Part shown: piece after piece, positions 1-64,000 of the stretch | Position numbering within the stretch: the stretch's first letter is position 1 | Layout: every line of letters begins with the position of its first letter | Origin: a virus | Length of the DNA: 64,000 bases | Direction: 5' to 3' (one strand) | IMG/VR virus record: IMGVR_UViG_3300044835_000040 | Coordinates: 1-64,000 of that record | The notes under the pieces: generated by a model | Database searches by the model: none | The model's input: the letters and a program-made list of their open reading frames with translations, nothing else | What the model was told of the DNA's origin: nothing | Position numbers and translations under genes: made by a program

Positions 1-2
1 AC

Positions 3-152
3 AGCCGCAAGCCTGACGTATTCCTTGACCTGATCGAGCAGGTATCCCCCGGGCCGTACGTGGAGATGTTTGCTCGCCGCGCTCGTTTCGGCTGGGATTA
101 CTGGGGAGATGAGTCGCTAGGAACCGCGCAGATGGAGGCTACAAATGTCTGA
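3..152 (+). CDS. C-terminal part of an MT-A70-family adenine methyltransferase (truncated by window start)
   Basis: Frame 3 reads SRKPDVFLDLIEQVSPGPYVEMFARRARFGWDYWGDE, matching the MT-A70 C-terminal HSRKP...ELFAR...GW..WG.E signature. Not in the ORF track. Confidence 0.8.
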   Translation, partial: SRKPDVFLDLIEQVSPGPYVEMFARRARFGWDYWGDESLGTAQMEATNV

Positions 153-798
153 TTCCATGCAGGCCGAAATGCCCGGGGCGAGGGAGGCACGGGAGAGGCG
201 CATAGTCGGTAGGTACGCAGAAGCGCAGAACGTCCTCGATGACTGTGGCATCCCGCGCAGGAAGTCAGATACGGCCGACTGCGAGGACTACACGCTGCCC
301 GAACGTGTGCGGCTCCTCGCTGCTCGTGTGGCTGGGTGTCCCGGCCGCCGGTTCCGCGTTGGTGTGAACCCGCAGAGCGGCGAGCTGTCCGTAACCCAGA
401 TCGCGGGCGACCCGTTGGTGTTGTCGTTCGACGCCGACGACCGGCCGATCGTGCCTGAGCCTGTGGAGGCTGTAGATCAGGTCTGGCTTTGCCCTAGCTG
501 CGGGATGGATCGTCCTTCGTTCGCGGTTGACTTGGGTAAATGCGCGGGCTGTGGTTCTGACGAGCCGCCTGACGGGCCCGTCCCTGCCAAGGCTGCTGCT
601 GGGTGTCCCGACGAGGGACAACGGGAGGACCGGTGTGAACGATGTGGCCGGGTGCTCCACGACGACGATGGCCTGATGAACGAGGACTTGTCGGCGTCGA
701 TCTGCGACGACTGCGAAACCTTCTGCACGGCCTGCGCGAACCAGCTAGATCAAGACGGCTCGTGCCCCCATTGCGAAGAACCGTGGAGGAACGCATGA
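145..798 (+). CDS. Hypothetical protein with several CxxC zinc-ribbon motifs
   Basis: ORF with GGAGG RBS; CPSC, CAGC, CERC, CDDC, CTAC and CPHC pairs. Confidence 0.65.
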   Translation: MSDSMQAEMPGAREARERRIVGRYAEAQNVLDDCGIPRRKSDTADCEDYTLPERVRLLAARVAGCPGRRFRVGVNPQSGELSVTQIAGDPLVLSFDADDRPIVPEPVEAVDQVWLCPSCGMDRPSFAVDLGKCAGCGSDEPPDGPVPAKAAAGCPDEGQREDRCERCGRVLHDDDGLMNEDLSASICDDCETFCTACANQLDQDGSCPHCEEPWRNA

Positions 799-1280
799 TT
801 GACCCCCGCTTGGAAGCAGCCGCGAATGGTGTGCTCGACCATTACTACCATCGCCGCGCGAAGCAACTGCTGCAAGACCAGACGCTTGAAGGCGCGATGC
901 AAAGGCTTCACCGCGCTCTCGGGGCCGTTGCTGCTTCTCCCGAGGATGAGGGCGACGCGGCGATTGTCGAGTGGTTCGTGCGGATGCAGGCCGAGGCCGA
1001 AGCGTCCCACGTCATCGAGGCGGCTGCGAAGGCGATAGCTGACGCTGACGGCTGGGACTGGCTGCCCGACGACCCGACCGACAAGGACGGGTATCGAGAG
1101 ACGGCGCGGAAAGCACTTGCCGCCGCGCGGGCCGTTGCTGCTCCTCCCGAGCGGCAACGGGAGGACGCGTGGCGTGCGGTTGGCGAAGACATCGGAGAGG
1201 CCAAGCACGGGACGCTTGGCGGTGGCCCTTTCCCGTCAACGTCCTACACCGTTGACCCGACGGGCTTGGACGAGGACTGA
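795..1280 (+). CDS. Hypothetical protein
   Basis: ATGA overlap with the previous stop; GGAGGA RBS. Confidence 0.6.
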   Translation: MIDPRLEAAANGVLDHYYHRRAKQLLQDQTLEGAMQRLHRALGAVAASPEDEGDAAIVEWFVRMQAEAEASHVIEAAAKAIADADGWDWLPDDPTDKDGYRETARKALAAARAVAAPPERQREDAWRAVGEDIGEAKHGTLGGGPFPSTSYTVDPTGLDED

Positions 1281-1606
1281 TGGCGCAGGTGACGGCCGAC
1301 GAGCAGACGTACGTGGTGACAGAGATCCGCTTCAGTCTCGGCGAGGCGTGCCCGATGGAGGCGTGGGGCTACGTGGTCGAGGAGGGCGAGGAGCCGTCGG
1401 TGACGCACACACCGGACCGGCGGATGGGCGCGAAGATCGGGGATACGATCTCTACCGTGGAGCGGCACGACCCGCCGACCCGGCGGCTGGCGTATCAGGA
1501 CTCGCTGGGCCGGTGGTGCCTGGATCACGGGGATCTGTACTGGCGCCCGATCTCGGAGGAGCTGCACGACGCGATCGACAAAGCGATGCTCGGGATTTAC
1601 TGCTGA
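1280..1606 (+). CDS. Hypothetical protein
   Basis: TGATG coupling; GAGGA RBS. Confidence 0.6.
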   Translation: MAQVTADEQTYVVTEIRFSLGEACPMEAWGYVVEEGEEPSVTHTPDRRMGAKIGDTISTVERHDPPTRRLAYQDSLGRWCLDHGDLYWRPISEELHDAIDKAMLGIYC

Positions 1607-1819
1607 TGGCCGAGCCGCGAGCGGGCGCGCCGGACTTCGCGGGCGACAGCGCGGGCGTCACGATCGCGATCCCGGCGTGCGATGAGCATCCTCCGCTGAG
1701 CGAGTGGCCGGAGAAGAACCTGATCACGGGCCAGTGCCCGTCGTGCGGGTGCGGTGGCATAGTGGACGGCTGGGCGGCAGCGCGGGTACTGAAAGGGCGT
1801 CGGCTGGGGCAGCAGGCCC

Positions 1820-1881
1820 TTGACGTGTAGAGCGACCGATGGTAGCTTGACGCGTGCAACCGATGACGGAGGTGTGAGATG
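1820..1881 (+). promoter_or_regulatory. Class-i header: TTGACG-N17-TAGCTT with palindrome AGCGACCGATGGTAGCT (1831-1847), GCAACCGAT and GGAGGTGTGAGATG
   Basis: Read directly; same architecture recurs in the window. Confidence 0.75.
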
Positions 1882-2553
1882 AGCCGCAGGATTGAGGCGC
1901 CGACGATCGACGAGCACGGGGACGAAACTCACCCGGCGTTCGGGTTGATCGGCGCGTCGCGTGGGCAGGCGGGTCCGCCCGGCGCGACGCTGTTCGACAG
2001 TGACATCCAGCATCGCAACGTGGTGACGGTCACGATCTACGAGGCGACGCGCGCCCGGTCGCTGAATCACGACCGGATCCACCCGAAAGGCGTGCGGGGC
2101 ATACTCGCTGAGGTGTCGATGTCCGAGGCGCAGTGGGCGTCGTTCGTGTCGAGCATGAACACCGGCTTCGGCGTGCCGTGCACGGTCCAGCGCAAGCTGG
2201 GCGACTGGGACCTGCCGGGCTTGCCGTATGAGCCGCGGCTGGCCGAGTCGCTGGAGGAGGTGCGCTCCGCTGGCGACAAGGCGTTCGCGGAGATCCAGGA
2301 GGCGTTCGAGGCGGTCGAGGAGAAGCCGACGAAGGCGAATATCTGCGCGCTGAAGTACAAGATCGCGAACGCGACGCCGAACATGGAGTTCGCTGCTGAG
2401 TCGCTGAGCGAGCACGCGGAGAACGTGGTGCAGAAGGCGCGCGCGGACGTGGAGTCGATGGTGGTCGCGAAGGCGCAGCAGCTCGGGCTGGAGCCTGCTG
2501 ACCTGGGCGGCGTGCCGCAGCTCAGCGTGGGCGACGAGGAGCTGGTCGGCTGA
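1879..2553 (+). CDS. Hypothetical phage protein
   Basis: Strong RBS; first gene after a class-i header; typical codon usage. Confidence 0.75.
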   Translation: MSRRIEAPTIDEHGDETHPAFGLIGASRGQAGPPGATLFDSDIQHRNVVTVTIYEATRARSLNHDRIHPKGVRGILAEVSMSEAQWASFVSSMNTGFGVPCTVQRKLGDWDLPGLPYEPRLAESLEEVRSAGDKAFAEIQEAFEAVEEKPTKANICALKYKIANATPNMEFAAESLSEHAENVVQKARADVESMVVAKAQQLGLEPADLGGVPQLSVGDEELVG

Positions 2554-2816
2554 TGGCGGCCCCGTTCGACGACATGAGCATCGACAGGCGGATCGCGGTG
2601 GGCGCGCTGCTGGAGGTGATGCCCGTGATGCGCAATGTCGCGACGACGACGGCGAAGCTGCTGATCGCGCACGGCGGCGACAGTGATGCAGCCATCGCCG
2701 AGCTGCGGGGCATCGCTGCGGGGATCGATCTCGACGGGGTGTTCGATCCGGTGACGCTGATCGTGGAGTCGATCCGTGAAGCGCAGCGGGAACTGGAGGC
2801 GCAGCGTGGCGCGTAA
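2553..2816 (+). CDS. Hypothetical protein
   Basis: TGATG coupling. Confidence 0.55.
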   Translation: MAAPFDDMSIDRRIAVGALLEVMPVMRNVATTTAKLLIAHGGDSDAAIAELRGIAAGIDLDGVFDPVTLIVESIREAQRELEAQRGA

Positions 2817-3063
2817 GCAGGTGGGTCTACCGGGGGAGCTGGTCGACCAGATCGACATCGTGGCCGAGGCGGTCAACCTGTCCCGGAACGCGTACGTGGA
2901 GCAGGCCGTGCGCGCGTGGATGGAGCAGCCGCGTTCGACGCAGCGGATGCGGATCTCGCAGGCTGAGCGTACGCCGGAGGTGACGTTGGCGAACCGGCCG
3001 CCCGAACGTCCGCGCGGCAAGCGGAACGTCCGTCCGGCCTACCCGAAAGCGAGCAAGCGATGA
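2806..3063 (+). CDS. Ribbon-helix-helix (CopG-like) DNA-binding protein
   Basis: ARKQVGLPGELVDQIDIVAEAVNLSRNAYVEQAVRAW fits the RHH pattern; GGAGG RBS before the GTG. Confidence 0.65.
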   Translation: MARKQVGLPGELVDQIDIVAEAVNLSRNAYVEQAVRAWMEQPRSTQRMRISQAERTPEVTLANRPPERPRGKRNVRPAYPKASKR

Positions 3064-3674
3064 CCGATGATGCCCCGGCGAGGACGGTAGCTGTCCGGCT
3101 GCTGCCCGCAGACGCACTGGCCGACGTTGACGCGACAGTAAGGTCGCTGGTCGGCAAGCAGGTCTACGACTCGCCGGGCAGCGAGGAGGTGACGGGGAAG
3201 ATCGTCGCTGCTGACGCGCGGGAGGGCTGGGTCATCGCGTACGTCGAGCTGACCGCGGAGTGGGCCGTGCGGGTGCAGGTCGACCCGAGTATCGCGGGGA
3301 TGCGGTTCCTGAGCACGCCGTCGCAGCCGACGCTGCTGCAGCGCACAGGGGAGAGCCTGGAGCTGATGATGCCTGCGCCGCCCGGAGGGCTGGGCCTGCA
3401 GGACCTGGAGGCGCTGATCACGGCCGGTACGGAATGGACGGTGCCGGGCGCTTCGTTCCATGATCTGAGGGCTGCGCGGCCGTCGGAGTGCGCTGGCTGC
3501 CCGTTCGTGGAGTCGAGCCGTGACGTGAACCCGTCCGATCCTGGCGAGGGCTACTACATGTGCGGGCTGATCCACAAACGCACGGGGGAGCCGGTGGAGG
3601 TGTGGGGCGAGAGTCCGCGGTGCGAGCCGGAGTGGTGGGTCGAGGAGGCCCTGAAAGAGCTGGGCCGTGCCTGA
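3060..3674 (+). CDS. Hypothetical protein
   Basis: Coupled ORF with a Cys-rich C-terminus. Confidence 0.55.
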   Translation: MTDDAPARTVAVRLLPADALADVDATVRSLVGKQVYDSPGSEEVTGKIVAADAREGWVIAYVELTAEWAVRVQVDPSIAGMRFLSTPSQPTLLQRTGESLELMMPAPPGGLGLQDLEALITAGTEWTVPGASFHDLRAARPSECAGCPFVESSRDVNPSDPGEGYYMCGLIHKRTGEPVEVWGESPRCEPEWWVEEALKELGRA

Positions 3675-4080
3675 CGTTCTCTGCCGCGCGAGCGAACTGA
3701 AGGTGGGCCAGCGCGCGGCACGCCGAGACCGGCACGACGAACGCACCTTCGAGGTGGCCGCGCACGCTGAGCGCGGCGACGGCACGGTGTGGCTGCGCGG
3801 GGAGTACATCGGCGAACCGGCTGGCTTCGCGATGGTCGTCGGTCCCGATGAGGTGTTCGTCCGGCGTGACATCGACAGTGACCATCTCGTCTTCATGCTG
3901 GAGGCTGAGCATCTGCCGAACGGGTACTGGCGTGGGAAGGTGTGGGTTGACGGCGTAGACGAGGTATTCGAGGGCGAGTCCTTTCACGATCTGGGGGAGG
4001 TGCGGACATGGGCAGCGGGACTGATGCACACGGTGCCGACGACGGAGGAGCGCGGGTCGGACAAGAACTGCGAGACCTGA
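3667..4080 (+). CDS. Hypothetical protein
   Basis: Overlapping start, in line with the operon. Confidence 0.5.
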   Translation: MPDVLCRASELKVGQRAARRDRHDERTFEVAAHAERGDGTVWLRGEYIGEPAGFAMVVGPDEVFVRRDIDSDHLVFMLEAEHLPNGYWRGKVWVDGVDEVFEGESFHDLGEVRTWAAGLMHTVPTTEERGSDKNCET

Positions 4081-4457
4081 TCACCGACGACGAACGACGC
4101 GTCGGTAAACGGCTCGGGCTGGTCCCGATGCCGACCGAGACAGCACCGCAGTTCCGGGCTCGGGTGCTCGCTCACGTACGCAGGAACGATCGCGTGGTGC
4201 TCACGGTCGGCGGGGTGCTCGATCTCGCGGAGGAACGCGTCGGTAGGCACGTGAAGGTGACGGTCGCGAACGACGGGCCGGGCGAGGTACTGGTCCGTCT
4301 CCGCTGCAGCTGGTGGCGCCGGTTGCGGATCAGCGTGCAGGACCGGGAGCGCAGCCGCAAGGAGCTGGAAGCGGAGCTGGTCGAGCGGACGCCGGTCACG
4401 TCTCGCGTGCGTGTCCTCCGGTCCTGACGTTCGGCGCGGGCGAGTAGCCTCGGGCTC

Positions 4458-5132
4458 GTGAGCGTCGAACCCCGCGGGGCCGTCGAAGAGGTCAAAAAAA
4501 TCAAATCGACGAAACTCGCGCCGACCGCTCCCGCGGGTCTCGCGATCGGGGATCTCGTCATCATCGCGTGCCTGTCGATCCCGACTGTGGCGAGCGCGGG
4601 GCCGTTCGCGTTCACGACCCCGGCGGGCTGGACGCAGTTCACGGCCGGGAAAGCCGAATTCACGGAAGGCACGTCGAAGATGGCGGCGCAGGTCTTCTAC
4701 AAGATCATCACGTCGGCGACGCTGCCGGAAATCGAAGCGGCCGGGGAATGCACGATCGATCTGATGACGTTCGCGTTCAAGGGCGGCTCGTTCGGCTCGA
4801 CAGAACCGCTTGCGGCGCAGAGCGCGGCATGGAAAACCGGCGGGGAAGGCGCGACGGGCAACGTCTCCAGCATCGGCGGTGCTGGCGTGAACGCGGGTAG
4901 CTACGCGGTCGAGATGGTTCAGGGGAAAGGTGCTACGAGCGCGAGCACCGCGGGCTGGAGCGTGCTGAAGGAAAACATCAACAGCTTCGCGTGGACGCCC
5001 GCTTCGGGGATGCCTGCCTCGGGGGAAATCACGGGCACGTTCGTGTACCTGAAGACGACCGCGAAAATCGTGTCGGGTCTGGCGTTCGTCGTGCAGGCGT
5101 TGCCGCAGAAACCGCTGCCGATGATGGTCTGA
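4458..5132 (+). CDS. Putative virion surface / minor tail protein (Asp-poor, leaderless)
   Basis: GDLVIIA..TTPAGWT..FYK resembles beta-rich actinophage minor tail modules; TAGCCT lies 7 nt before the GTG; GAA/AAA-rich codons. Confidence 0.55.
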   Translation: MSVEPRGAVEEVKKIKSTKLAPTAPAGLAIGDLVIIACLSIPTVASAGPFAFTTPAGWTQFTAGKAEFTEGTSKMAAQVFYKIITSATLPEIEAAGECTIDLMTFAFKGGSFGSTEPLAAQSAAWKTGGEGATGNVSSIGGAGVNAGSYAVEMVQGKGATSASTAGWSVLKENINSFAWTPASGMPASGEITGTFVYLKTTAKIVSGLAFVVQALPQKPLPMMV

Positions 5133-5158
5133 CGCCGGGTGTCTGTACACTCCTGCGG

Positions 5159-5425
5159 GTGAGTGCGGGAGAGCGGGTAGCGCGGGAGCTGGCGGACATC
5201 CTCGACGGTGAGGAGGACGCGCCGCAGACGGTCGCGCGCTTGTCGCAGCTGGCTCGTGAGGCGCGTGACGCTGACTCGCTGGTCGAGCAGCAGCTGACGC
5301 TGAGGACGGCGGCGCAGGAGGCTCGTGCGCTCGCTCGCAGGTTGCAGAGGTTGACGGTGCGGGTGCAGGACGCGATGACCGCTGCAGGGATGCAGATCAC
5401 GACAGGGGACGATCTTGCCGAGTGA
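5159..5425 (+). CDS. Hypothetical coiled-coil protein (leaderless)
   Basis: TACACT -10 box 7 nt upstream of the GTG. Confidence 0.5.
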   Translation: MSAGERVARELADILDGEEDAPQTVARLSQLAREARDADSLVEQQLTLRTAAQEARALARRLQRLTVRVQDAMTAAGMQITTGDDLAE

Positions 5426-6530
5426 CGAGAAGTTCGAGCGGGTCAAGAAGGGCATCCGGCTGCTAGAGCGCGACGGCGTGCCGGTCGTCCAGCTGGTCGG
5501 CGCGGGCGTGCTCGCCGAGGCCGCGGAGCAGCGCGTGGAGCCGGGGACGCAGGACGGCGTGGAGTGGGTCCCGGAGGACAAGCGCGAGCGGTACGCCACG
5601 TCTGGCGTCGGCTGGCCCGACTAAGGAGGAGCGACGAAATGGACGGACGGTCGATGAGCAAGGAAGGGCTGACGGTCGATGGTGGCCGCGGCTGCCCGGA
5701 GGGCGGCGGGCACGCGGTCAGGGAGGGCGTGCTGGAGGCCGCGAAGCAGAGCGGGCAGGCGACGGGGACCTGCGAAAAGTGCGGCTCGAACGTGACGGTG
5801 CGCCGTGGGAGCTGAGACGAAGGTCGAGACGACGGCCGAGACGATCCTGCCGGAGGCGGGGCAGCAGTTAACGGACGCGCGCGGGCGGAAACTGCTCGTG
5901 CAGAGCGTGAACGTCGGCGACCCGCTCGGGCGCGAAGTGGTCGGCACGATCGTCAATCCTCCGGCGCCGACGCGGGACTACTCCACGTCGCTCGCGATCT
6001 GGAAGACGGTCTGGCTCGACAAACGGCCGGAGCGCGAGCGCGAGCCCGGCGATCTCGGGTGAGGCGCGTCACGATCGAATGGGAGACCGTGCCGCCGGAG
6101 GGCGAGCTGGTCGAGGCGGCGTGCAAGCAGGAGTGCCCTGACTGCATCTCGAACATCGCGCTGGTGGAGACGCAGCCGGGCCGCTTCGAGGTGACAACGT
6201 TCCACGACGCGACCTGCCCGGTGCTGTCGGCCGAGGGGCACGATGGTTGACTGCACGGTCATCCTGCGCGCTGAGGATGAGCGGGAACGGCTCCGCTACA
6301 CGCGCAGTGAAGCGCGGCAGGTGATCGGCAACGCGTTCCCGATCACCGACATTCACGGCAGGGAACTGGGCGAGGGGCGGATCAGGGCGGCGCAGGTGAC
6401 GGCCGAGGGGCAGCGGCTGGTGCTGACGGTCGCGGTGCCGGACCATCTCGCGAAAGGCTTCGAGACGGACACCGGCTCGGTCGTCGGTAAGCCGCGGACG
6501 CCGCTGCCGGGACTGCCGGGCGCGTGAGCC

Positions 6531-6737
6531 GTGGCGGCCAAGCAAAGGGTCAATGTGCGGCTCGACCCGGCGCTGTGGGATGGCGCCGCTGATTACGGCG
6601 CTGAGCACGGGCTGCTGAAGCGCGACGGGTCAGCCGACCGGACGGCGGTGCTCGAACACGCGCTCAGGATGCTGCCGCACGTGCCGCCACCGGAGGAGCC
6701 TGCAGATAGAAACGGCGAGGTAGCCTCCGACGCATGA
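6531..6737 (+). CDS. Ribbon-helix-helix-like DNA-binding protein
   Basis: KQRVNVRLDPALW...RTAVLEHALR. Confidence 0.55.
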   Translation: MAAKQRVNVRLDPALWDGAADYGAEHGLLKRDGSADRTAVLEHALRMLPHVPPPEEPADRNGEVASDA

Positions 6738-6820
6738 GCCCCGGATTGATCCTTCTCATCGCGTTGATCGCGGCGCTGCTGTTCGGTGTCGGCTTCGTGG
6801 TGCACGTCCTGATCGTCTGA
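6734..6820 (+). CDS. 28-aa single-TM peptide MSPGLILLIALIAALLFGVGFVVHVLIV
   Basis: Translated by hand; preceded by TAGAA-N9-TAGCCT-N7-ATG (class-ii leaderless promoter). Confidence 0.55.
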   Translation: MSPGLILLIALIAALLFGVGFVVHVLIV

Positions 6821-6872
6821 CCTGACCGCCCGGTAGAGTCGCTGGCTGGTAAAAGCGACCTGGAGGTGCGAG

Positions 6873-7991
6873 ATGGGAGAGCAGGAGCAGCTGGCAGTCC
6901 GCAACGCGGACGTGGTGTTCCAGATGAACCACGGCGGCGAAGCGCTGATGGGGGAGCTGAAGGCCCTGATCGGGCTGAACCGACTGCGCTTCGGCGTCGA
7001 CGAGACGTGGCGGACGGACGCGCGCGGACTTCCGGCGGGCATCGCGCTGCTGTTCACGCAGCGCGTCGCCGAGAACTACTGCTACATCGCTGAAGTCGAC
7101 GGCGCGGTGGCACGGGTGTATCTGACGAGCTACGGCACGGCAAATGTCGAAGCCTACGGCCGGGACGTGGGGGCGGCCGAGGCGGCGCTGGAGGCCGCGA
7201 AGGGCTGGCTGCCGAAGGCCGAGCCGGACGAGGAGCAGGTCCGGGTCACGTTCTGGACCTATGGCGCGCACGGCCCGGCGAGCATCGAGCGGCCTGTCGA
7301 CGCGGACACGTGGGAGAACGTGATGGAGAACTACAGCGCGTCGGTGAGGGAGCTGCTGGGCCGGATGATGAGCAGCGCCTTCCGGCCGGGCAACGGTGGG
7401 CAGCTGGTGCTGTGGTCGGGGCCTGCGGGCACGGGGAAGACGAACGCGCTCCGTGCGCTCGCGCAGCAGTGGCGTGACTGGTGCTCAATCCACTACATCG
7501 TGGACCCGGAGCACTTCTTTGGCACGCACGCGGACTACCTGATGGAGGTCCTGATCAACGGGGAGGGCGAGAAGGTCGACGAGGACGGCACGCCGCGGCC
7601 GGAGAAGTGGCGGCTGCTCGTGCTGGAGGACTCTGGTGAGCTGCTGTCCAAGGACGCGAGCGAGCGTGTCGGGAAGGCCCTCGCGCGGCTGCTGAACACG
7701 GTCGACGGGCTGATCGGTCAGGGCCTGCGCGTGATGGTGCTGGTGACGACAAACGAGCCGGTCGGCGAGCTGCACGAAGCGATCTCCCGGAAGGGGCGCG
7801 CCGCGATGCAGATCGACTTCACGAAGCTGAACGTGGCCGAGGCTCGCCGCTGGCGTGACGCGCACGACCTGGAGGACACCTCGCAGATGCCCGCGACGCT
7901 CGCGGACCTGTACGCGGAGCTGAACGGCTTCGACGACTCGCAGCTGTCGCAGAACGGCCACCGGTCGGTCGGGTTCGCCACGACCCCCTAG
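6873..7991 (+). CDS. AAA+ ATPase (DUF5925-like N-terminal domain)
   Basis: Walker A GPAGTGKT, Walker B LLVLED, sensor VTTN, SRKGR; GGAGGTGCGAGATG start motif. Confidence 0.85.
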   Translation: MGEQEQLAVRNADVVFQMNHGGEALMGELKALIGLNRLRFGVDETWRTDARGLPAGIALLFTQRVAENYCYIAEVDGAVARVYLTSYGTANVEAYGRDVGAAEAALEAAKGWLPKAEPDEEQVRVTFWTYGAHGPASIERPVDADTWENVMENYSASVRELLGRMMSSAFRPGNGGQLVLWSGPAGTGKTNALRALAQQWRDWCSIHYIVDPEHFFGTHADYLMEVLINGEGEKVDEDGTPRPEKWRLLVLEDSGELLSKDASERVGKALARLLNTVDGLIGQGLRVMVLVTTNEPVGELHEAISRKGRAAMQIDFTKLNVAEARRWRDAHDLEDTSQMPATLADLYAELNGFDDSQLSQNGHRSVGFATTP

Positions 7992-8052
7992 ACAGAGCGA
8001 CCGTCGGTCGCTATACTCCGCGGTGCAACCGATCGTGGAGGTGGATTCGATG
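7989..8052 (+). promoter_or_regulatory. Class-i header: TAGACA-N17-TATACT with palindrome AGCGACCGTCGGTCGCT (7996-8012)
   Basis: Read directly. Confidence 0.8.
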
Positions 8053-8274
8053 AAGTGGATCGCAAGGCGTGAACGTGGTGCGACCGTTGGCTACACAGTG
8101 GTGCTCGTTGGCGCGCTGTGCGCGGTTTTCGGTGTCGTGACGCCGGGCTACGAAGGCTGGCCGATCCTGGGCGGCGCCGCGCTGGCGCTCGTCGGCGTAG
8201 CGCTCGTGGAGCGGGCGCAGCGGGTGTTCCGCCAGACGGTCACTCGCGAATGGGACCGGCAGGTGAGCCGCTGA
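8050..8274 (+). CDS. Small membrane protein (2 TM)
   Basis: Two hydrophobic segments; GGAGGTG RBS. Confidence 0.65.
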   Translation: MKWIARRERGATVGYTVVLVGALCAVFGVVTPGYEGWPILGGAALALVGVALVERAQRVFRQTVTREWDRQVSR

Positions 8275-8573
8275 TGTCGGTCGACCTGTCGCACATGCGC
8301 GAGAACCGGCCGGTGCTCAGGCCGCGTCTGCGGCTGATGCTGCAGGCGATGCTGCACTGCACCGCGGCGCGCCGCGCGAAGGGGCTGGCGCTGGAACCGA
8401 ACACGGGCGAGCTGGCCGCTGACGCGGGTCTCCCCGCGAACGCGTGCCTCGATGCTTGCATGGCGCTGCAGGAGCGCGGCATGGTCGTGCGGCGCAGTGA
8501 CGCGTCGTTCCGGCTCACCGAACGTGGGCTGGTCGAGCTGGCCCGGATCCGCGACGAACGGGCCGCGCGATGA
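8274..8573 (+). CDS. Winged-helix DNA-binding protein
   Basis: TGELAADAGL...LQERGMV...FRLTERG (MarR-like wing). Confidence 0.6.
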   Translation: MSVDLSHMRENRPVLRPRLRLMLQAMLHCTAARRAKGLALEPNTGELAADAGLPANACLDACMALQERGMVVRRSDASFRLTERGLVELARIRDERAAR

Positions 8574-9523
8574 GCCACGGCTGGGATACCGCGCTTGACG
8601 CGATGACGGATCTGCAGCGCTCGTTCCAGACGGACGAGGGGCAGAAGTTCCTCGCGTCGTTCGCGGTCTCGCACACGACGCAGGTGTGGAACAAAGAGCG
8701 CGGCGAGTACGACGTGCGCGAGATGGACGACGCGCTGCATGAGTACGCGCAGTCGCTGATCACCGGCACGATGACGACGGTCACCTCCGGCGACCCGGTG
8801 TGGGTCTCGGAGGAGGTGGTCGACCTGATCGAGGTGGCCGAGCAGACGTTCCGGCCGGAGGCCACGTTCGTCGACGACCCGTTCGTGCCGGGCGCGTTCT
8901 GTTTGCTGGAGCGGCCGATGGTCCACGTCGACGCGCGCGGCAAGCGGATGGCGTTCCGTGCGCTCTCGTGGGGCGCCGCCAACTCCCCGGACGGTAAAGA
9001 GCTGGGGCTGCTCGTCGCGATGTGGGCGCACGCCGATGACGAGGACGACTACTTCCGTGAATTCGCGGAGACGAACGGTGGGCGGCTGACGATCGGCGGC
9101 TCGGAGCTGTCGCTGCTGCACATGGGCCTGATCCCGTGGGGCAGCGAGCGGGTGCTGCAGGAGGAGACGCAGGCGGATCTCGTCCGCACGTTGCAGGTGC
9201 TGTGGCGCCTCGCGAAGCAGGAGATCGCCCTGCCGCGGCAGGAGCGCGCTTCACGCGCGAGCTGGCGCCGCGCGAGTGACTGGCGGTCGATCAAAGAGGT
9301 GACGGTGATGACGCTGCGCCGGTCGCGGCCGAAGCACTCCGAAGGCGACGGTGAGGGCGTGGAGTGGTCGCACCGTTGGCTCGTGCGCGGGCACTGGCGC
9401 AACCAGCCGTACAAGATCGACGGGAGGATGGTGCACCGGCAGATCTGGATAGCCCCGTTCGTCAAGGGTCCCGAGGACCGGCCGTTCGTGCCGAAGCAGC
9501 GAGCGATCGAGTTCACGCGATGA
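8570..9523 (+). CDS. Conserved actinophage hypothetical protein
   Basis: C-terminal RWLVRGHWRNQPY...IWIAPFVKGPED motif common in phage proteins. Confidence 0.7.
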   Translation: MSHGWDTALDAMTDLQRSFQTDEGQKFLASFAVSHTTQVWNKERGEYDVREMDDALHEYAQSLITGTMTTVTSGDPVWVSEEVVDLIEVAEQTFRPEATFVDDPFVPGAFCLLERPMVHVDARGKRMAFRALSWGAANSPDGKELGLLVAMWAHADDEDDYFREFAETNGGRLTIGGSELSLLHMGLIPWGSERVLQEETQADLVRTLQVLWRLAKQEIALPRQERASRASWRRASDWRSIKEVTVMTLRRSRPKHSEGDGEGVEWSHRWLVRGHWRNQPYKIDGRMVHRQIWIAPFVKGPEDRPFVPKQRAIEFTR

Positions 9524-9728
9524 TCCCAGCCCGCCAGCAGCAGTGCCTGGAGTACCTGCAGCGCGTGGGACGCGCGTCGCCTCGGCGGCTGCGCACGGCG
9601 GGCTTCGCGGAGCGCACGGCTGACGCGCTGGTGCGCGCGGGGCTCGTGCGCTACCGGAACGCGCTGAGCCGCGGGCTTACGGTCCGGGTCTACGAGATCG
9701 ACGACCACGCCTACCGGGAGCGGGCATC

Positions 9729-10109
9729 ATGAGCCACCTGATCGGAGAGGGTCCGAGGCAGCCCGTGATCGTGCAGTGCGAGTCGGTGTCGATCGAGGGC
9801 AACCGCTGCGAGCAGAACCGCTCGCACGTCGGGTGCCATGAGGCGATGGTCGACGGAGACTCGCGGCGCTGGTGGGACTGGGAGCCGGAGACGCCGGGCG
9901 AACTGCCCGAGCGTCGGCTGATCGTCACGATGGCGGCGCACGAGGGCCTGTCGGGCGAGTGGTACGGGCCGGTGGCGGGCGTCGAAACGCTGGTCAACGC
10001 GCTGACGGACGCCGACATGATCGAGGCGATCAAGGATCGCAGCGTCCGTGGCTGGGCCGCGATCTACCTGTTGAAGCACGATGGCAAGCTGAGGGAGCTG
10101 CAGCCGTGA
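9729..10109 (+). CDS. Hypothetical protein
   Basis: Coupled ORF. Confidence 0.5.
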   Translation: MSHLIGEGPRQPVIVQCESVSIEGNRCEQNRSHVGCHEAMVDGDSRRWWDWEPETPGELPERRLIVTMAAHEGLSGEWYGPVAGVETLVNALTDADMIEAIKDRSVRGWAAIYLLKHDGKLRELQP

Positions 10110-10744
10110 GCGCGCGCAAACCTCTGTGCGACTTCTGCGACTCCCCGGCTGTGCGCTGGGCGCACCCGGTCGACGAGAGCAACCCGCATGGCAGCTACGC
10201 GGCGTGTGATGCGTGCTCGTCACGGATCGAGCAGGACGCGAAAGCGCAGCTGCTCAGGCGCGTGGCCCGCAAGACGGTCCGGCAGGGGCAGGCGCCGTCG
10301 ATCGCGCAGGCTGAAGCGCTGTACGCGCCGGGGCTGGAAACCTTCTGGCGGTCACGCCGTGGTGATCGCGTGCCGGTGAAGCCGGACGATCCGATCGACC
10401 CGGCGCGCGAGGACACGTTCGGCAGGATGCTCCGCGAGAGCCATCGTGGGATGGAGCTGGAGATCCACAAGGACGACGGCGATCTGCAGACCACGATCAG
10501 CGCGGAGTCCGCGGGCACGATCGGCGAGTACGCGACCGCGTGGGCGATGTCGCGCGTGAAGCGCAAGTACGATCAGACGGGCGAGATGCCGCAGCGGGTG
10601 AAGGTGCGGATCGAAGTGGAGCTGGACGGGCGGCCCGGCTCGTCGCAGCTGGGCGCGACTGGGCATGGTCCTCCGGGGCCTGCGCGGTTCGTGATCGATG
10701 GGCAGACTCGGGTGAACACGAATCAGGAGGTGCGAGATGGATGA
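10106..10744 (+). CDS. Hypothetical Zn-binding protein
   Basis: CDFC...CDAC motifs; GTGA coupling. Confidence 0.55.
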   Translation: MSARKPLCDFCDSPAVRWAHPVDESNPHGSYAACDACSSRIEQDAKAQLLRRVARKTVRQGQAPSIAQAEALYAPGLETFWRSRRGDRVPVKPDDPIDPAREDTFGRMLRESHRGMELEIHKDDGDLQTTISAESAGTIGEYATAWAMSRVKRKYDQTGEMPQRVKVRIEVELDGRPGSSQLGATGHGPPGPARFVIDGQTRVNTNQEVRDG

Positions 10745-11000
10745 GCCGGTTGACGGGCACACTCGGCGGTCGCTGGTACGCGGCCCCTATGGCACGAACG
10801 AGAACGACACGTGGCTCGGCCCTGACTGGATGCAGGAGAAACTGGACGAGGAAGGCAACGGGGTGGTCGTGTGCTGCGCGATGATCGAAAAGGAAGGTCG
10901 GGTGCAGGAGTGCATCTACACGACGGCCAACCCGGAGATGATCCGGGAAGCTCGCGAGGGCCACGAGAAGTACGTGGCCGAGCTGGCGGCCAGGAACTGA
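10737..11000 (+). CDS. Hypothetical protein
   Basis: AGGAGGTGCGAGATG start motif. Confidence 0.65.
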   Translation: MDEPVDGHTRRSLVRGPYGTNENDTWLGPDWMQEKLDEEGNGVVVCCAMIEKEGRVQECIYTTANPEMIREAREGHEKYVAELAARN

Positions 11001-11001
11001 G

Positions 11002-11940
11002 ATGGAGAGCGCTGAGCTGCAGATCGACTGGGAGCCGACGGCGACCACGATCCTGCGCGAGGTTGACGGCTGGCGGCTGGTCGACTCTCCTCCGCTGGAC
11101 CGGTGGGCGATCTCGGAGGGGCACGACCTGTTCGGCGAGATCGAAGCGGAAATCCGTGCGCGCGCGGAGCGTGAGGCCAAGGGCGAGGGTGGCTGGATCC
11201 ACGACTGGCTGATGTCGATGGTGCCGACGAGCGACGGTGTGCCGATCGACTACGAGGACACTCGTGCGCTGGTCTCGCCCGATGGCGCGCAGTGGCGCTG
11301 CTGGCGGGAGCGTCCGGGGGATGACTCTCCGGGCTGGATGGACGAGACGCACTGGGACCGCGAGAACGTCGATGAGACGATCGGCGCGCAGGCCCTGCAC
11401 GAGCGGGTGCCGGAGGGGCTGCGTGGGTTCGTGGTGGTGCAGACGCGCGCCGCGACGATGCGCGGGATGTACGACCTGCCGTCCGCGAACGGGGTCGAGC
11501 GTGCGCTGTCGCTGTGGCCGCAGGGGAGCACCCTGTGGGGCAGCCCGTTCAATCGCGTGATCGAGATCGGGCTAGCGTTGGACTGGCTGCGCGGCGAGCC
11601 GTACCTGCGGCGGCCGTTCGTGCCGGGCACGTTCCGTCGTGAGGGGCCGGAGGTGCACTTCTGTGGTGAGCGTCCGAGCGTGCTTCTGCCGGAGGATAGG
11701 GACAGCGACTGGTGGAACTTTACGCTTGGCCCGCTCCCGTTCGCGTGCGGGGGCCGCCTGTCATGGTTCGAGTCGCATGTGACGATCGGCGAGGACTCGA
11801 ACGGCCGTGAGACGCGGCGGGTGAAGCATGGCTGGCGCTGCGACTGGTGTGAGCGTGTGAGCTACGGTCCGCAGCCGGACGAGCTGGACGGCAACTACAG
11901 CCACGGCAGCTGCGCTCCGGCGCGGCGAGAGGAGGCGTAA
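11002..11940 (+). CDS. Hypothetical protein
   Basis: 312-aa ORF in line with the operon. Confidence 0.6.
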   Translation: MESAELQIDWEPTATTILREVDGWRLVDSPPLDRWAISEGHDLFGEIEAEIRARAEREAKGEGGWIHDWLMSMVPTSDGVPIDYEDTRALVSPDGAQWRCWRERPGDDSPGWMDETHWDRENVDETIGAQALHERVPEGLRGFVVVQTRAATMRGMYDLPSANGVERALSLWPQGSTLWGSPFNRVIEIGLALDWLRGEPYLRRPFVPGTFRREGPEVHFCGERPSVLLPEDRDSDWWNFTLGPLPFACGGRLSWFESHVTIGEDSNGRETRRVKHGWRCDWCERVSYGPQPDELDGNYSHGSCAPARREEA

Positions 11941-12303
11941 ATGGAGTACGAGAGGCTGTTCACGATGCAGGATGTGCACGCGCTGGTGCTGGTCGCTGGG
12001 ATCCGCGGCTGGAAAGCTGGCGACAGCAAGCAGGGCACGGGCAAGCAGGGCACGGGCGAGGCGCTGGTCGAGGAGTTCGACGCGAAGGCAGCGGAAGGTG
12101 ACGAGGCGCACCGGCTGACGTTCCCGCCGGACGAGCCGCTGTTCCTCCTGCGCGGGCAGGACCTGTGCGCAGTCGACACCATCCACCGCTACGGTGAGAT
12201 CGCGATGAACTACGGCGCCACCGAGCGGCATCTGCGGGGCGTCGCTGCTGCTGAGGACCGGTTCCGGGAGTGGCCTGCCGGGAAGACGAAGGTGCCGAAC
12301 TGA
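11941..12303 (+). CDS. Conserved phage hypothetical protein
   Basis: DEPLFLLRGQD motif; GGAGG RBS. Confidence 0.65.
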   Translation: MEYERLFTMQDVHALVLVAGIRGWKAGDSKQGTGKQGTGEALVEEFDAKAAEGDEAHRLTFPPDEPLFLLRGQDLCAVDTIHRYGEIAMNYGATERHLRGVAAAEDRFREWPAGKTKVPN

Positions 12304-12719
12304 TGGAGCACCTGTTCGACTTCAACGGCTGGAAGGTCTACCTGGACCGGGACGGCGAGCCGCTGATCCGCGCGGTCGGCATCGGCAAGAACAAGAGCCG
12401 GGAGATGATCGCCAGCCGGGTGCACCTCGGCCCTGTGCACGCGCCTGTCGAAGTGGAGGCGCTGCCCGCTGGCTCGTCGATACCGATCGCGGTCTACGGG
12501 CACGACGGCATGTTCTTCTTCAGTGGCAGGGCGTACCTCGCGCTGAATGCGGAGACCGCTCGGCTGTACGCGAGCATCCCTCCTGTGCTCGCCGCGGAGC
12601 CGGAGGCCGCGGAAGTGCTCGACGCGATCGACTTCGCCGTCGCTGACGATCGGCTTGCCGCGAAGGTGCGCGGCACGATCGAGGCGGTTGTCCGGGCGAG
12701 GAAGGCACGCGACGGCTAG
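12303..12719 (+). CDS. Hypothetical protein
   Basis: TGATG coupling. Confidence 0.55.
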   Translation: MEHLFDFNGWKVYLDRDGEPLIRAVGIGKNKSREMIASRVHLGPVHAPVEVEALPAGSSIPIAVYGHDGMFFFSGRAYLALNAETARLYASIPPVLAAEPEAAEVLDAIDFAVADDRLAAKVRGTIEAVVRARKARDG

Positions 12720-12744
12720 AGTGGATTCTCCACAGCTGGGAACC

Positions 12745-12780
12745 GAGCGGCCTGCCACGGATGGCGGGCCGTTCGTCTGT
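12745..12780 (+). terminator. Stem-loop, probable intrinsic terminator
   Basis: GAGCGGCCTGCCA-CGGA-TGGCGGGCCGTTC 13-bp stem (two G-U pairs), intergenic. Confidence 0.5.
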
Positions 12781-12825
12781 CCGGGGCGAGTGGCACTCTG
12801 CGGCGAAACGGCGACTGGAGGGTGC

Positions 12826-13212
12826 ATGGCGGCGGCGGGACACGCAGAGACGATCGGCGACACGGGGATCCCAGACCTGGGAGCGCTTCGCTCCGGCAAG
12901 AGTGGTGAGGGCGAGGCGCCACCGCCTGAGCTGCCGCGGATTCCTGGACGGGCGTTCTACGCGAACGACTTCCAGCCGTCGTACGACCCCGGCGGGACGG
13001 TCACGATCGAGTTCTTCTTCAAGACCGAGCGCGGTCAGCACGACCCGGTGACGGTCTCGCTGCCGATGCCGGTGTTCGTCGAGCTGTGCGGTGTCGGGGA
13101 TCAGATCAAGGCGCACGTCGACGCGACGGTCGCCGAGATGCGCAGGCGGCTGGGGCAGCAGGGTGGTCCCCCCGCGAGCATGGATGCCGCGAAGGCGGCG
13201 AGGGATCGATGA
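12826..13212 (+). CDS. Hypothetical protein (DUF3467-like)
   Basis: FYANDF...TIEF...VSLPMPVF pattern; GGAGG RBS. Confidence 0.5.
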   Translation: MAAAGHAETIGDTGIPDLGALRSGKSGEGEAPPPELPRIPGRAFYANDFQPSYDPGGTVTIEFFFKTERGQHDPVTVSLPMPVFVELCGVGDQIKAHVDATVAEMRRRLGQQGGPPASMDAAKAARDR

Positions 13213-13733
13213 GCGGGATCGCTGAGGGCCACGGTCTGCCGCCCGCGCCCGGCTCGGGCGTCAACCCTGACCCGCCGCCGCACCGTTCGGCTGAGCGCAC
13301 AGTCGCGGTGCCGTTGATCTACATCGCGGACGCGAAGGACGCGCTGCACGCGGCGCTGATCCTGTCGACGAGCCTCGACGCGCAGGCAGCCGCGCAGGCA
13401 GGCGCGAGGGCGCCTACGCCGTCGGCGCTGTCGCAGCAGCTCGATAAGGCGCTTCGCGGGCTGAACGCTGCGTCTGGTGGCGTGGCGCCGCCGGAGCGCT
13501 CCGACCTGCATCTCTACACCGCTGAGCAGCTGACACCGGAGTTCGTCCGGGATCTGATGCTGGAGCGCGGGTGGGTCTCGGGCGAGCTGCATGTCGGCTC
13601 GTCGCAGGTGGAGACGATGGCGCGCAGGGTCCTTCACTCTGGGCTGGAGGGCACCACCTCGATCCGGCTGGTCCCCGCGGGCGCGCACGGGCGTGTGCAG
13701 ACCCCGGACGGCTGGACTCTCACCAGCGGCTGA
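13209..13733 (+). CDS. Hypothetical protein
   Basis: ATGA coupling. Confidence 0.5.
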   Translation: MSGIAEGHGLPPAPGSGVNPDPPPHRSAERTVAVPLIYIADAKDALHAALILSTSLDAQAAAQAGARAPTPSALSQQLDKALRGLNAASGGVAPPERSDLHLYTAEQLTPEFVRDLMLERGWVSGELHVGSSQVETMARRVLHSGLEGTTSIRLVPAGAHGRVQTPDGWTLTSG

Positions 13734-14019
13734 TGGCGCGGCCGAGCACGTCGCAGATGGCGTGCATCGAAAAGGTCCGCCGGGTGCTCGCCGCGACCGG
13801 CCAGGACTTCGAGATCGAGGTGGAAGGTGCCTCTGGCCGAGTGATCACGGGCCGTGTGGTTGGAGTAGCGAATACTCATAAACCGATGCTCGGTGAACGC
13901 GAGGGTGGGAGTAACCTGATCGTGAGGTTCGCCGACGGCACGGAGGTCCCGGTGGAACGCATCAAGGAGATCCGCGGCCCGGCGTAGACTCGCCCGGCTA
14001 ACTACTACCGGGAGGGCTG

Positions 14020-14850
14020 ATGCCTCACACGATCGAGATTCCAGGCCACGGCAAGCGCGGGATGGGCTGGCATCCTTCCCCGCCGGATCACCGTGATCAT
14101 CAAGCTGACGCGTCGGGGATCAAGGTCCTGACGCTCGTCGATCCGCGCGCCGAGATGCCGTCGATCTACGACCAGCTGCAGATCGGCTCGTGCACCGCGC
14201 ACGCCGACAAGCGCGTGATCGAATACGACCGCGTGGTCAGGGGCGAGGAACTGCTGGACATCGCCCGCAACGCGCTCTACACGCAGGAGCGTGTGCTGGA
14301 GGGTCAGGACCCGCACAGCGACACGGGCGCGTACGGCCGGGACGGCTTCAAGGCCAACAAACAGTTCGGCACGCCGACCGAAAAGGAATTCGGCGGCTAC
14401 ACCGACGACACCTCCGACCCGCGGTTCTTCACCGACCCGGAGCACGACTCGAAGCTCGACCCGTCGAAGTTCGTGAAGCTCAAGTCGCCGTACAAGGTCG
14501 TGCCGCAGACGGAAGACCAGATGAAGGCGGTGCTGTCGAACAAGCAGATGGTCTCGCTCGGCGCTTCGCTCTACGAATCGTTCGAGAGCAGCGAGGTCGC
14601 GAACACCGGCATCGTGCCGGTGCCGGGCCGTGACGAGCAGATCATCGGCGGCCACCAGTTCGTCGTGATCGGCTACCTGCCCGACATGCTCCCGTACGCG
14701 CTGTGCGCGAACAGCTGGGGGTCGCTGAAGACCGACGGCACGAAATGGGGAGTCGACGGCGAAGGCTGCTTCTTCATGCCGTGGACCTACCTGACCAACC
14801 CGCGGCTCGTGTCGGACATCCGCACGATCCCGCACTCGGTCAAAGCATGA
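14020..14850 (+). CDS. Papain-like C1-family cysteine peptidase
   Basis: DQLQIGSCTAH (Gln/Cys), GGH (His), NSWG..WG..G (Asn). Confidence 0.9.
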   Translation: MPHTIEIPGHGKRGMGWHPSPPDHRDHQADASGIKVLTLVDPRAEMPSIYDQLQIGSCTAHADKRVIEYDRVVRGEELLDIARNALYTQERVLEGQDPHSDTGAYGRDGFKANKQFGTPTEKEFGGYTDDTSDPRFFTDPEHDSKLDPSKFVKLKSPYKVVPQTEDQMKAVLSNKQMVSLGASLYESFESSEVANTGIVPVPGRDEQIIGGHQFVVIGYLPDMLPYALCANSWGSLKTDGTKWGVDGEGCFFMPWTYLTNPRLVSDIRTIPHSVKA

Positions 14851-15893
14851 GGGTCGGGATCGAGCGCAGGACCGCCGCGCAGGTCCTGTCGCACGCCGAG
14901 GAATCGAAGGTCGCGGTGCAGGCGTTGCCGCCGCGGCCTTCGGGCTCGCTGGTCCGCGCGGGCGTCGATCTGGGGATCCCGGCCGCCAAGAACGGCGAAC
15001 GGGTCTTCCACCTGATCGGCGACTCGGGCGGCATCGGCGACCCGAACCCGCAGAAGGCGGTCGTCGCAGCGATGGTGGCGGATCTGCAGGCTCACCCGGA
15101 CGTGGCGTTCGCGTGGCACGTAGGCGACATCATCTACTACGAAGGGCTGCAGAAGGAAGCGGTGCCGCAGCTGTTCGAGCCGTACGCCGAATACCTGCGG
15201 ACGCTGCTCGGCAACCCCGGCAACCACGACGGTGAGGGCGGCGATCAGCTCGCGTCGTTTATGCGCTATTTCTGCTCTCCGACGGCTCAGCTGCTGCCGG
15301 AGGTCGAGGAGTATCACCGCGACACGGTGACGCAGCCGTACTGCTACTGGACCCTCGCCGACGAAGTGATGACGGTGATCGCGCTGTACACGAATGTCCC
15401 GTCGGGCGGCAGTGTCGAGGCGGAGCAGGTGGCGTGGCTGGAGCAGGAACTGGCGGCGGCGCCGAAGGGCAAGCCGCTGATCGTGTCGCTGCATCACCCG
15501 CCGCTGTCAGCGGATGGTCATCACGGCGGCTCGCTGAAGATGCTGAACATGCTCGACGCTGCGTCTGCGAAGGTCGGCCGTTGGCCGGACCTGATCGTCA
15601 GCGGCCACGTCCACAACTTCCAGCGCTTCACGCGCAAGGTTGCCGGTGGACGTGAGGTCCCGTACATCGTCTGCGGCGCGTCGGGCTACCACAACCGGCA
15701 CGCGATGGCGTCCGGTGCGGTAGTCGGGCAGCAGATCGTGCCGGGCGTGACGCTGGAGGCGTTCAACGCTGGGGCGTGGGGGTTCCTGCGTCTCGCGGTG
15801 ACGGCCAACGCGATCAAGGGCGAGTACGTGGCGGTGAAGCCGGGGCAGCCTTCGGCGGTGACCGACTCGTTTACTTTGCCCGTAGGTGTCTGA
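14847..15893 (+). CDS. Calcineurin-like metallophosphoesterase (purple acid phosphatase-like)
   Basis: GDSG, GDIIY, GNHD, HHP and GHVH motifs. Confidence 0.9.
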   Translation: MRVGIERRTAAQVLSHAEESKVAVQALPPRPSGSLVRAGVDLGIPAAKNGERVFHLIGDSGGIGDPNPQKAVVAAMVADLQAHPDVAFAWHVGDIIYYEGLQKEAVPQLFEPYAEYLRTLLGNPGNHDGEGGDQLASFMRYFCSPTAQLLPEVEEYHRDTVTQPYCYWTLADEVMTVIALYTNVPSGGSVEAEQVAWLEQELAAAPKGKPLIVSLHHPPLSADGHHGGSLKMLNMLDAASAKVGRWPDLIVSGHVHNFQRFTRKVAGGREVPYIVCGASGYHNRHAMASGAVVGQQIVPGVTLEAFNAGAWGFLRLAVTANAIKGEYVAVKPGQPSAVTDSFTLPVGV

Positions 15894-15910
15894 GGTAGGC
15901 TGCTCGGGCT

Positions 15911-16300
15911 ATGGCAATTGAGCACAAAGAGGAGCACTTCTCACCGGGCGAGCGCGCGATCCTTCGGGAGCTGCGCGCTCTGCACAGGCTCATAACACAG
16001 GAGGATCGCGAGATGGATGCAGCCGGAACGGCACTGCAGGAAAAGATCGACGGGCTGGCGGCCGACGTGAAGGCCGACAACGAAGCCGTCGTCAAAGGCG
16101 GCGAAGCCGTCGCCAGCGCGGCGACGAAATTCGCCGAACTGAAGGCCCTCCTCGAAAAACAGGCCACGTCGGCTCTGTCGGACGAAGAGGCCCAGACGCT
16201 CTCCACGCTCACGGACGAAGTGGACGGGTCGCTCAAATCGGGCACGACCGAACTGGACGCGCACGTCACGCAGCTCGGCGAAGCAACCGCCAGCGCCTGA
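15911..16300 (+). CDS. Coiled-coil hypothetical protein
   Basis: Heptad-like Ala/Glu/Lys pattern; TAGGCT upstream; terminator downstream. Confidence 0.6.
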   Translation: MAIEHKEEHFSPGERAILRELRALHRLITQEDREMDAAGTALQEKIDGLAADVKADNEAVVKGGEAVASAATKFAELKALLEKQATSALSDEEAQTLSTLTDEVDGSLKSGTTELDAHVTQLGEATASA

Positions 16301-16320
16301 CGCAGCCTTCTGGGGGTTGG

Positions 16321-16349
16321 AGCGGCCGTCCTTCGGGGCGGCCGTTTCT
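16321..16349 (+). terminator. Intrinsic terminator
   Basis: AGCGGCCGTCC-TTCG-GGGCGGCCGTT followed by TCT. Confidence 0.7.
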
Positions 16350-16972
16350 GCTTCCGGGGTAGACTCGACGCATGGCCGTGGAGCGCAATCTCGTGATCGA
16401 CTACACGATGAGCGACGCCGAGTTGACGGCGTTCCGCAAGCGGCTGTTGCACTGGATGCTCCGGCGCCAGCTGACACGGCTGCTGCTGACACGGCTGGTG
16501 GACTGAGTGCCGGTCACGCACTACGTGGTGGAAGTGAAAGAGCGCACGCGTCCGACGCGCTGGTTCGGTGAGGCGGCGGGCGCGGGCTGGACGGACCGGG
16601 AGAGCGCGGTCGCGGGCGCGGAGGCGTTGCACGCGAACCCGATCAAGGGCTACTCGGAGGCGTGCAAGACGGTCATCGTGCCGATCGCGGAAGGCGAATC
16701 CTTCGGGCACACGATCTTGGCGCTGGGCGAGTGATGCACGCGCCCGCGGCCGAACGCATGTATTGGCAGCAGCGCCGTCCGAGGCTGCCTCGGCTGTTCC
16801 AGCGCGCGATGTATCACCCGCCGGGCCTGCGCGGGTACGTGACGACGCGCTGCGTCTCGAAGTACACCGACGCCGAGAACGCACGGTGGCGCGAGGAGTT
16901 CGCCGCAGCTACACTCCCCGCAATGTTCCCGCGAGTCCGAAAACCGCCCCGCAGCATCGCGGCTTCGCACTC

Positions 16973-17047
16973 GCGGGCATAGCATAAACAGGCCAATGCC
17001 TCCGACTTTTAATCGGATCGATGGGAGTTCGAGTCTCCTCGCCCGCA
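16973..17047 (+). tRNA. tRNA-Lys (anticodon UUU), no encoded CCA
   Basis: Acceptor GCGGGCA/CGCCCGC (one mismatch), D arm GCAT/ATGC, anticodon arm TCCGA-CTTTTAA-TCGGA, T arm GGGAG-TTCGAGT-CTCCT. Confidence 0.88.
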
Positions 17048-17051
17048 TCAA

Positions 17052-17180
17052 ATGAGCACCGTGGTGCCCTCGCGCGCGACGTTCTCGCGGCCCTGTGTGA
17101 CGATGTGCGACCTGCTCTGCGCCAACTGCCACGCGGAGGTCGAGGCTGCACGCCTTGATTCCGTCGGCTGGCCTGTGTAG
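17052..17180 (+). pseudogene. HNH endonuclease C-terminal remnant
   Basis: 42-aa ORF containing CDLLCANCHAEVE, with no N-terminal half. Confidence 0.55.
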
Positions 17181-17341
17181 GCTCGTCGAGCCGATGATCA
17201 GCAGACTCTCATTGACCCTGAACGGGAAGCCGTGGACGCCAGAAGCAGCGAAGGCTGCCTCGGTGCACGTGCGCGTCAGGATCAGCGGCTTCGGTCACGA
17301 CGAGCCGCAGGCGACCGGGACCTAGACCAGGGAGACATCTG

Positions 17342-18577
17342 ATGACTCCCTCGGCTATCAAGGTCGCGGGAGGTCAGAAGGTGTGGACTCCCTCGGCTGT
17401 AGAGCAGGCGCTTCGCGACTACACGGAGCTGTATGGCCCTGAGTGGACTGCGGCCGCGTTCTCGACTTCTTCGGCGAAGTGGGCCGACCGTCAGGATCTC
17501 GTCGACCGCTACTACAAGGGCAACTCGCTCCGCGGTGGGACCGCGTGGCCGTCGCTGAACACGATCAAGAAAATCTACGGCTCGATCACCGGGGCGCGTG
17601 CGGCGCTGGGCCTGCCCGCGAACCGGCCGGGTCCGTCGAAGCGTCGTGCTGCGGGTGCGCACGCGCCGATCCGTGACGTGCGCGAGCGCGTGCACACGGT
17701 CGTGGTCGAGCGTCACGCTGACAACCGGCTGAGCGTGGAGCAGGTCGCTCGCGCGCAGGCGCAGACGACGAAGGTCAAGGTCGAGCGTGTGGTCGTGGCT
17801 GCCCCGACGGACAAGCGGCTGCTGCGTCAGGCCGAGCGCGCCGAAGGCAGGCTGGCGAAGACCGTGGAATCCCTGCGAGAGGCGCGTGGGAAGCTCCGTG
17901 ACGCCAAGAGCCGTGCTGAGGCTGCCACCCGTACCGTCAAGCAGCTCCAGGGCCGCCTGAGCGTCGCTGAGAGCGCGGCCGCTGCGCTGCGCTCGGCGCT
18001 CGACGACGCCGAAGCTGCCCGTTCGCGTGACGGGGACGCGCTCGCGATGAAGCTGATGGCTGAGATCAACGGCCGGGCGGTGGATGCGTCCGCTGCGCAG
18101 GAGCGCGAGGGCGAGCTTCTGGCTGCGCTGGTCGACGCCGACGCTCGGGTCTCGGAGCTGGAGGCCGTCGTCGAGCTGGTCGACCGTGACGAGCTGAAGC
18201 GTGCCGCTACCGAAGTCGAGCAGGCTCGTGGCAAGGTCGCGGAGGCGACTGCCGCGAAGACCGACGCTGAGCGCGTCGCGGCGACGGCTGCCCGTGAGCG
18301 CCGTGCTGCGGTCGCGCGCGCGGAGGCCGCGGAGCGCAAGGCCGCGTCGGAGACGGCGCAGCGCGCGAAGCTGCAGGAGGTGCTGGTCGGGCACGCTCGC
18401 CCGCTGACCCCTGCGCAGGTCGAGGCGCTGCGGGAGAAGGGTCCGCAGGGTCCCGCGATCTTCGGTGACGCCGTGAAGGCGGTCGTGAAGGCTCAGAGCA
18501 AAGGCGAGCGTGCGCTGCTGCGCGACGCGCTGCGGCGTGCTGCCGCGGCCGCGATCGGCTGGGCGGATCGGCTTTGA
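17342..18577 (+). CDS. Protein with homing-endonuclease-associated (HNH-repeat-like) domain plus long coiled coil
   Basis: WT..AVEQALRDY...WPSLNTIKKIYGS..GARAALGL followed by an Ala/Arg/Glu-rich coil. Confidence 0.6.
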   Translation: MTPSAIKVAGGQKVWTPSAVEQALRDYTELYGPEWTAAAFSTSSAKWADRQDLVDRYYKGNSLRGGTAWPSLNTIKKIYGSITGARAALGLPANRPGPSKRRAAGAHAPIRDVRERVHTVVVERHADNRLSVEQVARAQAQTTKVKVERVVVAAPTDKRLLRQAERAEGRLAKTVESLREARGKLRDAKSRAEAATRTVKQLQGRLSVAESAAAALRSALDDAEAARSRDGDALAMKLMAEINGRAVDASAAQEREGELLAALVDADARVSELEAVVELVDRDELKRAATEVEQARGKVAEATAAKTDAERVAATAARERRAAVARAEAAERKAASETAQRAKLQEVLVGHARPLTPAQVEALREKGPQGPAIFGDAVKAVVKAQSKGERALLRDALRRAAAAAIGWADRL

Positions 18578-18578
18578 G

Positions 18579-19214
18579 ATGTCGCTCCGCACCTGTCCGA
18601 CGCACGGCATAGTCACGTCGGTCCCTTGCCGGGAGTGCCTTGGCCGCGAGCAGGGCGTCCAGCGCGCGCGTGAGCGCGAAGACGAACGCCGGGATCTCGA
18701 CCGCCGCTACTCCCGCAAACGGGAGCGCGATGCTGTGCGCGAGCGGATGGCTGACAGCGAACAGCCGCTGCCGGGCTCGCTGCTGGAGGTGTGGCTGCAG
18801 GACCAGCCGGGGAACCCGTTCGGGGCGAACTTCCCGCTCGGCGCGCCGCTGCGCGAGGACGGCGAGTCGCACTCGAACGCGTGGAGGCGGATCCTGCGGT
18901 ACGACCCATGCAGCTACTGCGGCGCGCCGCTGTCGGGCACCGTCGACCACATCCAGCCGAAGTCGGAGGGCCGCTTCGACCGTGAGCGGTGGGTCAACCT
19001 GATCGGCGCGTGCGAACGCTGCAACCGGTCGAAGTCGTCGAAGCCGATGCTGTTCTACCTGCTCGACAGGCTGACGTTGGCCGTCCGCACGGAGCAGGTC
19101 CGGGAGGGCAAACCGGACCGGTCACGGCTCGAAGCTGAGGAGATCGCGAAGGCCAGGATCAACCGCATGAAGCGCAAGGTGCGGGAACGGGAACGCAGCT
19201 GGCGCGCTGCTTGA
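18579..19214 (+). CDS. HNH endonuclease
   Basis: CSYCG..TVDHIQPKSEG..NLIGACERCNRSK. Confidence 0.9.
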   Translation: MSLRTCPTHGIVTSVPCRECLGREQGVQRAREREDERRDLDRRYSRKRERDAVRERMADSEQPLPGSLLEVWLQDQPGNPFGANFPLGAPLREDGESHSNAWRRILRYDPCSYCGAPLSGTVDHIQPKSEGRFDRERWVNLIGACERCNRSKSSKPMLFYLLDRLTLAVRTEQVREGKPDRSRLEAEEIAKARINRMKRKVRERERSWRAA

Positions 19215-19272
19215 CAGCTGCGACCGATGGTCGCTATGATGGCTGTGCAACCGAGATGGAGGTGTCGAGATG
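19211..19272 (+). promoter_or_regulatory. Class-i header: TTGACA-N18-TATGAT with palindrome TGCGACCGATGGTCGCT (19219-19235)
   Basis: Read directly. Confidence 0.8.
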
Positions 19273-19461
19273 GGTTCACAGTTCATTCCCCGGAGTCGTG
19301 AGCAGGAGCAGATCGCGATGGAGCTGGCGGGCGAGTACGGCGAAGTCGAGGTGTCGATGAGCCGGACGGGCGACGCGATGCACATCAGCTGGGAGGACGG
19401 GAGCGCGATGTATGCCGAGGACGGCTCGTTCATCACGGGCGACAGGCTGGCGCCCGCGTGA
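19270..19461 (+). CDS. Small hypothetical protein
   Basis: First gene after a header. Confidence 0.6.
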   Translation: MGSQFIPRSREQEQIAMELAGEYGEVEVSMSRTGDAMHISWEDGSAMYAEDGSFITGDRLAPA

Positions 19462-19629
19462 GCCGCAGGGCGACGGTCCAGTGCGTCGTGTCGATCGAGG
19501 TCGATCTCTACGACGACGACGAATACGTAGACGCGAGGGACGAGCAGCAGGATGTGGAGCGCGAGGTGCGGGCCAAGCTGACGACGAGCGGCGCGGAACT
19601 GCACACGGTCGAGGGCTACGTGGTCGCCG

Positions 19630-20124
19630 ATGCCTGAGCGCCCGCTGTCTGATCTGCAGGAGGAGGTGCTGCTGGTGCTGCTGCAGCACGGCGAACTGAT
19701 CGGCAATCGGATCGGCGAGTCGTGCGGCTTCGCGCGAGGCGGCGTGAAGGCGAGCATCCCGAAGCACCGCACGGGCGGTGGCTGTATCCGCTCGATGGGC
19801 GCAGCGCAGCGCGTCATCGCGCCGCTGAACGGCCTGCGCAAACGCGGGCTTGTCGGCTACGGGATGAAGACGCGCTCCGGCACGCTGACGTTCAAGCTGA
19901 CGGTCGATGGGCGCGTGCAGGCGATCGCGCTTCAGCTGGGGCGCGAGATGGAACGGGCGGCGCTGGGGCCGCAGACCGAGGAGGAGATCGTCGAGACGGT
20001 CACGGCGGTGCTGACGCGTCTCGGCAAACGGGTGCATTGGGTCAGGGTCGAAGGCGACAAGATCCACGTGTCGGTGAGCGAGCCGCCCAACCCGGAGATC
20101 CACTTCACGGCGACCGTCGTATGA
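19630..20124 (+). CDS. Winged-helix-like DNA-binding protein
   Basis: LSDLQEEVLLVL...LRKRGLV...FKLTVDG. Confidence 0.55.
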   Translation: MPERPLSDLQEEVLLVLLQHGELIGNRIGESCGFARGGVKASIPKHRTGGGCIRSMGAAQRVIAPLNGLRKRGLVGYGMKTRSGTLTFKLTVDGRVQAIALQLGREMERAALGPQTEEEIVETVTAVLTRLGKRVHWVRVEGDKIHVSVSEPPNPEIHFTATVV

Positions 20125-20659
20125 TCTTCCGCTGTGGGTAGGCGCCAGCGTGGACCGGGTACGAGACGAGCGATCAAGAATCGCGATCTCGGGATCCCGC
20201 CGGAGCTGGTCAAGGCGGGCTTCGACAAGCACACGCTGGACCTGATGAACGAGGAGTCCAAGCGCCAGTTCAATCTCGGCGTCGGCGTCCTCGTGCAGGA
20301 GCGCGAGCGTGCTGAGCAGCTGCTGAAGTCCTTCGATCACGAACGCTGGTGGCAGAAGCTCGTGCCCGCCAGGGTCTTCGCGTTCAGGCGCGCCCGCTCG
20401 GACTATCACTTCTGGCATGGACGGCTCGCAGCCGTCTCCAAGGCTGTAGCGGACGCGCGGTTCGGCTAGCGCCGACCGCCGGGACTGGAGGAGCAGATGC
20501 ATGTGAGCGGAGCGTTGTCAGTTCGGGGAGAGCAGATCGTCAGGCAGAGCGACGGGGTGCCCTGCCTCGCGTATGCCGTCTATGACTCCGAGGACCGTCT
20601 GGTCCATGCGGCAGTCTGTGACGCTGACGAGGCGGATCGGATCGAGCGGGAGGTGCGGG

Positions 20660-21013
20660 ATGGAGCAGTACACAGCGAGCATTGAGGCGAACGCTCCGGG
20701 TGACCCGGAGATCGCTGCGGAAAGACTGGATGACGCGCTTCGCGAGGCGGCGCCCGACGGCGGCTACACCGTCAGGCTGGACGATGAGCGCGGGATGGTC
20801 GCGATCGAGCTGGGCGTGGAGGGCGACAACGCGATCGAGGCTCACGACGTAGCGATCCGCTCGTGGAGTGGCGCGTGGGACGTGGCGTTCCCCGAGGGGG
20901 AGCTGCCGACGAAGTGGGCGATGCGGATCGTGCAGGGCACGGTCGCGGCGGCGGCGCCGGTTCCGGCGGGCGTCGACCCGCTCGATGATCTCGGCGACGA
21001 CGCGCCGCGATGA
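20660..21013 (+). CDS. Hypothetical protein
   Basis: GGAGGTGCGGGATG start motif. Confidence 0.55.
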   Translation: MEQYTASIEANAPGDPEIAAERLDDALREAAPDGGYTVRLDDERGMVAIELGVEGDNAIEAHDVAIRSWSGAWDVAFPEGELPTKWAMRIVQGTVAAAAPVPAGVDPLDDLGDDAPR

Positions 21014-21197
21014 AGCGGCTGCTCGTGAAGTACGGGCCGTGGCTGACGGTCCTGTTCTTGCTCTGGCGCCAGGAGACGCTGGAGACGGCCGTGGAAAAGT
21101 TCGCGGTCACGACGGCTGACACGATGGAGACAGCGATCCGTGAGTTCGGGGAGCGCGTGTCGATCGCGGTCGGCGATGCGCGCGGCGAGGAGGACTG

Positions 21198-21593
21198 ATG
21201 GGCGCCGCGGTGTCGATCGTGATCATCGCGATACTGGCGGTCCTGTGCGTGGTGCTGGTCCGTCGCCGCGACCGGATGCGGCAGCTGCTCGAACAGATGG
21301 AGAACCCGACGGTCCGTATCAGCGTGCCGCCGGAGGAGCTGCAGGGGCTCCCGCTCGCGGGCACGATGGGGCGCCGGGACCGGCCGGGCACGCTGCTGCT
21401 GTACGCGTCGCGGGGCGAGGACTACATCGACGTGATCGGCGTCTCCGACAGCGACGGCGGGATCCGCTTCATGGCTGGCTACCGACCCGAGGAGCTGCCG
21501 AAGGACATCGAGGACGCGATGGCGCGCGGTGTGCCGTACGGGCCGCAGAAGGGCGCGACGTTGCAGCCGACGCTGAGGAAGCCGCGGGCATGA
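21198..21593 (+). CDS. Membrane-anchored hypothetical protein
   Basis: N-terminal TM segment followed by RRR. Confidence 0.55.
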   Translation: MGAAVSIVIIAILAVLCVVLVRRRDRMRQLLEQMENPTVRISVPPEELQGLPLAGTMGRRDRPGTLLLYASRGEDYIDVIGVSDSDGGIRFMAGYRPEELPKDIEDAMARGVPYGPQKGATLQPTLRKPRA

Positions 21594-22177
21594 GTGAGTG
21601 GAGCGACGCGCAGGGCTGGGAGGCGAGCTGGTGGGGGGACTGCACGAACACGTTCCACGAGGAGCAGAAGCAGCTCGTCTACGCGCACCGGATGGGACTG
21701 GAAGCGCTCGCTGACGGCGGCCGCTGGCCGGTCTTCGACCTGGACGGTACGAGCGTGCTCGATCTCGGCGGCGGCCCGGTCTCGCTGCTGCTGAAGTCCC
21801 GTGGCCGTGGTGACCGTCGGCACGTCGTCGTCGACCCCGGCGCCTACCCGGAGTGGGTCCGTGAGCGCTACAAGCTGAAGGGCATCAAGTGGTCCCAGAA
21901 GCCCGCTGAGGACTACGACGCTGGCGGCCGCTTCGATGAGGTGTGGATCTACAACGTGCTTCAGCATGTCCGGGAGCCGAGCGCTGTGATCAGGACCGCG
22001 CAGAAGCACGCCAGCCGGATCCGCATCTTCGAGTGGGTCGACACCGGCACGAACATCGGCCACCCGCACAACCTGACGCGGCAGCTGCTCGATAGGCTGC
22101 TCGGCGAGGCGGGGGTCGTGGAGCAGCTGAACGAGAGCGGCTGCGTCGGCAAGGCGTACTACTCGACCGTCGGCTGA
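21590..22177 (+). CDS. Class I SAM-dependent methyltransferase
   Basis: VLDLGGGP motif I, VVVDP, FDEVWIYNVLQHV. Confidence 0.8.
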   Translation: MSEWSDAQGWEASWWGDCTNTFHEEQKQLVYAHRMGLEALADGGRWPVFDLDGTSVLDLGGGPVSLLLKSRGRGDRRHVVVDPGAYPEWVRERYKLKGIKWSQKPAEDYDAGGRFDEVWIYNVLQHVREPSAVIRTAQKHASRIRIFEWVDTGTNIGHPHNLTRQLLDRLLGEAGVVEQLNESGCVGKAYYSTVG

Positions 22178-22767
22178 TGCTCCACGCTTTCGACATCGAC
22201 GGAACCCTCGTGAGATCGTTCCTGCGGGAGGGCGCGCCGCTAGCGGACTTCGATCTCGTCGAGCTGCTGGAGCATCGCCGAGGGGTGCTGGTCGAGACCA
22301 GGGAGCACGCGAGGCGCGCGAGCATCGCGTGCCCGATGGTGCTGGTGACGAATCAGGGCGGTGTCGCGCTCGGCTACCAGAGCGAACAGCAGGTCGCGGA
22401 GAAGATCCGCCGGGTCCGTGAAGCGCTCGGCTGGACGTGGGCGATCACCGACGTGATCAAGACGCGCCCGCTGCTCGGGATCGACTACTTCGGCACGCCG
22501 TGGCCGATGAAGACGGTCGCCGATGCGCAGCCGGTGGCGTACGTGTCGTTCGGGATGTCCAGCTCGCGTGCGGTGGACAGCCGGTATTGGGTCCCGGAGC
22601 TGGACGAGTGGCGCAAGCCGGGGCCGGGGATGCTGCTGCAGGCGATGCACGACTTCAACGCGCTGCCGGAGGACACGCTGTTCATCGGCGACATGGAGAC
22701 CGACCTGGAGGCCGCGCGTCGCGCGGGCTGCGGCTACATGCACGCGCGGGACTTCTTCGGATGCTGA
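22177..22767 (+). CDS. HAD-IIIA phosphatase (GmhB/PNKP-like)
   Basis: FDIDGTL, VTNQGG, RKPGPGM, FIGDMETD. Confidence 0.88.
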   Translation: MLHAFDIDGTLVRSFLREGAPLADFDLVELLEHRRGVLVETREHARRASIACPMVLVTNQGGVALGYQSEQQVAEKIRRVREALGWTWAITDVIKTRPLLGIDYFGTPWPMKTVADAQPVAYVSFGMSSSRAVDSRYWVPELDEWRKPGPGMLLQAMHDFNALPEDTLFIGDMETDLEAARRAGCGYMHARDFFGC

Positions 22768-22932
22768 GCCTGATGGGCTGGGACATCGTGGCGGGCACGA
22801 TCGCGGGCGTCGTGTTCGCGGCGATCGATTGGCACATCGTCGCCATAAAGCAGTGGCTGCGCGAGGAGCATCGCGCGTGGTGTCGCGCGCTCGAACACTG
22901 GGGCGAGTGGACACCACCGCTACGGTGAGTGT

Positions 22933-24789
22933 GTGTCGGGTCTAGGGCTGAGGCGAGGAACCCGGCAGCCGCGTCTGACGGAGACCAGCGCGCGGCGGGA
23001 ACGGGCGCGCAAGAAGCAAGAGGTCCACGCGAAGATGCCGTTCAAGCCGTGGGCGGTGCAGATCCGCGAGGCGCAGACCGGCACGCTCGACTTCCGCCGG
23101 TTCCCCTACCTGAGCGAGATCTACGAGGTCTCCGGCAAGGTGCCAAACGCGGTCTACGAGAAGGGCACGCAGGTGGGCCTGTCGACGCTCGCGCTTCGCT
23201 GGGCGCTGTGGGTCGCGGGAGAGATGGCGGGCACGGTGATGTACGTCTTCCCGACGCTCGACACCGTGTACAAGTTCTCCGACCAGCGCGTCAAACCGGT
23301 CATCAGGAACAGCGAATACCTGCGGGAAAAGATGGCCTTCGACGACCCTGACAACAAGGGACTGAAGAAGGTCGGCGACGGCTACATCTACTTCGTCGGC
23401 TCGCGCTCGGTGAGCGAACTGGACTCGGTGCCCGCGAACGCGCTCGTGCTCGACGAGTACGACGAGCTGGCGCAGATCAACATCCCCGTGGTGCTGCGTC
23501 GTGTCGGCGCCGCGGAAAACCCGATGATCCGCTACGTCGGCGTGCCGACTCTCGACAACTACGGCATCGACCAGGAGTACCGCACGACCGACATGCGCCG
23601 CTGGCACGTGCACTGCGAGATCTGCGGGCACTGGCAGACGGTGAGCTGGGCGAACATCCGCTACGACGAGCTGGCGCCCGGCTCGATGGAATATCACGTC
23701 GAACGCGTCTGCTTGCAGTGCGGCCGCGAGCTGGACGTGAAGCGCGGCGAGTGGGTCGCGGAGTTCCCCGACCGGACGCGGATAGGGTTCCATATCCCGC
23801 GTTTGATCGTCCCGAGCGCGAACCTGAACGAGGTGGTGAAGGGCAGGATGAGCGACAAGGAGGCCGAGAAACGAGCGCACTTCAATCGTGATCTCGCGGA
23901 GCCGTTCGAGACGCCGGAGTCGCGGCTGTCGGGGATGGCGATCGAGAGCTGCCGTCGGCAGGGCATCCGGCTGGCTGAGAGCTACGTCGGTTTCAACTGG
24001 GTCACGATGGGCATCGACGTGTCGACGACGCGCGGGCTGCACGTCAGGATCAGCGAGCACCTGAACCGCCAGGAAAAGCGGGTGCTGTGGGTCGGGCTGG
24101 TCGACTCGATCCCGACGGCCAACCCTGAGCAGCCGGATGAATCGGCGCTTCGCAGGCTCGCGCAGCTGATGCGCGACTACAAGGTGCACATGGCGGTGAT
24201 CGACCATCTGCCTGACGGCATGTTCTCGAAGGCGTTCTGCGCTGCGCATCCGGGCCGCGCGTACATGGTCGCCTACAACACCGACTACCGGGCGCGCGAG
24301 GACATCAAGATCCCGAAGCCCAACACGACGGACCTGCTCGTGGTGGTGAAGCGCGCGGAGTGGATCACGCTGACGCTGGACCTGTTCCGCCGCCAGCACA
24401 ACCTGCTGCCGATGGACGACGTGCTCCCGAAGGGGATGGAGGGCAAGACCTACCAGGAACATCTCCGCAATATCGTCAAGGAGCGCAAGACCGACCAGAT
24501 CGGCCGTGAGTACTACGGCTACCGGGAGACGGGGCCTGAAGACTTCCTGCAGGCCGAGGTCTACGACTGCGTGGCGACGCGGGTGCTCGAACAGCGACTG
24601 ATGGAGAAGGCGGTGATGGTGAGCGTCGGGCGCGAGACGGAGGTCGCGGCGCCCGATCCGACCCCGAACCTCTCTGACTGGGATGGCGATCCCGTGCGGC
24701 AGGATTCGCAGCGTCCGTGGGAGGGCACGTACAGCCAGGATTGGGAGCAGAGCGACGGCGGCGACTACCGGCCATTCGGCGAGGACTGA
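22933..24789 (+). CDS. Terminase large subunit (lambda GpA family)
   Basis: PYLSEI, KGTQVGLST (Walker A-like), LVLDEYDE, PT, CxxC..CxxC insert, nuclease MGIDV. Confidence 0.9.
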   Translation: MSGLGLRRGTRQPRLTETSARRERARKKQEVHAKMPFKPWAVQIREAQTGTLDFRRFPYLSEIYEVSGKVPNAVYEKGTQVGLSTLALRWALWVAGEMAGTVMYVFPTLDTVYKFSDQRVKPVIRNSEYLREKMAFDDPDNKGLKKVGDGYIYFVGSRSVSELDSVPANALVLDEYDELAQINIPVVLRRVGAAENPMIRYVGVPTLDNYGIDQEYRTTDMRRWHVHCEICGHWQTVSWANIRYDELAPGSMEYHVERVCLQCGRELDVKRGEWVAEFPDRTRIGFHIPRLIVPSANLNEVVKGRMSDKEAEKRAHFNRDLAEPFETPESRLSGMAIESCRRQGIRLAESYVGFNWVTMGIDVSTTRGLHVRISEHLNRQEKRVLWVGLVDSIPTANPEQPDESALRRLAQLMRDYKVHMAVIDHLPDGMFSKAFCAAHPGRAYMVAYNTDYRAREDIKIPKPNTTDLLVVVKRAEWITLTLDLFRRQHNLLPMDDVLPKGMEGKTYQEHLRNIVKERKTDQIGREYYGYRETGPEDFLQAEVYDCVATRVLEQRLMEKAVMVSVGRETEVAAPDPTPNLSDWDGDPVRQDSQRPWEGTYSQDWEQSDGGDYRPFGED

Positions 24790-24980
24790 TGGCGGCACCG
24801 GACGAGGAGGAGCTGCGCCGGGTCGAGGCGCTGCGAGACGCGGAGCGCGCTCGCGCGAAACGGATCGAGGAGATCGCGCGTCAGCAGCTCGCGGCGATCA
24901 ACGGCCGCAAGAAGCAGGAGAAGGCCCGCAGGCTGGCGCGCAAGCAGCAGCGTCAGAGCCGCAAGCGCAACCGGTGATCG

Positions 24981-25013
24981 TGACGATAGGAGACCGGTCT
25001 TAGCCTTCGGGGC
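24981..25013 (+). promoter_or_regulatory. Class-ii leaderless promoter TGACGATAGGA-N9-TAGCCT
   Basis: -10 box ends 7 nt before GTG 25014; motif recurs before other virion genes. Confidence 0.65.
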
Positions 25014-25295
25014 GTGGTCAAGCGCGTCTCGATCAAAACGGGGGAATCGGCGAAGCCGGTGATCCCGCCCGAAGGCGAATCGATCACCGGGACCAACGAA
25101 TTCACGATCCTGAACACGCACGCGACGGCGACGGTCGAACTGGTCGACTCGACGGGCGGCGCGTTCGGGTCGGGGTATCCACTGGCGCCGGGCGCGTCGT
25201 GGAGCGGCACGTGCGCGGCGACCACGAAACTGTACGTCGTCACGAACAGCGCGGCGGCGGTGAGCGTCGCGATCATCGGCGTGCCGGTGACGTAG
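25014..25295 (+). CDS. Small beta-rich virion protein
   Basis: First gene of the fibre cluster; Thr/Ala/Gly-rich. Confidence 0.6.
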   Translation: MVKRVSIKTGESAKPVIPPEGESITGTNEFTILNTHATATVELVDSTGGAFGSGYPLAPGASWSGTCAATTKLYVVTNSAAAVSVAIIGVPVT

Positions 25296-26762
25296 GTGTA
25301 CACGGTCCCGCCGAGCACGGCGGTCGCGGCTGAGCAAGCTCGCGCCACGGGCGAAGAGGCCGCGCGGCTCGTCGCAGCGAGCAACCTGACGGATGTGCCG
25401 TCGAAGGGCGCGGCTCGGCGAGCGCTCGAAGTCACGGAGCTGAGTCCCGCGGCGGCGGTAGCGACTGCGAACATCGCGTCGCTGTCGGGGCTGCAGACGG
25501 TCGACGGCTACACGCTGCTCGCCGGGGACGTGGTGCTGCTCACCGGCCAGTCGACGAAAGCGCAGAACGGGCCGTGGGTCGCGGCTGCTGGCGCTTGGAC
25601 TCGCCCCTCGGACTTCGCGACGGGCGCTTCGGTCGGCGCGCGAGTGATCAAGGTCCTGCACGGCACCTCCCACGAACACGACCAGTGGATCACCCAGCCC
25701 TCGTCACCGATCGTCGTCGACACCGGCAACTCGACGTGGGGCACGTTCACGCCGACGAGCGCGACCGGCGCGACCGGACCGTCTGGCGCGACGGGCGCGC
25801 AAGGCGCGACGGGCGTCGGCGGTACGGCCGGGGCCACGGGATCGGCAGGCATCGGGGCTACTGGCTCTGCTGGCCCGGCTGGCGCCACGGGCGCTACCGG
25901 ATCCGGTGCTACCGGCACACAGGGGCCGCAGGGCGCCACCGGCCCCGGAGGGCCTGCTGGCGCGACGGGCACGCAGGGAGCGACCGGCATACCGGGCTCC
26001 GCGGCGTCGCAGGGAGCGACCGGAGCGGTCGGCCCGACGGGTCCTGCGGGCGCGACCGGGGCAGGCACGACCGGCGCGACCGGTGTGAACGGCATCGTCG
26101 GCGCGACCGGCGCAAACGGCGCGACGGGCACGACCGGCGCGACGGGCACGACCGGCGCGACGGGCGCTGTTGGCGCGACGGGCAAGGGCGCGTACAAAGC
26201 GGCGACGGCCTACGCCGTGAACGACACCGTGACCAACGCAGGCTCGTGGTATCGGGTCATCAAAGCGATGACGACGGGAGAAAACGTCGCGCCGCCGAAC
26301 GCCACGTTCTACGAACCTCTCGCCGAAAAGGGAGCGACCGGCGTCACTGGGGCGACGGGCACGGCAGGCACCGCGGGAGCGACCGGTGTCGGCGCGCAGG
26401 GCGCGACCGGCCCCGTCGGGACGACCGGCACGACAGGAGCGACCGGACCGGAAGGCACGACGGTCACCCGCAACGAACAGACCGCGGATTACACGCTGAT
26501 CCTGACCGATGCCGGGAAGGTCATCGTGCTGAACAAAGCGACCGCGATCAAACTGACGGTCCCGACGAACGCGACGGTGGCGTTCCCGGTCGGCACGGTG
26601 ATCGAGTTCGTCCAGAAGGGCGCGGGCCAGGGCGAACTGGTCGCCGCGGCGGGCGTCACGATCAGGACGCCGAGCAGCCTGACGACGAGGACGCAATGGT
26701 CGAGCGGCGGGCTGCGCAAGGAAGCGACTGACGAATGGGTCGCGTCGGGTGACCTGACGTGA
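25296..26762 (+). CDS. Collagen-like fibre protein
   Basis: N-terminal [27 protein letters not shown] fibre domain; Gly-X-Y (GAT) repeats; CBM5/12-like [14 protein letters not shown]; C-terminal FPVGT..WVASGDL domain. Confidence 0.85.
25767..26455 (+). repeat. GGCGCGACN (Gly-Ala-Thr) collagen-coding repeats in two blocks
   Basis: Tandem 9-nt-period repeats inside the fibre gene. Confidence 0.8.
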
Positions 26763-28234
26763 TCGCGACGGCGAGGAGGGCGCTCGCCGTTAGCCGCAAG
26801 CGCACAGGCGGTGAAGGTGCCATCGCGACCCTGCTCGGGTCAGAAGCGACGCAGACGACGGCGCACGCGACGACCACGAACAAACCCGAAGCGTTCCAGT
26901 TCACGGCATCGGCGACGGGCGTCATCGAAGAAATCGTGCTGGAGACGAACGGGACCGCGAACACGGGGGTCACGGAAGTCCTGCTCGGCGTTCAGGGGCA
27001 GGAAACCCCGACAGCGGCGAAACCAGTGGCTGCGATGACGTTCGCTAGGGCGTTCCTGGGCGCGCCGGGCACGAACGTGAAACTGACGGCGGCAGGGCTG
27101 AGGTGTCCAGTCATAGCGGGCGGTGTTTACCATCTCGTCGTTCTCTCCCTCGGCGCGCCGTTGCACTTCAACATTGCTGGCGGGACCGGCTCGAACGTAC
27201 GGATCGGATCCGGGACGATGTGGAGCAATTCGTGGGGTGCGGCGAAAGCGGAAGGCCCAGCGAAGATGTACGCGCGCGGCAAAACGCCGGGGACGAGCAA
27301 GGCGCTGATCTTCGGCGTGCAGAACAGCCAGAACCACTCGTCGTTCTGGGTGCCCAAACACTGCTACGTGCAGAGGGGTCTCTTCACCGAGACGAATCTC
27401 GCCGAAGCGGGCGAAGAGAGCCCGGCGGAACTGTCGGCGGAAATCGGGACGACGCTCGCGGCCGGGTTCCACTATCCGATCGTCCTGCTCGATGCCCAGA
27501 AACTACTCTCGGAAGTCAACGCCACGACGTTCGCCGAAAAGGCCGCGGCCATGATCAAAAGGATCCGCGAAGACCACCCGTCGGTGACGCTGTTCGAGAT
27601 CATCAACGAGCCGCAGGGCAAGGGGCCGCATGGCTCCAATGCGGGGGACTACGCCAACATCGTGAAGGCGGTCATCGAAAAGTGCAAAGCCGAAGGCATC
27701 ACGGGCGCGGAATTCCTGATCACGGCCAGCGGCGACTATCAGAAGAAGAACAGCCTCGGTGAAAACATCCCGACGTTCTCGACGCTGCCCAACGAAGAAG
27801 GATGGGTCCACGACATGTTCGCGGCGCAGCCGTCGCTGAAGGCCGGGGGCGCCAACGAAATCAAAGCGTGGGTCACGCACAACTACGGCCGCGCTGCTGA
27901 AATCACGCACGAAACGCAAGGCGGCTTCGCGGCGGGCATCGCGATCCGCGAATCGGTGATCTTCAACGGTGGTGGGGGCTACAACAACTGGTTCATGACG
28001 GAGATGGGCTTCGCGAACACCGGGACTGCGTCCGGCCGCAACGTCGCCAGCGAAACGGAACAGAACACCTGCACGAAAGAATACGTCGAACTGGCGATGC
28101 TGGCCGCCGAAGCTGGCTGGCTGACGCTGCTGAACATCTACGCTGACGGCGAAGGCGAAGCGCAGTGGCAGGTGTACGGGAAGACGGCGGGGACGACGTT
28201 CGGCGCCTTCGCGCTCGAACGCGGCAAGTCCTAG
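26759..28234 (+). CDS. Virion-associated glycoside hydrolase (clan GH-A-like), putative depolymerase/receptor-binding protein
   Basis: FEIINEP (acid/base), VTHNYG, WFMTEMG (nucleophile); coupled to the fibre gene. Confidence 0.7.
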
Positions 28235-28294
28235 ACACAGCGACCATCGGTCGCTATACTCCGTCTCGCAACCGATTGATGGAGGTGCGAGATG
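28232..28294 (+). promoter_or_regulatory. Class-i header: TAGACA-N17-TATACT with palindrome AGCGACCATCGGTCGCT (28239-28255) and GGAGGTGCGAGATG
   Basis: Read directly. Confidence 0.82.
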
Positions 28295-28387
28295 GGAATT
28301 CTGAAGACGCTGGTGCCGCCGCCGAAGGGCGACCCGATCGTGGTCCCGGTCGCGGCCGTGAAGATCGTGAAGACGCGCCGTGCCTAG
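28292..28387 (+). CDS. 31-aa leader ORF MGILKTLVPPPKGDPIVVPVAAVKIVKTRRA
   Basis: Uses the conserved start motif; its end overlaps the GTG of the 1011-aa gene. Confidence 0.55.
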   Translation: MGILKTLVPPPKGDPIVVPVAAVKIVKTRRA

Positions 28388-31300
28388 CTACGACGAGGAG
28401 ATGGACCAGCTCGCTGAGGAGATCGGCGAGCTGGCTGCTGAGGAGGCCGAGAAGGCGCAGGCGCTGGCGGTGAGCACTGAGAGCTTCACGCCGGAGTCGG
28501 TCGCTGCAGCGGAGACCGCGCTGCGCGGGGTGCAGCAGAGGATGGCGGGGAAGCAGAAGCAGCTCGCTCGCGTCGAGAAGGAGCTGCGTCAGGAGATCCG
28601 CGCGCGCGAGCAGCACATGCAGGAGGTGATGCACCGTACGAGCCGCGCGATCGACACCGCGATGGAGCCGATCAACAAGCTCGTCTCGAACCTGCAGGAG
28701 GGCCTGAAGACGATGGGCCTGTACCTCGGGCGCGGTGAGGAGATCGTCCCGATCCGGGAGGGCGAGAAGGCGCCCGCGGAGGAGACGATCTATGTCCGGC
28801 AGATGGTCCTCGCGATGGACGAGGAGACGGGGATCTTCGCCGAGGATGGCGGTATCGATGCGGATCGTGTCGAGGAGTTCGACCAGTGGCTGCTGGCCGA
28901 CGAGAAGCACGTCGCGCAGATCGTGCCGGAGACGAAGTGCGTGGTCGCAGTGGTGCCGCGCTGGCGTGAACGCAACGAGGAACGCCGCAGCAAGTCCGGC
29001 AACCCGGAGGACCAGCTGACGCACTTCATCATCCGCAACGGCGAGTGTCTGTACAGGACGAGCGTCGACTTCCATGCGGGCGATCACCTGATCCCGAAGG
29101 CCGACGAGTTCGCCGGGGTCTTCACCCGCCAGGGCGACGACGAGCCGATCCGGCCGAACACCCGCGAGTACGCGAAGGCGATGGAACAGACCGAGGGCAT
29201 CAGCCGTCGCTTCCTGCGCATCGGGCTGATCCTGCAGGGCCTGATCGACCGGACCGAGATCTTCGACCCGCTGCACCCGGCGGGCATCAACATGCTGGTC
29301 GACGCGGCCCGCCACCCGGAAAAGCTGCGGTTTGTGATGGACGGCGGCGAAGGCGCGCTCGATTCCGGCCAGCAGACGTTCAAGGAGTGGCAGGCCGAGA
29401 CCAACAAGCAGCTGCGTGTCGGGATGCGGATCGTCGGCGCGTTCGACGGCGAACTGTGGCGCGACGCGAACGTAGAAGGCTACGAACGGAACCGCAAACA
29501 GGGCGCGCGCGTGCACCCGAAAGGCTGGAACGCGCCGAACCCGAAGTCGGCCAAGCCCTACGTGCTGGAGACGATCGCGGAGTCGGGCTACAAGTTCCTG
29601 TTCGACCGCGGCACCGTCTACGACCGCTGGCGTGAACGTCCGGCCAAGCAGCGCGCGAGCTGCACCGTCTACGCCGAGGACGAGTTCATCATCGCCTACG
29701 ATCTCGCCGACGCGGCACTGATGCGTCGGTTCCTCGGCGACCGCCGCAACCGCCGCGACTACAAGCAGCTGTGGCCGCTGATCCGGTCGGTGATGACCGC
29801 CAAGGAAGCCGAGGAGGCCACGGAGGCGCCGTTCCGGCAGATGCTCGCGGGCGTGCTCGCGCGGGAGAACGGCGTGACGGTCGAGGACACCGAGAAGGCG
29901 GTGCCGGAGCTGATCCGCTGGTTCAAGCTGGGCAACCGCTACCACCGGCCGTTGACGCTCGATGACCTGGGCGACGTGGAGGACCACAAGACGCCGCGGG
30001 GCCGCAGTCGGAGTGACGCGCCGGAGCGCGAGCAGGTCGAGCGCGCGAAGGGTCGCCGCGAAGCTCACGAATCGAAGGCGGTCCGGCTGATCGTCGCCGA
30101 GCACAAGCGGCGCCTGAAGGACGCCGGGCGCAAGGTGGACGAGAAGCTGGTCGCTACGCTCGCGAGGACCTACCCGGCCTACCTGCTGATCGCGCGCACC
30201 CGTCAGGGCGAGTACGTGGTGGTGCTGCCCGAGGAGCCTGACCGCAACATCTACGTGCGCGAGATCCGCTTCAGCGCGAAGGGCGCGGAGCGCAGCGACA
30301 AACGCTGGCTGATGGTCGGTGCGCGGGGGAAGCAGTGGAGCACGATCCGTGAGAGCGAGCGCTGGGCCGACTGGGACCGCATGGCGAACCCTGTCGAGCA
30401 CATCACCGTCCCGGAGCGCGACGAGCTGGTCCGGCAGCTGACGAGCCGCAGCGCGCCGCGCGGGGAACAGCTGATCGGCGTGATCACGCAGAAAGGCGAC
30501 GCTGACGCGCAGATCGAACTGTGGACCGTGGACGACAACGGGTTCCTGGAGTTCTCCGCTGAGAACCCGCTGAAGGCGCGTCTGCACCGCGGGCCGGAAT
30601 TGCACTTCCACGGGGCGCGCTGGTCCAGGAAAGCGACGACGGCGCCGAAACTGAGCACCTACATGGATGGCGCGTACGTGACCGGCAGGTATGACCCGTG
30701 GGAGTCCAAGGAGGACAAGGCCAAACGGAAGAGTGAAACGCATCTCCGTCCGTGGGAGCAGGGCGGCCGCCGGGTGCTCTACCTCGACCGGGCGCTGGTC
30801 GACCGCTATGACCGGATGGTCGCGGACTGGGCCGACGCGGAGCGGTACTCGGACGGGGCGTGGAGCATGTACGGGCTGATCATGGCTCGGCTGCGCCGCG
30901 GCTGGGAGTCCACGCACGACACGTCGAAGGACTCGATGCCGAGCGCGCTGGAGGCGCACCGGCACTACTCCTCCGGTGCCGATGAGCAGCTGGAGGGCTC
31001 TATCGCGGAGGCGTTTGTGCGCGGCGAGCTGTACGACGGGATGCCGATCGAGGAGGTGTGGCAGCTCGCCGTAGGCCGGGGCATGATGGGCGCGTATGTG
31101 CCGGACAAGCGCATCAAGGGCATGTCCTCCTGGGAGGACGACGTACCCGCGCTGTTCCCCGAGGAAGTCGCAGGTCTGAAGATCGACCTGTCGCCTGCGT
31201 CGAAGGGGCTGGTCGCGAACGAAGGCGACGAGGAGCCGGGCGACGAGGAGCCGGACGACACGCCGGAGCTGGACGAGGACCAGCTGGACGCCGACGTGGC

Positions 31301-31415
31301 CCTGATCAAGGAGCGGCTGACCGAGACGGTCGAGAAGGCCCTCGCGCCGGAGCCCGAGCCGGAGAAGCCGATCGTGAGCATGGGCGACGGGATCGACATC
31401 CTGGACGCCGAGTAG
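28380..31415 (+). CDS. Large hypothetical protein (N-terminal coiled coil, acidic tail)
   Basis: 1011-aa ORF with consistent codon usage. Confidence 0.75.
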   Translation: MPSYDEEMDQLAEEIGELAAEEAEKAQALAVSTESFTPESVAAAETALRGVQQRMAGKQKQLARVEKELRQEIRAREQHMQEVMHRTSRAIDTAMEPINKLVSNLQEGLKTMGLYLGRGEEIVPIREGEKAPAEETIYVRQMVLAMDEETGIFAEDGGIDADRVEEFDQWLLADEKHVAQIVPETKCVVAVVPRWRERNEERRSKSGNPEDQLTHFIIRNGECLYRTSVDFHAGDHLIPKADEFAGVFTRQGDDEPIRPNTREYAKAMEQTEGISRRFLRIGLILQGLIDRTEIFDPLHPAGINMLVDAARHPEKLRFVMDGGEGALDSGQQTFKEWQAETNKQLRVGMRIVGAFDGELWRDANVEGYERNRKQGARVHPKGWNAPNPKSAKPYVLETIAESGYKFLFDRGTVYDRWRERPAKQRASCTVYAEDEFIIAYDLADAALMRRFLGDRRNRRDYKQLWPLIRSVMTAKEAEEATEAPFRQMLAGVLARENGVTVEDTEKAVPELIRWFKLGNRYHRPLTLDDLGDVEDHKTPRGRSRSDAPEREQVERAKGRREAHESKAVRLIVAEHKRRLKDAGRKVDEKLVATLARTYPAYLLIARTRQGEYVVVLPEEPDRNIYVREIRFSAKGAERSDKRWLMVGARGKQWSTIRESERWADWDRMANPVEHITVPERDELVRQLTSRSAPRGEQLIGVITQKGDADAQIELWTVDDNGFLEFSAENPLKARLHRGPELHFHGARWSRKATTAPKLSTYMDGAYVTGRYDPWESKEDKAKRKSETHLRPWEQGGRRVLYLDRALVDRYDRMVADWADAERYSDGAWSMYGLIMARLRRGWESTHDTSKDSMPSALEAHRHYSSGADEQLEGSIAEAFVRGELYDGMPIEEVWQLAVGRGMMGAYVPDKRIKGMSSWEDDVPALFPEEVAGLKIDLSPASKGLVANEGDEEPGDEEPDDTPELDEDQLDADVALIKERLTETVEKALAPEPEPEKPIVSMGDGIDILDAE

Positions 31416-31446
31416 GCTGCGCCGCAACCGATCGAGGAGGTGCGAG

Positions 31447-32172
31447 ATGGAGGGCAGGGGAATCCCGCTCAGGCGCGTGGTGGAGCTGGCCGAGACGGAC
31501 GAGGCGCAGCAGGGCAGCTTCAACTGGATCCTGACGCTCGCGGTGGTGGGGCAGGCGGGAGCGGTGTCGCTCGACGTGCGTGTCGGCGGCCATCGTTGCG
31601 CTGACGAGAGGGCGCTGCTGATGGAGCCGCAGGAGCCGGAGGCCCCGCCGAAAATCTTCGCCGCGGAGTACTGGTCGGGCGGCATCATGCTGCACGGGTA
31701 CAGGCCGATCGCGGGCGGCAGCGCCGCGCCCGCTCAGTGCGGGCTGTTGCACGACGGCCGCTGCTACGGGGAGTCGATGTTCGACCCGGAGAGAGACGGC
31801 AAGCTGATCGCCCGGCTGTCGAACCCCGGCGGTCAGAAGGCGGTGTTCGAGCACCTGGAGGGCGTGTACTGGGCCGAGTTCGTGCCATCGCTGAGCCCGG
31901 AGCAGATCGCGGCCCGTGAACGCCGCCGCGGTGAGGAGCTGGCCGAGGCGCGCCTGGAGGGCGAGCCGGAGTTCGTACGCGCGGCGCCCGACGCAGAGGT
32001 GGAGCTGACGGGTCACGAGATCTCGATCCACGACGTGCGCATGAGCGCGGGCGAGCGCTTCTGGGCGATCTGCAGCTGTCAGTGGCGGGGCGTGTCGAGC
32101 GAAGCACGCGCGGATGCCGTCGGTGATGCCGAGGCTCACATCGCGACGCAGCGTCTCCGTCAGCGAGGCTGA
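31447..32172 (+). CDS. Hypothetical protein
   Basis: Partial header TAGGCT..GCAACCGAT..AGGAGGTGCGAGATG. Confidence 0.65.
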   Translation: MEGRGIPLRRVVELAETDEAQQGSFNWILTLAVVGQAGAVSLDVRVGGHRCADERALLMEPQEPEAPPKIFAAEYWSGGIMLHGYRPIAGGSAAPAQCGLLHDGRCYGESMFDPERDGKLIARLSNPGGQKAVFEHLEGVYWAEFVPSLSPEQIAARERRRGEELAEARLEGEPEFVRAAPDAEVELTGHEISIHDVRMSAGERFWAICSCQWRGVSSEARADAVGDAEAHIATQRLRQRG

Positions 32173-32181
32173 TCCGTCGTC

Positions 32182-32985
32182 TTGCCCGCTAATCTGCGCT
32201 TCATGGCGGTGGAGGAGGCGGCGACGGAGATCTTTGACCATGAGGTGCCGGGAGCGATCAAGTGCAAGTCCCCCGGATGCCCGAACTGGTTCATGCGCGC
32301 GGGCAACCGCCACCGGTACTGCAAGGCCGAGAACTGCACCTACCGCCGAGGTGCGGCGCTCGCACGCGAGGTGCAAGAGGCGGGCGGCGCTTCACTGGAG
32401 CTGCTGTTGCGGCTGCAGGACGAGGAATCCGGCGAGGTGGGGCCGGACCTGCTCGGCGCTCGCCGTGTCGCGGTGCAAGAAGCGCTGCGTGCCGGTGACC
32501 TGCAGGCACTGTTCGGCGCGCTCGTGGACGAGGCCACCGCGTGTGTCTGGTTCGCTGACCGGGCCGCGGCGGGGAAGCTACCGAGGCGGCTCCAGATCGC
32601 GGGGCCGCCGCCGTTCGCCGGGATGCAGGCGCCCGCGCAGAGGCCGGTCGGGCTGGCGCAGGCGGTGCTCTCGTCGCACAAGCGGACGTTCTATCTCGCG
32701 GAGAAACGCTGTGAGCTGCTGTGGCGGATGCTCGACGCGCGCGATGAACAGACCGCGGCGGAAGTCGGCGTAGCGGCGACGGCGGGCGGCATCCAGGAGC
32801 CGGAGGCGCAGGAGAACCTGGAGCTGAAGCGCGTCGCGTACGCGCAGGCCGAGGCGGCATACACGGCGATCGAGATGGCGTGGCGGGAGCGAGCTATCGC
32901 GCTGAGGGACCTGTCGGGCGCGGTCGAGTCGGCCGCTGGACCGTCTGGCCCTGGACCGTCTGGTCCGAGAGCCTTGGCTGCATAG
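32182..32985 (+). CDS. Zn-finger (CGNR-like) hypothetical protein
   Basis: CKSPGCPNWF...RYCKAENC. Confidence 0.55.
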   Translation: MPANLRFMAVEEAATEIFDHEVPGAIKCKSPGCPNWFMRAGNRHRYCKAENCTYRRGAALAREVQEAGGASLELLLRLQDEESGEVGPDLLGARRVAVQEALRAGDLQALFGALVDEATACVWFADRAAAGKLPRRLQIAGPPPFAGMQAPAQRPVGLAQAVLSSHKRTFYLAEKRCELLWRMLDARDEQTAAEVGVAATAGGIQEPEAQENLELKRVAYAQAEAAYTAIEMAWRERAIALRDLSGAVESAAGPSGPGPSGPRALAA

Positions 32986-33271
32986 TGCCCCAGCCGCTAC
33001 TCGAACCGGCTGTGCTCGTGTCGGAGAACTGCACGGCCTGCAAAGGCACCGGCACGCTCGAACGCAAGGAGTCGCGCTCGACATGCGGTGACTGCGACGG
33101 GTCGGGTCGCCGGATCTCCGAGATGCCGGTGAGCGAGGTGTACGAGCTGGCGCGTCGTCGCGCTGAGCGGCTGGTCGCGCCGCCGCCGTCGGCAGCTCGC
33201 GAGGAGGCGCTTCGCGTGACGCGAGCGGAGGCGACCAGCGAGGACTCCCCGCACGGCGAGGAGGTCGGCAC

Positions 33272-33661
33272 GTGATCGCGATGCGGATGGAGGGCGTCTC
33301 TGACGAGGAGGCGTACGTGGCGGCGATCGGCTCGATCCTGGACATCTCGACGGAGCGGATCCCGAGGTTCCACGGGATCTCGGCGGGGATGGAGTGGAAT
33401 GCGTGGCTCGGCTCGAAGCTGAACCTCGCAGCGTGGGAATTCTCGAACTTCTCGGCGGTGCCGCCGGGGCTGTGGCTGCTGCGGATCAAGTCGCCGTATC
33501 CGGCCTACGACATGCACACGCTGGTGATGCATGGGCAGCTGATCGTGCACGACCCGCACCCGGAACCGCAGGACATCGATCTGTCCGATGTGGGGCTTGT
33601 GGGCATCGTGCTGTTCCCGTTGGATCCGTCGCTGCCTTCGGGTCGACTGGCGCTTGACTAG
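33272..33661 (+). CDS. Hypothetical protein (possible peptidase-like fold)
   Basis: H-T-L-V...IVHDP pattern; catalytic Cys not evident. Confidence 0.45.
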   Translation: MIAMRMEGVSDEEAYVAAIGSILDISTERIPRFHGISAGMEWNAWLGSKLNLAAWEFSNFSAVPPGLWLLRIKSPYPAYDMHTLVMHGQLIVHDPHPEPQDIDLSDVGLVGIVLFPLDPSLPSGRLALD

Positions 33662-33716
33662 AGCGACCGATGGTCGCTATACTGGTCGTGCAACCGATCG
33701 AAGGAGGGCAGTGATG
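33654..33716 (+). promoter_or_regulatory. Class-i header: TTGACT-N18-TATACT with palindrome AGCGACCGATGGTCGCT (33662-33678)
   Basis: Read directly. Confidence 0.8.
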
Positions 33717-33817
33717 AGGAGTCAGGCTCAGCGCGACGCGCAGCAGAAGGCTTCGCGCGTCGATCGCGAACAGCAGGAAGCCAGGCGGACTCTCGCTCGG
33801 CTAAAGGGGCGTGGCTG

Positions 33818-34111
33818 ATGCCCGCGAATCTGACGACCGTAGCGCGCGAGAAGGCCCGCGCGCTGCCGAATCCGAGGGTCGACGAGCTGAGCTATGGGCT
33901 GGTCGCGTGGCCGGGTCGTCGCGACTGGCGTGCCTACACGGGCATCACCTGCCCCGACCGGAATGGCAAGGTGACGCTGAAGAACGGCGAGGCGACCGTG
34001 ATGATCTGCGACGCGAACGAGATGGTCGACCTGATCGAAGTCGCGGCCGAGCCGATGGACACCGTGCAGGCCGTCGACGGCCCCTACGAACTGGATCACC
34101 GCGACCGGTGA
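33818..34111 (+). CDS. Hypothetical protein
   Basis: TGATG-coupled to the short 33714-33818 ORF. Confidence 0.55.
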   Translation: MPANLTTVAREKARALPNPRVDELSYGLVAWPGRRDWRAYTGITCPDRNGKVTLKNGEATVMICDANEMVDLIEVAAEPMDTVQAVDGPYELDHRDR

Positions 34112-34150
34112 TCGCGCCGGGGCGCCCGCTAGGGTGCGACCCAGTGCGAC

Positions 34151-34612
34151 ATGGCTGACGGGATCTACGACCCTCTGACCGATGAACTGCGGTCTGTCCC
34201 GTGCCCGGCCGGGGACCAGATCGCGGACGTGCGGGGCACGCAGTACGCCAACTGCCCCGGTGTGCGATGCCGGGTCACGCACGACGTGCTCGACATCGCC
34301 GCGTCGGCGAAGGTGCTCGTGAAGTGGTGCTGCAACGAGGCGGGCGGCGACGGCGGCTTCAGCGAGTGCCCGGTGTGGCGCTACGAGAAGGAACGCCTGG
34401 AGGAAGGCCGTCACTCGATGGGCGACGAGCGCGAGAAGGAGAAAGTCGACGAGCGGCAATGGCGCCACGACCTGACGGGCTCGGAGTACGGCGACACCTC
34501 CGAGCTGGACGTGATCGAGCAGCGCGTGCAGGAAGGCATCCAGGAGATGCACGAAGCGGGCGCGTCGGGCCTGATCGGCAAGACCGGCACCAGCGACTCG
34601 ATCGGCTCGTAG
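34151..34612 (+). CDS. Cys-containing hypothetical protein
   Basis: ORF directly upstream of the portal. Confidence 0.55.
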   Translation: MADGIYDPLTDELRSVPCPAGDQIADVRGTQYANCPGVRCRVTHDVLDIAASAKVLVKWCCNEAGGDGGFSECPVWRYEKERLEEGRHSMGDEREKEKVDERQWRHDLTGSEYGDTSELDVIEQRVQEGIQEMHEAGASGLIGKTGTSDSIGS

Positions 34613-34630
34613 CAGTCCTTTCGGGGACCG

Positions 34631-36835
34631 GTGGCATCATGGGCCGCCGTGGGCCGCATGTCTGCCATCAGGGAGTCCGCTGAACGCCTGACGGGCGTCA
34701 GCACGATCCCGCTGACGGAGCGCCACCGTCTCGAAGAGGCCGAGCAGGAGATGCGCGGCAAGACGCGCGAGTTGCAGGATCTCGCGTACAGCATCCTCGA
34801 CTACGCGCAGGGCGCTCCGCAGGAGATGAAGGCGCAGGAGCGCCGGAACCTCGCGCAGAAGGCGCGCGTGGTCTGGCAGCAGGATCCGCAGTACGGCGGC
34901 ACGATCAACCTGCTGAACGAGTTCGTGCTCGGCCGCGGGATCCCGAAGCCGCAGGCCGTCGACGAAGCGGCCCAGGACGAGATCGACGAGTTCTGGGCTG
35001 ACCCCGATAACCAGCGGATCCTGACGACGCACGCTGCGCAGGTCCGGCTGAACACCGACCTGTCGCTGCAGAGCAACATCTTCCCGCTCGTCTATGACGA
35101 AGGCGAAGACGGGCAGGTCAAGCTCGGGCTGCTCGATCACGACACAGTGGAAAACGCGGTCCGTGACCCCGACGCTCGACTGCGGGTCCTCTACTACTTC
35201 ACGAAGTCCTACAACCGCGAATGGGACGTGCAGAAGCACACGTACGTGGTCTCCAAAGACCGCGAAAAGCTGCGCTACTACGAGGAGTTCCGCAATCTCC
35301 AGGACGCTGAACGCGACGCTGAGGCCGGGATCCGCAAGGAGGACCTGCCGCAGATCCCGCCGGATCTGATCGGCCGCGGTCGTGTGGTGCATGTCGCGAT
35401 CAACCGAACGATGGAGCAGGCGTTCGGGATCCCGGAGATCGCCCGCACGATTCGCTGGCTGACTGCGTACAACGATCTGATGCGCGCGCGTGTCGACATG
35501 GCGAAGGCGGCGTCGTCGATCATCATGCGCAGGAAGCTGAAGGGCGGCGCTGCGGGGATGACGCAGCTCGCGTCGCAGGCGCTGCTGCAGGCGAACACGG
35601 TGCCGCAGGCGCCCGTCGACCCGACGAGCCTGGGGCAGGCGCCGAAGCCGGGGTCGATCTTGGAGGAGAACGACTGGGTCGAACATCAGCCGTTCACGCT
35701 GCCGTCGGGGTCTTCCTCGGCGATGCAGGATGCGCAGATGATCCGCTCGCAGTACTCGGTCGGCACCGGCTGGCCGCAGTCGTATCTCGGTGACCCGTCA
35801 GCGACGGATCTCGCGACGGCGACGACGCTGGAGCTTCGCGTGCTGAAGATGGTCGAAGCGCGTCAGCAGGTGCTGGAGGATCTGATCTCGGTGCTGATCA
35901 ACCACAAGATCAAGCGCGCGCTCGAAACGAAGAAAATCTCGAAGTTCAGGACGATGACGGCCGAGGAGAAGAAGCGCGCACGGATGAAGGCCGAAGCCGA
36001 ACGCGAGGCCGAAGGGCTGCCCGCGCCCGGCACGCCCGCGCTCGCTGCGCAGGTGCAACAGGCGGCCGCGAACGGGCTGCGTGCGCTGCACATGGTCGAC
36101 AGCACCGACGAGGAAGAGGACGAGGCGCCGCCGACTGGCATGGTCGCTCGCGACTTCACCTTCCAGGTCTCGATGCCTTCGCCGCTGCGTCGTGCGATGG
36201 GCGATCTGATCAACGGCGTGTCGATCATCGCGAAGACGTTCGACCCGAACGCGTCGAACATGGAGCTGTCGCGGACGCTGCTCGGGATCGCGCTCGGCGA
36301 GGGCCTGGAAGTCGAGGATCCCGGCGCCGCGGTCGAGCGGATCTTCCCGGAGGGGTATGTCGACCCGATGGTGCAGGCCGCGCAGCAGCAGGCCGCCGCG
36401 CAGACGCCGGAAATGCCTCCGGGCAGCTTCTCCCCGGAAGACCAGCCGGGCTTCGGCTCGCCCGCGTCGGCATTCGGGCGGCCGGGCACGCCGCAGGGCG
36501 AGGGCAACCCGTACAACGCGAAGCAGAAAGCACGGGACCCTTCGGAATCGATGCAGCAGGCCGCGGTCGAGGAGATCGTGCACAAGGCCGCCGACGCGCT
36601 CGCGGACAGGCGGCTGCTCGTGCTGCACGCGCGTGGCGGGGAGCGTCTGACGCCGGAGGTGATGGAGGCGGTCGTGAAGCGCGCGGTCGCTCGCCAGTCG
36701 CCGACGCCCGGCGGGCGCTTCACGGGCACGCAGATCGGCGGGTCGCGTGCGGTTATGGCCGAGGTGATGGCGGACGGGATTCTCGGCGAGGCGTTCGCGA
36801 AGGCGCTCGGGTCGCTGGAGATGACCGAGCACTGA
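34631..36835 (+). CDS. Portal protein (start may be 34649 or 34658)
   Basis: Size; VVHVAINR..FGIPE; VGTGWPQSYLGD..LATA portal-like motifs; position upstream of the MuF/protease/capsid block. Confidence 0.8.
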   Translation: MASWAAVGRMSAIRESAERLTGVSTIPLTERHRLEEAEQEMRGKTRELQDLAYSILDYAQGAPQEMKAQERRNLAQKARVVWQQDPQYGGTINLLNEFVLGRGIPKPQAVDEAAQDEIDEFWADPDNQRILTTHAAQVRLNTDLSLQSNIFPLVYDEGEDGQVKLGLLDHDTVENAVRDPDARLRVLYYFTKSYNREWDVQKHTYVVSKDREKLRYYEEFRNLQDAERDAEAGIRKEDLPQIPPDLIGRGRVVHVAINRTMEQAFGIPEIARTIRWLTAYNDLMRARVDMAKAASSIIMRRKLKGGAAGMTQLASQALLQANTVPQAPVDPTSLGQAPKPGSILEENDWVEHQPFTLPSGSSSAMQDAQMIRSQYSVGTGWPQSYLGDPSATDLATATTLELRVLKMVEARQQVLEDLISVLINHKIKRALETKKISKFRTMTAEEKKRARMKAEAEREAEGLPAPGTPALAAQVQQAAANGLRALHMVDSTDEEEDEAPPTGMVARDFTFQVSMPSPLRRAMGDLINGVSIIAKTFDPNASNMELSRTLLGIALGEGLEVEDPGAAVERIFPEGYVDPMVQAAQQQAAAQTPEMPPGSFSPEDQPGFGSPASAFGRPGTPQGEGNPYNAKQKARDPSESMQQAAVEEIVHKAADALADRRLLVLHARGGERLTPEVMEAVVKRAVARQSPTPGGRFTGTQIGGSRAVMAEVMADGILGEAFAKALGSLEMTEH

Positions 36836-36888
36836 GCGTCCGTGGCCGCCGGTAGGCTCGCGGCCACAAGTCAACCTGGAGGTGCGAG

Positions 36889-37368
36889 ATGACGGTGCTG
36901 GTTCAGCCGGTGATGGCCGAGGAGGAGGCGCAGGCAGCGGTGACTGTCCTGCGGGCGGTCGAGCAGAGGCGGATCCTCGTGGAGCACGACGAGGAACGGA
37001 TACGTCACGCGATCGAGGCGATCGAGCACGCGCCGAGGCACGACCCGGAGAAGCCGCGTCCGGCGGCCGCGCGGCACGGTGACCCGTCCACGTCGAAGGA
37101 GGCAGCGAAGGCCGTCACGCCGCGCGCGGGCAGCCAGAGGGCGCTGCTGCTGGAGCAGTTCGTGCGCGTCGGCGATCGTGGCCTGACGGCGTACGAGGCG
37201 GGCGGGCTCGCGCTCGGCTACAAGGGCTGCTACTGGAAGCGCGTCGGCGAGCTGGAGGACGAAGGCTGGATCGTGCACGACGGTCGCGAGCGCGTCTCCC
37301 CCGAGTCGAACGCAAACCGCAGGGTGTTCGTCGCGACCCCGGCTGCGCACGCGTGGCGGGCCGCCTGA
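36889..37368 (+). CDS. Winged-HTH DNA-binding protein
   Basis: ARHGDPSTSKEAA...GLTAYE...KRVGELEDEGWI phage HTH pattern; GGAGGTGCGAGATG start motif. Confidence 0.7.
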   Translation: MTVLVQPVMAEEEAQAAVTVLRAVEQRRILVEHDEERIRHAIEAIEHAPRHDPEKPRPAAARHGDPSTSKEAAKAVTPRAGSQRALLLEQFVRVGDRGLTAYEAGGLALGYKGCYWKRVGELEDEGWIVHDGRERVSPESNANRRVFVATPAAHAWRAA

Positions 37369-37396
37369 CGATAGGACGCCTGCCGTAGATTGATCT

Positions 37397-37485
37397 TGCT
37401 CGGTCCCGCCCCGAGCACCCCCCGGACCCGGCGCCCGCGCATAGGAATCTCGCACCTCCTGTCGCGCGGCGCCGGGTCCCCTTTC
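37397..37485 (+). ncRNA. Candidate small RNA: two hairpins, the second loop antisense to the shared start motif
   Basis: Own promoter TAGGA-N9-TAGATT (37372-37391); hairpin 37397-37417; long hairpin 37424-37479 with loop ATCTCGCACC; ends in CTTTCT. Confidence 0.55.
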
Positions 37486-37523
37486 TGACCTGACGATAGG
37501 AGCTGGCGCTTAGGCTCTATCTC

Positions 37524-38093
37524 GTGAGCGCCAGAGACGAGCAGACAGGTCCCGCCGAGCCGCTTCTGACGCTGACGCAGGGTCAGCTGGTGAAGCTGGT
37601 GAACGATGCGGCGCTCGCGGCCGCTGAGAGGATAACGTCGCGCTATCGCCTGAAGCTCGCGTTCTGGGCGTTCCTCGCGGGCGCACTGGCGTCTTCGGCG
37701 ATTGCGATTCCGGTCACGCTGATCGTGTCGCACGATGCTGCGGCGAGCGCGGCTCGGCAGGCGAACTTGAACGCGTCGGCGAACTGCCGCAACATCTCCA
37801 GTCTCGCGACGATCGAGGAAACGACCTACCGGGAATCGGCACTCCAGACACGGGCGTTTGCGCAGAAATCGAGCGACCGGTTCGGGCTAACCAAAGAGCA
37901 GTTCGCGCAGCTGATCGCGGCGAATGAACGGCGTGAACAGATCAGGGTCGCGAAGCTGCAGGCCATCGCAGCATCCGAATGCGGGGCCAAGGTACAGACT
38001 CCCGAAACGCGCATTTCTACAACTCCGAGCAAGAAGCCGGGCACCACGACGAAACCGTCCAGTTCGACGCGTACGTCCAAGCCCGGTCACTAG
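37524..38093 (+). CDS. Membrane protein (leaderless; possible lysis accessory)
   Basis: TM segment LAFWAFLAGALASSAIAIPVTLIV; class-ii promoter at 37491-37516. Confidence 0.6.
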   Translation: MSARDEQTGPAEPLLTLTQGQLVKLVNDAALAAAERITSRYRLKLAFWAFLAGALASSAIAIPVTLIVSHDAAASAARQANLNASANCRNISSLATIEETTYRESALQTRAFAQKSSDRFGLTKEQFAQLIAANERREQIRVAKLQAIAASECGAKVQTPETRISTTPSKKPGTTTKPSSSTRTSKPGH

Positions 38094-38107
38094 GGGGCTA
38101 TGCCCCG

Positions 38108-38311
38108 ATGGGGCTGCTGCTCATAGCTTTGATCGTCGTGCTCGTCGGATCGGCGTCGGTGATCGTCTCGATCGTTCATCGCCGTCGGCACGAAGCCAAA
38201 CGCCAGGAGGACCTAGCGCAACGCGCCGCGAAGACGGCGGTGGGCCTAGCCGTAGAAAGGCTGCGAGGGGATGACGACGAGTGGCATCAGCAGGCGCACA
38301 GCCACTCCTGA
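38108..38311 (+). CDS. Small single-TM protein
   Basis: MGLLLIALIVVLVGSASVIVSIVHRRR. Confidence 0.5.
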   Translation: MGLLLIALIVVLVGSASVIVSIVHRRRHEAKRQEDLAQRAAKTAVGLAVERLRGDDDEWHQQAHSHS

Positions 38312-38622
38312 TCGCGCTGATCGCGGCTGTCGGTACGGGGCTGCCGACGCTCGCGTACACGATCTGGCGCGGGCGGAAACTGGGGCCGAAGGAGGAAGAC
38401 GCGATCGTGACGCGCACCGCTCACGATGCCGTCGAGGCGATGGATACAGTGCTGACGGCCGCACGACGCGAGCGCGAGGAAATGCAAGACAAACTGGACG
38501 CCGCCCTACGCAAGATCGCTGAGCTGGAGCGGTGTCGTGCGGAGGATGCAGAGCACATCGAGACCCTGGAGCGTCGCGTCGAGTACCTGGAGGGTGAAGT
38601 CGAGACCCTGAAGGCGTCTTAG
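38281..38622 (+). CDS. TM plus coiled-coil protein (holin/lysis-accessory-like)
   Basis: N-terminal TM then coiled coil, typical of actinophage lysis-cassette membrane proteins. Confidence 0.55.
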   Translation: MASAGAQPLLIALIAAVGTGLPTLAYTIWRGRKLGPKEEDAIVTRTAHDAVEAMDTVLTAARREREEMQDKLDAALRKIAELERCRAEDAEHIETLERRVEYLEGEVETLKAS

Positions 38623-38645
38623 GGCGCTGGCCGTAGACTGGCTGG

Positions 38646-41156
38646 ATGGCTCAGCCTGTCGCCGAAGAACAGACCGTAGCCGCCCAGCAGCTCGAAGCTG
38701 AACCTCCTCCGCAGTCGCACGTCGCGGCCGTTGCTGCTGCGGCTGCCGCCGCCGCGCTCGTGACCGGCGCGCCGTCGGCGCCGACTGCGCCGTCGAAAGC
38801 CGCGGTGCGCGCTGCGACGAAGACGCTGCTCGACGGTGTGGACGCGCTGTTCCGAGCGCGCCGTCACGGGTTCGCCACGTACATCACGACGACGGCGCAG
38901 CACCAGATGCCCGGCATCGGCGCGGACAGGGTGAGCATGTTGGCCGCGGAGGAGATGCGCAACGAGGCTGAATTCCAGCGCAAGCAGCGCCAGCGTCTCG
39001 CCGAGGAGCTGCCGCAGGCGCTGCTGATCGCCGACCCGGCCAAGCGCGCTGAAGCCGTCGCGAACATCCTCGAACGCGAGAAGCGCTACATCGGCCAGCG
39101 CGAACAGGCCGCGGCACAGCGGCTGGTCGCCGCGCTCGAAGACGACCTGCTGAAGGCTGCGTCGCCGCTCGGCGCGTACTGGAAGCTCTCGCCGCTCGTG
39201 CGTGAACACTGCCTGCGGTGCCTCGCGATGGCAGGGAAGTTCTGGCCGTGGGAGGTCCTTGAAGCGCATCGGATGCCTGTGCACCCGAACTGCCAGTGCT
39301 CGAAGCTGAGCTTGGACGAGGCGGTGAACCAGGGCCTGATGACGCAGGACCAGATCCCGGCGAAGGGCGACGCCATCGCGCTCGCGACGCGACTGATGAG
39401 CGAAGCGGGGAGGCTCGAAGAGGCGCTGACGCACGAGGAGCAGCACGAGCTGGTCTCCGGCATGGAGCTGCAGGTGGTGGAGGCGTCGCTGCGCGAGATC
39501 CTGCGGTGGGGGAAGGGCACCGAGCATGGCGGCGAGTTCAAGCCGAAGTCGGGCGGCAACCCCGGCGCGGCGGTGCAGAAGGCGGCGCACCAGCTGCGTT
39601 TCGAGACGGCGCCCGCGGCGAGCGGCCGCACGGTGAAGCTGAAGGGCGAGTCGCATTGGATCCCGAAGGGCGAGGACTGGCAGCACAAGATCGGCTCGAA
39701 CGAGTACAGCTCGCCGTGGGGGACGACGCGGATCTACCGCAACGGGCAGCTGCTCTCCCAGAGCCATCACGACCTGACGGGCACGACGCCGATCGCGACG
39801 AAGCCGCACGATGGCGGCCCGTCGTTCTTCCCGGAGCTGGGCAGTCACGGGTTCGTGGGGCCGTACGTGCCGCCGCCGGAGCCGAAGATCACGCCGCGCC
39901 CGGCGCCGAAGGGTCTGGGCAAGGTGGGCATCCCGGACTACTCGGGCCGCAAGCTGGAGATCGGCAAGAGCGCGGGCGGCTCGACGGGCGCCAAATGGGC
40001 GTTCGACAAGAAAGGCAACCGGTGGCTGGTCAAGACCTACAAAGGCAACCAGGACCGTGTGGCGAGCGAGCTGCTGGCGAACGCGATCTACCGGGACCTG
40101 GGCGCGAAGGTCGCTCCGGCGGGCACCTACTACGCGAAGCTGGACGGCAAGCCGATCGTCGCGCTCACGTACCCGACGCTGGAGGGCGAGATCCGCAAAA
40201 TCAACTCGCCGAGCCGGGACCTGGGCAAGCACTACATGGCGGACGCGCTCGTCGCCAACTGGGACTTCGTGGGGCTCGCCGACGACAACGTGCTGTGGGG
40301 GCCTGACGGCAAGCCCGCTCGGCTCGATCAGGGCGGCACGTTCCAGTTCCGTGCGCAGGGCGCGCCGAAGCCCTACGGCGGCGTCCCGACTGAGGCGTGG
40401 ACGATGTTGCAGCCGAAGGGCCAGGGCTTCGGCAAGGTCGACGTGAGCGAGTCGGAAATGCGCGGGCAGGCCGCCAAGATCGCGGAGACGCTGACGCCGA
40501 CGCGCATCAAGCAGCTCGTGATGGCCGCACCGTTCGCCGACACGAAGATGGCGGGTGAGGTCGAAGCGGCGCTGAGGGAACGCGTGCAGTGGATGCGCGA
40601 CTTCAGCACGGGCGACGTGTCGCTGCCGCAGCCGTTGACTGGCGGTGAGATCGGCAAGCAGCTGCACGAGCACCAGCGGAACCTGGGGGCGTCCCCGGAG
40701 CAGCACAACGCGCTCGCGCGCTACACGAGCGACGAGGCTCTGCAGCGCCGGATGCAGGAACGGCTCCGCGCTGGGGAGAAGCTGTCGCTGGTGCAGAACG
40801 AGATGCGCAAGGGCATCGACAATCTGCTCGGGCGCGCTGCGACGCCGGAAGACCTGACGGTGTACCGGACGATGGATCCAGGGCAGCTCGGGGACCTGAG
40901 CAAGCTGGAGGGCAAGATCGTCAAAGACAAGGGCTTCGGTGGCGCCACGTCCTCGCGCGCGGCGGCGTCCGCGGCGCCGGGGATGCTGCAGATCCATGTT
41001 CCCGCCGGGTCGCGAGTCCTTCACGTGCACAGCCTCGAAGGCGTCGACAAGACCGACCCGCACAGCGAGCTGATGTTGCCTCGCGGCTCGCGGATGCGGG
41101 TGAAGGAAGTCGAGCGCCGCGGCAGCAAAACGATCGTCCACACGGTGCTCGTCTGA
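38646..41156 (+). CDS. MuF/minor-head protein fused to a kinase-like domain and an ADP-ribosyltransferase domain
   Basis: HCLRC..HPNCQC (MuF); GGSTGA..WLVK..SELLA..NWD..DN..RLDQGG (PI3/4-kinase/HipA-like); RYT..LTVYR..DKGF..TS..ELMLPRG (VIP2-like ART). Confidence 0.8.
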   Translation: MAQPVAEEQTVAAQQLEAEPPPQSHVAAVAAAAAAAALVTGAPSAPTAPSKAAVRAATKTLLDGVDALFRARRHGFATYITTTAQHQMPGIGADRVSMLAAEEMRNEAEFQRKQRQRLAEELPQALLIADPAKRAEAVANILEREKRYIGQREQAAAQRLVAALEDDLLKAASPLGAYWKLSPLVREHCLRCLAMAGKFWPWEVLEAHRMPVHPNCQCSKLSLDEAVNQGLMTQDQIPAKGDAIALATRLMSEAGRLEEALTHEEQHELVSGMELQVVEASLREILRWGKGTEHGGEFKPKSGGNPGAAVQKAAHQLRFETAPAASGRTVKLKGESHWIPKGEDWQHKIGSNEYSSPWGTTRIYRNGQLLSQSHHDLTGTTPIATKPHDGGPSFFPELGSHGFVGPYVPPPEPKITPRPAPKGLGKVGIPDYSGRKLEIGKSAGGSTGAKWAFDKKGNRWLVKTYKGNQDRVASELLANAIYRDLGAKVAPAGTYYAKLDGKPIVALTYPTLEGEIRKINSPSRDLGKHYMADALVANWDFVGLADDNVLWGPDGKPARLDQGGTFQFRAQGAPKPYGGVPTEAWTMLQPKGQGFGKVDVSESEMRGQAAKIAETLTPTRIKQLVMAAPFADTKMAGEVEAALRERVQWMRDFSTGDVSLPQPLTGGEIGKQLHEHQRNLGASPEQHNALARYTSDEALQRRMQERLRAGEKLSLVQNEMRKGIDNLLGRAATPEDLTVYRTMDPGQLGDLSKLEGKIVKDKGFGGATSSRAAASAAPGMLQIHVPAGSRVLHVHSLEGVDKTDPHSELMLPRGSRMRVKEVERRGSKTIVHTVLV

Positions 41157-42736
41157 TGGAATGGGACTTCCCGCTCCAGGTCGAATCTGACCGCGGCGGC
41201 GCCGGTCGCGACGACCCCGACAACCTGCTCGGCCCGGTCGCCACGGCGGTGCTCGACCCGGCGCCCGTCGTCGGCGAGATGCCGGAGGAGGAGCTGGCCG
41301 ACCCCGACTGGGGCGAAGCGGATCTGGATCTCCCGGAGGAGGCGGGGCCGCCGACACCGCGGCGCGTGCTGGAGGCGTTCGCCGAGTCGCTGCATCCTCG
41401 CGACCGGCTCGGAGAGTGGGCCGGGATCGGCTTCAAGGGCATCATCGACAAGCCCCTCGACGAGCCGCCGCTACCGCGCGGCCGTGTCAGCTCGGGGATG
41501 GTGCTCCGGGAGCCTGACGGCCGGACGTGGGTCTTCGAGCCGAAGGGTCACTTCGGCGGCTACGAGCACACGTTCCCGAAGGGGATGGTGGAGAAGGGCT
41601 ACTCGCCGCAGCAGAACGCGCACAAGGAGCTGTTCGAGGAGACCGGCCTGCGCGCGGAGATCACCGGCCACCTCGGCGACTACAAGGGCACGACCGGCGT
41701 CACGCGCTTCTACACGGCGACGCGTACCGGTGGCGAGCCGCTGCCGCCCGATCCGACGCCGTTCGTGGAGGGCAGCCGGGAGTCAGCAGCGGTGAAGCTC
41801 GTCACGCCGGAGGAGGCGCATGGCCTGCTGAACATGCCGCGCGACAAACGCGTGCTGAAGGACGCGCTGGCGGTGCAGGAGGGCACGTTCATGGAGGGCC
41901 TGCACCCGCGCGACCGCAATGGCAAATGGATGGACGCGGCGAGCAAAATCGCAGCGCACGGCAATCCCGCGGAGGTGGACACGCTGAGCGTCCACGCCCC
42001 CGGCGGGCAGCTCTCCCCGGAGCGCGAGGCGCTTCATCGGCAGATCATCCACGAGGCCATCGCCAACTCGGCTGAGCAGTCGCATCCCACGGCGTTGTTC
42101 ACCGCGGGCGGCGCTGCGTCGGGGAAGTCCTCACTGGTCAAGCAGCTGCACACGCCGATCGACAGCATCATGGTCAACCCGGATCTGATCAAGGAGAAAC
42201 TGCCGGAGTACCATCTGCTCCGCGAATCCGGGCACAAGGACATCGCCGCGCACGCGACGCACGAGGAGTCCAGCCACATCGCTGCGCAGATCGCCTCGAT
42301 CGCGATCAAGGGCCGCAGGAACGTGATCATCGACGGCGTGGGGGACAGCCAGTCGAGGAAGTTCGTCGGCAAGCTGCAGGCCGCGCACGATGCTGGGCAT
42401 CAGGTGACGGTCCGCTACGCCCACACGCCGGTCGACGCGGCGCTGGCGCGCGAGGACAGACGCCGCGAGCGCACCGGCCGCGCTGTCCCGCATGGCGTGC
42501 TCGAACATGCTCACCGCGAAGTCGCGCAGCGGTATCACGATGAGGTGCAGCATCTTCGCGGCGTCAAAGTCGAGATCTACGACACGAACGGGAAAGCCAA
42601 CTCGCAGGGCGACCGGCCCGCACCGAAGCTGATCGCCGAACACACGCCGGGTGGTGAGCGCGTCGTCAAGGACCGCGAGAAGTACGCTGAGTTCGTCGCG
42701 AAGCGACACCCGGCCGTCACGACCGCAGGCGAATGA
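41156..42736 (+). CDS. Nudix hydrolase / zeta-toxin-family P-loop kinase fusion
   Basis: Nudix box FPKGMVEKGYSPQQNAHKELFEETGL; zeta-like GGAASGKS, VNPDLIK, HEES, IIDG. Confidence 0.85.
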   Translation: MEWDFPLQVESDRGGAGRDDPDNLLGPVATAVLDPAPVVGEMPEEELADPDWGEADLDLPEEAGPPTPRRVLEAFAESLHPRDRLGEWAGIGFKGIIDKPLDEPPLPRGRVSSGMVLREPDGRTWVFEPKGHFGGYEHTFPKGMVEKGYSPQQNAHKELFEETGLRAEITGHLGDYKGTTGVTRFYTATRTGGEPLPPDPTPFVEGSRESAAVKLVTPEEAHGLLNMPRDKRVLKDALAVQEGTFMEGLHPRDRNGKWMDAASKIAAHGNPAEVDTLSVHAPGGQLSPEREALHRQIIHEAIANSAEQSHPTALFTAGGAASGKSSLVKQLHTPIDSIMVNPDLIKEKLPEYHLLRESGHKDIAAHATHEESSHIAAQIASIAIKGRRNVIIDGVGDSQSRKFVGKLQAAHDAGHQVTVRYAHTPVDAALAREDRRRERTGRAVPHGVLEHAHREVAQRYHDEVQHLRGVKVEIYDTNGKANSQGDRPAPKLIAEHTPGGERVVKDREKYAEFVAKRHPAVTTAGE

Positions 42737-45700
42737 GCGAGCTAGAGACCGTCATCCCGCACGACAGTGCGGACTACCTGGAGCGCAAGCCGATCCGGTA
42801 CAGCCGCAAGACGATCGTGCTCGACGACGGCTCGCAGTACGACCTGAACGCGCCGGGGCCGTTCGACCCGGCGACGACGCTCTACCAGACGCCGCTGGAT
42901 CCGGTCCTGGAGGCCGCGGTGTTCGAGACGGAGCTGCACCCGCGCTGGCCGAAAGGCTCCGGGCTCCGCTCGGGCGAGTTCATGCGCGTCGGCGAGCACT
43001 TCAAGAGCAGCGGCGTGGAGTGGGAGATCAGCCACATCGTCAAAGGCCACATCATCGCTCACCGGTACGCGACGCAGAAATCGGACGGGCCGCAGACGAA
43101 GACGTTCGAGGTGACGATGCATCCCGGCGAGGGGCACGCGCACGTCTCGGCGATTGAAGAGTTCGTGCAGGCGCCCGTGCCGAAGGGCAGCAAGTCTGGC
43201 GGCGGCACGGTGACGATCGTCAGCCCGTACGTCGACAGCAAGACGCACGACCCGTCGATCGCGGTCCCCTCCACGTCGAAGATCACGCCGGAGGAGTGGC
43301 AGCGGTTCGGGCGGCTGGATCAGCTTGTCTACGTCGAGCACCAGGAACGCTTCGGCGAGTACAAGGACTCGACGCAGACGCAGGCGCTCGTCGACGCGGC
43401 CTACCAGAAGTTCTCGAAGGCGGCTGCCGACATGGCGCGCAGCGCCTACCAGTCGCAGTACGGATCCTCCTCCGGGCACACGCTCTCGCTCGCGGATGGT
43501 CAGATCCACGGTGCGGCGCCGGAGCTGCGCGCTGAGGCGGTCGCGCTGCTCGGCGAGCACGCCGCGGCGGTGCAGTGGGATCTAATGAACCGCACGCACT
43601 CGCCGGACATCACGCTCTCGCACAAGTCCGGGCACGACAAGAGCTGGTGGCAGCAGAAAATCACCGACAAGCTGCCGGTGTTCTCGACGCTCTCGCAGGC
43701 GTGGGCGTACAAGAAGGGCGGCTTCGGCGGGCACGGCATGGTGACGCCGATGGCGATCCGGCATCTCGTGCTCTCGACGCAGAGCGCGAAGGCGTCCTCG
43801 TCGGCGTCCTCGTTCGCTGGGGAGAAAGAGGTCGCGACGCCGTACCGGTGGATCCCGGACGAGAGGTCGCTGCCGATCTCCGACGGCGATGGCTCGCAGG
43901 TCAAAGGGCTGAACTGGCTGGCTGGCGCGACGACGGTCCCGACGGGCGGCTCGGTCGCTGAAGCGCTCGTCGACTCGATCAAGAACGGGACGTATCTCGC
44001 GCCGGTCGCGCAGCCGCCGCAGATCACGATGGATGGCGCGAGCGGCAAGACATGGATCGATCCGCCGCCGGAGGCCGCCGACCCGAAGTTCGAGGGCGTC
44101 ACGCTGCCGACGGAGTATGGCGCGAAGATCCCGCCCGCGGACCTGCCGAAGGGCGTGCCGTGGAACAAGGTTGACGCTGCTGGCAACCCGGTCGCGCAGA
44201 CCGGTGAAGAGGCTGGCGCGCACGTCGGGCAGTACTTCATGGGGCTGGCTGGGACGCTCTACTGGATCGGCCCGGACCCCGGCGCTTCGGGCGGCTACCC
44301 GTACCACATCTTCAAGATCCAGAACGGCGAATTCACGTCGGAGAACTTCGGCTACAACGCCAACCAGCCGGGCTACTACACGAACAAGTCGTTCGACATC
44401 AGCAACTGGCTGGAGGTGCAGAACAAAGCGCCGGGCTTCGAGCCGTCGCTGTGGGGCGAGTCGCTGGACGCGAAGTTCCTGGAGACGTTCCAGCCGGGCG
44501 AGAAGTTCCTGCTGAACGGTACGGCGTGGGAGGTGATGCCGGGCGGCAACGGCGTGCAGGTCCCGGTGATGGATCTCAACTCGGGGCTGAAGGGCAAGAT
44601 CAACGGCACGTACAAGACGAGCTATCTCGTCCCGAAGGGCGAGGGCAGCAAGACGATCGATATGCCGTCGCCGGAGCACCAGAAGTTCCAGGAGGGCCAG
44701 TGGGTCAAGTCGGCGTTCGGTAAGGGGCTGGTCACGAAGGTCGAAGGCACCGAGGGCGTGGGGCAGCTCGTGACGGTCGAGCATGTTGGCGGTCCGTCGT
44801 CGATGAAGGCCGCGGAGTTCCCGGCGAAGGAGCTGTCGCTGTGGCCGCAGCAGGTGGGCGTGCCTGCGCTCGGGTCGACGTTCGAGCACGAGGGCAAGAA
44901 GGCGACCGTCACGAAGATCATGGCGTCCGGCAAGATCCAGGCGAACCTGAAACCGGGCAAGCTGCAGCTCTCCCCGCAGGACTTCGCTTCAGCGCACGGC
45001 CACCACGTCGTGCCGATCAGCTCGCTGCAGATCGAGCCGCAGAAGACGAAGCTGAAGGACATGGCGCCGGGGGACCTGTTCCACGGCTCTGCGGGCAACC
45101 AGACGATCCGGCCGTATCAGGTCGTCTACAAGGGCGAGGGCAGCAAAACGGTGTACGTGCAGAACCTCGACAACGGGCACGTCGAGGAGCTGTCGCGCAA
45201 CGTCAGCTACCGCCGTCTGACGCCGGTCGCTTCGGACTCCCAGATCCCGCACGATGATCAGCCGAAGGGCGCGCCGGTCAACCTGACCGGGCCGGGCGGT
45301 GTCGGTGCGGCGTGGGACCCCGCGAAGTTCGAGCCGGGGCCGTCGATCACCGCGCAGAACATGGCGGTCGGCGACTACTTCACGGGCACCTACAACGGCA
45401 TCGTCTACCAGAAGACCGAGGATACGCCGACGCACTCGAAGGTCGTCGTCGTCGACTCTGTGGGCACTGGCACCGAGGGCCAGCTACTCGAAATAGCGCA
45501 CGGCGGGACCCCGGCTCCGTTCGAGACGCTGGTGCCGAAGGCGCAGGGACCGCCGCCGGAGATCGCGTCGCCGAGCACGTTCGTGCCGGGCGACTACAAC
45601 TTCGGCCCGAAGGTGCACATCAAGGACATGCCGCTCGGCACGATCTTCCAGACCGAAGACGGCGAGCGGCACGTGATCTCGAAAGACGACGGTGGCGACA

Positions 45701-48354
45701 AGACGCTGCTCAGCCTCGACGACGGGCACGTCATCACAGTCGACAAGACGATGCTCGATGCCTCTCCGGAGGCAGTCCACACGACGCTCGTCCCGGACAC
45801 TCCGCAGCTGAGCACGCACAGCGATGGCTGGCAGACGGGGCAAACGCAAACGTCGAGCGTCGGTCATCTCGCGATCGGTGACCACTTCAAGTCCGCTTCG
45901 CCTGGGAACAACATCTTCGAGGTCACCGGGCCACCCGACGGGGAGGGCTTCGTCCCGGCGAAGCTGGTGGCGTCGTCGATGCTCAAACCGGTGATCGGGA
46001 AGGAGCTGCAGTTCCAGAAGGAGACGGTCGTGAGCACCGCTCACCCGATCCCCGGCAGCAAACCGGCGGCGCTGGAAGTCGAGGACCATTCGGTGCTCGC
46101 GGGGCCGCAGGCGACGCCGTTCGACCCGTCGAGCTACATCGAGAGCGACAAGATCAAAATCGGCGACATGGCGCCGGGCACGGTCTTCAAGACGGACTCG
46201 GTGAAGAAAGGGTCGCAGTACTACAAGCTCTCCGACGACGGCCAGCACACGACGAACCTACTGACGGGGAAGGTGTTCCCGGCGAAGCCGAAATGGCACG
46301 GCACGGTGATGGAGAAGCAGCGCACGCCGCACGTCGAGCACGAGTACACGCATCCGCCTAACTCGGCTGACCCGCCGGAAGACAGCGCGCCGCCGGAGTT
46401 CAAGTCGGTGCCGGGCACCATCGGCGCGCTGAGCAAGGGCGATACGTTCAAGGTGCCGGAGGGCTACTTCCAGGCGGGCAAGGAGTTCAAGGTCCACGAC
46501 ACCACGCCGCAGTGGCACCCGCCTGTGGGCCACCTGTCCGGCTACCACACGATTGAGGTGTCGAGCGCGGACGGCGTGTCGTCGATGGCGACGAACCTGA
46601 AGCTCGATCCGGCGCCGGAGGATCACGCGGACGGCACGGTGCTGAAGGACAAGGCGACGAACGTCACGCCGTACGCGCAGCTGAGCAAGGGCGACACGAC
46701 GACGGTCGAGGCGCTGCGCAAGGGCGACACGTTCTCGATCGCCACGTTGCCGGGGGTCTTCGAGGTCATCAAACCGGCGGGCAGGCCGAGCGACAACCTG
46801 GACGACACGACGAGCTACGCGGACGTGCAGGCGATCGAGGGCAGCGGCGCGCACATCGAAAACTTCTCCCTGCATCCGACGGGAGCGGTGCAGCTGCAGC
46901 AGAAGGCCGAGCACGTGATGCCGGTGTCGGTGCCGCAGACGTTGATCGACTCGCTGCCGGAGGCCGTCGAAAACGGCAAGCTGCAGGGGTTCAAGCAGGC
47001 GTCGGCCGGGGCGTACATCTTCACGCCGATCGAGAAGCTGCCCGCGGGCGCCATCGCCGAAGACGCGGCGGGCAAGAAGTGGCTCGTGAAGCAGCCGGGC
47101 GCGGTGCCGGTGCTGAGCAACGGCCTGTACAACTACCGCGTCCACGACCCGTCGATCAAACTGGCCGACACGGCGCAGGCGGCGTTCGGGCCGCAGGCGC
47201 CGTTCCAGGACTGGGCGGATCCGCTCGCGACCGAACCGGGCACGATGGAGCAGAAGGCCGCGAAGGCTGATCTCGTGCCGAACGCCGCGGAGATGCCGAT
47301 CGCGGGCCTGCACATCAAGGAGGGCGACTTCCTGCAGTGGAAAGGCAACGTCGCGAAGGTGCTGCCGCCGGACAACGCGAACGTGAAGGTCGAAGACGTG
47401 GTGACCGGCAAGCACTCCTACCTGTCGCAGTTGATCGTGCCGGAGAAGATCTCGCCGGGGCACACGGTCCCGGCGCCGGAGCCCGCGCCGCCGGAGCCGG
47501 AAGTGACCGCAGAGCTACCCGCTGCGCCAACGCAGTTCACGCACGCCGTCAAGGCTACGCAGTTGGCGGTAGGCGACAAGTTCACGCTCGCACCCGGTAG
47601 CGGGCACGTCTACACGGCTGGGATGGTCGGCTCAGAGATGGCGAAATACAAGGGCGACCACGGCGAGTGGCATAGCGCGATGGGCACGGTCTACACGCAG
47701 CCGGAGGCGGCTGCCGCGACAGCACCGGCCGCCGAGCCGCCGAAGGCCGCTGTAGATCCTGCCGAGCCACAGCCGGTACACACGGTCGAGGACATGGCGC
47801 CGCACCAGGAGGTGCCGCAGATCAGCGGCACGCAGATCCCGGATGCGCTGGCGCCGTTTGGGTCGCCGAAGGGCGCTGGTGGCGTGTACTCCCACATCCC
47901 GCTGAAGGAGCTGCAGGTCGGCCAGATGTTCACCGACAAGTCGGGCGAGGACTTCCAGGTGATCGGCCACCAGGGCGACAAGACGATCTACCGCTCGATG
48001 ACGACGAGCGCGCAGTTCTCGGCGGCCAGCTCGGGCAAGGTCAAGCTCACGGCGCTGCCGCCGGAACCGGGGCCGCACCTGAAGCCGGTGATCGCGGACC
48101 TGACCGCGAAGTACGGGTCGCTGGAGAACGTGCCGAAGCTCTCGCTCGAAGACGCCGCGACGAGCACGTCGGGCACGGGCGGCAAGGCGTCCAACCCGCG
48201 GCTCGGGCATCTGAAGTACGGCCAGATGGCGATGGACGGCCAGGGCCACAAGGTCGTGTTCCTCGGCAGCTGGCTGAACCGTGCGCTGGTGCTCGACGTG
48301 GCGGGCCAGCCGAAGCTGGCGCCCGCGGGCACGCGCGTCAAACTCCTCGGCTGA
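42733..48354 (+). CDS. 1873-aa multidomain protein with about 15 SH3/KOW-like repeats and a possible ART-like domain
   Basis: Repeated (I/L)xx(L/M)xxG(D/T)xF units; DITLSH..FST..GEKEV segment. Confidence 0.75.
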   Translation: MSELETVIPHDSADYLERKPIRYSRKTIVLDDGSQYDLNAPGPFDPATTLYQTPLDPVLEAAVFETELHPRWPKGSGLRSGEFMRVGEHFKSSGVEWEISHIVKGHIIAHRYATQKSDGPQTKTFEVTMHPGEGHAHVSAIEEFVQAPVPKGSKSGGGTVTIVSPYVDSKTHDPSIAVPSTSKITPEEWQRFGRLDQLVYVEHQERFGEYKDSTQTQALVDAAYQKFSKAAADMARSAYQSQYGSSSGHTLSLADGQIHGAAPELRAEAVALLGEHAAAVQWDLMNRTHSPDITLSHKSGHDKSWWQQKITDKLPVFSTLSQAWAYKKGGFGGHGMVTPMAIRHLVLSTQSAKASSSASSFAGEKEVATPYRWIPDERSLPISDGDGSQVKGLNWLAGATTVPTGGSVAEALVDSIKNGTYLAPVAQPPQITMDGASGKTWIDPPPEAADPKFEGVTLPTEYGAKIPPADLPKGVPWNKVDAAGNPVAQTGEEAGAHVGQYFMGLAGTLYWIGPDPGASGGYPYHIFKIQNGEFTSENFGYNANQPGYYTNKSFDISNWLEVQNKAPGFEPSLWGESLDAKFLETFQPGEKFLLNGTAWEVMPGGNGVQVPVMDLNSGLKGKINGTYKTSYLVPKGEGSKTIDMPSPEHQKFQEGQWVKSAFGKGLVTKVEGTEGVGQLVTVEHVGGPSSMKAAEFPAKELSLWPQQVGVPALGSTFEHEGKKATVTKIMASGKIQANLKPGKLQLSPQDFASAHGHHVVPISSLQIEPQKTKLKDMAPGDLFHGSAGNQTIRPYQVVYKGEGSKTVYVQNLDNGHVEELSRNVSYRRLTPVASDSQIPHDDQPKGAPVNLTGPGGVGAAWDPAKFEPGPSITAQNMAVGDYFTGTYNGIVYQKTEDTPTHSKVVVVDSVGTGTEGQLLEIAHGGTPAPFETLVPKAQGPPPEIASPSTFVPGDYNFGPKVHIKDMPLGTIFQTEDGERHVISKDDGGDKTLLSLDDGHVITVDKTMLDASPEAVHTTLVPDTPQLSTHSDGWQTGQTQTSSVGHLAIGDHFKSASPGNNIFEVTGPPDGEGFVPAKLVASSMLKPVIGKELQFQKETVVSTAHPIPGSKPAALEVEDHSVLAGPQATPFDPSSYIESDKIKIGDMAPGTVFKTDSVKKGSQYYKLSDDGQHTTNLLTGKVFPAKPKWHGTVMEKQRTPHVEHEYTHPPNSADPPEDSAPPEFKSVPGTIGALSKGDTFKVPEGYFQAGKEFKVHDTTPQWHPPVGHLSGYHTIEVSSADGVSSMATNLKLDPAPEDHADGTVLKDKATNVTPYAQLSKGDTTTVEALRKGDTFSIATLPGVFEVIKPAGRPSDNLDDTTSYADVQAIEGSGAHIENFSLHPTGAVQLQQKAEHVMPVSVPQTLIDSLPEAVENGKLQGFKQASAGAYIFTPIEKLPAGAIAEDAAGKKWLVKQPGAVPVLSNGLYNYRVHDPSIKLADTAQAAFGPQAPFQDWADPLATEPGTMEQKAAKADLVPNAAEMPIAGLHIKEGDFLQWKGNVAKVLPPDNANVKVEDVVTGKHSYLSQLIVPEKISPGHTVPAPEPAPPEPEVTAELPAAPTQFTHAVKATQLAVGDKFTLAPGSGHVYTAGMVGSEMAKYKGDHGEWHSAMGTVYTQPEAAAATAPAAEPPKAAVDPAEPQPVHTVEDMAPHQEVPQISGTQIPDALAPFGSPKGAGGVYSHIPLKELQVGQMFTDKSGEDFQVIGHQGDKTIYRSMTTSAQFSAASSGKVKLTALPPEPGPHLKPVIADLTAKYGSLENVPKLSLEDAATSTSGTGGKASNPRLGHLKYGQMAMDGQGHKVVFLGSWLNRALVLDVAGQPKLAPAGTRVKLLG

Positions 48355-48414
48355 CGCAGCGACCATCGGTCGCTATACTCTGTCTCGCAACCGATCAACT
48401 GGAGGTGCGAGATG
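48351..48414 (+). promoter_or_regulatory. Class-i header: CTGACG-N17-TATACT with palindrome AGCGACCATCGGTCGCT (48358-48374) and GGAGGTGCGAGATG
   Basis: Nearly identical to 28232-28294. Confidence 0.82.
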
Positions 48415-48630
48415 AAGGTAGACATGCTGATGCGGACAAAGGACCAGCCGATCCTCGTGGACGTGCAGGTGCGCGAGTCGAGCCACCGGCCGGGCAGGCT
48501 GAAGGTCTCGTTCGTGGTGCTCGACGCCGAGGGCGCCCCGCTCATAGCCAAGCGCAACAGCAAGCCGTCGACGGTGCCGCTGCCGCTGAACGACCGCGGC
48601 ATGGCTGACTTCAGGCTGGAGATGAACTAG
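48412..48630 (+). CDS. Small hypothetical protein
   Basis: First gene after a header. Confidence 0.65.
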   Translation: MKVDMLMRTKDQPILVDVQVRESSHRPGRLKVSFVVLDAEGAPLIAKRNSKPSTVPLPLNDRGMADFRLEMN

Positions 48631-48885
48631 ATGCTGTTCGTCCTGGGCCTGATCCTGCTGCTGGTCGCGCTGGTCGCGTTCGCGATCGGGGGGGCGCTCA
48701 TCCTGAGCATCTTCGCGGTCGTGATGACGCTGGTGTCGGCGCTCGCGAAGCTGTTCGAGATCGCGTTCGACGGCATCGGTGCGAACCGCCGCTTCCGCCG
48801 CGTGCGCGAAGTGACCGCCCGCCCGCCGGAGCAGCTGGAGCGCTCGGCGCACGACCCGTCAGCTAGCCGTGCTTGGAGGCGATGA
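48631..48885 (+). CDS. Membrane protein
   Basis: Long hydrophobic N-terminus. Confidence 0.6.
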   Translation: MLFVLGLILLLVALVAFAIGGALILSIFAVVMTLVSALAKLFEIAFDGIGANRRFRRVREVTARPPEQLERSAHDPSASRAWRR

Positions 48886-49286
48886 CGATGTGGTGCATGT
48901 ATCCCGGCAAAGGCTTCTACAGCGCGGTGGAGAGCAAGAAGGACCCGCAGGTTCTGGAAATCAGGGCGCGCGTGCGCGCAGACCTGAACCGGCTGAAGGC
49001 TGACCACATCCCCGATCTGCGGATCATCAAGGGCGGCGGCACCGACTACCAGCTCCGCGGCTTCACGACGCGGCCGAAGTGGGCGAAGGCCGTTGCGGCG
49101 ATGGCGATCGACATCGACTACACGAACTTCAAGGACGCCGTGACCGCCCGGCAGGGCCATCGGCGCCACGACGTGTACATGCGCGTGTGGAGTGCGCTGT
49201 GGGGGCTGGTCGAGCCGAAGCCGCGCAAGCGGCAGCAGCGCTTCACCTACGCCGACGAGGACGAGGCCGCACGCTGGGCGCTTTAG
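48882..49286 (+). CDS. Conserved hypothetical protein
   Basis: MW...GFYS...IRAR..DL...TDY...IDYTNFK family pattern seen in phages and mobile elements. Confidence 0.7.
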   Translation: MTMWCMYPGKGFYSAVESKKDPQVLEIRARVRADLNRLKADHIPDLRIIKGGGTDYQLRGFTTRPKWAKAVAAMAIDIDYTNFKDAVTARQGHRRHDVYMRVWSALWGLVEPKPRKRQQRFTYADEDEAARWAL

Positions 49287-49318
49287 GGCGTCCGGTGTGT
49301 GGGTATCCTCCTGCTGAG

Positions 49319-49594
49319 ATGGCGATCACCACCGAGAGGGCTGCCGAGCTGCGCACCTTCCCCCTGAAAGACCGGTGGTCGCCCGAGGAGTCGCTGGCGC
49401 TGATCGAACACGTCGACGGCACGGACGTGATCGACGGGATCCCGCTGCCGACGTACGTGCAGACCGAGGCCGATCGCGTCCGGTGGGCGAACGCCGTCAG
49501 GGTCGCTTCGCAGATGAGCGAGGAACCCGTCTCCTCTCCGCTGGTGCAGCAGCTCGCGCGCACACTGTTCGAGGACCGGGACACCTACAGCTGA
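49319..49594 (+). CDS. Hypothetical protein
   Basis: TATCCT -10-like box just upstream; plausible ORF. Confidence 0.5.
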   Translation: MAITTERAAELRTFPLKDRWSPEESLALIEHVDGTDVIDGIPLPTYVQTEADRVRWANAVRVASQMSEEPVSSPLVQQLARTLFEDRDTYS

Positions 49595-49595
49595 G

Positions 49596-49901
49596 ATGGC
49601 TGTCGCGCTCCGGCCCGTCGCACCTCTGCCGCCACCGCGGGGGACCGTGCCAGAGCAGCTGAGGGTCGTGCTGGCGCGCTTGCGCGCGGACGGGCTGCTG
49701 TTCGAGCAGGCGTGGATCGAGTCGTGGGACCTGATCGCGTGGCCGCTCTCCCAGCGCGAAACGCTGGAATGGGAGAAGGCGCTCGAAGGCACGAAGGAGA
49801 CGTGGCGCGCGCGGTACGAACGCTGGGATCAGACGCCGGAGGAAAAGGCCGTCGCGGGGCTGGGCGCAGCGCTCGAAGCCGCGCTCGCCGACGCTGCCTG
49901 A
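49596..49901 (+). CDS. Hypothetical protein
   Basis: ORF in line with the operon. Confidence 0.55.
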   Translation: MAVALRPVAPLPPPRGTVPEQLRVVLARLRADGLLFEQAWIESWDLIAWPLSQRETLEWEKALEGTKETWRARYERWDQTPEEKAVAGLGAALEAALADAA

Positions 49902-49965
49902 GCGACCGATGGTCGCGCTCGTGTGATAGACTCTAGGGTGCAACCGATCCTGGAGGTACGACATG
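49901..49965 (+). promoter_or_regulatory. Class-i header variant (palindrome 49901-49917, TAGACT, GCAACCGAT, GGAGGTACGACATG)
   Basis: Read directly. Confidence 0.7.
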
Positions 49966-50178
49966 AAGGGCAGAGCGAAGGCGTGCGACAAGTCCCTGGA
50001 GGCGCTGCTTCGGCAGGCTGAAGGCAAGGGCTGCGCGATCTCTGGCGGCGGGAGCCGTCACTTCAAGATCCTCGTGCCGGGCGCGGGTATCGTGATCACG
50101 CACTCCACCGGCTCGGACAAGCGGGCGCACAAGAACACCGTGGCGCGACTGAAGCGCATGGGCGTGACCGTCGCGTAG
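49963..50178 (+). CDS. HicA-like toxin / mRNA-interferase fold protein
   Basis: GCAISGGGSRHFKI..HSTGSDKRA..LKRMG, 71 aa. Confidence 0.65.
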   Translation: MKGRAKACDKSLEALLRQAEGKGCAISGGGSRHFKILVPGAGIVITHSTGSDKRAHKNTVARLKRMGVTVA

Positions 50179-50181
50179 GGA

Positions 50182-50257
50182 TTGACAGACGCACGATCGG
50201 TGAGCTACCATCGGTCGCACTAAGCAACCGATTCACGAGGAAAGAAGGTGCGAGATG
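50182..50257 (+). promoter_or_regulatory. Class-i header: TTGACA-N18-TACCAT with palindrome variant AGCTACCATCGGTCGCA (50203-50219)
   Basis: Read directly. Confidence 0.72.
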
Positions 50258-51424
50258 AAGGCAGCAAAAGACATCGTGACGCTGGCGCAGGAGCTGAAAG
50301 ACCGCGCGGAGCGCAAGAAGGACCTGATCGTCGACGACAGGCAGATCACCGTCCTCACGACGCCGGGCGAGAAGGCGAACGAGACGGAGGTGCTGCTGCG
50401 CGAGCCCGCCGTCGGTGACGTGCTGGGGCAGACGATCGCGACGCTGGCGCCGCAGCGGATGTTCACGACGCAGCTCGGGCAGCACCTCGGCGTGCGCACG
50501 GACCTGCTCGACCGGCTCCGTGCGGAGCACCCGGTCCAGCACGATCAGCTCGTCAACGGGCTGCTCGACCGGATGCACATCGAGAAGAAGGACAAGCAGA
50601 AGCACATGGTCCGCACTTACGCCGACCCGGATGGCGGCGTCGGTGTCGCTCGCGCGCTGCTCGGCGAGGGCTACCGTCGGATCGACAACGAGGACATCGC
50701 CGAGGCCGCGCTGCCGGTGATCCTGAACGAGATCCCGACGGCTGTGGTCGACACGTGCGAGCTGACCGACACGAAGATGTACATCAAGGTGCTCGTGCCC
50801 GGAATGCAGATCAGCCTGAAGGAACTGGTCGAGCCGGGCCACCACAAGTTCCTCGACCCGAACAGCCCTGACTACGTGCAGGCGGGGTTCGTGCTGAAGA
50901 ACAGCGAGGTGGGCGGCGGTGCGCTCTCGATCGAGCACATGCTGTTCCGGCTGGTCTGCCTGAACGGCCTGATCCGCGGCAAGGCACTCTCGCGTCGTCA
51001 CGTCGGTCGCCGGAACGTCGAGGTGGCCGAGGACTACACGATCTACAGCACCGAGACCGTCGAAGCTGACGACAAGGCGCTGATGATGAAGGTCCAGGAC
51101 GCGGTGCGCCACACGGTCAACGAGGAGAAGTTCCGTGAGATCGCACAGCAGTTCGCGAGCACGGTGGCGACCGTCGAGATCGAGCAGCCGATCGAGCGGA
51201 TGCAGGTGCTGGCCCCGAAGATCGGCCTGACCCTCGGCGAGGGTCAGAGCGTCCTGGAGAAGCTGCTTGCGGGCGGCAACAAGACGCAGTTCGGGCTGAT
51301 CAACGCGATCACCGCCACGGCGCAGACGGTCGAGTCCTACGACCGCAGCGTCGAGCTGGAGGAGATCGGCGCGCAGGTGATGGACCTGAGTGGTGCCGAG
51401 TGGGGGGCGCTGGTCACCGCGTAG
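50255..51424 (+). CDS. DUF932/DUF945-family protein
   Basis: RALLGEGYRRIDN, GFVLKNSEVGGG, RLVCLNG, RRHVG, FGLINAIT. Confidence 0.8.
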   Translation: MKAAKDIVTLAQELKDRAERKKDLIVDDRQITVLTTPGEKANETEVLLREPAVGDVLGQTIATLAPQRMFTTQLGQHLGVRTDLLDRLRAEHPVQHDQLVNGLLDRMHIEKKDKQKHMVRTYADPDGGVGVARALLGEGYRRIDNEDIAEAALPVILNEIPTAVVDTCELTDTKMYIKVLVPGMQISLKELVEPGHHKFLDPNSPDYVQAGFVLKNSEVGGGALSIEHMLFRLVCLNGLIRGKALSRRHVGRRNVEVAEDYTIYSTETVEADDKALMMKVQDAVRHTVNEEKFREIAQQFASTVATVEIEQPIERMQVLAPKIGLTLGEGQSVLEKLLAGGNKTQFGLINAITATAQTVESYDRSVELEEIGAQVMDLSGAEWGALVTA

Positions 51425-51464
51425 CGATGTGCCCTAGTATTCGGGGCGGAACACACGAGGGACC

Positions 51465-51496
51465 GGGGGGCGCTTACGAGCGCCCCTCAGTCTGTT
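51465..51496 (+). terminator. Stem-loop terminator closing the island
   Basis: GGGGGGCGCT-TACG-AGCGCCCCTC. Confidence 0.6.
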
Positions 51497-51521
51497 AGGA
51501 GCGCGGCTTTACCATCGGGCT

Positions 51522-53372
51522 GTGCCGAGCACCATCCGTGCAGTCCGTCGCCAAGTCCGCGAGGCCGTCGCAAGCGGCAGTCCTCGTTCGGCGCGGACCC
51601 TGAAGCACGAACTGCCGGGCGGCGAAGTCGCCGAGCGGTACACGAGCCGCGACTACACGCACGTGACGACCAGCACCGGGCATTCCTCGGAGCCGCTGGC
51701 CGGTCACGGCAAACGGAGGGTCGTCGGCTGGCACACCTCACACGCGGCTGCGTCTCACCGTGGCCGTCAGATGGAGCGCGGCGGCTGGCTTGGCGTTCTC
51801 GTCGAGCCGGTCTGTCCGCCGCCGGGCGCGCCGCCAGCGCCGAAAGATCCTGAAGCGCCCGCGGGGACGACCCCGCCGACCGCGCCCGCCGCGGGACCCG
51901 TCACCGAGAACCAGGAGGTTGCCGTGCAGTCGACCAGTGAGATCGCAGCTGAGATCGCCTTGCGCGCGCTGGGCGGCGACGAGGCGTTCGAGCCGGTCGA
52001 GGAGGCCGGGTTCGAGGAGTCGCTTCATCCGCGGGACCGGACGGGCAAGTTCGGGATCAGCGGCCTGAAACCCGGCCACGTCGTGCAGTTCTCGCACAAG
52101 TCGCCGCGCGGGTTCCTGCAGGGCCGCATCACGGGCAAGGGCAAAGATCACGTCACGGTCAAGCTGACCGATCCAGGGACCAATCAGAACGAGATGCGCG
52201 TACACCACATGCGTCTCCGTTCGGTGCTCGTGCCCGGCGCTGGCACCGGCAAAGCGGGCACGCCGCAGGCCGACAAGTACATCCCGATCGCCGGGGTGCC
52301 GTACTCGGAACCGGGCCTGCCGAAGGGCGCGCCACGCGGCAGCACGATCGTGTCGAAGTCGACGAGCCCTGCTGCCGTCGCGGCTCGTGCGGCTGCCGCC
52401 CGGAAGGGCGCGAAACTGCCATCGCCCGCGCAGCGCAAGCAGAATGAGCTGGGCGCAATCATTGACGCGCACCAGCACAAAGGCCCCGGCGGCGACGCCG
52501 CTATGCCTTCGACGGTGCGCGATGCGCTGACGGGAATCAAGCCGGGGGAGACGAAGACCGTCGCCGGGGCGAAGGTCACGAAGCACCCGACGAAGGGGAC
52601 GTACTCGGTCGAGGGGGATCACAACCTCGCCTCGCCGTGGGTCGCGATGCAGTCGATCAAGGAACACCGTGTCGAACGGGCCGAGAAGGGCGCGGGCAAA
52701 GGACCGCTCCACGAGACGTACAGCTTCGGTGGCGTTCAGACGAAGCTCGGCGACATCATCGGGACGCTGCAGAAAGAAGGCCATTCGCAGCAGCACATCG
52801 ACCGTTACGTGCAGGGACTGAAAGCCGGGCGGCAGGTCAAAGAGGCGGTCGAGCAGGCCGTCGGCGACGTGCTGGAGGCTGGCTCGCTGGCGAAGGCGTC
52901 GTCGCCGGAGCCGTTCTCCACGTCGAAAACGTCGAACTGGGTCGCGCGGGCGGGCGGCCTGCCGCCGTACGTGCAGCACATCGCTCACGACCTGATGGAG
53001 GACAAGGATCACCCGCGCACGGAGAGCGAGGCGATCCGGCTGGCGCTCGGCATCGTCAAATCGCCGCCGAAGAACTGGAAAGCCGAAGCGCGCGCCGCTG
53101 CCAAGAAGGCGGTCGCTGAATGGGAGGCTAAAAAGGGCGCGTCGAAGGTGAAGGAGGCTGCCGGGGAGGAGATCACGGAGGCCGACTACGAGGTCGCCGC
53201 CGCGGTGCCGATCGAGGAGGCCGAAGACGCCAAGGCCAAGGCATTCTGCGTCGCGGATCGCGCCAAGGTGACGCCGACGGACAAGGGTCGCTGTCCGAAA
53301 TGCGGGCGCAAGCTCGGCAAGGCCGTCTCGGAGGCTGTGGTCGAGGCGGTGCGGGAGAGCATGTCGGCGTGA
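51522..53372 (+). CDS. Head-associated multidomain protein with HPR tag
   Basis: FEESLHPRDRTGKF; NWVARAGGLPPYVQHIA..EWEAKK actinophage head-region module; class-ii promoter at 51496-51515. Confidence 0.7.
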   Translation: MPSTIRAVRRQVREAVASGSPRSARTLKHELPGGEVAERYTSRDYTHVTTSTGHSSEPLAGHGKRRVVGWHTSHAAASHRGRQMERGGWLGVLVEPVCPPPGAPPAPKDPEAPAGTTPPTAPAAGPVTENQEVAVQSTSEIAAEIALRALGGDEAFEPVEEAGFEESLHPRDRTGKFGISGLKPGHVVQFSHKSPRGFLQGRITGKGKDHVTVKLTDPGTNQNEMRVHHMRLRSVLVPGAGTGKAGTPQADKYIPIAGVPYSEPGLPKGAPRGSTIVSKSTSPAAVAARAAAARKGAKLPSPAQRKQNELGAIIDAHQHKGPGGDAAMPSTVRDALTGIKPGETKTVAGAKVTKHPTKGTYSVEGDHNLASPWVAMQSIKEHRVERAEKGAGKGPLHETYSFGGVQTKLGDIIGTLQKEGHSQQHIDRYVQGLKAGRQVKEAVEQAVGDVLEAGSLAKASSPEPFSTSKTSNWVARAGGLPPYVQHIAHDLMEDKDHPRTESEAIRLALGIVKSPPKNWKAEARAAAKKAVAEWEAKKGASKVKEAAGEEITEADYEVAAAVPIEEAEDAKAKAFCVADRAKVTPTDKGRCPKCGRKLGKAVSEAVVEAVRESMSA

Positions 53373-54397
53373 GCGCGCGGGAGATCGCCGAGGCCGCGAC
53401 TCTGCGGATCCTGGAGCTGAGCGCGGACCAGATCCGCGCGAACGCTGTGCGGACGGTCGTCTCGGGCGCGCCGCCGCCGCAGCTGAAACAGCGGGGCCGG
53501 ACGGGCGCCGCGGCGTTTCAGCCGGGGAAGCACGCGCGTGGGCCGGGCGGCAAATTCGCGTTCGAGGGCGGCCGCGGTGCGCACGCGGCGAAGACCCCGA
53601 AGTCGCCGCAGGAAATCAAGCAGTTCCAGAAGGAATACGCGTTGCCGCAGACCGGCAAGATGGACGCCGCGACGCGGGCGACGGTCGCCTCCCCGCCGCC
53701 GCAGTCGGTGGGGCAGCTGGCGAAGTCCGAAGCGGCGAAGAAGGCGAAGGCGGAAGCCACGAAGCGCCAGGAATCGCGGGCGAAAACGAACGCCAAGCGC
53801 AAGGAAGAAGGCAAGCCGCCGGTCGGCACGAAAGCGACGGGCGCCAGCTCGCGCAGCGCCAGCGGCACCTCGACGGGCGGCACCGGCACGGGGTCGAGTC
53901 GCAGCACCTCTCGCTCGGGCAGCTCGCGTAGCTCGTCGTCGAGCGCGGCTGCCCGCACGGAAGCTGCGGCTGAAGCGGCCGAACGCAAGGGCGCGACCGC
54001 GCGGCACGCCATCGGCAAGGCGATGTCGGGGATCTCCTGGACGGGGAGGCTGAACGTCAACGAAAACCTGCAGGTAGGCAAGGGCATGGAAAAGGGCCAG
54101 CCGCCGTCACCGGCCGTCGGCCTGCTGCAAGCCAAGCTGGTCAACCTCGGCTTCAATGTCGGCTCGACGGGCGTGGACGGGAAGTTCGGTCCGGCGACGC
54201 AGATGGCGATCAAGATCCTGCAGCGCGAATACGGGATCAAGCCGACGGGTATCGTCGAATCGGCCACGCTGCAGCTGCTGGAAACGCTGACCGAACGCGC
54301 GCAGAAGTGGCAGAAGCACGGCATCATCGCCGCGGCGATCGTGCCCGGTGAGACCTTCGCGGCGCAGACGCGTCGTGTGCTCGCCGTGCTCAGCTGA
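53369..54397 (+). CDS. Peptidoglycan-binding-domain protein (two PG_binding_1-like units)
   Basis: IKQFQKEYALPQTGKMD and LQAKLVNLGF..DGKFGPATQMAIK.LQ..GIKPTGIV. Confidence 0.8.
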   Translation: MSAREIAEAATLRILELSADQIRANAVRTVVSGAPPPQLKQRGRTGAAAFQPGKHARGPGGKFAFEGGRGAHAAKTPKSPQEIKQFQKEYALPQTGKMDAATRATVASPPPQSVGQLAKSEAAKKAKAEATKRQESRAKTNAKRKEEGKPPVGTKATGASSRSASGTSTGGTGTGSSRSTSRSGSSRSSSSSAAARTEAAAEAAERKGATARHAIGKAMSGISWTGRLNVNENLQVGKGMEKGQPPSPAVGLLQAKLVNLGFNVGSTGVDGKFGPATQMAIKILQREYGIKPTGIVESATLQLLETLTERAQKWQKHGIIAAAIVPGETFAAQTRRVLAVLS

Positions 54398-54441
54398 GAG
54401 CCCATTCGTGCGTTTAGGAAATCGCCGTTAGCTTTCGGTCC

Positions 54442-55791
54442 ATGCCAACTGACCGCGAGCAGCGCACCATTCAGGAGACGGACGGTTCGGTCCTCACCGT
54501 CGAGGAGTCGGCCGGGAAGAAAACGCAGGACGGCACCGTCCTCGTGCACCTGATGCGCCCGTGCCTCGGCAAAGGCCGCGGCCGTCACATCTACGAGGCG
54601 CAGATGCTGGAGCGGGAGACCAACGCTGGCCGCTTCAAGAACTGGCCGATGTACGTCGACCACCGGTCGCCGGAGGCGGCGCGCAAGGCTCAGGGCCTGC
54701 CGCGTTCGCTGCGCGATCTCGGTGGGCGCGTCGTCGAGGCGTGGTGGGACCCGCAGGTCCCCGCGGACAAGGAGGCCGGGTTCGGCGCGGGCGCGGTCGT
54801 CGCCGAGGCCAAGCCGGTGCCGTGGGTCAAAGAGCTGATCGACCACGACCCGCAGCTGGTCAATGTCTCGCTGAACACCTTCGCGACGGGCGTCGTCCCG
54901 CGCACGATGGGCGGGCGCCCGGCCTACGTGGTCGAGGGCTTCGCCGATGAGGGCAGTGCCGACTGGGTGACGAAGCCCGGTGCAGGTGGCCGTGTCGTAG
55001 AGCTGCTGGAGGCCGCGATGGACGCGGCCGACGCCGAGGACGAGCCGGTGCTGGAGACCGTCTCCGACGAGGATCTTGCAGACCACATCCGTCGCCACCG
55101 GCCAGAGCTGGCCGAGGCACTGACAACCCCGACGCCGGGAAGCGGCGAGGAGGACATCATGGAGACCGAGCAGATCCAGGAGGCCACGCTGGAGGTCCTG
55201 CAGTCGGACGCCGGTAAGGCCGCCATCACCGCTGTCGTGTCGGAGGCTGCGACCGACGCTGTGTCGGAGGCCCTGAAGAACGTCCTCCCGGAGGCGATCG
55301 GCGCTGCCGCCGCCACGATCGAGGAGGGCGCTCGCGTGGCCGCCAACCAGGAGGTCCGTCGTGGCCGCCTGACCGAGCAGGCCCGCAAGGAGATCGCCGA
55401 GGCGAAGCTGCCCGAGAAGTTCGAGGCCGCTTCGGTCAAGCGCGTCACCGAGGCCATCGCCTCGATCGACGACAAGCGCGACCCCGAGGACGAGAGCAAG
55501 GTCACCGAGTCGGCCGAGGATCAGGTCAAGGCCCTCGTCGAGACCGAGATCAAGGATCAGAAGGACCTGATCGGGTCTGTCGCTCCGACGCGCGTCTCGA
55601 ACCCCGGCGGCGGCTCCGACGACACCGTGACCGAGGAGGACGGCGAGGTTTCGCCGTACCTGGACTCGGTGATGGAGACCGCGGGCGTCGACATGGAGGC
55701 CGCCTACGGCGTCAAGAAGGTCGACGCGGCGAAGCCCGCCGAGAAGGACAAGGGCGACGCAGAGGCCGACAAGGAGACGGCCGCGGCCTAG
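54442..55791 (+). CDS. Prohead maturation protease fused to scaffold
   Basis: MYVDH..RSLRDLGG..VSLN..SADWVTKPGAGG protease motifs; acidic helical C-terminal half; directly upstream of the capsid genes. Confidence 0.85.
   Translation: MPTDREQRTIQETDGSVLTVEESAGKKTQDGTVLVHLMRPCLGKGRGRHIYEAQMLERETNAGRFKNWPMYVDHRSPEAARKAQGLPRSLRDLGGRVVEAWWDPQVPADKEAGFGAGAVVAEAKPVPWVKELIDHDPQLVNVSLNTFATGVVPRTMGGRPAYVVEGFADEGSADWVTKPGAGGRVVELLEAAMDAADAEDEPVLETVSDEDLADHIRRHRPELAEALTTPTPGSGEEDIMETEQIQEATLEVLQSDAGKAAITAVVSEAATDAVSEALKNVLPEAIGAAAATIEEGARVAANQEVRRGRLTEQARKEIAEAKLPEKFEAASVKRVTEAIASIDDKRDPEDESKVTESAEDQVKALVETEIKDQKDLIGSVAPTRVSNPGGGSDDTVTEEDGEVSPYLDSVMETAGVDMEAAYGVKKVDAAKPAEKDKGDAEADKETAAA
55159..55791 (+). 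CDS. Nested in-frame scaffold protein (internal start)
   Basis: GAGGAGGACATCATG RBS and ATG in frame inside the protease gene, as in lambda C/Nu3 and Mu I/Z. Confidence 0.6.
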   Translation: METEQIQEATLEVLQSDAGKAAITAVVSEAATDAVSEALKNVLPEAIGAAAATIEEGARVAANQEVRRGRLTEQARKEIAEAKLPEKFEAASVKRVTEAIASIDDKRDPEDESKVTESAEDQVKALVETEIKDQKDLIGSVAPTRVSNPGGGSDDTVTEEDGEVSPYLDSVMETAGVDMEAAYGVKKVDAAKPAEKDKGDAEADKETAAA

Positions 55792-55839
55792 CGCCGGGGC
55801 GTCACGACCAGGACATCCTGAGAGGAGACACAGAGCACC

Positions 55840-56232
55840 ATGACCGTCATCCGCCCCGGCCGCGGCGTCCACATCATCGCCAACAAGGCCATCGAACACG
55901 CGAAGCCTCACTACCAGGGGGGGCTGATCGGCATCGCTCAGAAGCAGGACGAGCCGAACCAGTTCGCCTCTCTCGCCGAACGCCAGAAAATCGCGTCCGG
56001 CGTCAAGTACTTCCTTCTGACGAAGGGTGAGACGGAGGTGGTGGCGCTCGGCGGCGCGACCCTCGGCCAGCCGGTCTTCATCAACATGGCGACCGACGCT
56101 CTCACCCTGACGCAGGGCACCGCGGAAACGCAGCCGTTCGGCCGCGTGACCGCCCTGCCAAGCACTTTCGGTCTGCCTGCGACGCTGATGCGCGTCGACA
56201 TGGACCTGAAAGACGACGTGACGGTCAAATAG
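55840..56232 (+). CDS. Capsid cement/decoration protein (DUF2190-like)
   Basis: 130 aa between protease and MCP; LIGIA..GQPVFI..LT..PFGRV pattern. Confidence 0.7.
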   Translation: MTVIRPGRGVHIIANKAIEHAKPHYQGGLIGIAQKQDEPNQFASLAERQKIASGVKYFLLTKGETEVVALGGATLGQPVFINMATDALTLTQGTAETQPFGRVTALPSTFGLPATLMRVDMDLKDDVTVK

Positions 56233-56291
56233 GCCGCGACGAACCCAACTCACGACCAACTCGACACGAGACACACAGAGGAGATACCGGA

Positions 56292-57380
56292 ATGACCGCA
56301 ACAGCAAGAGGCAGCCGGTACGGCCGTTGGGGTCGTTCGCTGCAGATCTTCGAGGCGTTCTCCGAATGGGGCAACGACCCGCGGGTCCAGGCCGCCGTTC
56401 AGGAGACGGAGACGCGAGCCGACTTCGCCGAATTCCTGATGGGCGCGATCCGTCAGACGATGCTCAAAGGCTACCTGTACGCGGCCCCGCAGTGGGACAA
56501 ATACATGGGGGTCGAGAGCGCGATCGACTTCCGCGAACACCGCAGCAAGGGTCTCGCGGGGATGTCTGGCATCCACCACGTCGGGGAGCTGGGCGAGTAC
56601 AAGGACATGCGGCGCGCCCGCAGGCCGGTCGCGGCATACGCCGTGGACACCTACGGCGCCACGTACTCGATCTCGCGGCACCTGATCATCAACGACGACA
56701 TGCGTCAGATCATGTCGACGACGCCTGAAGAGATGGGCAAGGCGATGGGCCGCTTCCTCGCGCGGACCGCTGTCGCTCTGATCGAAGGCAACCCGACTGC
56801 GCCTGACGGCAAACCCGTCTACAGCGTGGAACGCGGCAACGAAACGACGGAAGCCCTCTCGGAGGAATCTCTCGCGCTGATGTTCTCGGCGATGGAGAAC
56901 CAGTTCGACGAGAACGGCGACCAGATCACGCTGACGCCGCAGCTGCTGGCGGTCAAGAGCCTCACGCTGCAGCTGATCGCCAAGCGGATCGTCCGGTCGC
57001 AGGAGACCGGCACGAACATCACGTACACGGGCGGCACTGCCGGAGTCGGAACGACGCGGTTCGACAAGGGCAACGCCAACCCGCTCGCTGGGCTGCTGGA
57101 CGAGAACGAAGGCGTCATCCGGGACCCGTACTTCCAGGACCCGAACGACTACTACCTGTTCGCCAGCGCGGCCGATACTCCTGCGTTCATCATGGCGTTC
57201 CTCCAGGGCAACCGCGACCCGTTTCTCGGGATGCGCAACCCGGAGGCTCGCTCGGCGCTGCCGGGTGGCACGGACGACCCGTACTCGTTCGAGATCGACA
57301 CGATCGACTTCAAGATCCGGCACGACTTCGGCGCGGCTGTCGTCGAACCTCGCGCAACGGCTCGCGGCAAGGTGCCGTGA
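56292..57380 (+). CDS. Major capsid protein (Mu gpT-like)
   Basis: DFRE..VGELGEYK..YAVDTYG..ISRHLIINDD; C-terminal FKIRHDFG. Confidence 0.9.
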   Translation: MTATARGSRYGRWGRSLQIFEAFSEWGNDPRVQAAVQETETRADFAEFLMGAIRQTMLKGYLYAAPQWDKYMGVESAIDFREHRSKGLAGMSGIHHVGELGEYKDMRRARRPVAAYAVDTYGATYSISRHLIINDDMRQIMSTTPEEMGKAMGRFLARTAVALIEGNPTAPDGKPVYSVERGNETTEALSEESLALMFSAMENQFDENGDQITLTPQLLAVKSLTLQLIAKRIVRSQETGTNITYTGGTAGVGTTRFDKGNANPLAGLLDENEGVIRDPYFQDPNDYYLFASAADTPAFIMAFLQGNRDPFLGMRNPEARSALPGGTDDPYSFEIDTIDFKIRHDFGAAVVEPRATARGKVP

Positions 57381-57431
57381 GCCGAGACCCCCGGCAACCA
57401 CTACTTCAGGTCACGAGAGGAGCACACACAC

Positions 57432-58142
57432 ATGTCAGATACCGCTCTGCCGGGCGTCACGCTCGACCCTAAGAACGAGAGCGAGCTGGAGGCGGCGTTC
57501 GGCGTCACCTCCAACGCGGAGGAGCTGGTCCGCCAGAACCGTTCGCGTTACACCACGGAGCATCGGGCTGCGCTGACGCAGCAGGTCGACGTGGGTCTCA
57601 CGAGCGAGCTGTACGTGGGCAACCCCGAGCTGAAGCTGGACCCTGTGTCCGGCTCGATCGCCTGGGACTACGGCGCTTCACGGCAGCTGAAGTCGGAGCT
57701 GACGGACGCCGTGGGTCACGAGATCGAGGCGGCGGTCGTGCGCGGCTCGGGCAGCCGGGCCGTGATCAGCTACGTCTACCCCTCCGGCCGCGGTTCGCTG
57801 GAGAAGGACGTGATCCCGTTCGCGCAGGTGTTCGGCACGGCTGAGCAGAAGGCCAGCGCCAAGAAGGACGCGACGCCGACCGAGGCCGCGAACAGCGTGC
57901 TCGGCGACGCCGAGACCGAGGCGGGCAAGCTGATCTCCGAGGCCAAAGCCGAGGCGGCGAAGGTCGTCCAGGACGCCAAGGACGAGATCGCGAAGCTGAT
58001 CTCCGAGGCCGAGGCCGAGGCGCAGAAGATCCGCGAAAAGGCCGCGGAGGAGGCGCCGAAGGTCGCGGAGGAGGCCGCCGCTGAGGCCGCGAAGGGCGAG
58101 GGTGGCAAACCCGCCAAACGTGGCGGCAGGAAAGCGTCCTAG
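57432..58142 (+). CDS. Hypothetical virion-associated protein with Ala/Glu/Lys coiled coil
   Basis: GAGAGGAG RBS; directly follows the MCP. Confidence 0.7.
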   Translation: MSDTALPGVTLDPKNESELEAAFGVTSNAEELVRQNRSRYTTEHRAALTQQVDVGLTSELYVGNPELKLDPVSGSIAWDYGASRQLKSELTDAVGHEIEAAVVRGSGSRAVISYVYPSGRGSLEKDVIPFAQVFGTAEQKASAKKDATPTEAANSVLGDAETEAGKLISEAKAEAAKVVQDAKDEIAKLISEAEAEAQKIREKAAEEAPKVAEEAAAEAAKGEGGKPAKRGGRKAS

Positions 58143-58175
58143 CCGGGCGGCCACTGGGCCGTGATGAGTCGTTTC

Positions 58176-58209
58176 CGACGGGGCGCCCGAGTGCGCCCCG
58201 TCGTCGTCT
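58176..58209 (+). terminator. Stem-loop after the capsid operon
   Basis: CGACGGGGCGC-CCGAGT-GCGCCCCGTCG. Confidence 0.6.
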
Positions 58210-58217
58210 GAGGAGCC

Positions 58218-58874
58218 GTGATGCAAGCACCTACCCCCGCCGAAATCCGTAGCTGGACCCCTCAGATGAACTGGGCGGAATACGACTACGAGGCGCCGCA
58301 CACGTCGACGGCGATCGACCCGTTGGTGCTGGAGGTGGGACTGGCGTGCGATTACGTGGCGTGGGTCTCGGGCCGTCCGTTGGACGCGACGATGCCTCCG
58401 GCGCTCGAACGCGCGGCGCAGAAGGCGGTGGTGCTGCGCACGATCCAGCAGGTGATCCAGGAGTCCGGCGAACAGCAGGAAGACCTGTTTGCGGGCACGA
58501 CGCTGAAAGGCTTTAGCGTGACGGGCTACGCCGAGCAGTATGTCGAGGTCGGCGAGGCCGAGCAGGCTCACCGCAAGGGGATGATGATCAACCCGCAGCC
58601 GGAGCTGAACCGGCTGCTGTGGATGCTCGTGACGCCGCAGCAGCTCGGCTGGTGGCGGGCGTTCCTCTCGGAAGGCGGGATCCCTGCGTACGGCGTGGTG
58701 GAGATGGACTGGAGCGGCGCGAACCGCTACGGCGGCTACGCGGGCATCATGGAGGGCGGCCTGCCGGGTGACTACCCCGGCTATGGCGGCTTGGAGGGCG
58801 AGGGCTGGCCGGGGCTGGGCGCTTGGCCTGCGATGGGGAGCTACCCCGGAATGGTGCTTGGCGGTGGGATATGA
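58218..58874 (+). CDS. Putative head-tail adaptor
   Basis: Synteny; KGFSVTGYAEQY. Confidence 0.55.
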   Translation: MMQAPTPAEIRSWTPQMNWAEYDYEAPHTSTAIDPLVLEVGLACDYVAWVSGRPLDATMPPALERAAQKAVVLRTIQQVIQESGEQQEDLFAGTTLKGFSVTGYAEQYVEVGEAEQAHRKGMMINPQPELNRLLWMLVTPQQLGWWRAFLSEGGIPAYGVVEMDWSGANRYGGYAGIMEGGLPGDYPGYGGLEGEGWPGLGAWPAMGSYPGMVLGGGI

Positions 58875-59434
58875 GCCTCCGGTCTGCGTGCGTGGATCAG
58901 GCTCGCGCGGTCTACGAGGTCGAGGACGTGACGCAGCCGTGGATCGAGGGCGAACCGGAGTCTCAGCAGGAGCTGGGGCCGTGGTTCGCTTGCCGGTTGA
59001 CAGTCGCGGAGCCGACTGAGGGGACGGGCATCGCGGGGATGCGTGGGCTGGCGGGCCGCGGCTATCACCGCCTGGAAGGGACCGCCAAACTGCTGATGCT
59101 GAACGTGTTCGTCGACGGTTCGTCGGTCACCGACGACACGCCAGGGATCGGGCATTTCATCGCGTTCGACGACGGCATGATGCTGCAGGTCAAGAGCACG
59201 GCGTCGCCGGATGAAGTCTGGCATGTCGCGTCGGGGATCATGCCGATCCGCAAGAAGCGCGGCCGAGCGATCGGCTACCAGTGCGAGCTGCGGCGCGCCC
59301 GCGAGCCTCGTGTCACCACGGGCGTGCTACCGGCGGCGGGGACGCCGGAGCCGGAACCGCTCGTCGGCGTGGTGCGCGAGCGTGCGCGAGGGATCCTGGA
59401 CATCCCGCCGGAGGATCGGGAGGTCGGGTACTGA
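58871..59434 (+). CDS. Putative head-closure protein
   Basis: Synteny; GPWFACRL. Confidence 0.5.
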   Translation: MSLRSACVDQARAVYEVEDVTQPWIEGEPESQQELGPWFACRLTVAEPTEGTGIAGMRGLAGRGYHRLEGTAKLLMLNVFVDGSSVTDDTPGIGHFIAFDDGMMLQVKSTASPDEVWHVASGIMPIRKKRGRAIGYQCELRRAREPRVTTGVLPAAGTPEPEPLVGVVRERARGILDIPPEDREVGY

Positions 59435-59961
59435 TGGGCTACACGCAGAAGGGCGACCTTGTGGCCTTGTTCGACCCGGAGCTGGCACGCCGGACGGTCC
59501 GCCTGATGGCCGAGCGGGGCGGCGAGGCGCTGCTGGTGCGGGTGACCGATAACACGCCGGTCTCCTATCACGGGCTCGCGCTGCAGTACGGCGGCTTCGG
59601 GCATGAGCTTCAGCGCGCGCCCGGCACGTTGAAGCGCAGTTGGCGCAAGCATCCGGCGGAACCGTCGCACGATCGCGTGAACGGCGGCTGGCGGGTGGAG
59701 GTCGACTCGTCTGACCCGATCGCGGCGTACGTGGAGTGGGACACGCGGCCGCACGTGATCATGCCGAAGCTGCCGGGCGGCCGGTTGCGCTTTAGGACGT
59801 GGCCGACGGGGGAGGTGGTGTACGCGAAGGTGGTGCACCATCCTGGGACGACGGGCCAGCACATGATGGGGCTGGCCGTGCACGCGATCCAGCTTGGCTT
59901 CGAGGAGATCGTCTCGCCGGAGCTGCACGAGTGGGCGCGGCGCGCGGAGGCGAAAGCGTAG
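59434..59961 (+). CDS. HK97 gp10-like neck protein
   Basis: NTPV..GTLKRSW..AAYVEWDTRPHVI..VHHPGT. Confidence 0.8.
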   Translation: MGYTQKGDLVALFDPELARRTVRLMAERGGEALLVRVTDNTPVSYHGLALQYGGFGHELQRAPGTLKRSWRKHPAEPSHDRVNGGWRVEVDSSDPIAAYVEWDTRPHVIMPKLPGGRLRFRTWPTGEVVYAKVVHHPGTTGQHMMGLAVHAIQLGFEEIVSPELHEWARRAEAKA

Positions 59962-60549
59962 ATGCGGAATCAGGAAGATGCGATCCGGTCGGTCCGTCGC
60001 TACGTGGGTAGCGCGCTCGGCTCACCGCCGTGGCGGGTGCGGATGAGGATGGACGGCCGGTTCCAGCGGCCGACGGCGCTGGTGCAGGACACTTCGCCTG
60101 CTGGCTGGACCGCGGGCGGCGTGGAGACTGTGGCCGGGGGGATGCAGCTGTCGATCCAGCTGTTCCCGCCGATCGCCAGCTCGGGCACCGAAAACCAGCT
60201 GCTCGCGCAGCGTGCCGCGGATCAGCTGTCGGACGCGATCATCATGGGCGTGGTGGACGCGCACGACTCGTCGGTGCGCGGCTACAGGGAGCTGATCCCG
60301 CTCTGGAGCTACACCGATGAAGACGGCGATCCGCTGCCGCTCGGGATGCGAGCGACGAAGCGCACCCCGAAGGATTTCCTGCGTGTGATGCCCGGATGGT
60401 CGTTCCAGGCGATCCCCGAGGCGCCCGACGATCAGCTGTTCGTCGCCCTCGGAGACTTGCGCGTGCAGTGGTTCAGGAACGCGGGGCTGGCCGAAGATGG
60501 CGCCCTGTTGCAGAGCGTGCCGATCGACGTGAAATCTACTGTCGGGTAG
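59962..60549 (+). CDS. Putative tail terminator
   Basis: Synteny upstream of the sheath. Confidence 0.5.
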   Translation: MRNQEDAIRSVRRYVGSALGSPPWRVRMRMDGRFQRPTALVQDTSPAGWTAGGVETVAGGMQLSIQLFPPIASSGTENQLLAQRAADQLSDAIIMGVVDAHDSSVRGYRELIPLWSYTDEDGDPLPLGMRATKRTPKDFLRVMPGWSFQAIPEAPDDQLFVALGDLRVQWFRNAGLAEDGALLQSVPIDVKSTVG

Positions 60550-60649
60550 ACCTGCAGGCTTTTAGAAATGCTGGGCTACCCTCCGACGGACACCTGCTGG
60601 AACGCGCCGAAGTCGACGTGACCGAGATCGTCTGAGAGTGAGAGACCAC

Positions 60650-61102
60650 ATGGCAGAGACAACTTCACCGGGCAGCAAACGGAGTCGCGCGAAAGCGAAG
60701 GGCTCTGAGGAGGAGAACGCTGCCACGGAGGCGTCGGAGGAGACGACCGGTGTCGAGACTCAGGATGCCGAGCAGGACGCTTCACAGGGCGACGGCGAGA
60801 GCAGCGCCGATGCTCAGGCGGGCGACGGCGAGCAGACGCCGGAGCCGCCCGCGGCATCCGACCCGCAGGGCGCTGGCCCGGCCGATGCGGGTGAGGCAGT
60901 TGATGTGAGCGAGGGCGGGGAGGTCTCCCACGCCGTGCTGCTCGCCAACCCCCAGCTTCTCGGTGACTACCCGCCGGAAGCGGTGCGAGGCGTCCTGTCG
61001 GGCGCAGCTGACCCAATCAGCGTCGGGGACGCCAGGACGGCCGTCGCGTCGTTCCTGGAGAGCCCCGTCGTGCCCGAGCCTACATCGACTGAGGAGGCGT
61101 AG
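60650..61102 (+). CDS. Acidic hypothetical protein preceding the sheath
   Basis: ORF with AG/AC-rich leader; class-ii promoter at 60563-60582. Confidence 0.55.
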   Translation: MAETTSPGSKRSRAKAKGSEEENAATEASEETTGVETQDAEQDASQGDGESSADAQAGDGEQTPEPPAASDPQGAGPADAGEAVDVSEGGEVSHAVLLANPQLLGDYPPEAVRGVLSGAADPISVGDARTAVASFLESPVVPEPTSTEEA

Positions 61103-61108
61103 CCCGAG

Positions 61109-62608
61109 ATGAGCGGAACCTTCAACCCGACGGCGCTGCCCGATCTACCGGGTGTGTACACGCGTTACTCGGCGGCACCGTCGACCGCGCTGCCGCCTTC
61201 GCCCGGTGGGATCGTCGCGGTCCCGATCGTCCACGACTGGGGGCCTGCGAACACGCTCGTGTTCGTCCCGTCGTTCGGCGAATTCGAGAACATCTTCGGC
61301 GAAGACGACACGGTTGGCCGCCGTGCGATCTTCGATGCGTTCCGCGGTGAGGGCCTGGAGGGGCTGGGCGGCGCCTCCGGCGTGTACGTCGTGCGGATGG
61401 CGGCGAGCACCGCTGCGGCGGGCGCGGTCATCCTCAAAAATCCCGCCAAAGCGGCAGCGGTCTCGATCAAAGCCCGCTACAAAGGCACGCGCGGCAACCG
61501 GCTGCAGATCCTCGCCGGGCCGGTCGTCGAAGGCAAACAGACGATCACGATCCTGGACGGCACTGCCGAACTGGAATCGTTCACGATCGTGCTGGCCGAA
61601 AGTGGCTCGCTGCAGAACCTCGTGAGCACCATCAACGCGGTTTCGCTGTGGGTCGAAGCGTCGCTGACGGCCGAGGGTTCGACGGGGCTGGAACCGGCCA
61701 CGTCGCCGCTCACGGGCGGCCTGGACGGCTCGACGGGCCTGACGGGCACGGACTGGCTGAGCAACGCGAACCTGCTCAACAATGTCGACTTCGCGATCTT
61801 CGCGCCGTACGACCTGCCGTGGGAACCGGGCGAACCGGGTGTCGCGGTCAGGGCGACGATCAACTCGCTGAAGGCGTGGCGTGCCGAACAGGCCAAAGGC
61901 GGCCACCGGTTCGAGATCGTGTTCGGCGGCGCGCTCGAAGAGGACCCGGCGACCGCGATCCTGCGCGCGCAGGAACTGAACGACTCGCCCGTGATGACGG
62001 TCGGCGGGCCGGGTGTGCTGGACGAACTGTTCGGCAAGCGCTCCAGCTCGCAGCTCGCTCCCCGGTACGCCGGGATCCGCGCGCAGCGCGGGGAGACCGA
62101 GAACGCCGACTTCGCTCGGCTCTCGGGCTGCGTCCCGCTCCCGAAGTCCAGCGGCGCGGGCGTCACGTTGACGGAGGTCGAGTCGATGGTGCACGCGGGC
62201 GTGATCTCGCTGCAGCGTGACCGGTACGCCCCGGCGCCTTGCCGGATCGTCAAGGAGGTCACGACGTGGGCACCCGCGCCGCGGACTCCTGCCGAGGCCG
62301 AAAAGCCTCGGGCGATCTACGGTCGGCCGAAGAACGTGATGTCGATGCAGCAGTTCGCCAACGAAGCGGAGGAGCTGCTGGAGACCACGATGATCGGCAA
62401 GACGGTCGTGAACGATGCGACGCGGGCGGCTGCGGCCGCACGGGTGCTGACGCTCGGGCAGAACCGCATCAAATCGGGTGCTTTCCAGGCTGGCTTCAAG
62501 GTCACTCCGGAACCCGGATCGAACAGCGATGAGTTCATCAAGCTGGCGATCGAAATTCCGTTCGGGCGGGCGCTGGCGCAGCTGTTCCTCGACGCCACCG
62601 TGAGCTAG
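61109..62608 (+). CDS. Contractile tail sheath protein
   Basis: LPGVY..DWGP..FG..VYVVRM..ARYKGTRGN..LTGGLDG. Confidence 0.9.
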   Translation: MSGTFNPTALPDLPGVYTRYSAAPSTALPPSPGGIVAVPIVHDWGPANTLVFVPSFGEFENIFGEDDTVGRRAIFDAFRGEGLEGLGGASGVYVVRMAASTAAAGAVILKNPAKAAAVSIKARYKGTRGNRLQILAGPVVEGKQTITILDGTAELESFTIVLAESGSLQNLVSTINAVSLWVEASLTAEGSTGLEPATSPLTGGLDGSTGLTGTDWLSNANLLNNVDFAIFAPYDLPWEPGEPGVAVRATINSLKAWRAEQAKGGHRFEIVFGGALEEDPATAILRAQELNDSPVMTVGGPGVLDELFGKRSSSQLAPRYAGIRAQRGETENADFARLSGCVPLPKSSGAGVTLTEVESMVHAGVISLQRDRYAPAPCRIVKEVTTWAPAPRTPAEAEKPRAIYGRPKNVMSMQQFANEAEELLETTMIGKTVVNDATRAAAAARVLTLGQNRIKSGAFQAGFKVTPEPGSNSDEFIKLAIEIPFGRALAQLFLDATVS

Positions 62609-62639
62609 TTCACACGATCTCTAGAGAGGACTGACACAC

Positions 62640-63221
62640 ATGAGCGCAAGGCCCGGAATCGTCCCCCTCACTCCGCAGGAGAACGCGACCCTGAACGAAG
62701 CCCTGTGGCGGATCGGCGGGATGCACGGCCGCGTTCTCGACGCGAACGGCAACCTGCTGCACGAGGCGATCTCGCTCGCTGCTGACGTGAACATCGGGAA
62801 AATCTCGGTGGCTCTCGCGGGCACCGACCGAACCGGCTTCAAGCCGGGCCGTCAGACCCGTGAAGGTACGTTGACGGTGCAGAAGCTCGACACCGCCTGG
62901 GAGATGCAGGTCTACAAGTGGATGTCTCTCACGCTGGATGAACAGCGCGAAAAACGAGGCACGAACGAAGCGCTGATGCGCCCGTTCTCGCTGATGATCG
63001 AACACGACGATCCCGGCGCGCTCGGCCTGGAGAAGTGGCAGGTCGACGGGTGCTTGATCTGGCAGATGGGGATCGCGATGAACATCGGCGAAGAACTGAT
63101 GCAGAAACAGATCCCGATCACCTGGGAGCGCGAGACGCCGCTGAACGCGTTCGTGCGCACCGGGTCCATCGAACCGAACGGGCTGCCCGCGGTCAGATAT
63201 GTGGGGGCTTTGGACGGCTGA
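62640..63221 (+). CDS. Tail tube protein (XkdM-like)
   Basis: RIGGMHGRV..EGTLTVQK..HDDPGALGLE; follows the sheath. Confidence 0.8.
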   Translation: MSARPGIVPLTPQENATLNEALWRIGGMHGRVLDANGNLLHEAISLAADVNIGKISVALAGTDRTGFKPGRQTREGTLTVQKLDTAWEMQVYKWMSLTLDEQREKRGTNEALMRPFSLMIEHDDPGALGLEKWQVDGCLIWQMGIAMNIGEELMQKQIPITWERETPLNAFVRTGSIEPNGLPAVRYVGALDG

Positions 63222-63751
63222 TGCCTGACGGCGAGCGCATCGAGCGTCGTCGGCGCATCGCCCGTGAGAGTTACCACCGCTGTCGCGAGCAGAAAGGGCT
63301 ACCCCGCCGCGGGTCCAATCCTGAGCTGTTCATCGGCACGGGCGAGTTCGTCAATGACGGCTGGCTGAGCGGCTTCATCGACGGCGAGGGCGCGTTCGGC
63401 GGTCACCAGCACCGCTCCGGCGCGTGGGAACCGCGCTTCACGCTGACGCAGCGTGACGATGACTACGCTCTACTCCGGCGCATCGCTGCCGAGCTGGGCG
63501 GCAATCTCTACGTCCAGAAGGCCCGCGGCGCCTCGCGCCCTGTCGCTCGCTGGCATTGCGCTAGCAAGGCGTCGATGCTGCGGCTGGTCGAGTACCTGGA
63601 TCGGTTCCCGCTGAGGTCGCGCAAGCGGCATGAGTACGAACTGTGGCGCTCCGCGGTGCTGATCTATTCGGCCGAGGGTCGGAATGCTCCCGAGCTAAAC
63701 GATCTCGGCCACCGGTTCGTCGCGCTTCGCGACTACCGGGGGAGGGCGTAG
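63221..63751 (+). CDS. Free-standing single-motif LAGLIDADG homing endonuclease
   Basis: WLSGFIDGEGAF..FTLTQRDD..YLDRFPLRSRK. Confidence 0.88.
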   Translation: MPDGERIERRRRIARESYHRCREQKGLPRRGSNPELFIGTGEFVNDGWLSGFIDGEGAFGGHQHRSGAWEPRFTLTQRDDDYALLRRIAAELGGNLYVQKARGASRPVARWHCASKASMLRLVEYLDRFPLRSRKRHEYELWRSAVLIYSAEGRNAPELNDLGHRFVALRDYRGRA

Positions 63752-64000
63752 TGGTCGACTCGGCCGCCGTCCTGCTGGAGCTGCGCGGCCGACTCGCCGA
63801 GAAGCCGTCGTGGGGGCGCCAGGACCTACTGGTCCTGATCGCCGAGCTGGAAGTGCAGCACCGTGTCGACGAGGACGAGTTGGAACGGGCGCTTCGGCTG
63901 GTCCAGCCGACGTTGATGGACACGCTTTTCAACAGACTTCCCGCGCTCGCGCGGGCTGCAATGGTCGCACCGGCCCCTGACGACGGCGAGCAGATCGCTG
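63751..64000 (+). CDS. Hypothetical protein, truncated by window end
   Basis: GTG overlapping the previous TAG, GGAGG RBS, open to the end (MVDSAAVLLELRGRLAEKPSWGRQ...). Confidence 0.55.
   Translation, partial: MVDSAAVLLELRGRLAEKPSWGRQDLLVLIAELEVQHRVDEDELERALRLVQPTLMDTLFNRLPALARAAMVAPAPDDGEQIA

Follow-up and report, generated by a model that had tools for sequence, protein, structure and literature searches.

A gap between two genes of this phage probably, judging from its sequence, encodes a non-coding RNA of ~90 nt on the + strand that pairs with a start tag shared by many phage genes and would lower the tagged genes together. The features of the gap and its borders are given below; positions are those of the window, the whole 64,000-nucleotide stretch of DNA that was analysed, and G001 is a close relative used for comparison.

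36878..36890, + strand: perfect tag of the gene upstream of the hairpin (ORF 36889..37368, 159 aa, winged-helix-like)
37367..37391, + strand: promoter-like element GACGATAGGA-N9-TAGATT, with a predicted start ~6-8 nt downstream, at the foot of the first hairpin
37397..37417, + strand: 5′ hairpin of 7 bp with loop UCCCGCC (RNAfold)
37424..37479, + strand: long GC-rich hairpin with 16 outer and 6 inner pairs, two 1-nt bulges and a 10-nt loop, AUCUCGCACC
37447..37459, + strand: mirror of the tag, ATCTCGCACCTCC, with 37447-37456 in the open loop and 37457-37459 paired
37480..37488, + strand: tail CCTTTCTGA with a weak U-tract, where the RNA may end (read from the sequence)
37492..37516, + strand: second promoter of the same class, GACGATAGGA-N9-TAGGCT, of the leaderless gene 37524..38093, syntenic with G001 18354

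The source phage is uncultured, comes from soil and has a 129-kb genome. Its tag is the 13-mer GGAGGTGCGAGAT (RNA form GGAGGUGCGAGAU), in which an extended Shine-Dalgarno (SD) sequence is followed, after a fixed 4-nt spacer, by the AU of the AUG, and which fronts ~16-20 genes, mostly non-structural. A search of the window with GGAGGTGCGAGATG, allowing up to 2 mismatches, returned 11 matches against 1.46 expected, a count reached by 0 of 100 shuffles. Ten of the matches are on the + strand and one is on the - strand, at 37446-37459. Throughout the 129,070-bp genome, the 13-mer occurs perfectly ten times on the + strand and once on the - strand. This sole - strand copy is the hairpin loop, and the apex is the exact reverse complement of the tag, just as a reading of the letters without database searches (hereafter the sequence-only reading) had claimed. 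By chance, 0.001-0.002 + strand copies of the mirror 13-mer would be expected (0.001 with a 0-order and 0.002 with a first-order model). Besides the copy at 36878, the motif search placed + strand tags at the following positions.

1868..1881, + strand: tag with 1 change (G-U compatible), 224-aa gene
6862..6875, + strand: perfect tag, 372-aa gene
10726..10739, + strand: perfect tag with 15-nt complement to the loop region, 87-aa gene, joint best predicted duplex (-30.6 kcal/mol)
20649..20662, + strand: tag with 1 change (G-U compatible), 117-aa gene (-30.6 kcal/mol)
28281..28294, + strand: perfect tag after a palindrome promoter and leader GCAACCGAT, 31-codon ORF next
31436..31449, + strand: perfect tag, 241-aa gene
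48401..48414, + strand: perfect tag after a palindrome promoter and leader GCAACCGAT, 72-aa gene
49952..49965, + strand: tag with 2 changes, 71-aa gene
50244..50257, + strand: tag with 1 change, 389-aa gene (phrog_1362), G001 orthologue tagged

All six sites that the sequence-only reading had listed as perfect (6862, 10726, 28281, 31436, 36878 and 48401) were recovered. Its list of near matches needed amending: 1868, 20649 and 50244 were found on the + strand and 49952 was added, while the site at 19258 has a 1-base insertion (GGAGGTGTCGAGATG) and was hence missed by the substitution search. Upstream sequence was listed for 19 tag copies; in 8 of these the tag comes after a GCGACC-N3-GGTCGC palindrome, which lies within a -35/-10 pair, and after the leader GCAACCGA. 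Because these 8 copies sit in a repeated cassette, the spread of this promoter-operator-leader unit could account for part of the uniformity of the tag. The tagged gene next to the hairpin encodes a 159-aa protein which matches phrog_18663 (E = 9.5e-12) and has an HTH-like C-terminus; its homologue P0002 carries PF12840 and PF12802.

The promoter box, the two hairpins and the apex are present in the DNA as originally described, and RNAfold agrees with them. The predicted fold of 37392-37490 on the + strand has an energy of -55.2 kcal/mol (z = -6.6), and 0 of 200 shuffles were equally stable. The ten loop bases 37447-37456 are unpaired with p ~1.0, and the stem takes up the other 3 of the 13 mirror bases. 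A search of the whole window against Rfam returned no family at the gathering threshold except a tRNA at 16973-17047. A small-protein gene running across the hairpin was considered and rejected: a 32-aa ORF has no Pfam match, and the 30- and 44-codon ORFs of the two phages read the 13-mer in different frames. Coding-like ORFs selected by a GC3/GC2 composition filter, which alone cannot separate sense from antisense frames, cover 84.5 kb on the + strand versus 7.1 kb on the - strand, with none on the - strand at the hairpin.

We compared the locus with that of one close relative (G001; portal 77% identical, nucleotide identity ~64-77%), and the hairpin comparison covers n = 2 genomes, that of the source phage (G000) and that of G001. 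All 13 of 13 mirror bases in the G001 loop are identical to those of G000, with the flanks diverged. The stems share 17 consensus pairs; substitutions affect both bases in 4 of them and a single base in 2, and no pair is broken. At the place of the 5′ hairpin, G001 has a 6-bp hairpin whose loop contains CCCGCC. With up to 1 mismatch allowed, the relative has 6 tags in forward orientation and a single reverse one, the loop, and 6 clear and 1 weak orthologous gene pairs (37-62% protein identity) are tagged in both phages. The G001 orthologue of the 159-aa gene has a perfect tag, and gene and hairpin are syntenic in both phages. Between these two genomes the loop is kept together with the tag, and an accessible seed is conserved on a stem with 4 compensatory pairs. 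The conserved loop and the compensatory substitutions in the stem support its proposal of a structured + strand RNA, and they support selection acting on such an RNA at 37424-37479.

The 3′ end of the candidate RNA is less well defined. An intrinsic terminator scan returned 0 sites in either phage; the loop has 10 nt (13 in G001), and the tail CCTTTCTGA fails the U-tract rule of the scan. The bases following the hairpin are CCUUUCU in G000 and ACGCCUUCGG in G001, where the sequence at the tail position is ACGCCTTCGG. Because the tail is U-poor, and more so in G001, a discrete 3′ end of the hairpin RNA is uncertain.

The loop is complementary specifically to tagged starts. When all + strand 22-mers of the genome were scored with RNAduplex, every one of the 16 strongest sites (-30.6 to -24.6 kcal/mol) was a tag copy, and in each the tag lies directly at a start codon, except at 112589, where the ATG is 2 nt further on. 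The predicted target ranking is accordingly headed by the tagged starts, as had been anticipated for a genome-wide search.

The element upstream of the hairpin belongs to a motif class, RATAGRV-N9-TASNNT, that is conserved between the phages and confined to one strand: G000 has 7 copies on the + strand and 0 on the - strand, and G001 has 5 and 0. Four syntenic pairs of these putative promoters have a start codon 6-8 nt past the second box and serve leaderless ORFs of 66-411 aa. A fifth syntenic pair precedes the mirror hairpin, with no conserved ORF there. Neither phage has a sigma-70 consensus match at the promoter box or the hairpin locus. The comparison supports a conserved promoter class ahead of the hairpin, a candidate for the separate promoter claimed earlier. 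The accompanying label, a promoter of the virion-gene class, has thinner support: it suits two of the other sites, one at a gene for a collagen-like tail fibre and one at the head-module gene starting at 37524, and the rest precede genes of unknown function.

Similar arrangements were found in other lineages. The sister clade G007, G010 and G005 has a different tag, CCGACCGAGGAG, present 16-19 times in forward orientation, and one mirror copy with no start codon behind it, which lies in a conserved hairpin. Cluster K phages carry start-associated sequences (SAS), for which the publications cited here give no function, and Pope 2011 (PMC3203893) describes in K1 phages one reverse SAS that is not at a gene start. 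We found that a conserved hairpin of Adephagia exposes the single reverse SAS of this phage in its 10-nt loop; 144 phage records share the conserved stretch, and its G-U pairs fix the + strand. This hairpin sits in the gap between genes 92 and 93, the reported starting point of late transcription (PMC11373665). Several Cluster K genera have SAS with no exact mirror: four phages outside Anayavirus (DarthP, Ekdilam, Shandong1 and ShedlockHolmes) have 13-16 forward SAS and 0 exact reverse copies. In addition, Microbacterium phage AnnaSerena, with a third SAS family, has 10 forward and 0 reverse. The suggestion that an antisense RNA explains the conservation of the spacer is weakened by these four genomes and AnnaSerena, which keep their tags without an exact mirror: because other SAS-bearing phages lack the mirror, the mirror RNA cannot be the only reason for tag conservation. 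Our literature searches returned no paper linking SAS to an antisense RNA.

Searches for further relatives of the locus itself returned little beyond G001. A blastn search of 36000-39000 against a phage collection gave no DNA match, and portal matches were remote only. Protein searches returned 37 portal relatives, 14 of them at 55-77% identity, and a protein-based metagenome scan for closer relatives returned none. The 42 portal relatives at 36-48% identity are without the 159-aa gene, and in the 29 of them that were searched the tag is absent as a repeat. A pattern-based metagenome scan with a loose pattern gave at least 120 stretches. In 86 of the 120 listed, the 13-mer follows a C, and these were rejected as gene starts on the other strand; the other 34 have no matching hairpin, and no listed stretch contains a protein homologue. 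With a tighter pattern, G001 was the sole match among viral contigs. A covariance model of the hairpin (R1) recognised only G000 and G001, with no convincing homologue among 29 other related records; its best other matches (E = 0.01 and 0.03) are dissimilar, and the matches in G005 and G025 were rejected as unconvincing. The single source DNA run that was mapped matched only the source contig and showed no variants.

The tagged leader appears to have a second mirror. At ~98.3 kb, a sigma-70-like promoter precedes a candidate anti-leader RNA in which the leader's 5′ half is mirrored: the seed of this RNA in G000 mirrors GCAACCGAT...GGAGGTGCG, and the syntenic seed in G001 mirrors that phage's own GGCAACC(A/T)ACT...GGAGG leader. 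From one phage to the other, the seeds differ in line with the leaders.

In the mechanism that we propose for the hairpin RNA, transcription would start from the phage-specific promoter class at ~37398, at the foot of the 5′ hairpin, and the RNA would end at or just past the long GC hairpin. The apical loop would offer AUCUCGCACC(UCC), the mirror of GGAGGUGCGAGAU. Because the 3′ half of the loop equals the 16S anti-SD, the RNA would compete with the ribosome on the tags, and so act as a tag-specific competitor. Loop and leader would first kiss across the spacer and start codon, after which the short upper helix would open and pairing would spread over the SD. The outcome would be that 30S binding is blocked, or that the mRNA is marked for decay, on all tagged messages jointly. 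The ~98.3-kb partner would cover the 5′ half of the leader, and the timing of the two RNAs could differ.

Three of the alternatives keep the hairpin and give it another role. It could be the 3′ end of the mRNA of the portal and 159-aa genes, with its loop folding back on the message's own tagged start ~570 nt upstream and setting its translation or stability. Pairing between 5′ and 3′ UTRs is a precedent for such action in cis, which the sequence-only reading had listed, if it were the only action, as refuting its proposal; the gene directly upstream is perfectly tagged in both phages, no terminator lies between its stop codon and the hairpin, and an intramolecular partner would be kinetically favoured. 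We consider this unlikely, as the interval from stop codon to hairpin holds a conserved promoter box whose class would start transcripts elsewhere, and other tags outscore that of the 159-aa gene: it gives -26.9 kcal/mol versus -30.6 kcal/mol at 10726 and 20649, and fifteen other sites match equally or nearly so. The tag might also be a protein-binding site on RNA or DNA, perhaps for the winged-helix neighbour, with the hairpin copy as an extra operator or decoy. The HTH-like C-terminus of the 159-aa protein and its synteny with the hairpin would fit, and Pope 2011 (PMC3203893) leaves the SAS ligand open as protein or RNA. Yet a site in duplex DNA needs no 22-bp stem kept by compensatory changes, a + strand RNA would display the complement of the tag rather than the tag, and a second, differently built RNA mirrors the leader with a seed that tracks it between phages, all of which makes a protein site quite unlikely. 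Distinctly improbable, in our view, is a plain terminator or stabilising hairpin whose loop owes its likeness to the tag to descent, say from the relic of an inverted gene start. Its GC-rich stem at an operon end, the short U-containing tail and the ATT or ATC that follows the tag on the - strand, possibly a decayed ATG, could be read in that way. Descent does not readily explain a loop that is 13/13 identical despite diverged flanks, against a chance expectation of 0.001-0.003; a loop of 10-13 nt and a poor U-tract are not those of a terminator, coding-like ORFs are mostly on the + strand by the composition filter with none on the - strand at the hairpin, and Adephagia and the sister clade repeat the layout with tags of their own.

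The strand itself could be the other one. Transcribed from the - strand, the hairpin would show the tag itself and serve as a decoy for tag binders, including the second anti-leader RNA. The - strand of the hairpin region does fold well (-56.4 kcal/mol, z = -4.7), but the inner helix of G000 and that of G001 each contain a G-U pair that becomes an A-C mismatch there, the promoter-class motif occurs 0 times on the - strand of either phage, and the composition filter places almost all coding-like signal on the + strand. We hold this reading to be highly improbable and return to the + strand RNA.

A wider hypothesis, which we offer tentatively and with some doubt, is that private tags and a mirror-loop RNA form a recurrent phage translation switch that also explains the SAS of Cluster K, with the reverse SAS as regulator. 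The tag would extend the SD, and a later RNA that imitates the 16S 3′ end and binds the tag far more tightly would silence the whole set. Two RNAs from two promoter classes, covering the 5′ and 3′ halves of a 22-27-nt leader, would amount to a two-step timer.

Base-pairing sRNAs and phage antisense RNAs are already well known, and our literature searches returned no paper in which a phage RNA reaches an entire regulon through a private tag in each RBS. If true, the proposal would describe a purely RNA-based phage counterpart of T4 RegA/RegB, and tag/mirror pairs would be possible orthogonal translation switches. The function of SAS, open since 2011, would become testable in a cultivable system, the M. 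smegmatis phages, where existing RNA-seq and routine phage recombineering could address it directly.

In phage T4, two proteins shut off early mRNAs at their RBSs: the repressor RegA and RegB, an endoribonuclease that cuts at GGAG. The logic proposed here is alike in that a shared feature of early initiation regions is recognised and silenced jointly; the proposed effector is an RNA. C-rich loops of RsaE/RoxS, of the RNAIII hairpins and of actinobacterial 6C RNA pair with the G-rich SDs of many mRNAs, and these Gram-positive sRNAs have no obvious need for Hfq and use short seeds (CCCC/UCCC) on host regulons, whereas the 13-nt seed here matches a private phage tag that includes the spacer and start codon. 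The c4 antisense RNA of phages P1 and P7 is processed from its target transcript. Its loops pair around the RBS and block translation (Citron & Schuster 1990, summarised in PMC12197685), and our candidate is similarly a small structured phage RNA with a loop complementary to an RBS region; c4, as summarised there, controls one operon (ant) in immunity, whereas one loop here matches ~16-20 dispersed genes. Unlike c4, the candidate RNA has its own putative promoter, and the host lineage is different. In layout the tag resembles, by analogy, the SAS of Cluster K, which the cited accounts present as a 13-base asymmetric motif over the RBS near the ATG, in one orientation, heading 13-19 mostly non-structural genes. 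As with SAS in those accounts, a subset of the tags lies behind a promoter with an inverted repeat, and as in K1 phages there is a single reverse copy off the gene starts (1 each in G000, G001 and Adephagia). The SAS consensus, GGGATAGGAGCCC, is unrelated to GGAGGTGCGAGAT, and phage family and genome size differ; the tag of this phage reaches into the start codon, unlike SAS, and its mirror follows a portal-side gene, whereas that of Cluster K is at the right genome end.

The virus contig (G000) comprises 129,070 bp at 68% GC, the window being its first 64 kb, and a filter on GC3/GC2 composition, unable alone to tell sense from antisense frames, assigns coding-like ORFs 84.5 kb of the + strand and 7.1 kb of the - strand. 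The sole Rfam match within the window is a tRNA gene at 16973-17047. The sequence-only reading had described an intergenic gap that carries a promoter-like box, two hairpins, a loop complementary to a repeated start motif and a pyrimidine-rich tail, and the sequence bears out each of these features; the gap belongs to the head module:

Features of the head-module gap and its surroundings
34631..36835: portal gene (phrog_10963)
36889..37368: winged-helix-like gene, 159 aa, next after the portal gene
between the 159-aa and 189-aa genes: gap, 155 bp
37367-37391: promoter-like box GACGATAGGA-N9-TAGATT
37397-37417: 5' hairpin, 7 bp
37424-37479: long GC hairpin with loop AUCUCGCACC and tail CCUUUCU
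37492-37516: second copy of the same box class
37524: start of the 189-aa gene
38646..41156: MuF-like head protein carrying an ADP-ribosyltransferase domain at its C-terminus (PF03496, E = 2.3e-10)

On the + strand, 37392-37490 folds with a predicted energy of -55.2 kcal/mol (z = -6.6), and none of 200 shuffles was as stable. The loop mirrors a tag, GGAGGTGCGAGATG, a 13-base ribosome-binding-plus-start motif with 11 matches in the window at up to 2 mismatches, against 1.46 expected. Genome-wide, the perfect 13-mer occurs ten times on the + strand and once on the - strand; the single - copy is the hairpin loop, and only 0.001-0.002 mirror copies are expected by chance. Among the 19 tag copies listed with upstream sequence, 8 (window 1831-50257) are preceded by a leader cassette, in which a palindrome of the form GCGACC-N3-GGTCGC lies between the -35 and -10 boxes of a sigma-70-like promoter and is followed by GCAACCGAT-N3, so that their entire 5' UTR of ~22-27 nt is conserved; the remaining 11 lack this cassette. 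The palindrome resembles an operator serving a dispersed regulon.

Our close-relative comparison rests on one genome, G001 (a 122.7-kb IMG/VR contig), which is collinear with G000 at about 64-77% DNA identity and has a 77% identical portal. Gene order at the locus is the same, with a tagged 167-aa orthologue first, and 3' of it lie a box ATAGAC-N9-TAGCTT, a small hairpin and then a 15-bp hairpin whose loop contains AUCUCGCACCUCC and matches G000 at 13/13 positions. The stem sequences differ: of the 17 pairs predicted by RNAalifold on the alignment, both partners differ in 4, one partner differs in 2, and none is broken. Each phage has one G-U pair in the inner helix where the opposite strand would have A-C. 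The ORFs spanning the hairpin, of 30 and 44 codons, do not share a reading frame across the 13-mer, so what is retained is not a peptide. At up to 1 mismatch, the forward tags of G001 number 6; its single reverse tag is again the hairpin loop. The tag is retained in both phages by six clearly orthologous pairs of genes and by a seventh, weak one; protein identities are 37-62%, and a RecT-like protein and an ATPase are among the products. The hairpin element is real, with structure at the RNA level and a loop retained as the start tag's mirror.

Neither a sigma-70 consensus promoter nor a canonical terminator was found at the hairpin gap in G000 or G001. Matches to the motif RATAGRV-N9-TASNNT number 7 in G000 and 5 in G001, all of them on the + strand:

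Sites of the motif in G000
window 6705, 24985, 37370 and 37495, + strand
G000 78482, 94247 and 98970, + strand

At most of these sites a start codon comes 6-8 nt past the second box; in four syntenic pairs it opens ORFs of 66-411 aa, which by sequence is leaderless-mRNA geometry. The box at 37492-37516 is spaced so that the GTG at 37524 is predicted to be about the first base of its mRNA. The fifth pair precedes the mirror hairpin and has no conserved ORF downstream. Two of the G000 copies are unmatched in G001: that at 98970 lies upstream of a collagen-like tail-fibre gene and that at 6705 upstream of a 28-codon ORF. We take these observations as good, though indirect, evidence for a promoter class specific to the phage and for the hairpin as an independent non-coding transcript; that it is made late is a guess. 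[quoted passage not shown]

When every + strand 22-mer of the genome was scored by RNAduplex against the seed 37445-37462, the best 16 sites (-30.6 to -24.6 kcal/mol) were all tag copies at starts, and below them the list consists of scattered in-gene sites. The majority of tagged gene products have unknown function; the others include a RecT-like protein, a P-loop ATPase, an excisionase-like HTH and a repressor-like HTH protein. Three tagged ORFs are very short and may represent leader peptides or translational coupling:

Short tagged ORFs
window 28292-28387: 31 codons
G000 101803-101823: 6 codons, overlapping the start of the next gene
G000 112604-112660: 18 codons

The most likely mechanism, to which we give somewhat better than even chances, is that the loop of the hairpin RNA would pair in trans with the tagged initiation regions and so block ribosome binding. 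Its main rivals are a fold-back of the hairpin in cis onto the mRNA of the neighbouring gene and a protein ligand.

A second candidate antisense RNA is found elsewhere in both genomes:

Second candidate sRNA
G000 98,246-98,363, + strand
G001 72,130-72,290, + strand

The G000 locus holds a sigma-70-like promoter (TTGCGG-17-TATAGT), hairpins, the stretch CGCACCTCCAGAAGAATCGGTTGC and, 3' of it, a proper U-tract terminator. This stretch mirrors GCAACCGAT...GGAGGTGCG, the part of the shared leader made up of its 5' box and the SD. G001 has a syntenic locus built alike, with the seed GTGCCTCCAACAGTAGGTTGCC, which matches G001's own leader form GGCAACC(A/T)ACT...GGAGG; seed and leader therefore differ together between the phages. 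The two candidate RNAs overlap on the SD and together would cover the whole leader.

The 159-aa gene is absent from 42 further portal relatives (36-48% identical), and the G000 tag was not found as a repeat in the 29 of these that were searched. Other leader boxes are present in distant portal relatives, CGACCGAGGAG in G005, G007 and G010 and CGACCAAGGAG in G023 and G025. In the G005/G007/G010 group a tag CCGACCGAGGAG occurs 16-19 times, and G007 and G010 each have one reverse copy that is not followed by a start codon and sits within a conserved hairpin immediately 3' of a gene end:

Sister-clade mirror hairpin
G007 ~74,900-74,990
G010 ~72,380-72,470 (oriented)
G005 ~64,310-64,400

One A-U pair of its stem is replaced by G-C, and in G005 that pair is an A-C mismatch. 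This hairpin may be a further parallel, on weaker evidence because the predicted fold has part of the mirror paired inside the hairpin itself. Separately, a metagenome contig (L084, ~900-1010, - strand) carries a CRISPR-like array whose ~28-base repeat has the palindrome GTCCCCAC...GTGGGGA; one spacer includes the reverse complement of the tag plus ATG, with no matching start in G000 or G001.

In the literature covered, which includes PMC3203893, PMC11373665, PMC7302621, PMC12197685 and PMC12699233, no link between a start tag and an antisense RNA was found, and the idea of a start tag with a mirror-loop antisense RNA appears to be unpublished. Pope et al. (PMC3203893) leave open whether the SAS ligand is RNA or protein. 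Adephagia has a single reverse SAS, at 58,682-58,694 in the 430-bp gap between genes 92 and 93, where late transcription reportedly starts (PMC11373665). This copy makes up the 10-nt loop, CCUCCUAUCC, of a long hairpin that has a 5' hairpin ahead of it:

Cluster K1 reverse-SAS hairpin
L217 (Adephagia stretch) 38620-38720, equal to 58,619-58,719 of the Adephagia record

Upstream there is a conserved TAGACT box, and conservation of the stretch extends to 144 phage records. In 8 of 13 sampled Cluster K phages the stems vary around an unchanged loop, and many G-U pairs in the stems fix the + strand. The loop of DarthP and Ekdilam carries CCUCCUUCCCC, ShedlockHolmes, Pixie and Shandong1 have other hairpin apices, and 13-16 forward SAS are kept in 5/5 genomes tested; in Microbacterium phage AnnaSerena there are 10 forward copies and no reverse one. 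The changed loops and apices with forward SAS retained, together with AnnaSerena, count against a simple general rule. By analogy, we regard the Cluster K1 reverse-SAS hairpin as an independent parallel to the mirror hairpin of G000.

What the first reader, a model, noticed from the sequence alone, without database searches (positions are those of the whole stretch)
38646..54397. Shared 'HPR..G.F/W' tag after Glu|Ala/Gly sites in five head-region proteins: a possible protease-released cargo packaging/ejection system
Seen: VEASLREILRWGKGTEHGGEF (~39475-39540), LEAFAESLHPRDRLGEW (~41370-41420), QEGTFMEGLHPRDRNGKW (~41875-41930), LEAAVFETELHPRWPKGSGLRSGEF (~42905-42980), VEEAGFEESLHPRDRTGKF (~51995-52052) and FQPGKHARGPGGKF (~53515-53557). 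Each tag sits upstream of a different cargo region (kinase/ART, Nudix, zeta, repeat protein, basic domain, PG-binding). Five of the six follow an E|A/G site. Similar sites occur in the protease/scaffold (LLEAA, IQEAT, VSEAA) and MCP N-terminus (IFEAF, VQET). Established: T4 gp21 and phiKZ-type prohead proteases cleave after Glu. Inference: these are polyproteins cut in the prohead so that each effector gains an N-terminal tag for DNA/portal binding and injection.
Basis: partly seen in the sequence, partly recalled or inferred. Interest (0 to 1): 0.75.

Follow-up and report, generated by a model that had tools for sequence, protein, structure and literature searches.

The report
Cut-site-plus-tag headers on phage head cargo
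Enzymes encoded between the portal and capsid genes of this uncultured 129-kb phage each start with a short peptide tag found in thousands of phage proteins, preceded by a likely cutting site for the phage's T4-type head protease, so they are probably cut apart inside the capsid and injected with the DNA.

Summary
Four of the six sites (nt 41369, 41876, 42907, 51996) are clear copies of a peptide tag with consensus [FW]xExxHPR[DG]xxG[KR][FW]. Two (39477, 53516) are plausible degenerate copies that fail a statistical test. The tag is not special to this phage. A profile of it finds at least 2,813 protein clusters among 1.84 billion, with up to 17 copies per protein. It sits at domain junctions of phage "polyvalent" proteins, after portal, MuF or protease domains and before Nudix, ADP-ribosyltransferase, zeta-kinase, topoisomerase IB and other domains.

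What is lineage-specific is the hydrophobic-x-Glu-[Ala/Gly] motif just upstream. The gene at 54442-55791 has the fold of T4 prohead protease gp21 (Z 11.9), fused to a scaffold. h-x-E-A is the most over-represented such pattern in that protein family and is conserved at the capsid protein's N-terminus.

Cleavage after Glu that leaves tag-headed enzymes in the head is therefore well supported by comparison but unproven. What the universal tag itself does is unknown. I found no paper describing it.

The parts
34631..36835 (+). portal protein (734 aa) with a long C-terminal extension
   Evidence: phrog_10963 portal, E 9.9e-26; weak Phage_portal_2
38646..41156 (+). 836-aa head protein: MuF-like core (..W..HPNCQC, aa ~163-227), degenerate tag, unassigned middle region, C-terminal ADP-ribosyltransferase
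   Evidence: ADPrib_exo_Tox aa 676-825, E 2.3e-10; hhalign to 5 MuF domains prob 51%, E 1.5e-4; middle region has no Pfam hit
39477..39539 (+). degenerate long-form tag VEASLREILRWGKGTEHGGEF, preceded by V-V-E|A
   Evidence: sequence; resembles the HPRHPAGTEQGGEW form of P0122; not detected by the tag HMM
41156..42736 (+). 526-aa two-module protein: acidic leader (1-73), tag-Nudix, tag-Zeta kinase
   Evidence: NUDIX aa 110-232, Zeta_toxin aa 305-481; the leader plus tag is conserved in P0214, which carries a different cargo
41369..41419 (+). tag LEAFAESLHPRDRLGEW with V-L-E|A site
   Evidence: 14.8 bits, i-E 0.002 with an independent HMM
41876..41929 (+). tag QEGTFMEGLHPRDRNGKW with V-Q-E|G site
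   Evidence: 15.4 bits, i-E 0.0012
42733..48354 (+). 1873-aa protein without Pfam family; one N-terminal tag
42907..42981 (+). long-form tag LEAAVFETELHPRWPKGSGLRSGEF with V-L-E|A site
   Evidence: same form as HPRWPAGDERGGEF in P0122; found by the regex with variable spacer
51522..53372 (+). 616-aa protein (true start probably further downstream), tag at aa 159-177, C-terminal part rich in h-x-E-A
   Evidence: 9 h-x-E-[AG] against 2.0 in shuffles
51996..52052 (+). best tag VEEAGFEESLHPRDRTGKF with V-E-E|A site
   Evidence: 30.6 bits, E 2.3e-8
53300..54397 (+). 365-aa protein with two PG_binding_1 repeats; a start at the GTG near 53369 is likely
   Evidence: PG_binding_1 E 2.5e-20; sequence
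53516..53557 (+). degenerate tag FQPGKHARGPGGKF, no upstream Glu site
   Evidence: keeps F(-5), P(-3), H, R, GKF and a G-rich tail, but scores 1.2 bits, not significant
54442..55791 (+). prohead protease of T4 gp21 fold (aa ~3-178; invariant H74, S143) fused to a helical scaffold-like domain
   Evidence: AF2 model, pLDDT >90 over aa 30-180; 5jbl_A Z 11.9, rmsd 3.1, 139 aligned; invariant residues
55003..55014 (+). L-L-E|A at the end of the protease domain, candidate self-cleavage site
   Evidence: conserved in 49 homologues
55174..55185 (+). I-Q-E|A after a hypervariable linker, candidate cleavage site
   Evidence: E247 invariant and A248 nearly so in 49 homologues
56292..57380 (+). major capsid protein
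   Evidence: Phage_capsid_4 E 9e-31
56346..56360 (+). I-F-E|A-F near the capsid protein N-terminus, candidate maturation site
   Evidence: h-h-E-[AG]-[YFW] in 52 of 55 related capsid genes

Best explanation
The five proteins between the portal and the protease/capsid genes are head-packaged effector ('polyvalent') proteins built from units of the form: cleavage site, then tag, then linker, then enzyme.

The tag, [FW]xExxHPR[DG]xxG[KR][FW], is usually followed by a Gly/Ser-rich stretch. It is a universal header of such units in many tailed phages. In this lineage each header is immediately preceded by hydrophobic-x-Glu-[Ala/Gly], the site type of the phage's own T4-gp21-like prohead protease.

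Proposed sequence of events:
1. The precursors enter the prohead through a MuF-like anchor or an N-terminal leader.
2. The protease cuts after the Glu. It also cuts itself, the scaffold and the capsid protein N-terminus.
3. Nudix, zeta-kinase, ADP-ribosyltransferase, peptidoglycan-binding and other modules are left free in the head, each with the tag at its new N-terminus.
4. These modules leave with the DNA at infection.

Shown: the tags and their distribution, the protease fold, and the enrichment and conservation of the site motif. Inferred: packaging, cleavage, injection. The biochemical role of the tag itself remains open. Possibilities include a compact knob recognised by a conserved partner, such as the assemblin-fold protease (as an exosite) or the ejection path.
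For: Tag reality and spread:
- Of 121 distinct contexts, 113 have F/W at -5 and 98 have E at -3. Neither position was part of the pattern.
- A profile search of 1,835,955,588 representatives gave 2,813 proteins at E<=1e-3 and 266 at E<=1e-10, with 3 to 17 tags in each of the 18 top-scoring proteins fetched and a median spacing of about 260 aa.

Junction position:
- Of 65 tag-bearing ORFs of at least 300 aa, 20 have the tag after a portal domain, 5 after MuF, and 6 beside DUF2213 or Peptidase_S78_2.
- NUDIX (9), ADP-ribosyltransferase (9), topoisomerase IB (8), Zeta, RelA_SpoT, GNAT, LPD3/13, InPase and 2H domains lie on the other side.
- Many tags lie within the first 10-50 residues of a protein.
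- Zeta modules of other phages carry their own tag 50-90 aa upstream.

Protease:
- The model of 54442-55791 matches T4 gp21 (5jbl_A) at Z 11.9, rmsd 3.1 A, 139 of 165 residues. The next row is at Z 7.4 and falls on the helical part.
- H74 and S143 are invariant in 49 homologues.

Site motif:
- Among all [LIVM]-x-X-Y patterns in the 49 protease-scaffold homologues, E-A ranks first (496 observed against 73.6 expected), followed by E-S and E-N, with E-G seventh.
- Each of the 49 exceeds 500 composition-preserving shuffles; the total is 605 against 121.
- The motif is fixed at the end of the protease domain, after a hypervariable linker, and at the capsid N-terminus in 52 of 55 relatives.

Link of site to tag:
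- 4 of 4 clear tags and 1 degenerate tag in the window carry the site.
- 10 of 11 tags in related phages that share this protease family carry it.
- Only 7 of 121 tags in the general set do.

Precedent:
- T4 Alt and the internal proteins are loaded into the head and cut by gp21. SPN3US and phiKZ head proteins are cut at A/S-x-E, and their proteases cut their own C-termini (PMC5694885, passages).
- A Nudix homologue in Yersinia phage fHe-Yen8-01 is annotated as particle-associated.
- phi24B packages a 2811-aa polyvalent protein (preprint 10.64898/2026.04.10.717836, passages).
Against: - There is no proteomic or experimental datum for this phage or any close relative. It is uncultured, and the nearest cultured capsid genes are under 30% identical.
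- h-x-E-A could be a by-product of amphipathic helices. The scaffold is helical, and the segments upstream of tags in relatives look helical. Residue shuffles do not control for helical periodicity.
- The 49 homologues are related, so the statistics overstate independence.
- The site pattern was defined after seeing the data.
- One relative's tag (L145, nt 4263) and the window's 53516 site lack the Glu site.
- The phi24B capsid protein, cited in that preprint, is not N-terminally processed, so processing of this capsid type is not general. N4 vRNAP and phi24B gp47 are examples of large packaged proteins reported or assumed intact (PMC5512222 passages).
- Nothing tested here says what the universal tag binds.
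Confidence: 0.55

Rival explanations
1. The tag is an uncleaved junction element. It would be a small structured knob plus flexible linker that separates domains in polyvalent proteins and serves as a conserved joint for swapping domain cassettes by recombination, in the manner of pre-toxin motifs in polymorphic toxins. The proteins would stay intact in the head, and the upstream h-x-E-A would simply be the end of a helix.
For: - Tags punctuate proteins with up to 17 modules at about 260-aa spacing.
- Sequences flanking the tags are alike within a protein but differ between proteins, as expected from duplication or gene conversion.
- AF2 gives the isolated tag a defined turn with a beta-bridge (mean pLDDT 76.9, and 87 over residues 11-20), followed by a low-confidence tail.
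- Large packaged proteins can remain unprocessed, for example N4 vRNAP (PMC5512222 passages).
Against: - Effectors fused to the portal (20 of 65 ORFs) cannot leave the capsid unless they are cut off.
- The lineage-specific Glu site next to the tags is the same motif that is fixed in the gp21-like protease-scaffold and at the capsid N-terminus.
- Tags at the extreme N-terminus of single-domain proteins are not junctions.
Confidence: 0.25
2. The tag acts after injection. It would be recognised by a conserved host component, such as a chaperone, a protease or another hub protein, that refolds, processes or localises the injected modules. This would explain why the tag is nearly invariant across phages with different head proteins.
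For: HPR[DG]xxG[KR][FW] is almost unchanged across phages with three portal Pfam families and several protease families. That is unusual for a contact with a fast-evolving phage partner.
Against: - No host partner is known or suggested by any search.
- No solved structure holds the motif. The only row in a PDB profile search was Cyclin-Y at E 0.49.
- Hosts of these phages span distant phyla, so the partner would have to be universal.
Confidence: 0.12
3. Chance or compositional artefact: HPR and G.F arise often in a 68% G+C genome, and the similarity is not homology.
For: HPR is frequent in non-coding frames of this genome, with 18-24 per minus-strand frame. Two of the six sites fail the HMM test.
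Against: - The full motif occurs only in + coding frames inside one 11-kb gene block.
- An independent HMM gives E 2e-8 for the best site.
- Positions outside the search pattern are conserved in 113 and 98 of 121 foreign contexts.
Confidence: 0.01

Closest known systems
Phage-type polyvalent proteins and MuF/portal-fused effectors (Iyer, Burroughs, Anand, de Souza, Aravind 2017, PMC5512222)
   Same: - Multidomain effectors encoded among head genes and anchored by MuF or portal domains.
- The same domain repertoire: ADP-ribosyltransferase, Nudix, zeta kinase, InPase, 2H, RelA/SpoT, LPDs.
- Predicted to be packaged and injected, with proteolytic release of modules proposed.
   Different: That paper proposes zincin-like metallopeptidase domains as the processing agents. 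In the passages I read it does not mention this tag; the string 'HPR' occurs only inside 'HHPRED'. Its supplementary alignments on an FTP site were not available to me.

Here the punctuation is a short conserved peptide, and the candidate processing enzyme is the gp21-type prohead protease.
Capsid targeting sequence (CTS) of T4 internal proteins IPI-III and Alt, removed by prohead protease gp21
   Same: - A gp21-fold protease.
- A hydrophobic-x-Glu cleavage motif.
- Head-packaged enzymes, including an ADP-ribosyltransferase, that are injected with the DNA.
- A short shared N-terminal peptide on unrelated cargo.
   Different: In T4 the shared peptide lies before the cut and is discarded. Here the shared tag lies after the putative cut and would stay on the cargo. 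The tag has no sequence likeness to the T4 CTS (recalled, not tested), recurs inside polyproteins, and occurs in phages with other protease families.
Long propeptides and A/S-x-E processing of ejection proteins in giant phages SPN3US, phiKZ, 201phi2-1 (PMC5694885)
   Same: - Many inner-head or ejection proteins are cut after Glu by a gp21-like protease.
- The protease cuts its own C-terminus.
- Propeptides are thought to target proteins into the prohead.
   Different: No universal post-cleavage tag is reported there (passages only). Those phages have neither MuF/portal-fused polyvalent proteins nor this motif, as far as I read.
MuF polymorphic toxins of temperate phages (Jamet et al. 2017, PMC5576092)
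   Same: An N-terminal MuF-type domain followed by a variable C-terminal toxin-like enzyme, as in the 836-aa MuF-like/ART protein.
   Different: No immunity gene was looked for here. The paper's main text has no occurrence of 'motif', 'linker' or 'cleav', so it describes no junction tag.
Junction motifs of polymorphic toxins (VENN of CdiA, DPxGL of Rhs) and cargo-loading peptides of encapsulins (all recalled, no call)
   Same: Short conserved peptides that mark the border of exchangeable cargo (VENN, DPxGL) or load cargo into an HK97-fold shell (encapsulin).
   Different: Different sequences and different systems. This is an analogy only, and none of it was tested here.

Membership tests
Phage-type polyvalent proteins (Iyer et al. 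2017) | Two or more unrelated effector domains in one polypeptide | tested here: met
   NUDIX plus Zeta_toxin in 41156-42736; MuF-like plus ADPrib_exo_Tox in 38646-41156
Phage-type polyvalent proteins (Iyer et al. 2017) | Encoded among head/packaging genes, with MuF or portal as anchor | tested here: met
   All tag genes lie between the portal (34631) and the protease/capsid genes (54442, 56292). MuF likeness is only modest: hhalign prob 51%, E 1.5e-4; Pfam's Phage_Mu_F did not hit
Phage-type polyvalent proteins (Iyer et al. 2017) | Packaged in the virion and delivered to the host | not testable with these tools
   Uncultured phage. The only support is by analogy: the fHe-Yen8-01 annotation and phi24B gp47
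T4 gp21-type prohead protease (assemblin fold) | Fold of T4 gp21 | tested here: met
   5jbl_A Z 11.9, rmsd 3.1, 139 aligned, model 3-178. VZV protease Z 5.7. Foldseek alone found nothing: best E 0.1, HSV-1 protease at E 0.29
T4 gp21-type prohead protease (assemblin fold) | Conserved His then Ser catalytic residues | tested here: inconclusive
   H74 and S143 are invariant in 49 homologues, in the His-then-Ser order. I did not obtain their superposition on the gp21 catalytic residues
T4 gp21-type prohead protease (assemblin fold) | Cleavage after Glu in hydrophobic-x-Glu | not testable with these tools
   Indirect only: h-x-E-A is the top-ranked pattern (496 against 73.6), with conserved positions
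T4 capsid targeting sequence (CTS) | Shared N-terminal peptide that lies before the cleavage site and is removed | tested here: not met
   The shared tag lies after the candidate Glu site in 5 of 6 cases. The tag is therefore not a CTS in the T4 sense. The acidic leader of 41156-42736, shared with P0214, could play that part
T4 capsid targeting sequence (CTS) | Sufficient to load foreign proteins into proheads | not testable with these tools
   Needs an assembly experiment
MuF polymorphic toxins (Jamet et al. 2017) | MuF N-terminal domain, C-terminal toxin, adjacent immunity gene, temperate phage | tested here: inconclusive
   MuF-like core and C-terminal ART are present. Immunity gene and lifestyle were not examined
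Known Pfam/PHROG family for the tag itself | A curated model covering the tag | tested here: not met
   No Pfam family at E<=10 on the 115-aa N-terminal piece with the first clear tag, or across the tag of the 616-aa protein. No PHROG for the 616-aa and 1873-aa proteins

The most novel reading that the evidence does not exclude
The invariant [FW]xExxHPR[DG]xxG[KR][FW] knob is a universal export signal of tailed phages. Every head-packaged effector module would need this header to be handled by a conserved part of the head or ejection machinery, either the assemblin-fold protease acting through an exosite or the portal/tail channel at ejection. It would then play the role for phage-injected proteins that secretion signals play for bacterial secretion systems. 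A simple profile search for it would list the injected effector repertoire of thousands of uncultured phages.
Probability: 0.2. Interest if true: 0.85.

Novelty: new variant of a known kind. Interest (0 to 1): 0.62.

Why it matters
Proteins that phages inject with their DNA (counter-defence enzymes, host take-over factors) are hard to recognise from sequence. A short header found in at least 2,813 protein clusters, always at the start of an enzyme module in head-gene neighbourhoods, would be a practical marker for such cargo. It would also mark the module borders.

The pairing of a universal tag with a lineage-specific protease site makes a concrete model testable: polyprotein processing inside a phage head. 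The pairing also suggests a portable handle for loading foreign proteins into capsids. If the tag turns out to be needed for exit through the tail, it would address the open question of how folded proteins are selected for ejection.

Tried and rejected
- Complex prediction (tag against protease-scaffold) was not available, so no binding test was made.
- Foldseek against the PDB gave no match for the protease model at E<=0.001. Only VIA-align found gp21.
- hhalign of the protease-scaffold family against four DUF2213 domains showed no relation (prob 0.2%).
- A PDB profile search with the tag gave one chance-level row, Cyclin-Y at E 0.49.
- The ESM Atlas had no usable hit for residues 127-270 of the 616-aa protein.
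- megablast of the 15.7-kb region against phage records found no match.
- The search for related loci with the Nudix-Zeta protein found no relative.
- tblastn with short tag peptides gave only weak rows (E 0.1-9). In cultured phages these were Pseudomonas phages Orisa/Orimi, the Xanthomonas PhiXhv-5 portal, the Faecalibacterium FP_Brigit portal, a Helicobacter prophage portal and Thermus phage Riverbug. Among 72,556 plasmids there was one weak row. This is too insensitive to say that plasmids lack the tag.
- The Yersinia phage Nudix homologue has 'HHPRLGETGK', which is not the tag.
- Literature: string searches for LHPR, HPRD, LHPRD, EHPRD, KHPRD, HPRDxxG, LHPRxxxG, HPRxxxG and HPRDx returned only unrelated papers. 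Topic searches and passages of PMC5512222, PMC5576092, PMC5694885 and the phi24B preprint gave no description of the motif.
- Considered and rejected: the tag as a DNA-binding element (the consensus is acidic), and the tag as a T4-type CTS (it lies on the wrong side of the cut).

Full report
**What the window is.** The window is the first 64 kb of a single 129,070-bp contig with 66-70% G+C. The + strand carries these genes:
- a large terminase at 22933-24789;
- a portal at 34631-36835;
- the five proteins of the finding at 38646-54397;
- a 449-aa protein at 54442-55791;
- a small gene;
- a Phage_capsid_4 major capsid protein at 56292-57380;
- a tail sheath at 61109-62608.

No cultured phage is close. 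megablast of the 15.7-kb region found nothing, and the best capsid matches are at or below 28% identity. Homologues of the 449-aa protein sit on metagenomic contigs of 105-127 kb.

**Checking the observation.** All six peptides exist at the stated places. A six-frame scan of the whole genome finds HPR...G.[FW] three times, and four times with a variable spacer. All lie in these genes.

To get an independent yardstick I scanned IMG/VR for a degenerate DNA pattern encoding HPRDxxGKF. In 121 distinct contexts, positions that the pattern did not fix are conserved:
- F or W at -5 in 113 of 121;
- E at -3 in 98 of 121, with P in 13;
- a Gly/Ser-rich stretch after the final F.

An HMM built from 111 of these foreign contexts was scored against all 2,124 six-frame segments of this genome:

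| Site (nt of the His) | Score | E-value |
|---|---|---|
| 52026 | 30.6 bits | 2e-8 |
| 41903 | 15.4 bits | about 1e-3 |
| 41393 | 14.8 bits | about 1e-3 |
| best unrelated hit | 3.4 bits | not significant |
| 53531 | 1.2 bits | not significant |
| 42937, 39477 | not found | - |

The HMM was built only from HPRD..GKF forms, so it penalises variants. The 42937 peptide (HPRWPKGSGLRSGEF) has the form of a long variant that occurs eight times in one metagenomic MuF protein, whose last copy reads HPRWPAGDERGGEF. I accept it as a tag. The 39477 peptide (LRWGKGTEHGGEF) resembles that long form but has lost HPR. It lies about 55 residues after the MuF-like HPNCQC motif, where MuF fusions elsewhere carry their tag. 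The 53516 peptide keeps F(-5), P(-3), H, R, GKF and the G-rich tail. Both are plausible degenerate copies but are not demonstrated. Hence my verdict of 'partly confirmed'.

**What the tag is.** A profile of 114 contexts, searched against 1.84 billion representative proteins, found 2,813 proteins at E<=1e-3 and 266 at E<=1e-10. A single tag can hardly reach such E-values, so this is a lower bound that favours multi-tag proteins. The 18 top-scoring proteins I fetched hold 3 to 17 tags each, spaced 128-1003 residues apart with a median of about 260.

Pfam scans covered 65 tag-bearing IMG/VR ORFs of at least 300 aa (12 shorter ORFs of the 77 non-redundant ones were left out) and 17 of the 18 multi-tag proteins (P0091 was too long). 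The architecture is consistent:
- The tag follows a portal domain in 20 of 65 ORFs, across three Pfam portal families.
- It follows MuF in 5 of 65, and 5 of the 17 multi-tag proteins have a MuF domain.
- It lies next to a DUF2213 or Peptidase_S78_2 head-protease-like domain in 6 of 65 ORFs, and 1 of the 17 has a DUF2213 domain.
- It precedes or separates NUDIX, ADP-ribosyltransferase, topoisomerase IB, Zeta, RelA_SpoT, GNAT, LPD3, LPD13, InPase, 2H and other domains.
- 14 of the 65 and 5 of the 17 had no Pfam hit.

Many tags lie within the first 10-50 residues of a protein. Zeta-kinase modules of unrelated phages each carry their own tag 50-90 residues upstream. So the tag behaves as the header of a module.

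These proteins are the phage-type 'polyvalent proteins' of Iyer et al. 2017 (PMC5512222). In the passages I read, that paper does not mention the motif. No Pfam model covers the tag in the window's proteins, and no solved structure holds it. AF2 on the 33-residue tag with its alignment gives a compact turn with one beta-bridge (mean pLDDT 76.9, and 87 over residues 11-20). This is only a weak hint of intrinsic structure.

**The protease.** The 449-aa protein has no Pfam or PHROG match. A model built on 49 homologues is confident over residues 30-180. Foldseek found nothing. An all-against-representatives structural search put T4 prohead protease gp21 (5jbl_A) first at Z 11.9, rmsd 3.1 A, 139 residues aligned over model residues 3-178. 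That stands clear of the next rows (Z 7.4 or below), which fall on the helical C-terminal half. A herpesvirus assemblin appears at Z 5.7. His74 and Ser143 are invariant in the family. The C-terminal half is long helices, as expected for a scaffold.

**The Glu site.** Five of the six window tags are preceded within a few residues by V-x-E-[AG]. Several comparisons bear on whether this is a protease site.

- It is not part of the universal tag. Only 7 of 121 general contexts have [LIVM]-x-E-[AGS] in the same slot.
- It is lineage-specific. In 64 IMG/VR loci related through the protease-scaffold gene I found 11 tags. Ten are preceded by [LV]-x-E-[AGIV], and eight of those by A or G. One, L145 at nt 4263, is not.
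- The same motif marks the head proteins of this lineage:
  - In the 49 protease-scaffold homologues, h-x-E-A is the most over-represented of all h-x-X-Y patterns (496 against 73.6 expected), followed by E-S and E-N, with E-G seventh.
  - Each homologue exceeds all 500 composition-preserving shuffles.
  - The motif is fixed at the end of the protease domain (L188-L-E-A in the window) and after a hypervariable linker (I245-Q-E-A, with E247 invariant).
  - The capsid protein N-terminus carries h-h-E-[AG]-[YFW] in 52 of 55 relatives (I19-F-E-A-F in the window). This even resembles the front of the tags, for example V-L-E-A-F-A-E.
- The window's scaffold has 13 such motifs against 2.5 in shuffles. 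The 616-aa protein has 9 against 2.0.

T4 gp21 and its giant-phage relatives cut after Glu in hydrophobic- or small-x-Glu motifs. They chop scaffolds into small pieces and trim their own C-termini (PMC5694885, passages).

The comparative pattern is what such a protease would leave. There are caveats:
- helical periodicity could contribute to the enrichment;
- the homologues are not independent;
- I defined the pattern after seeing the data.

**Model.** Each cargo gene reads as leader or anchor, then one or more units of Glu site, tag, linker and enzyme. For 41156-42736 this gives:
- an acidic leader (residues 1-73), which recurs in metagenomic protein P0214 in front of a different cargo;
- then tag-Nudix;
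- then tag-Zeta.

Cleavage would free Nudix-sized and Zeta-sized proteins inside the head, each headed by the tag. Portal-fused effectors in other phages make some such release necessary if they are to be injected.

The tag itself would stay on the cargo. This is the opposite of the T4 capsid targeting sequence, which is cut off. Its near invariance across phages with different portals and proteases points to a conserved partner or an intrinsic role. Its acidic consensus argues against DNA binding.

**Known or new.** The gene class (polyvalent or MuF-fused effectors) and the principle (head cargo processed by a gp21-type protease) are known. I found two things in no paper:
- the universal header peptide;
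- its pairing with lineage-specific protease sites.

I read passages of four papers. The FTP supplements of Iyer et al. were not available to me.

Earlier notes of this scan describe the same motif on other DNA: e1-5361303, e1-5966457, e1-6049366 and probably e1-5944209. Within the scan, therefore, this is a repeat sighting, with a better-defined protease in this case. I class it as a new variant of a known kind.

Noticed in passing
window 42733-48354: The 1873-aa protein has no Pfam or PHROG family and no BLAST-detectable internal repeats. It does carry at least five copies of a loose h-x-h-G-[DT]-x-F motif, each opening what looks like a small beta unit (for example at aa 84, 877, 966, 1046 and 1611). 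It may be an array of very divergent small beta-barrel domains.
   Followed up: partly
window 51900-52000 and 53369-53440: The segments just before the tags of the 616-aa and 365-aa proteins share a helix-like leader (..SEIAAEIALRAL.. and ..AREIAEAATLRIL..). The annotated starts of both ORFs are probably too far upstream. The 365-aa ORF likely starts at the GTG overlapping the stop of the previous gene, near 53369.
   Followed up: no
window 36782-36835 (portal C-terminus): The portal ends with ..GILGEAFAKALGSLEMTEH. It contains L-G-E-A-F, the same h-x-E-A-F string as the capsid N-terminus and the first clear tag. This is possibly another protease site that trims the portal tail.
   Followed up: no
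window 63035-63751: A LAGLIDADG homing endonuclease ORF (Pfam E 5e-14) lies just after the tail sheath gene.
   Followed up: no
window 14020-15893: A papain-family cysteine protease (Peptidase_C1, E 1e-7) and a calcineurin-like phosphoesterase lie in the early region. A DUF5925/AAA ATPase is at 6873-7991 and a collagen-repeat protein at 25296-26762.
   Followed up: no
window 50255-51424: A DUF932 protein (phrog_1362, E 1.6e-48) sits inside the cargo block between the giant protein and the 616-aa protein. It has no tag.
   Followed up: no
P0059 (metagenomic protein): One seven-tag polyvalent protein carries a Peptidase_C39-like domain. Its tags are all preceded by a conserved V-P-[LIF]-[ES]-L-[SA] string. 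Other proteins have their own conserved pre-tag strings, for example A-A-[AG]-W or V-A-A-G-D-F. This suggests that each lineage pairs the universal tag with its own upstream element.
   Followed up: partly
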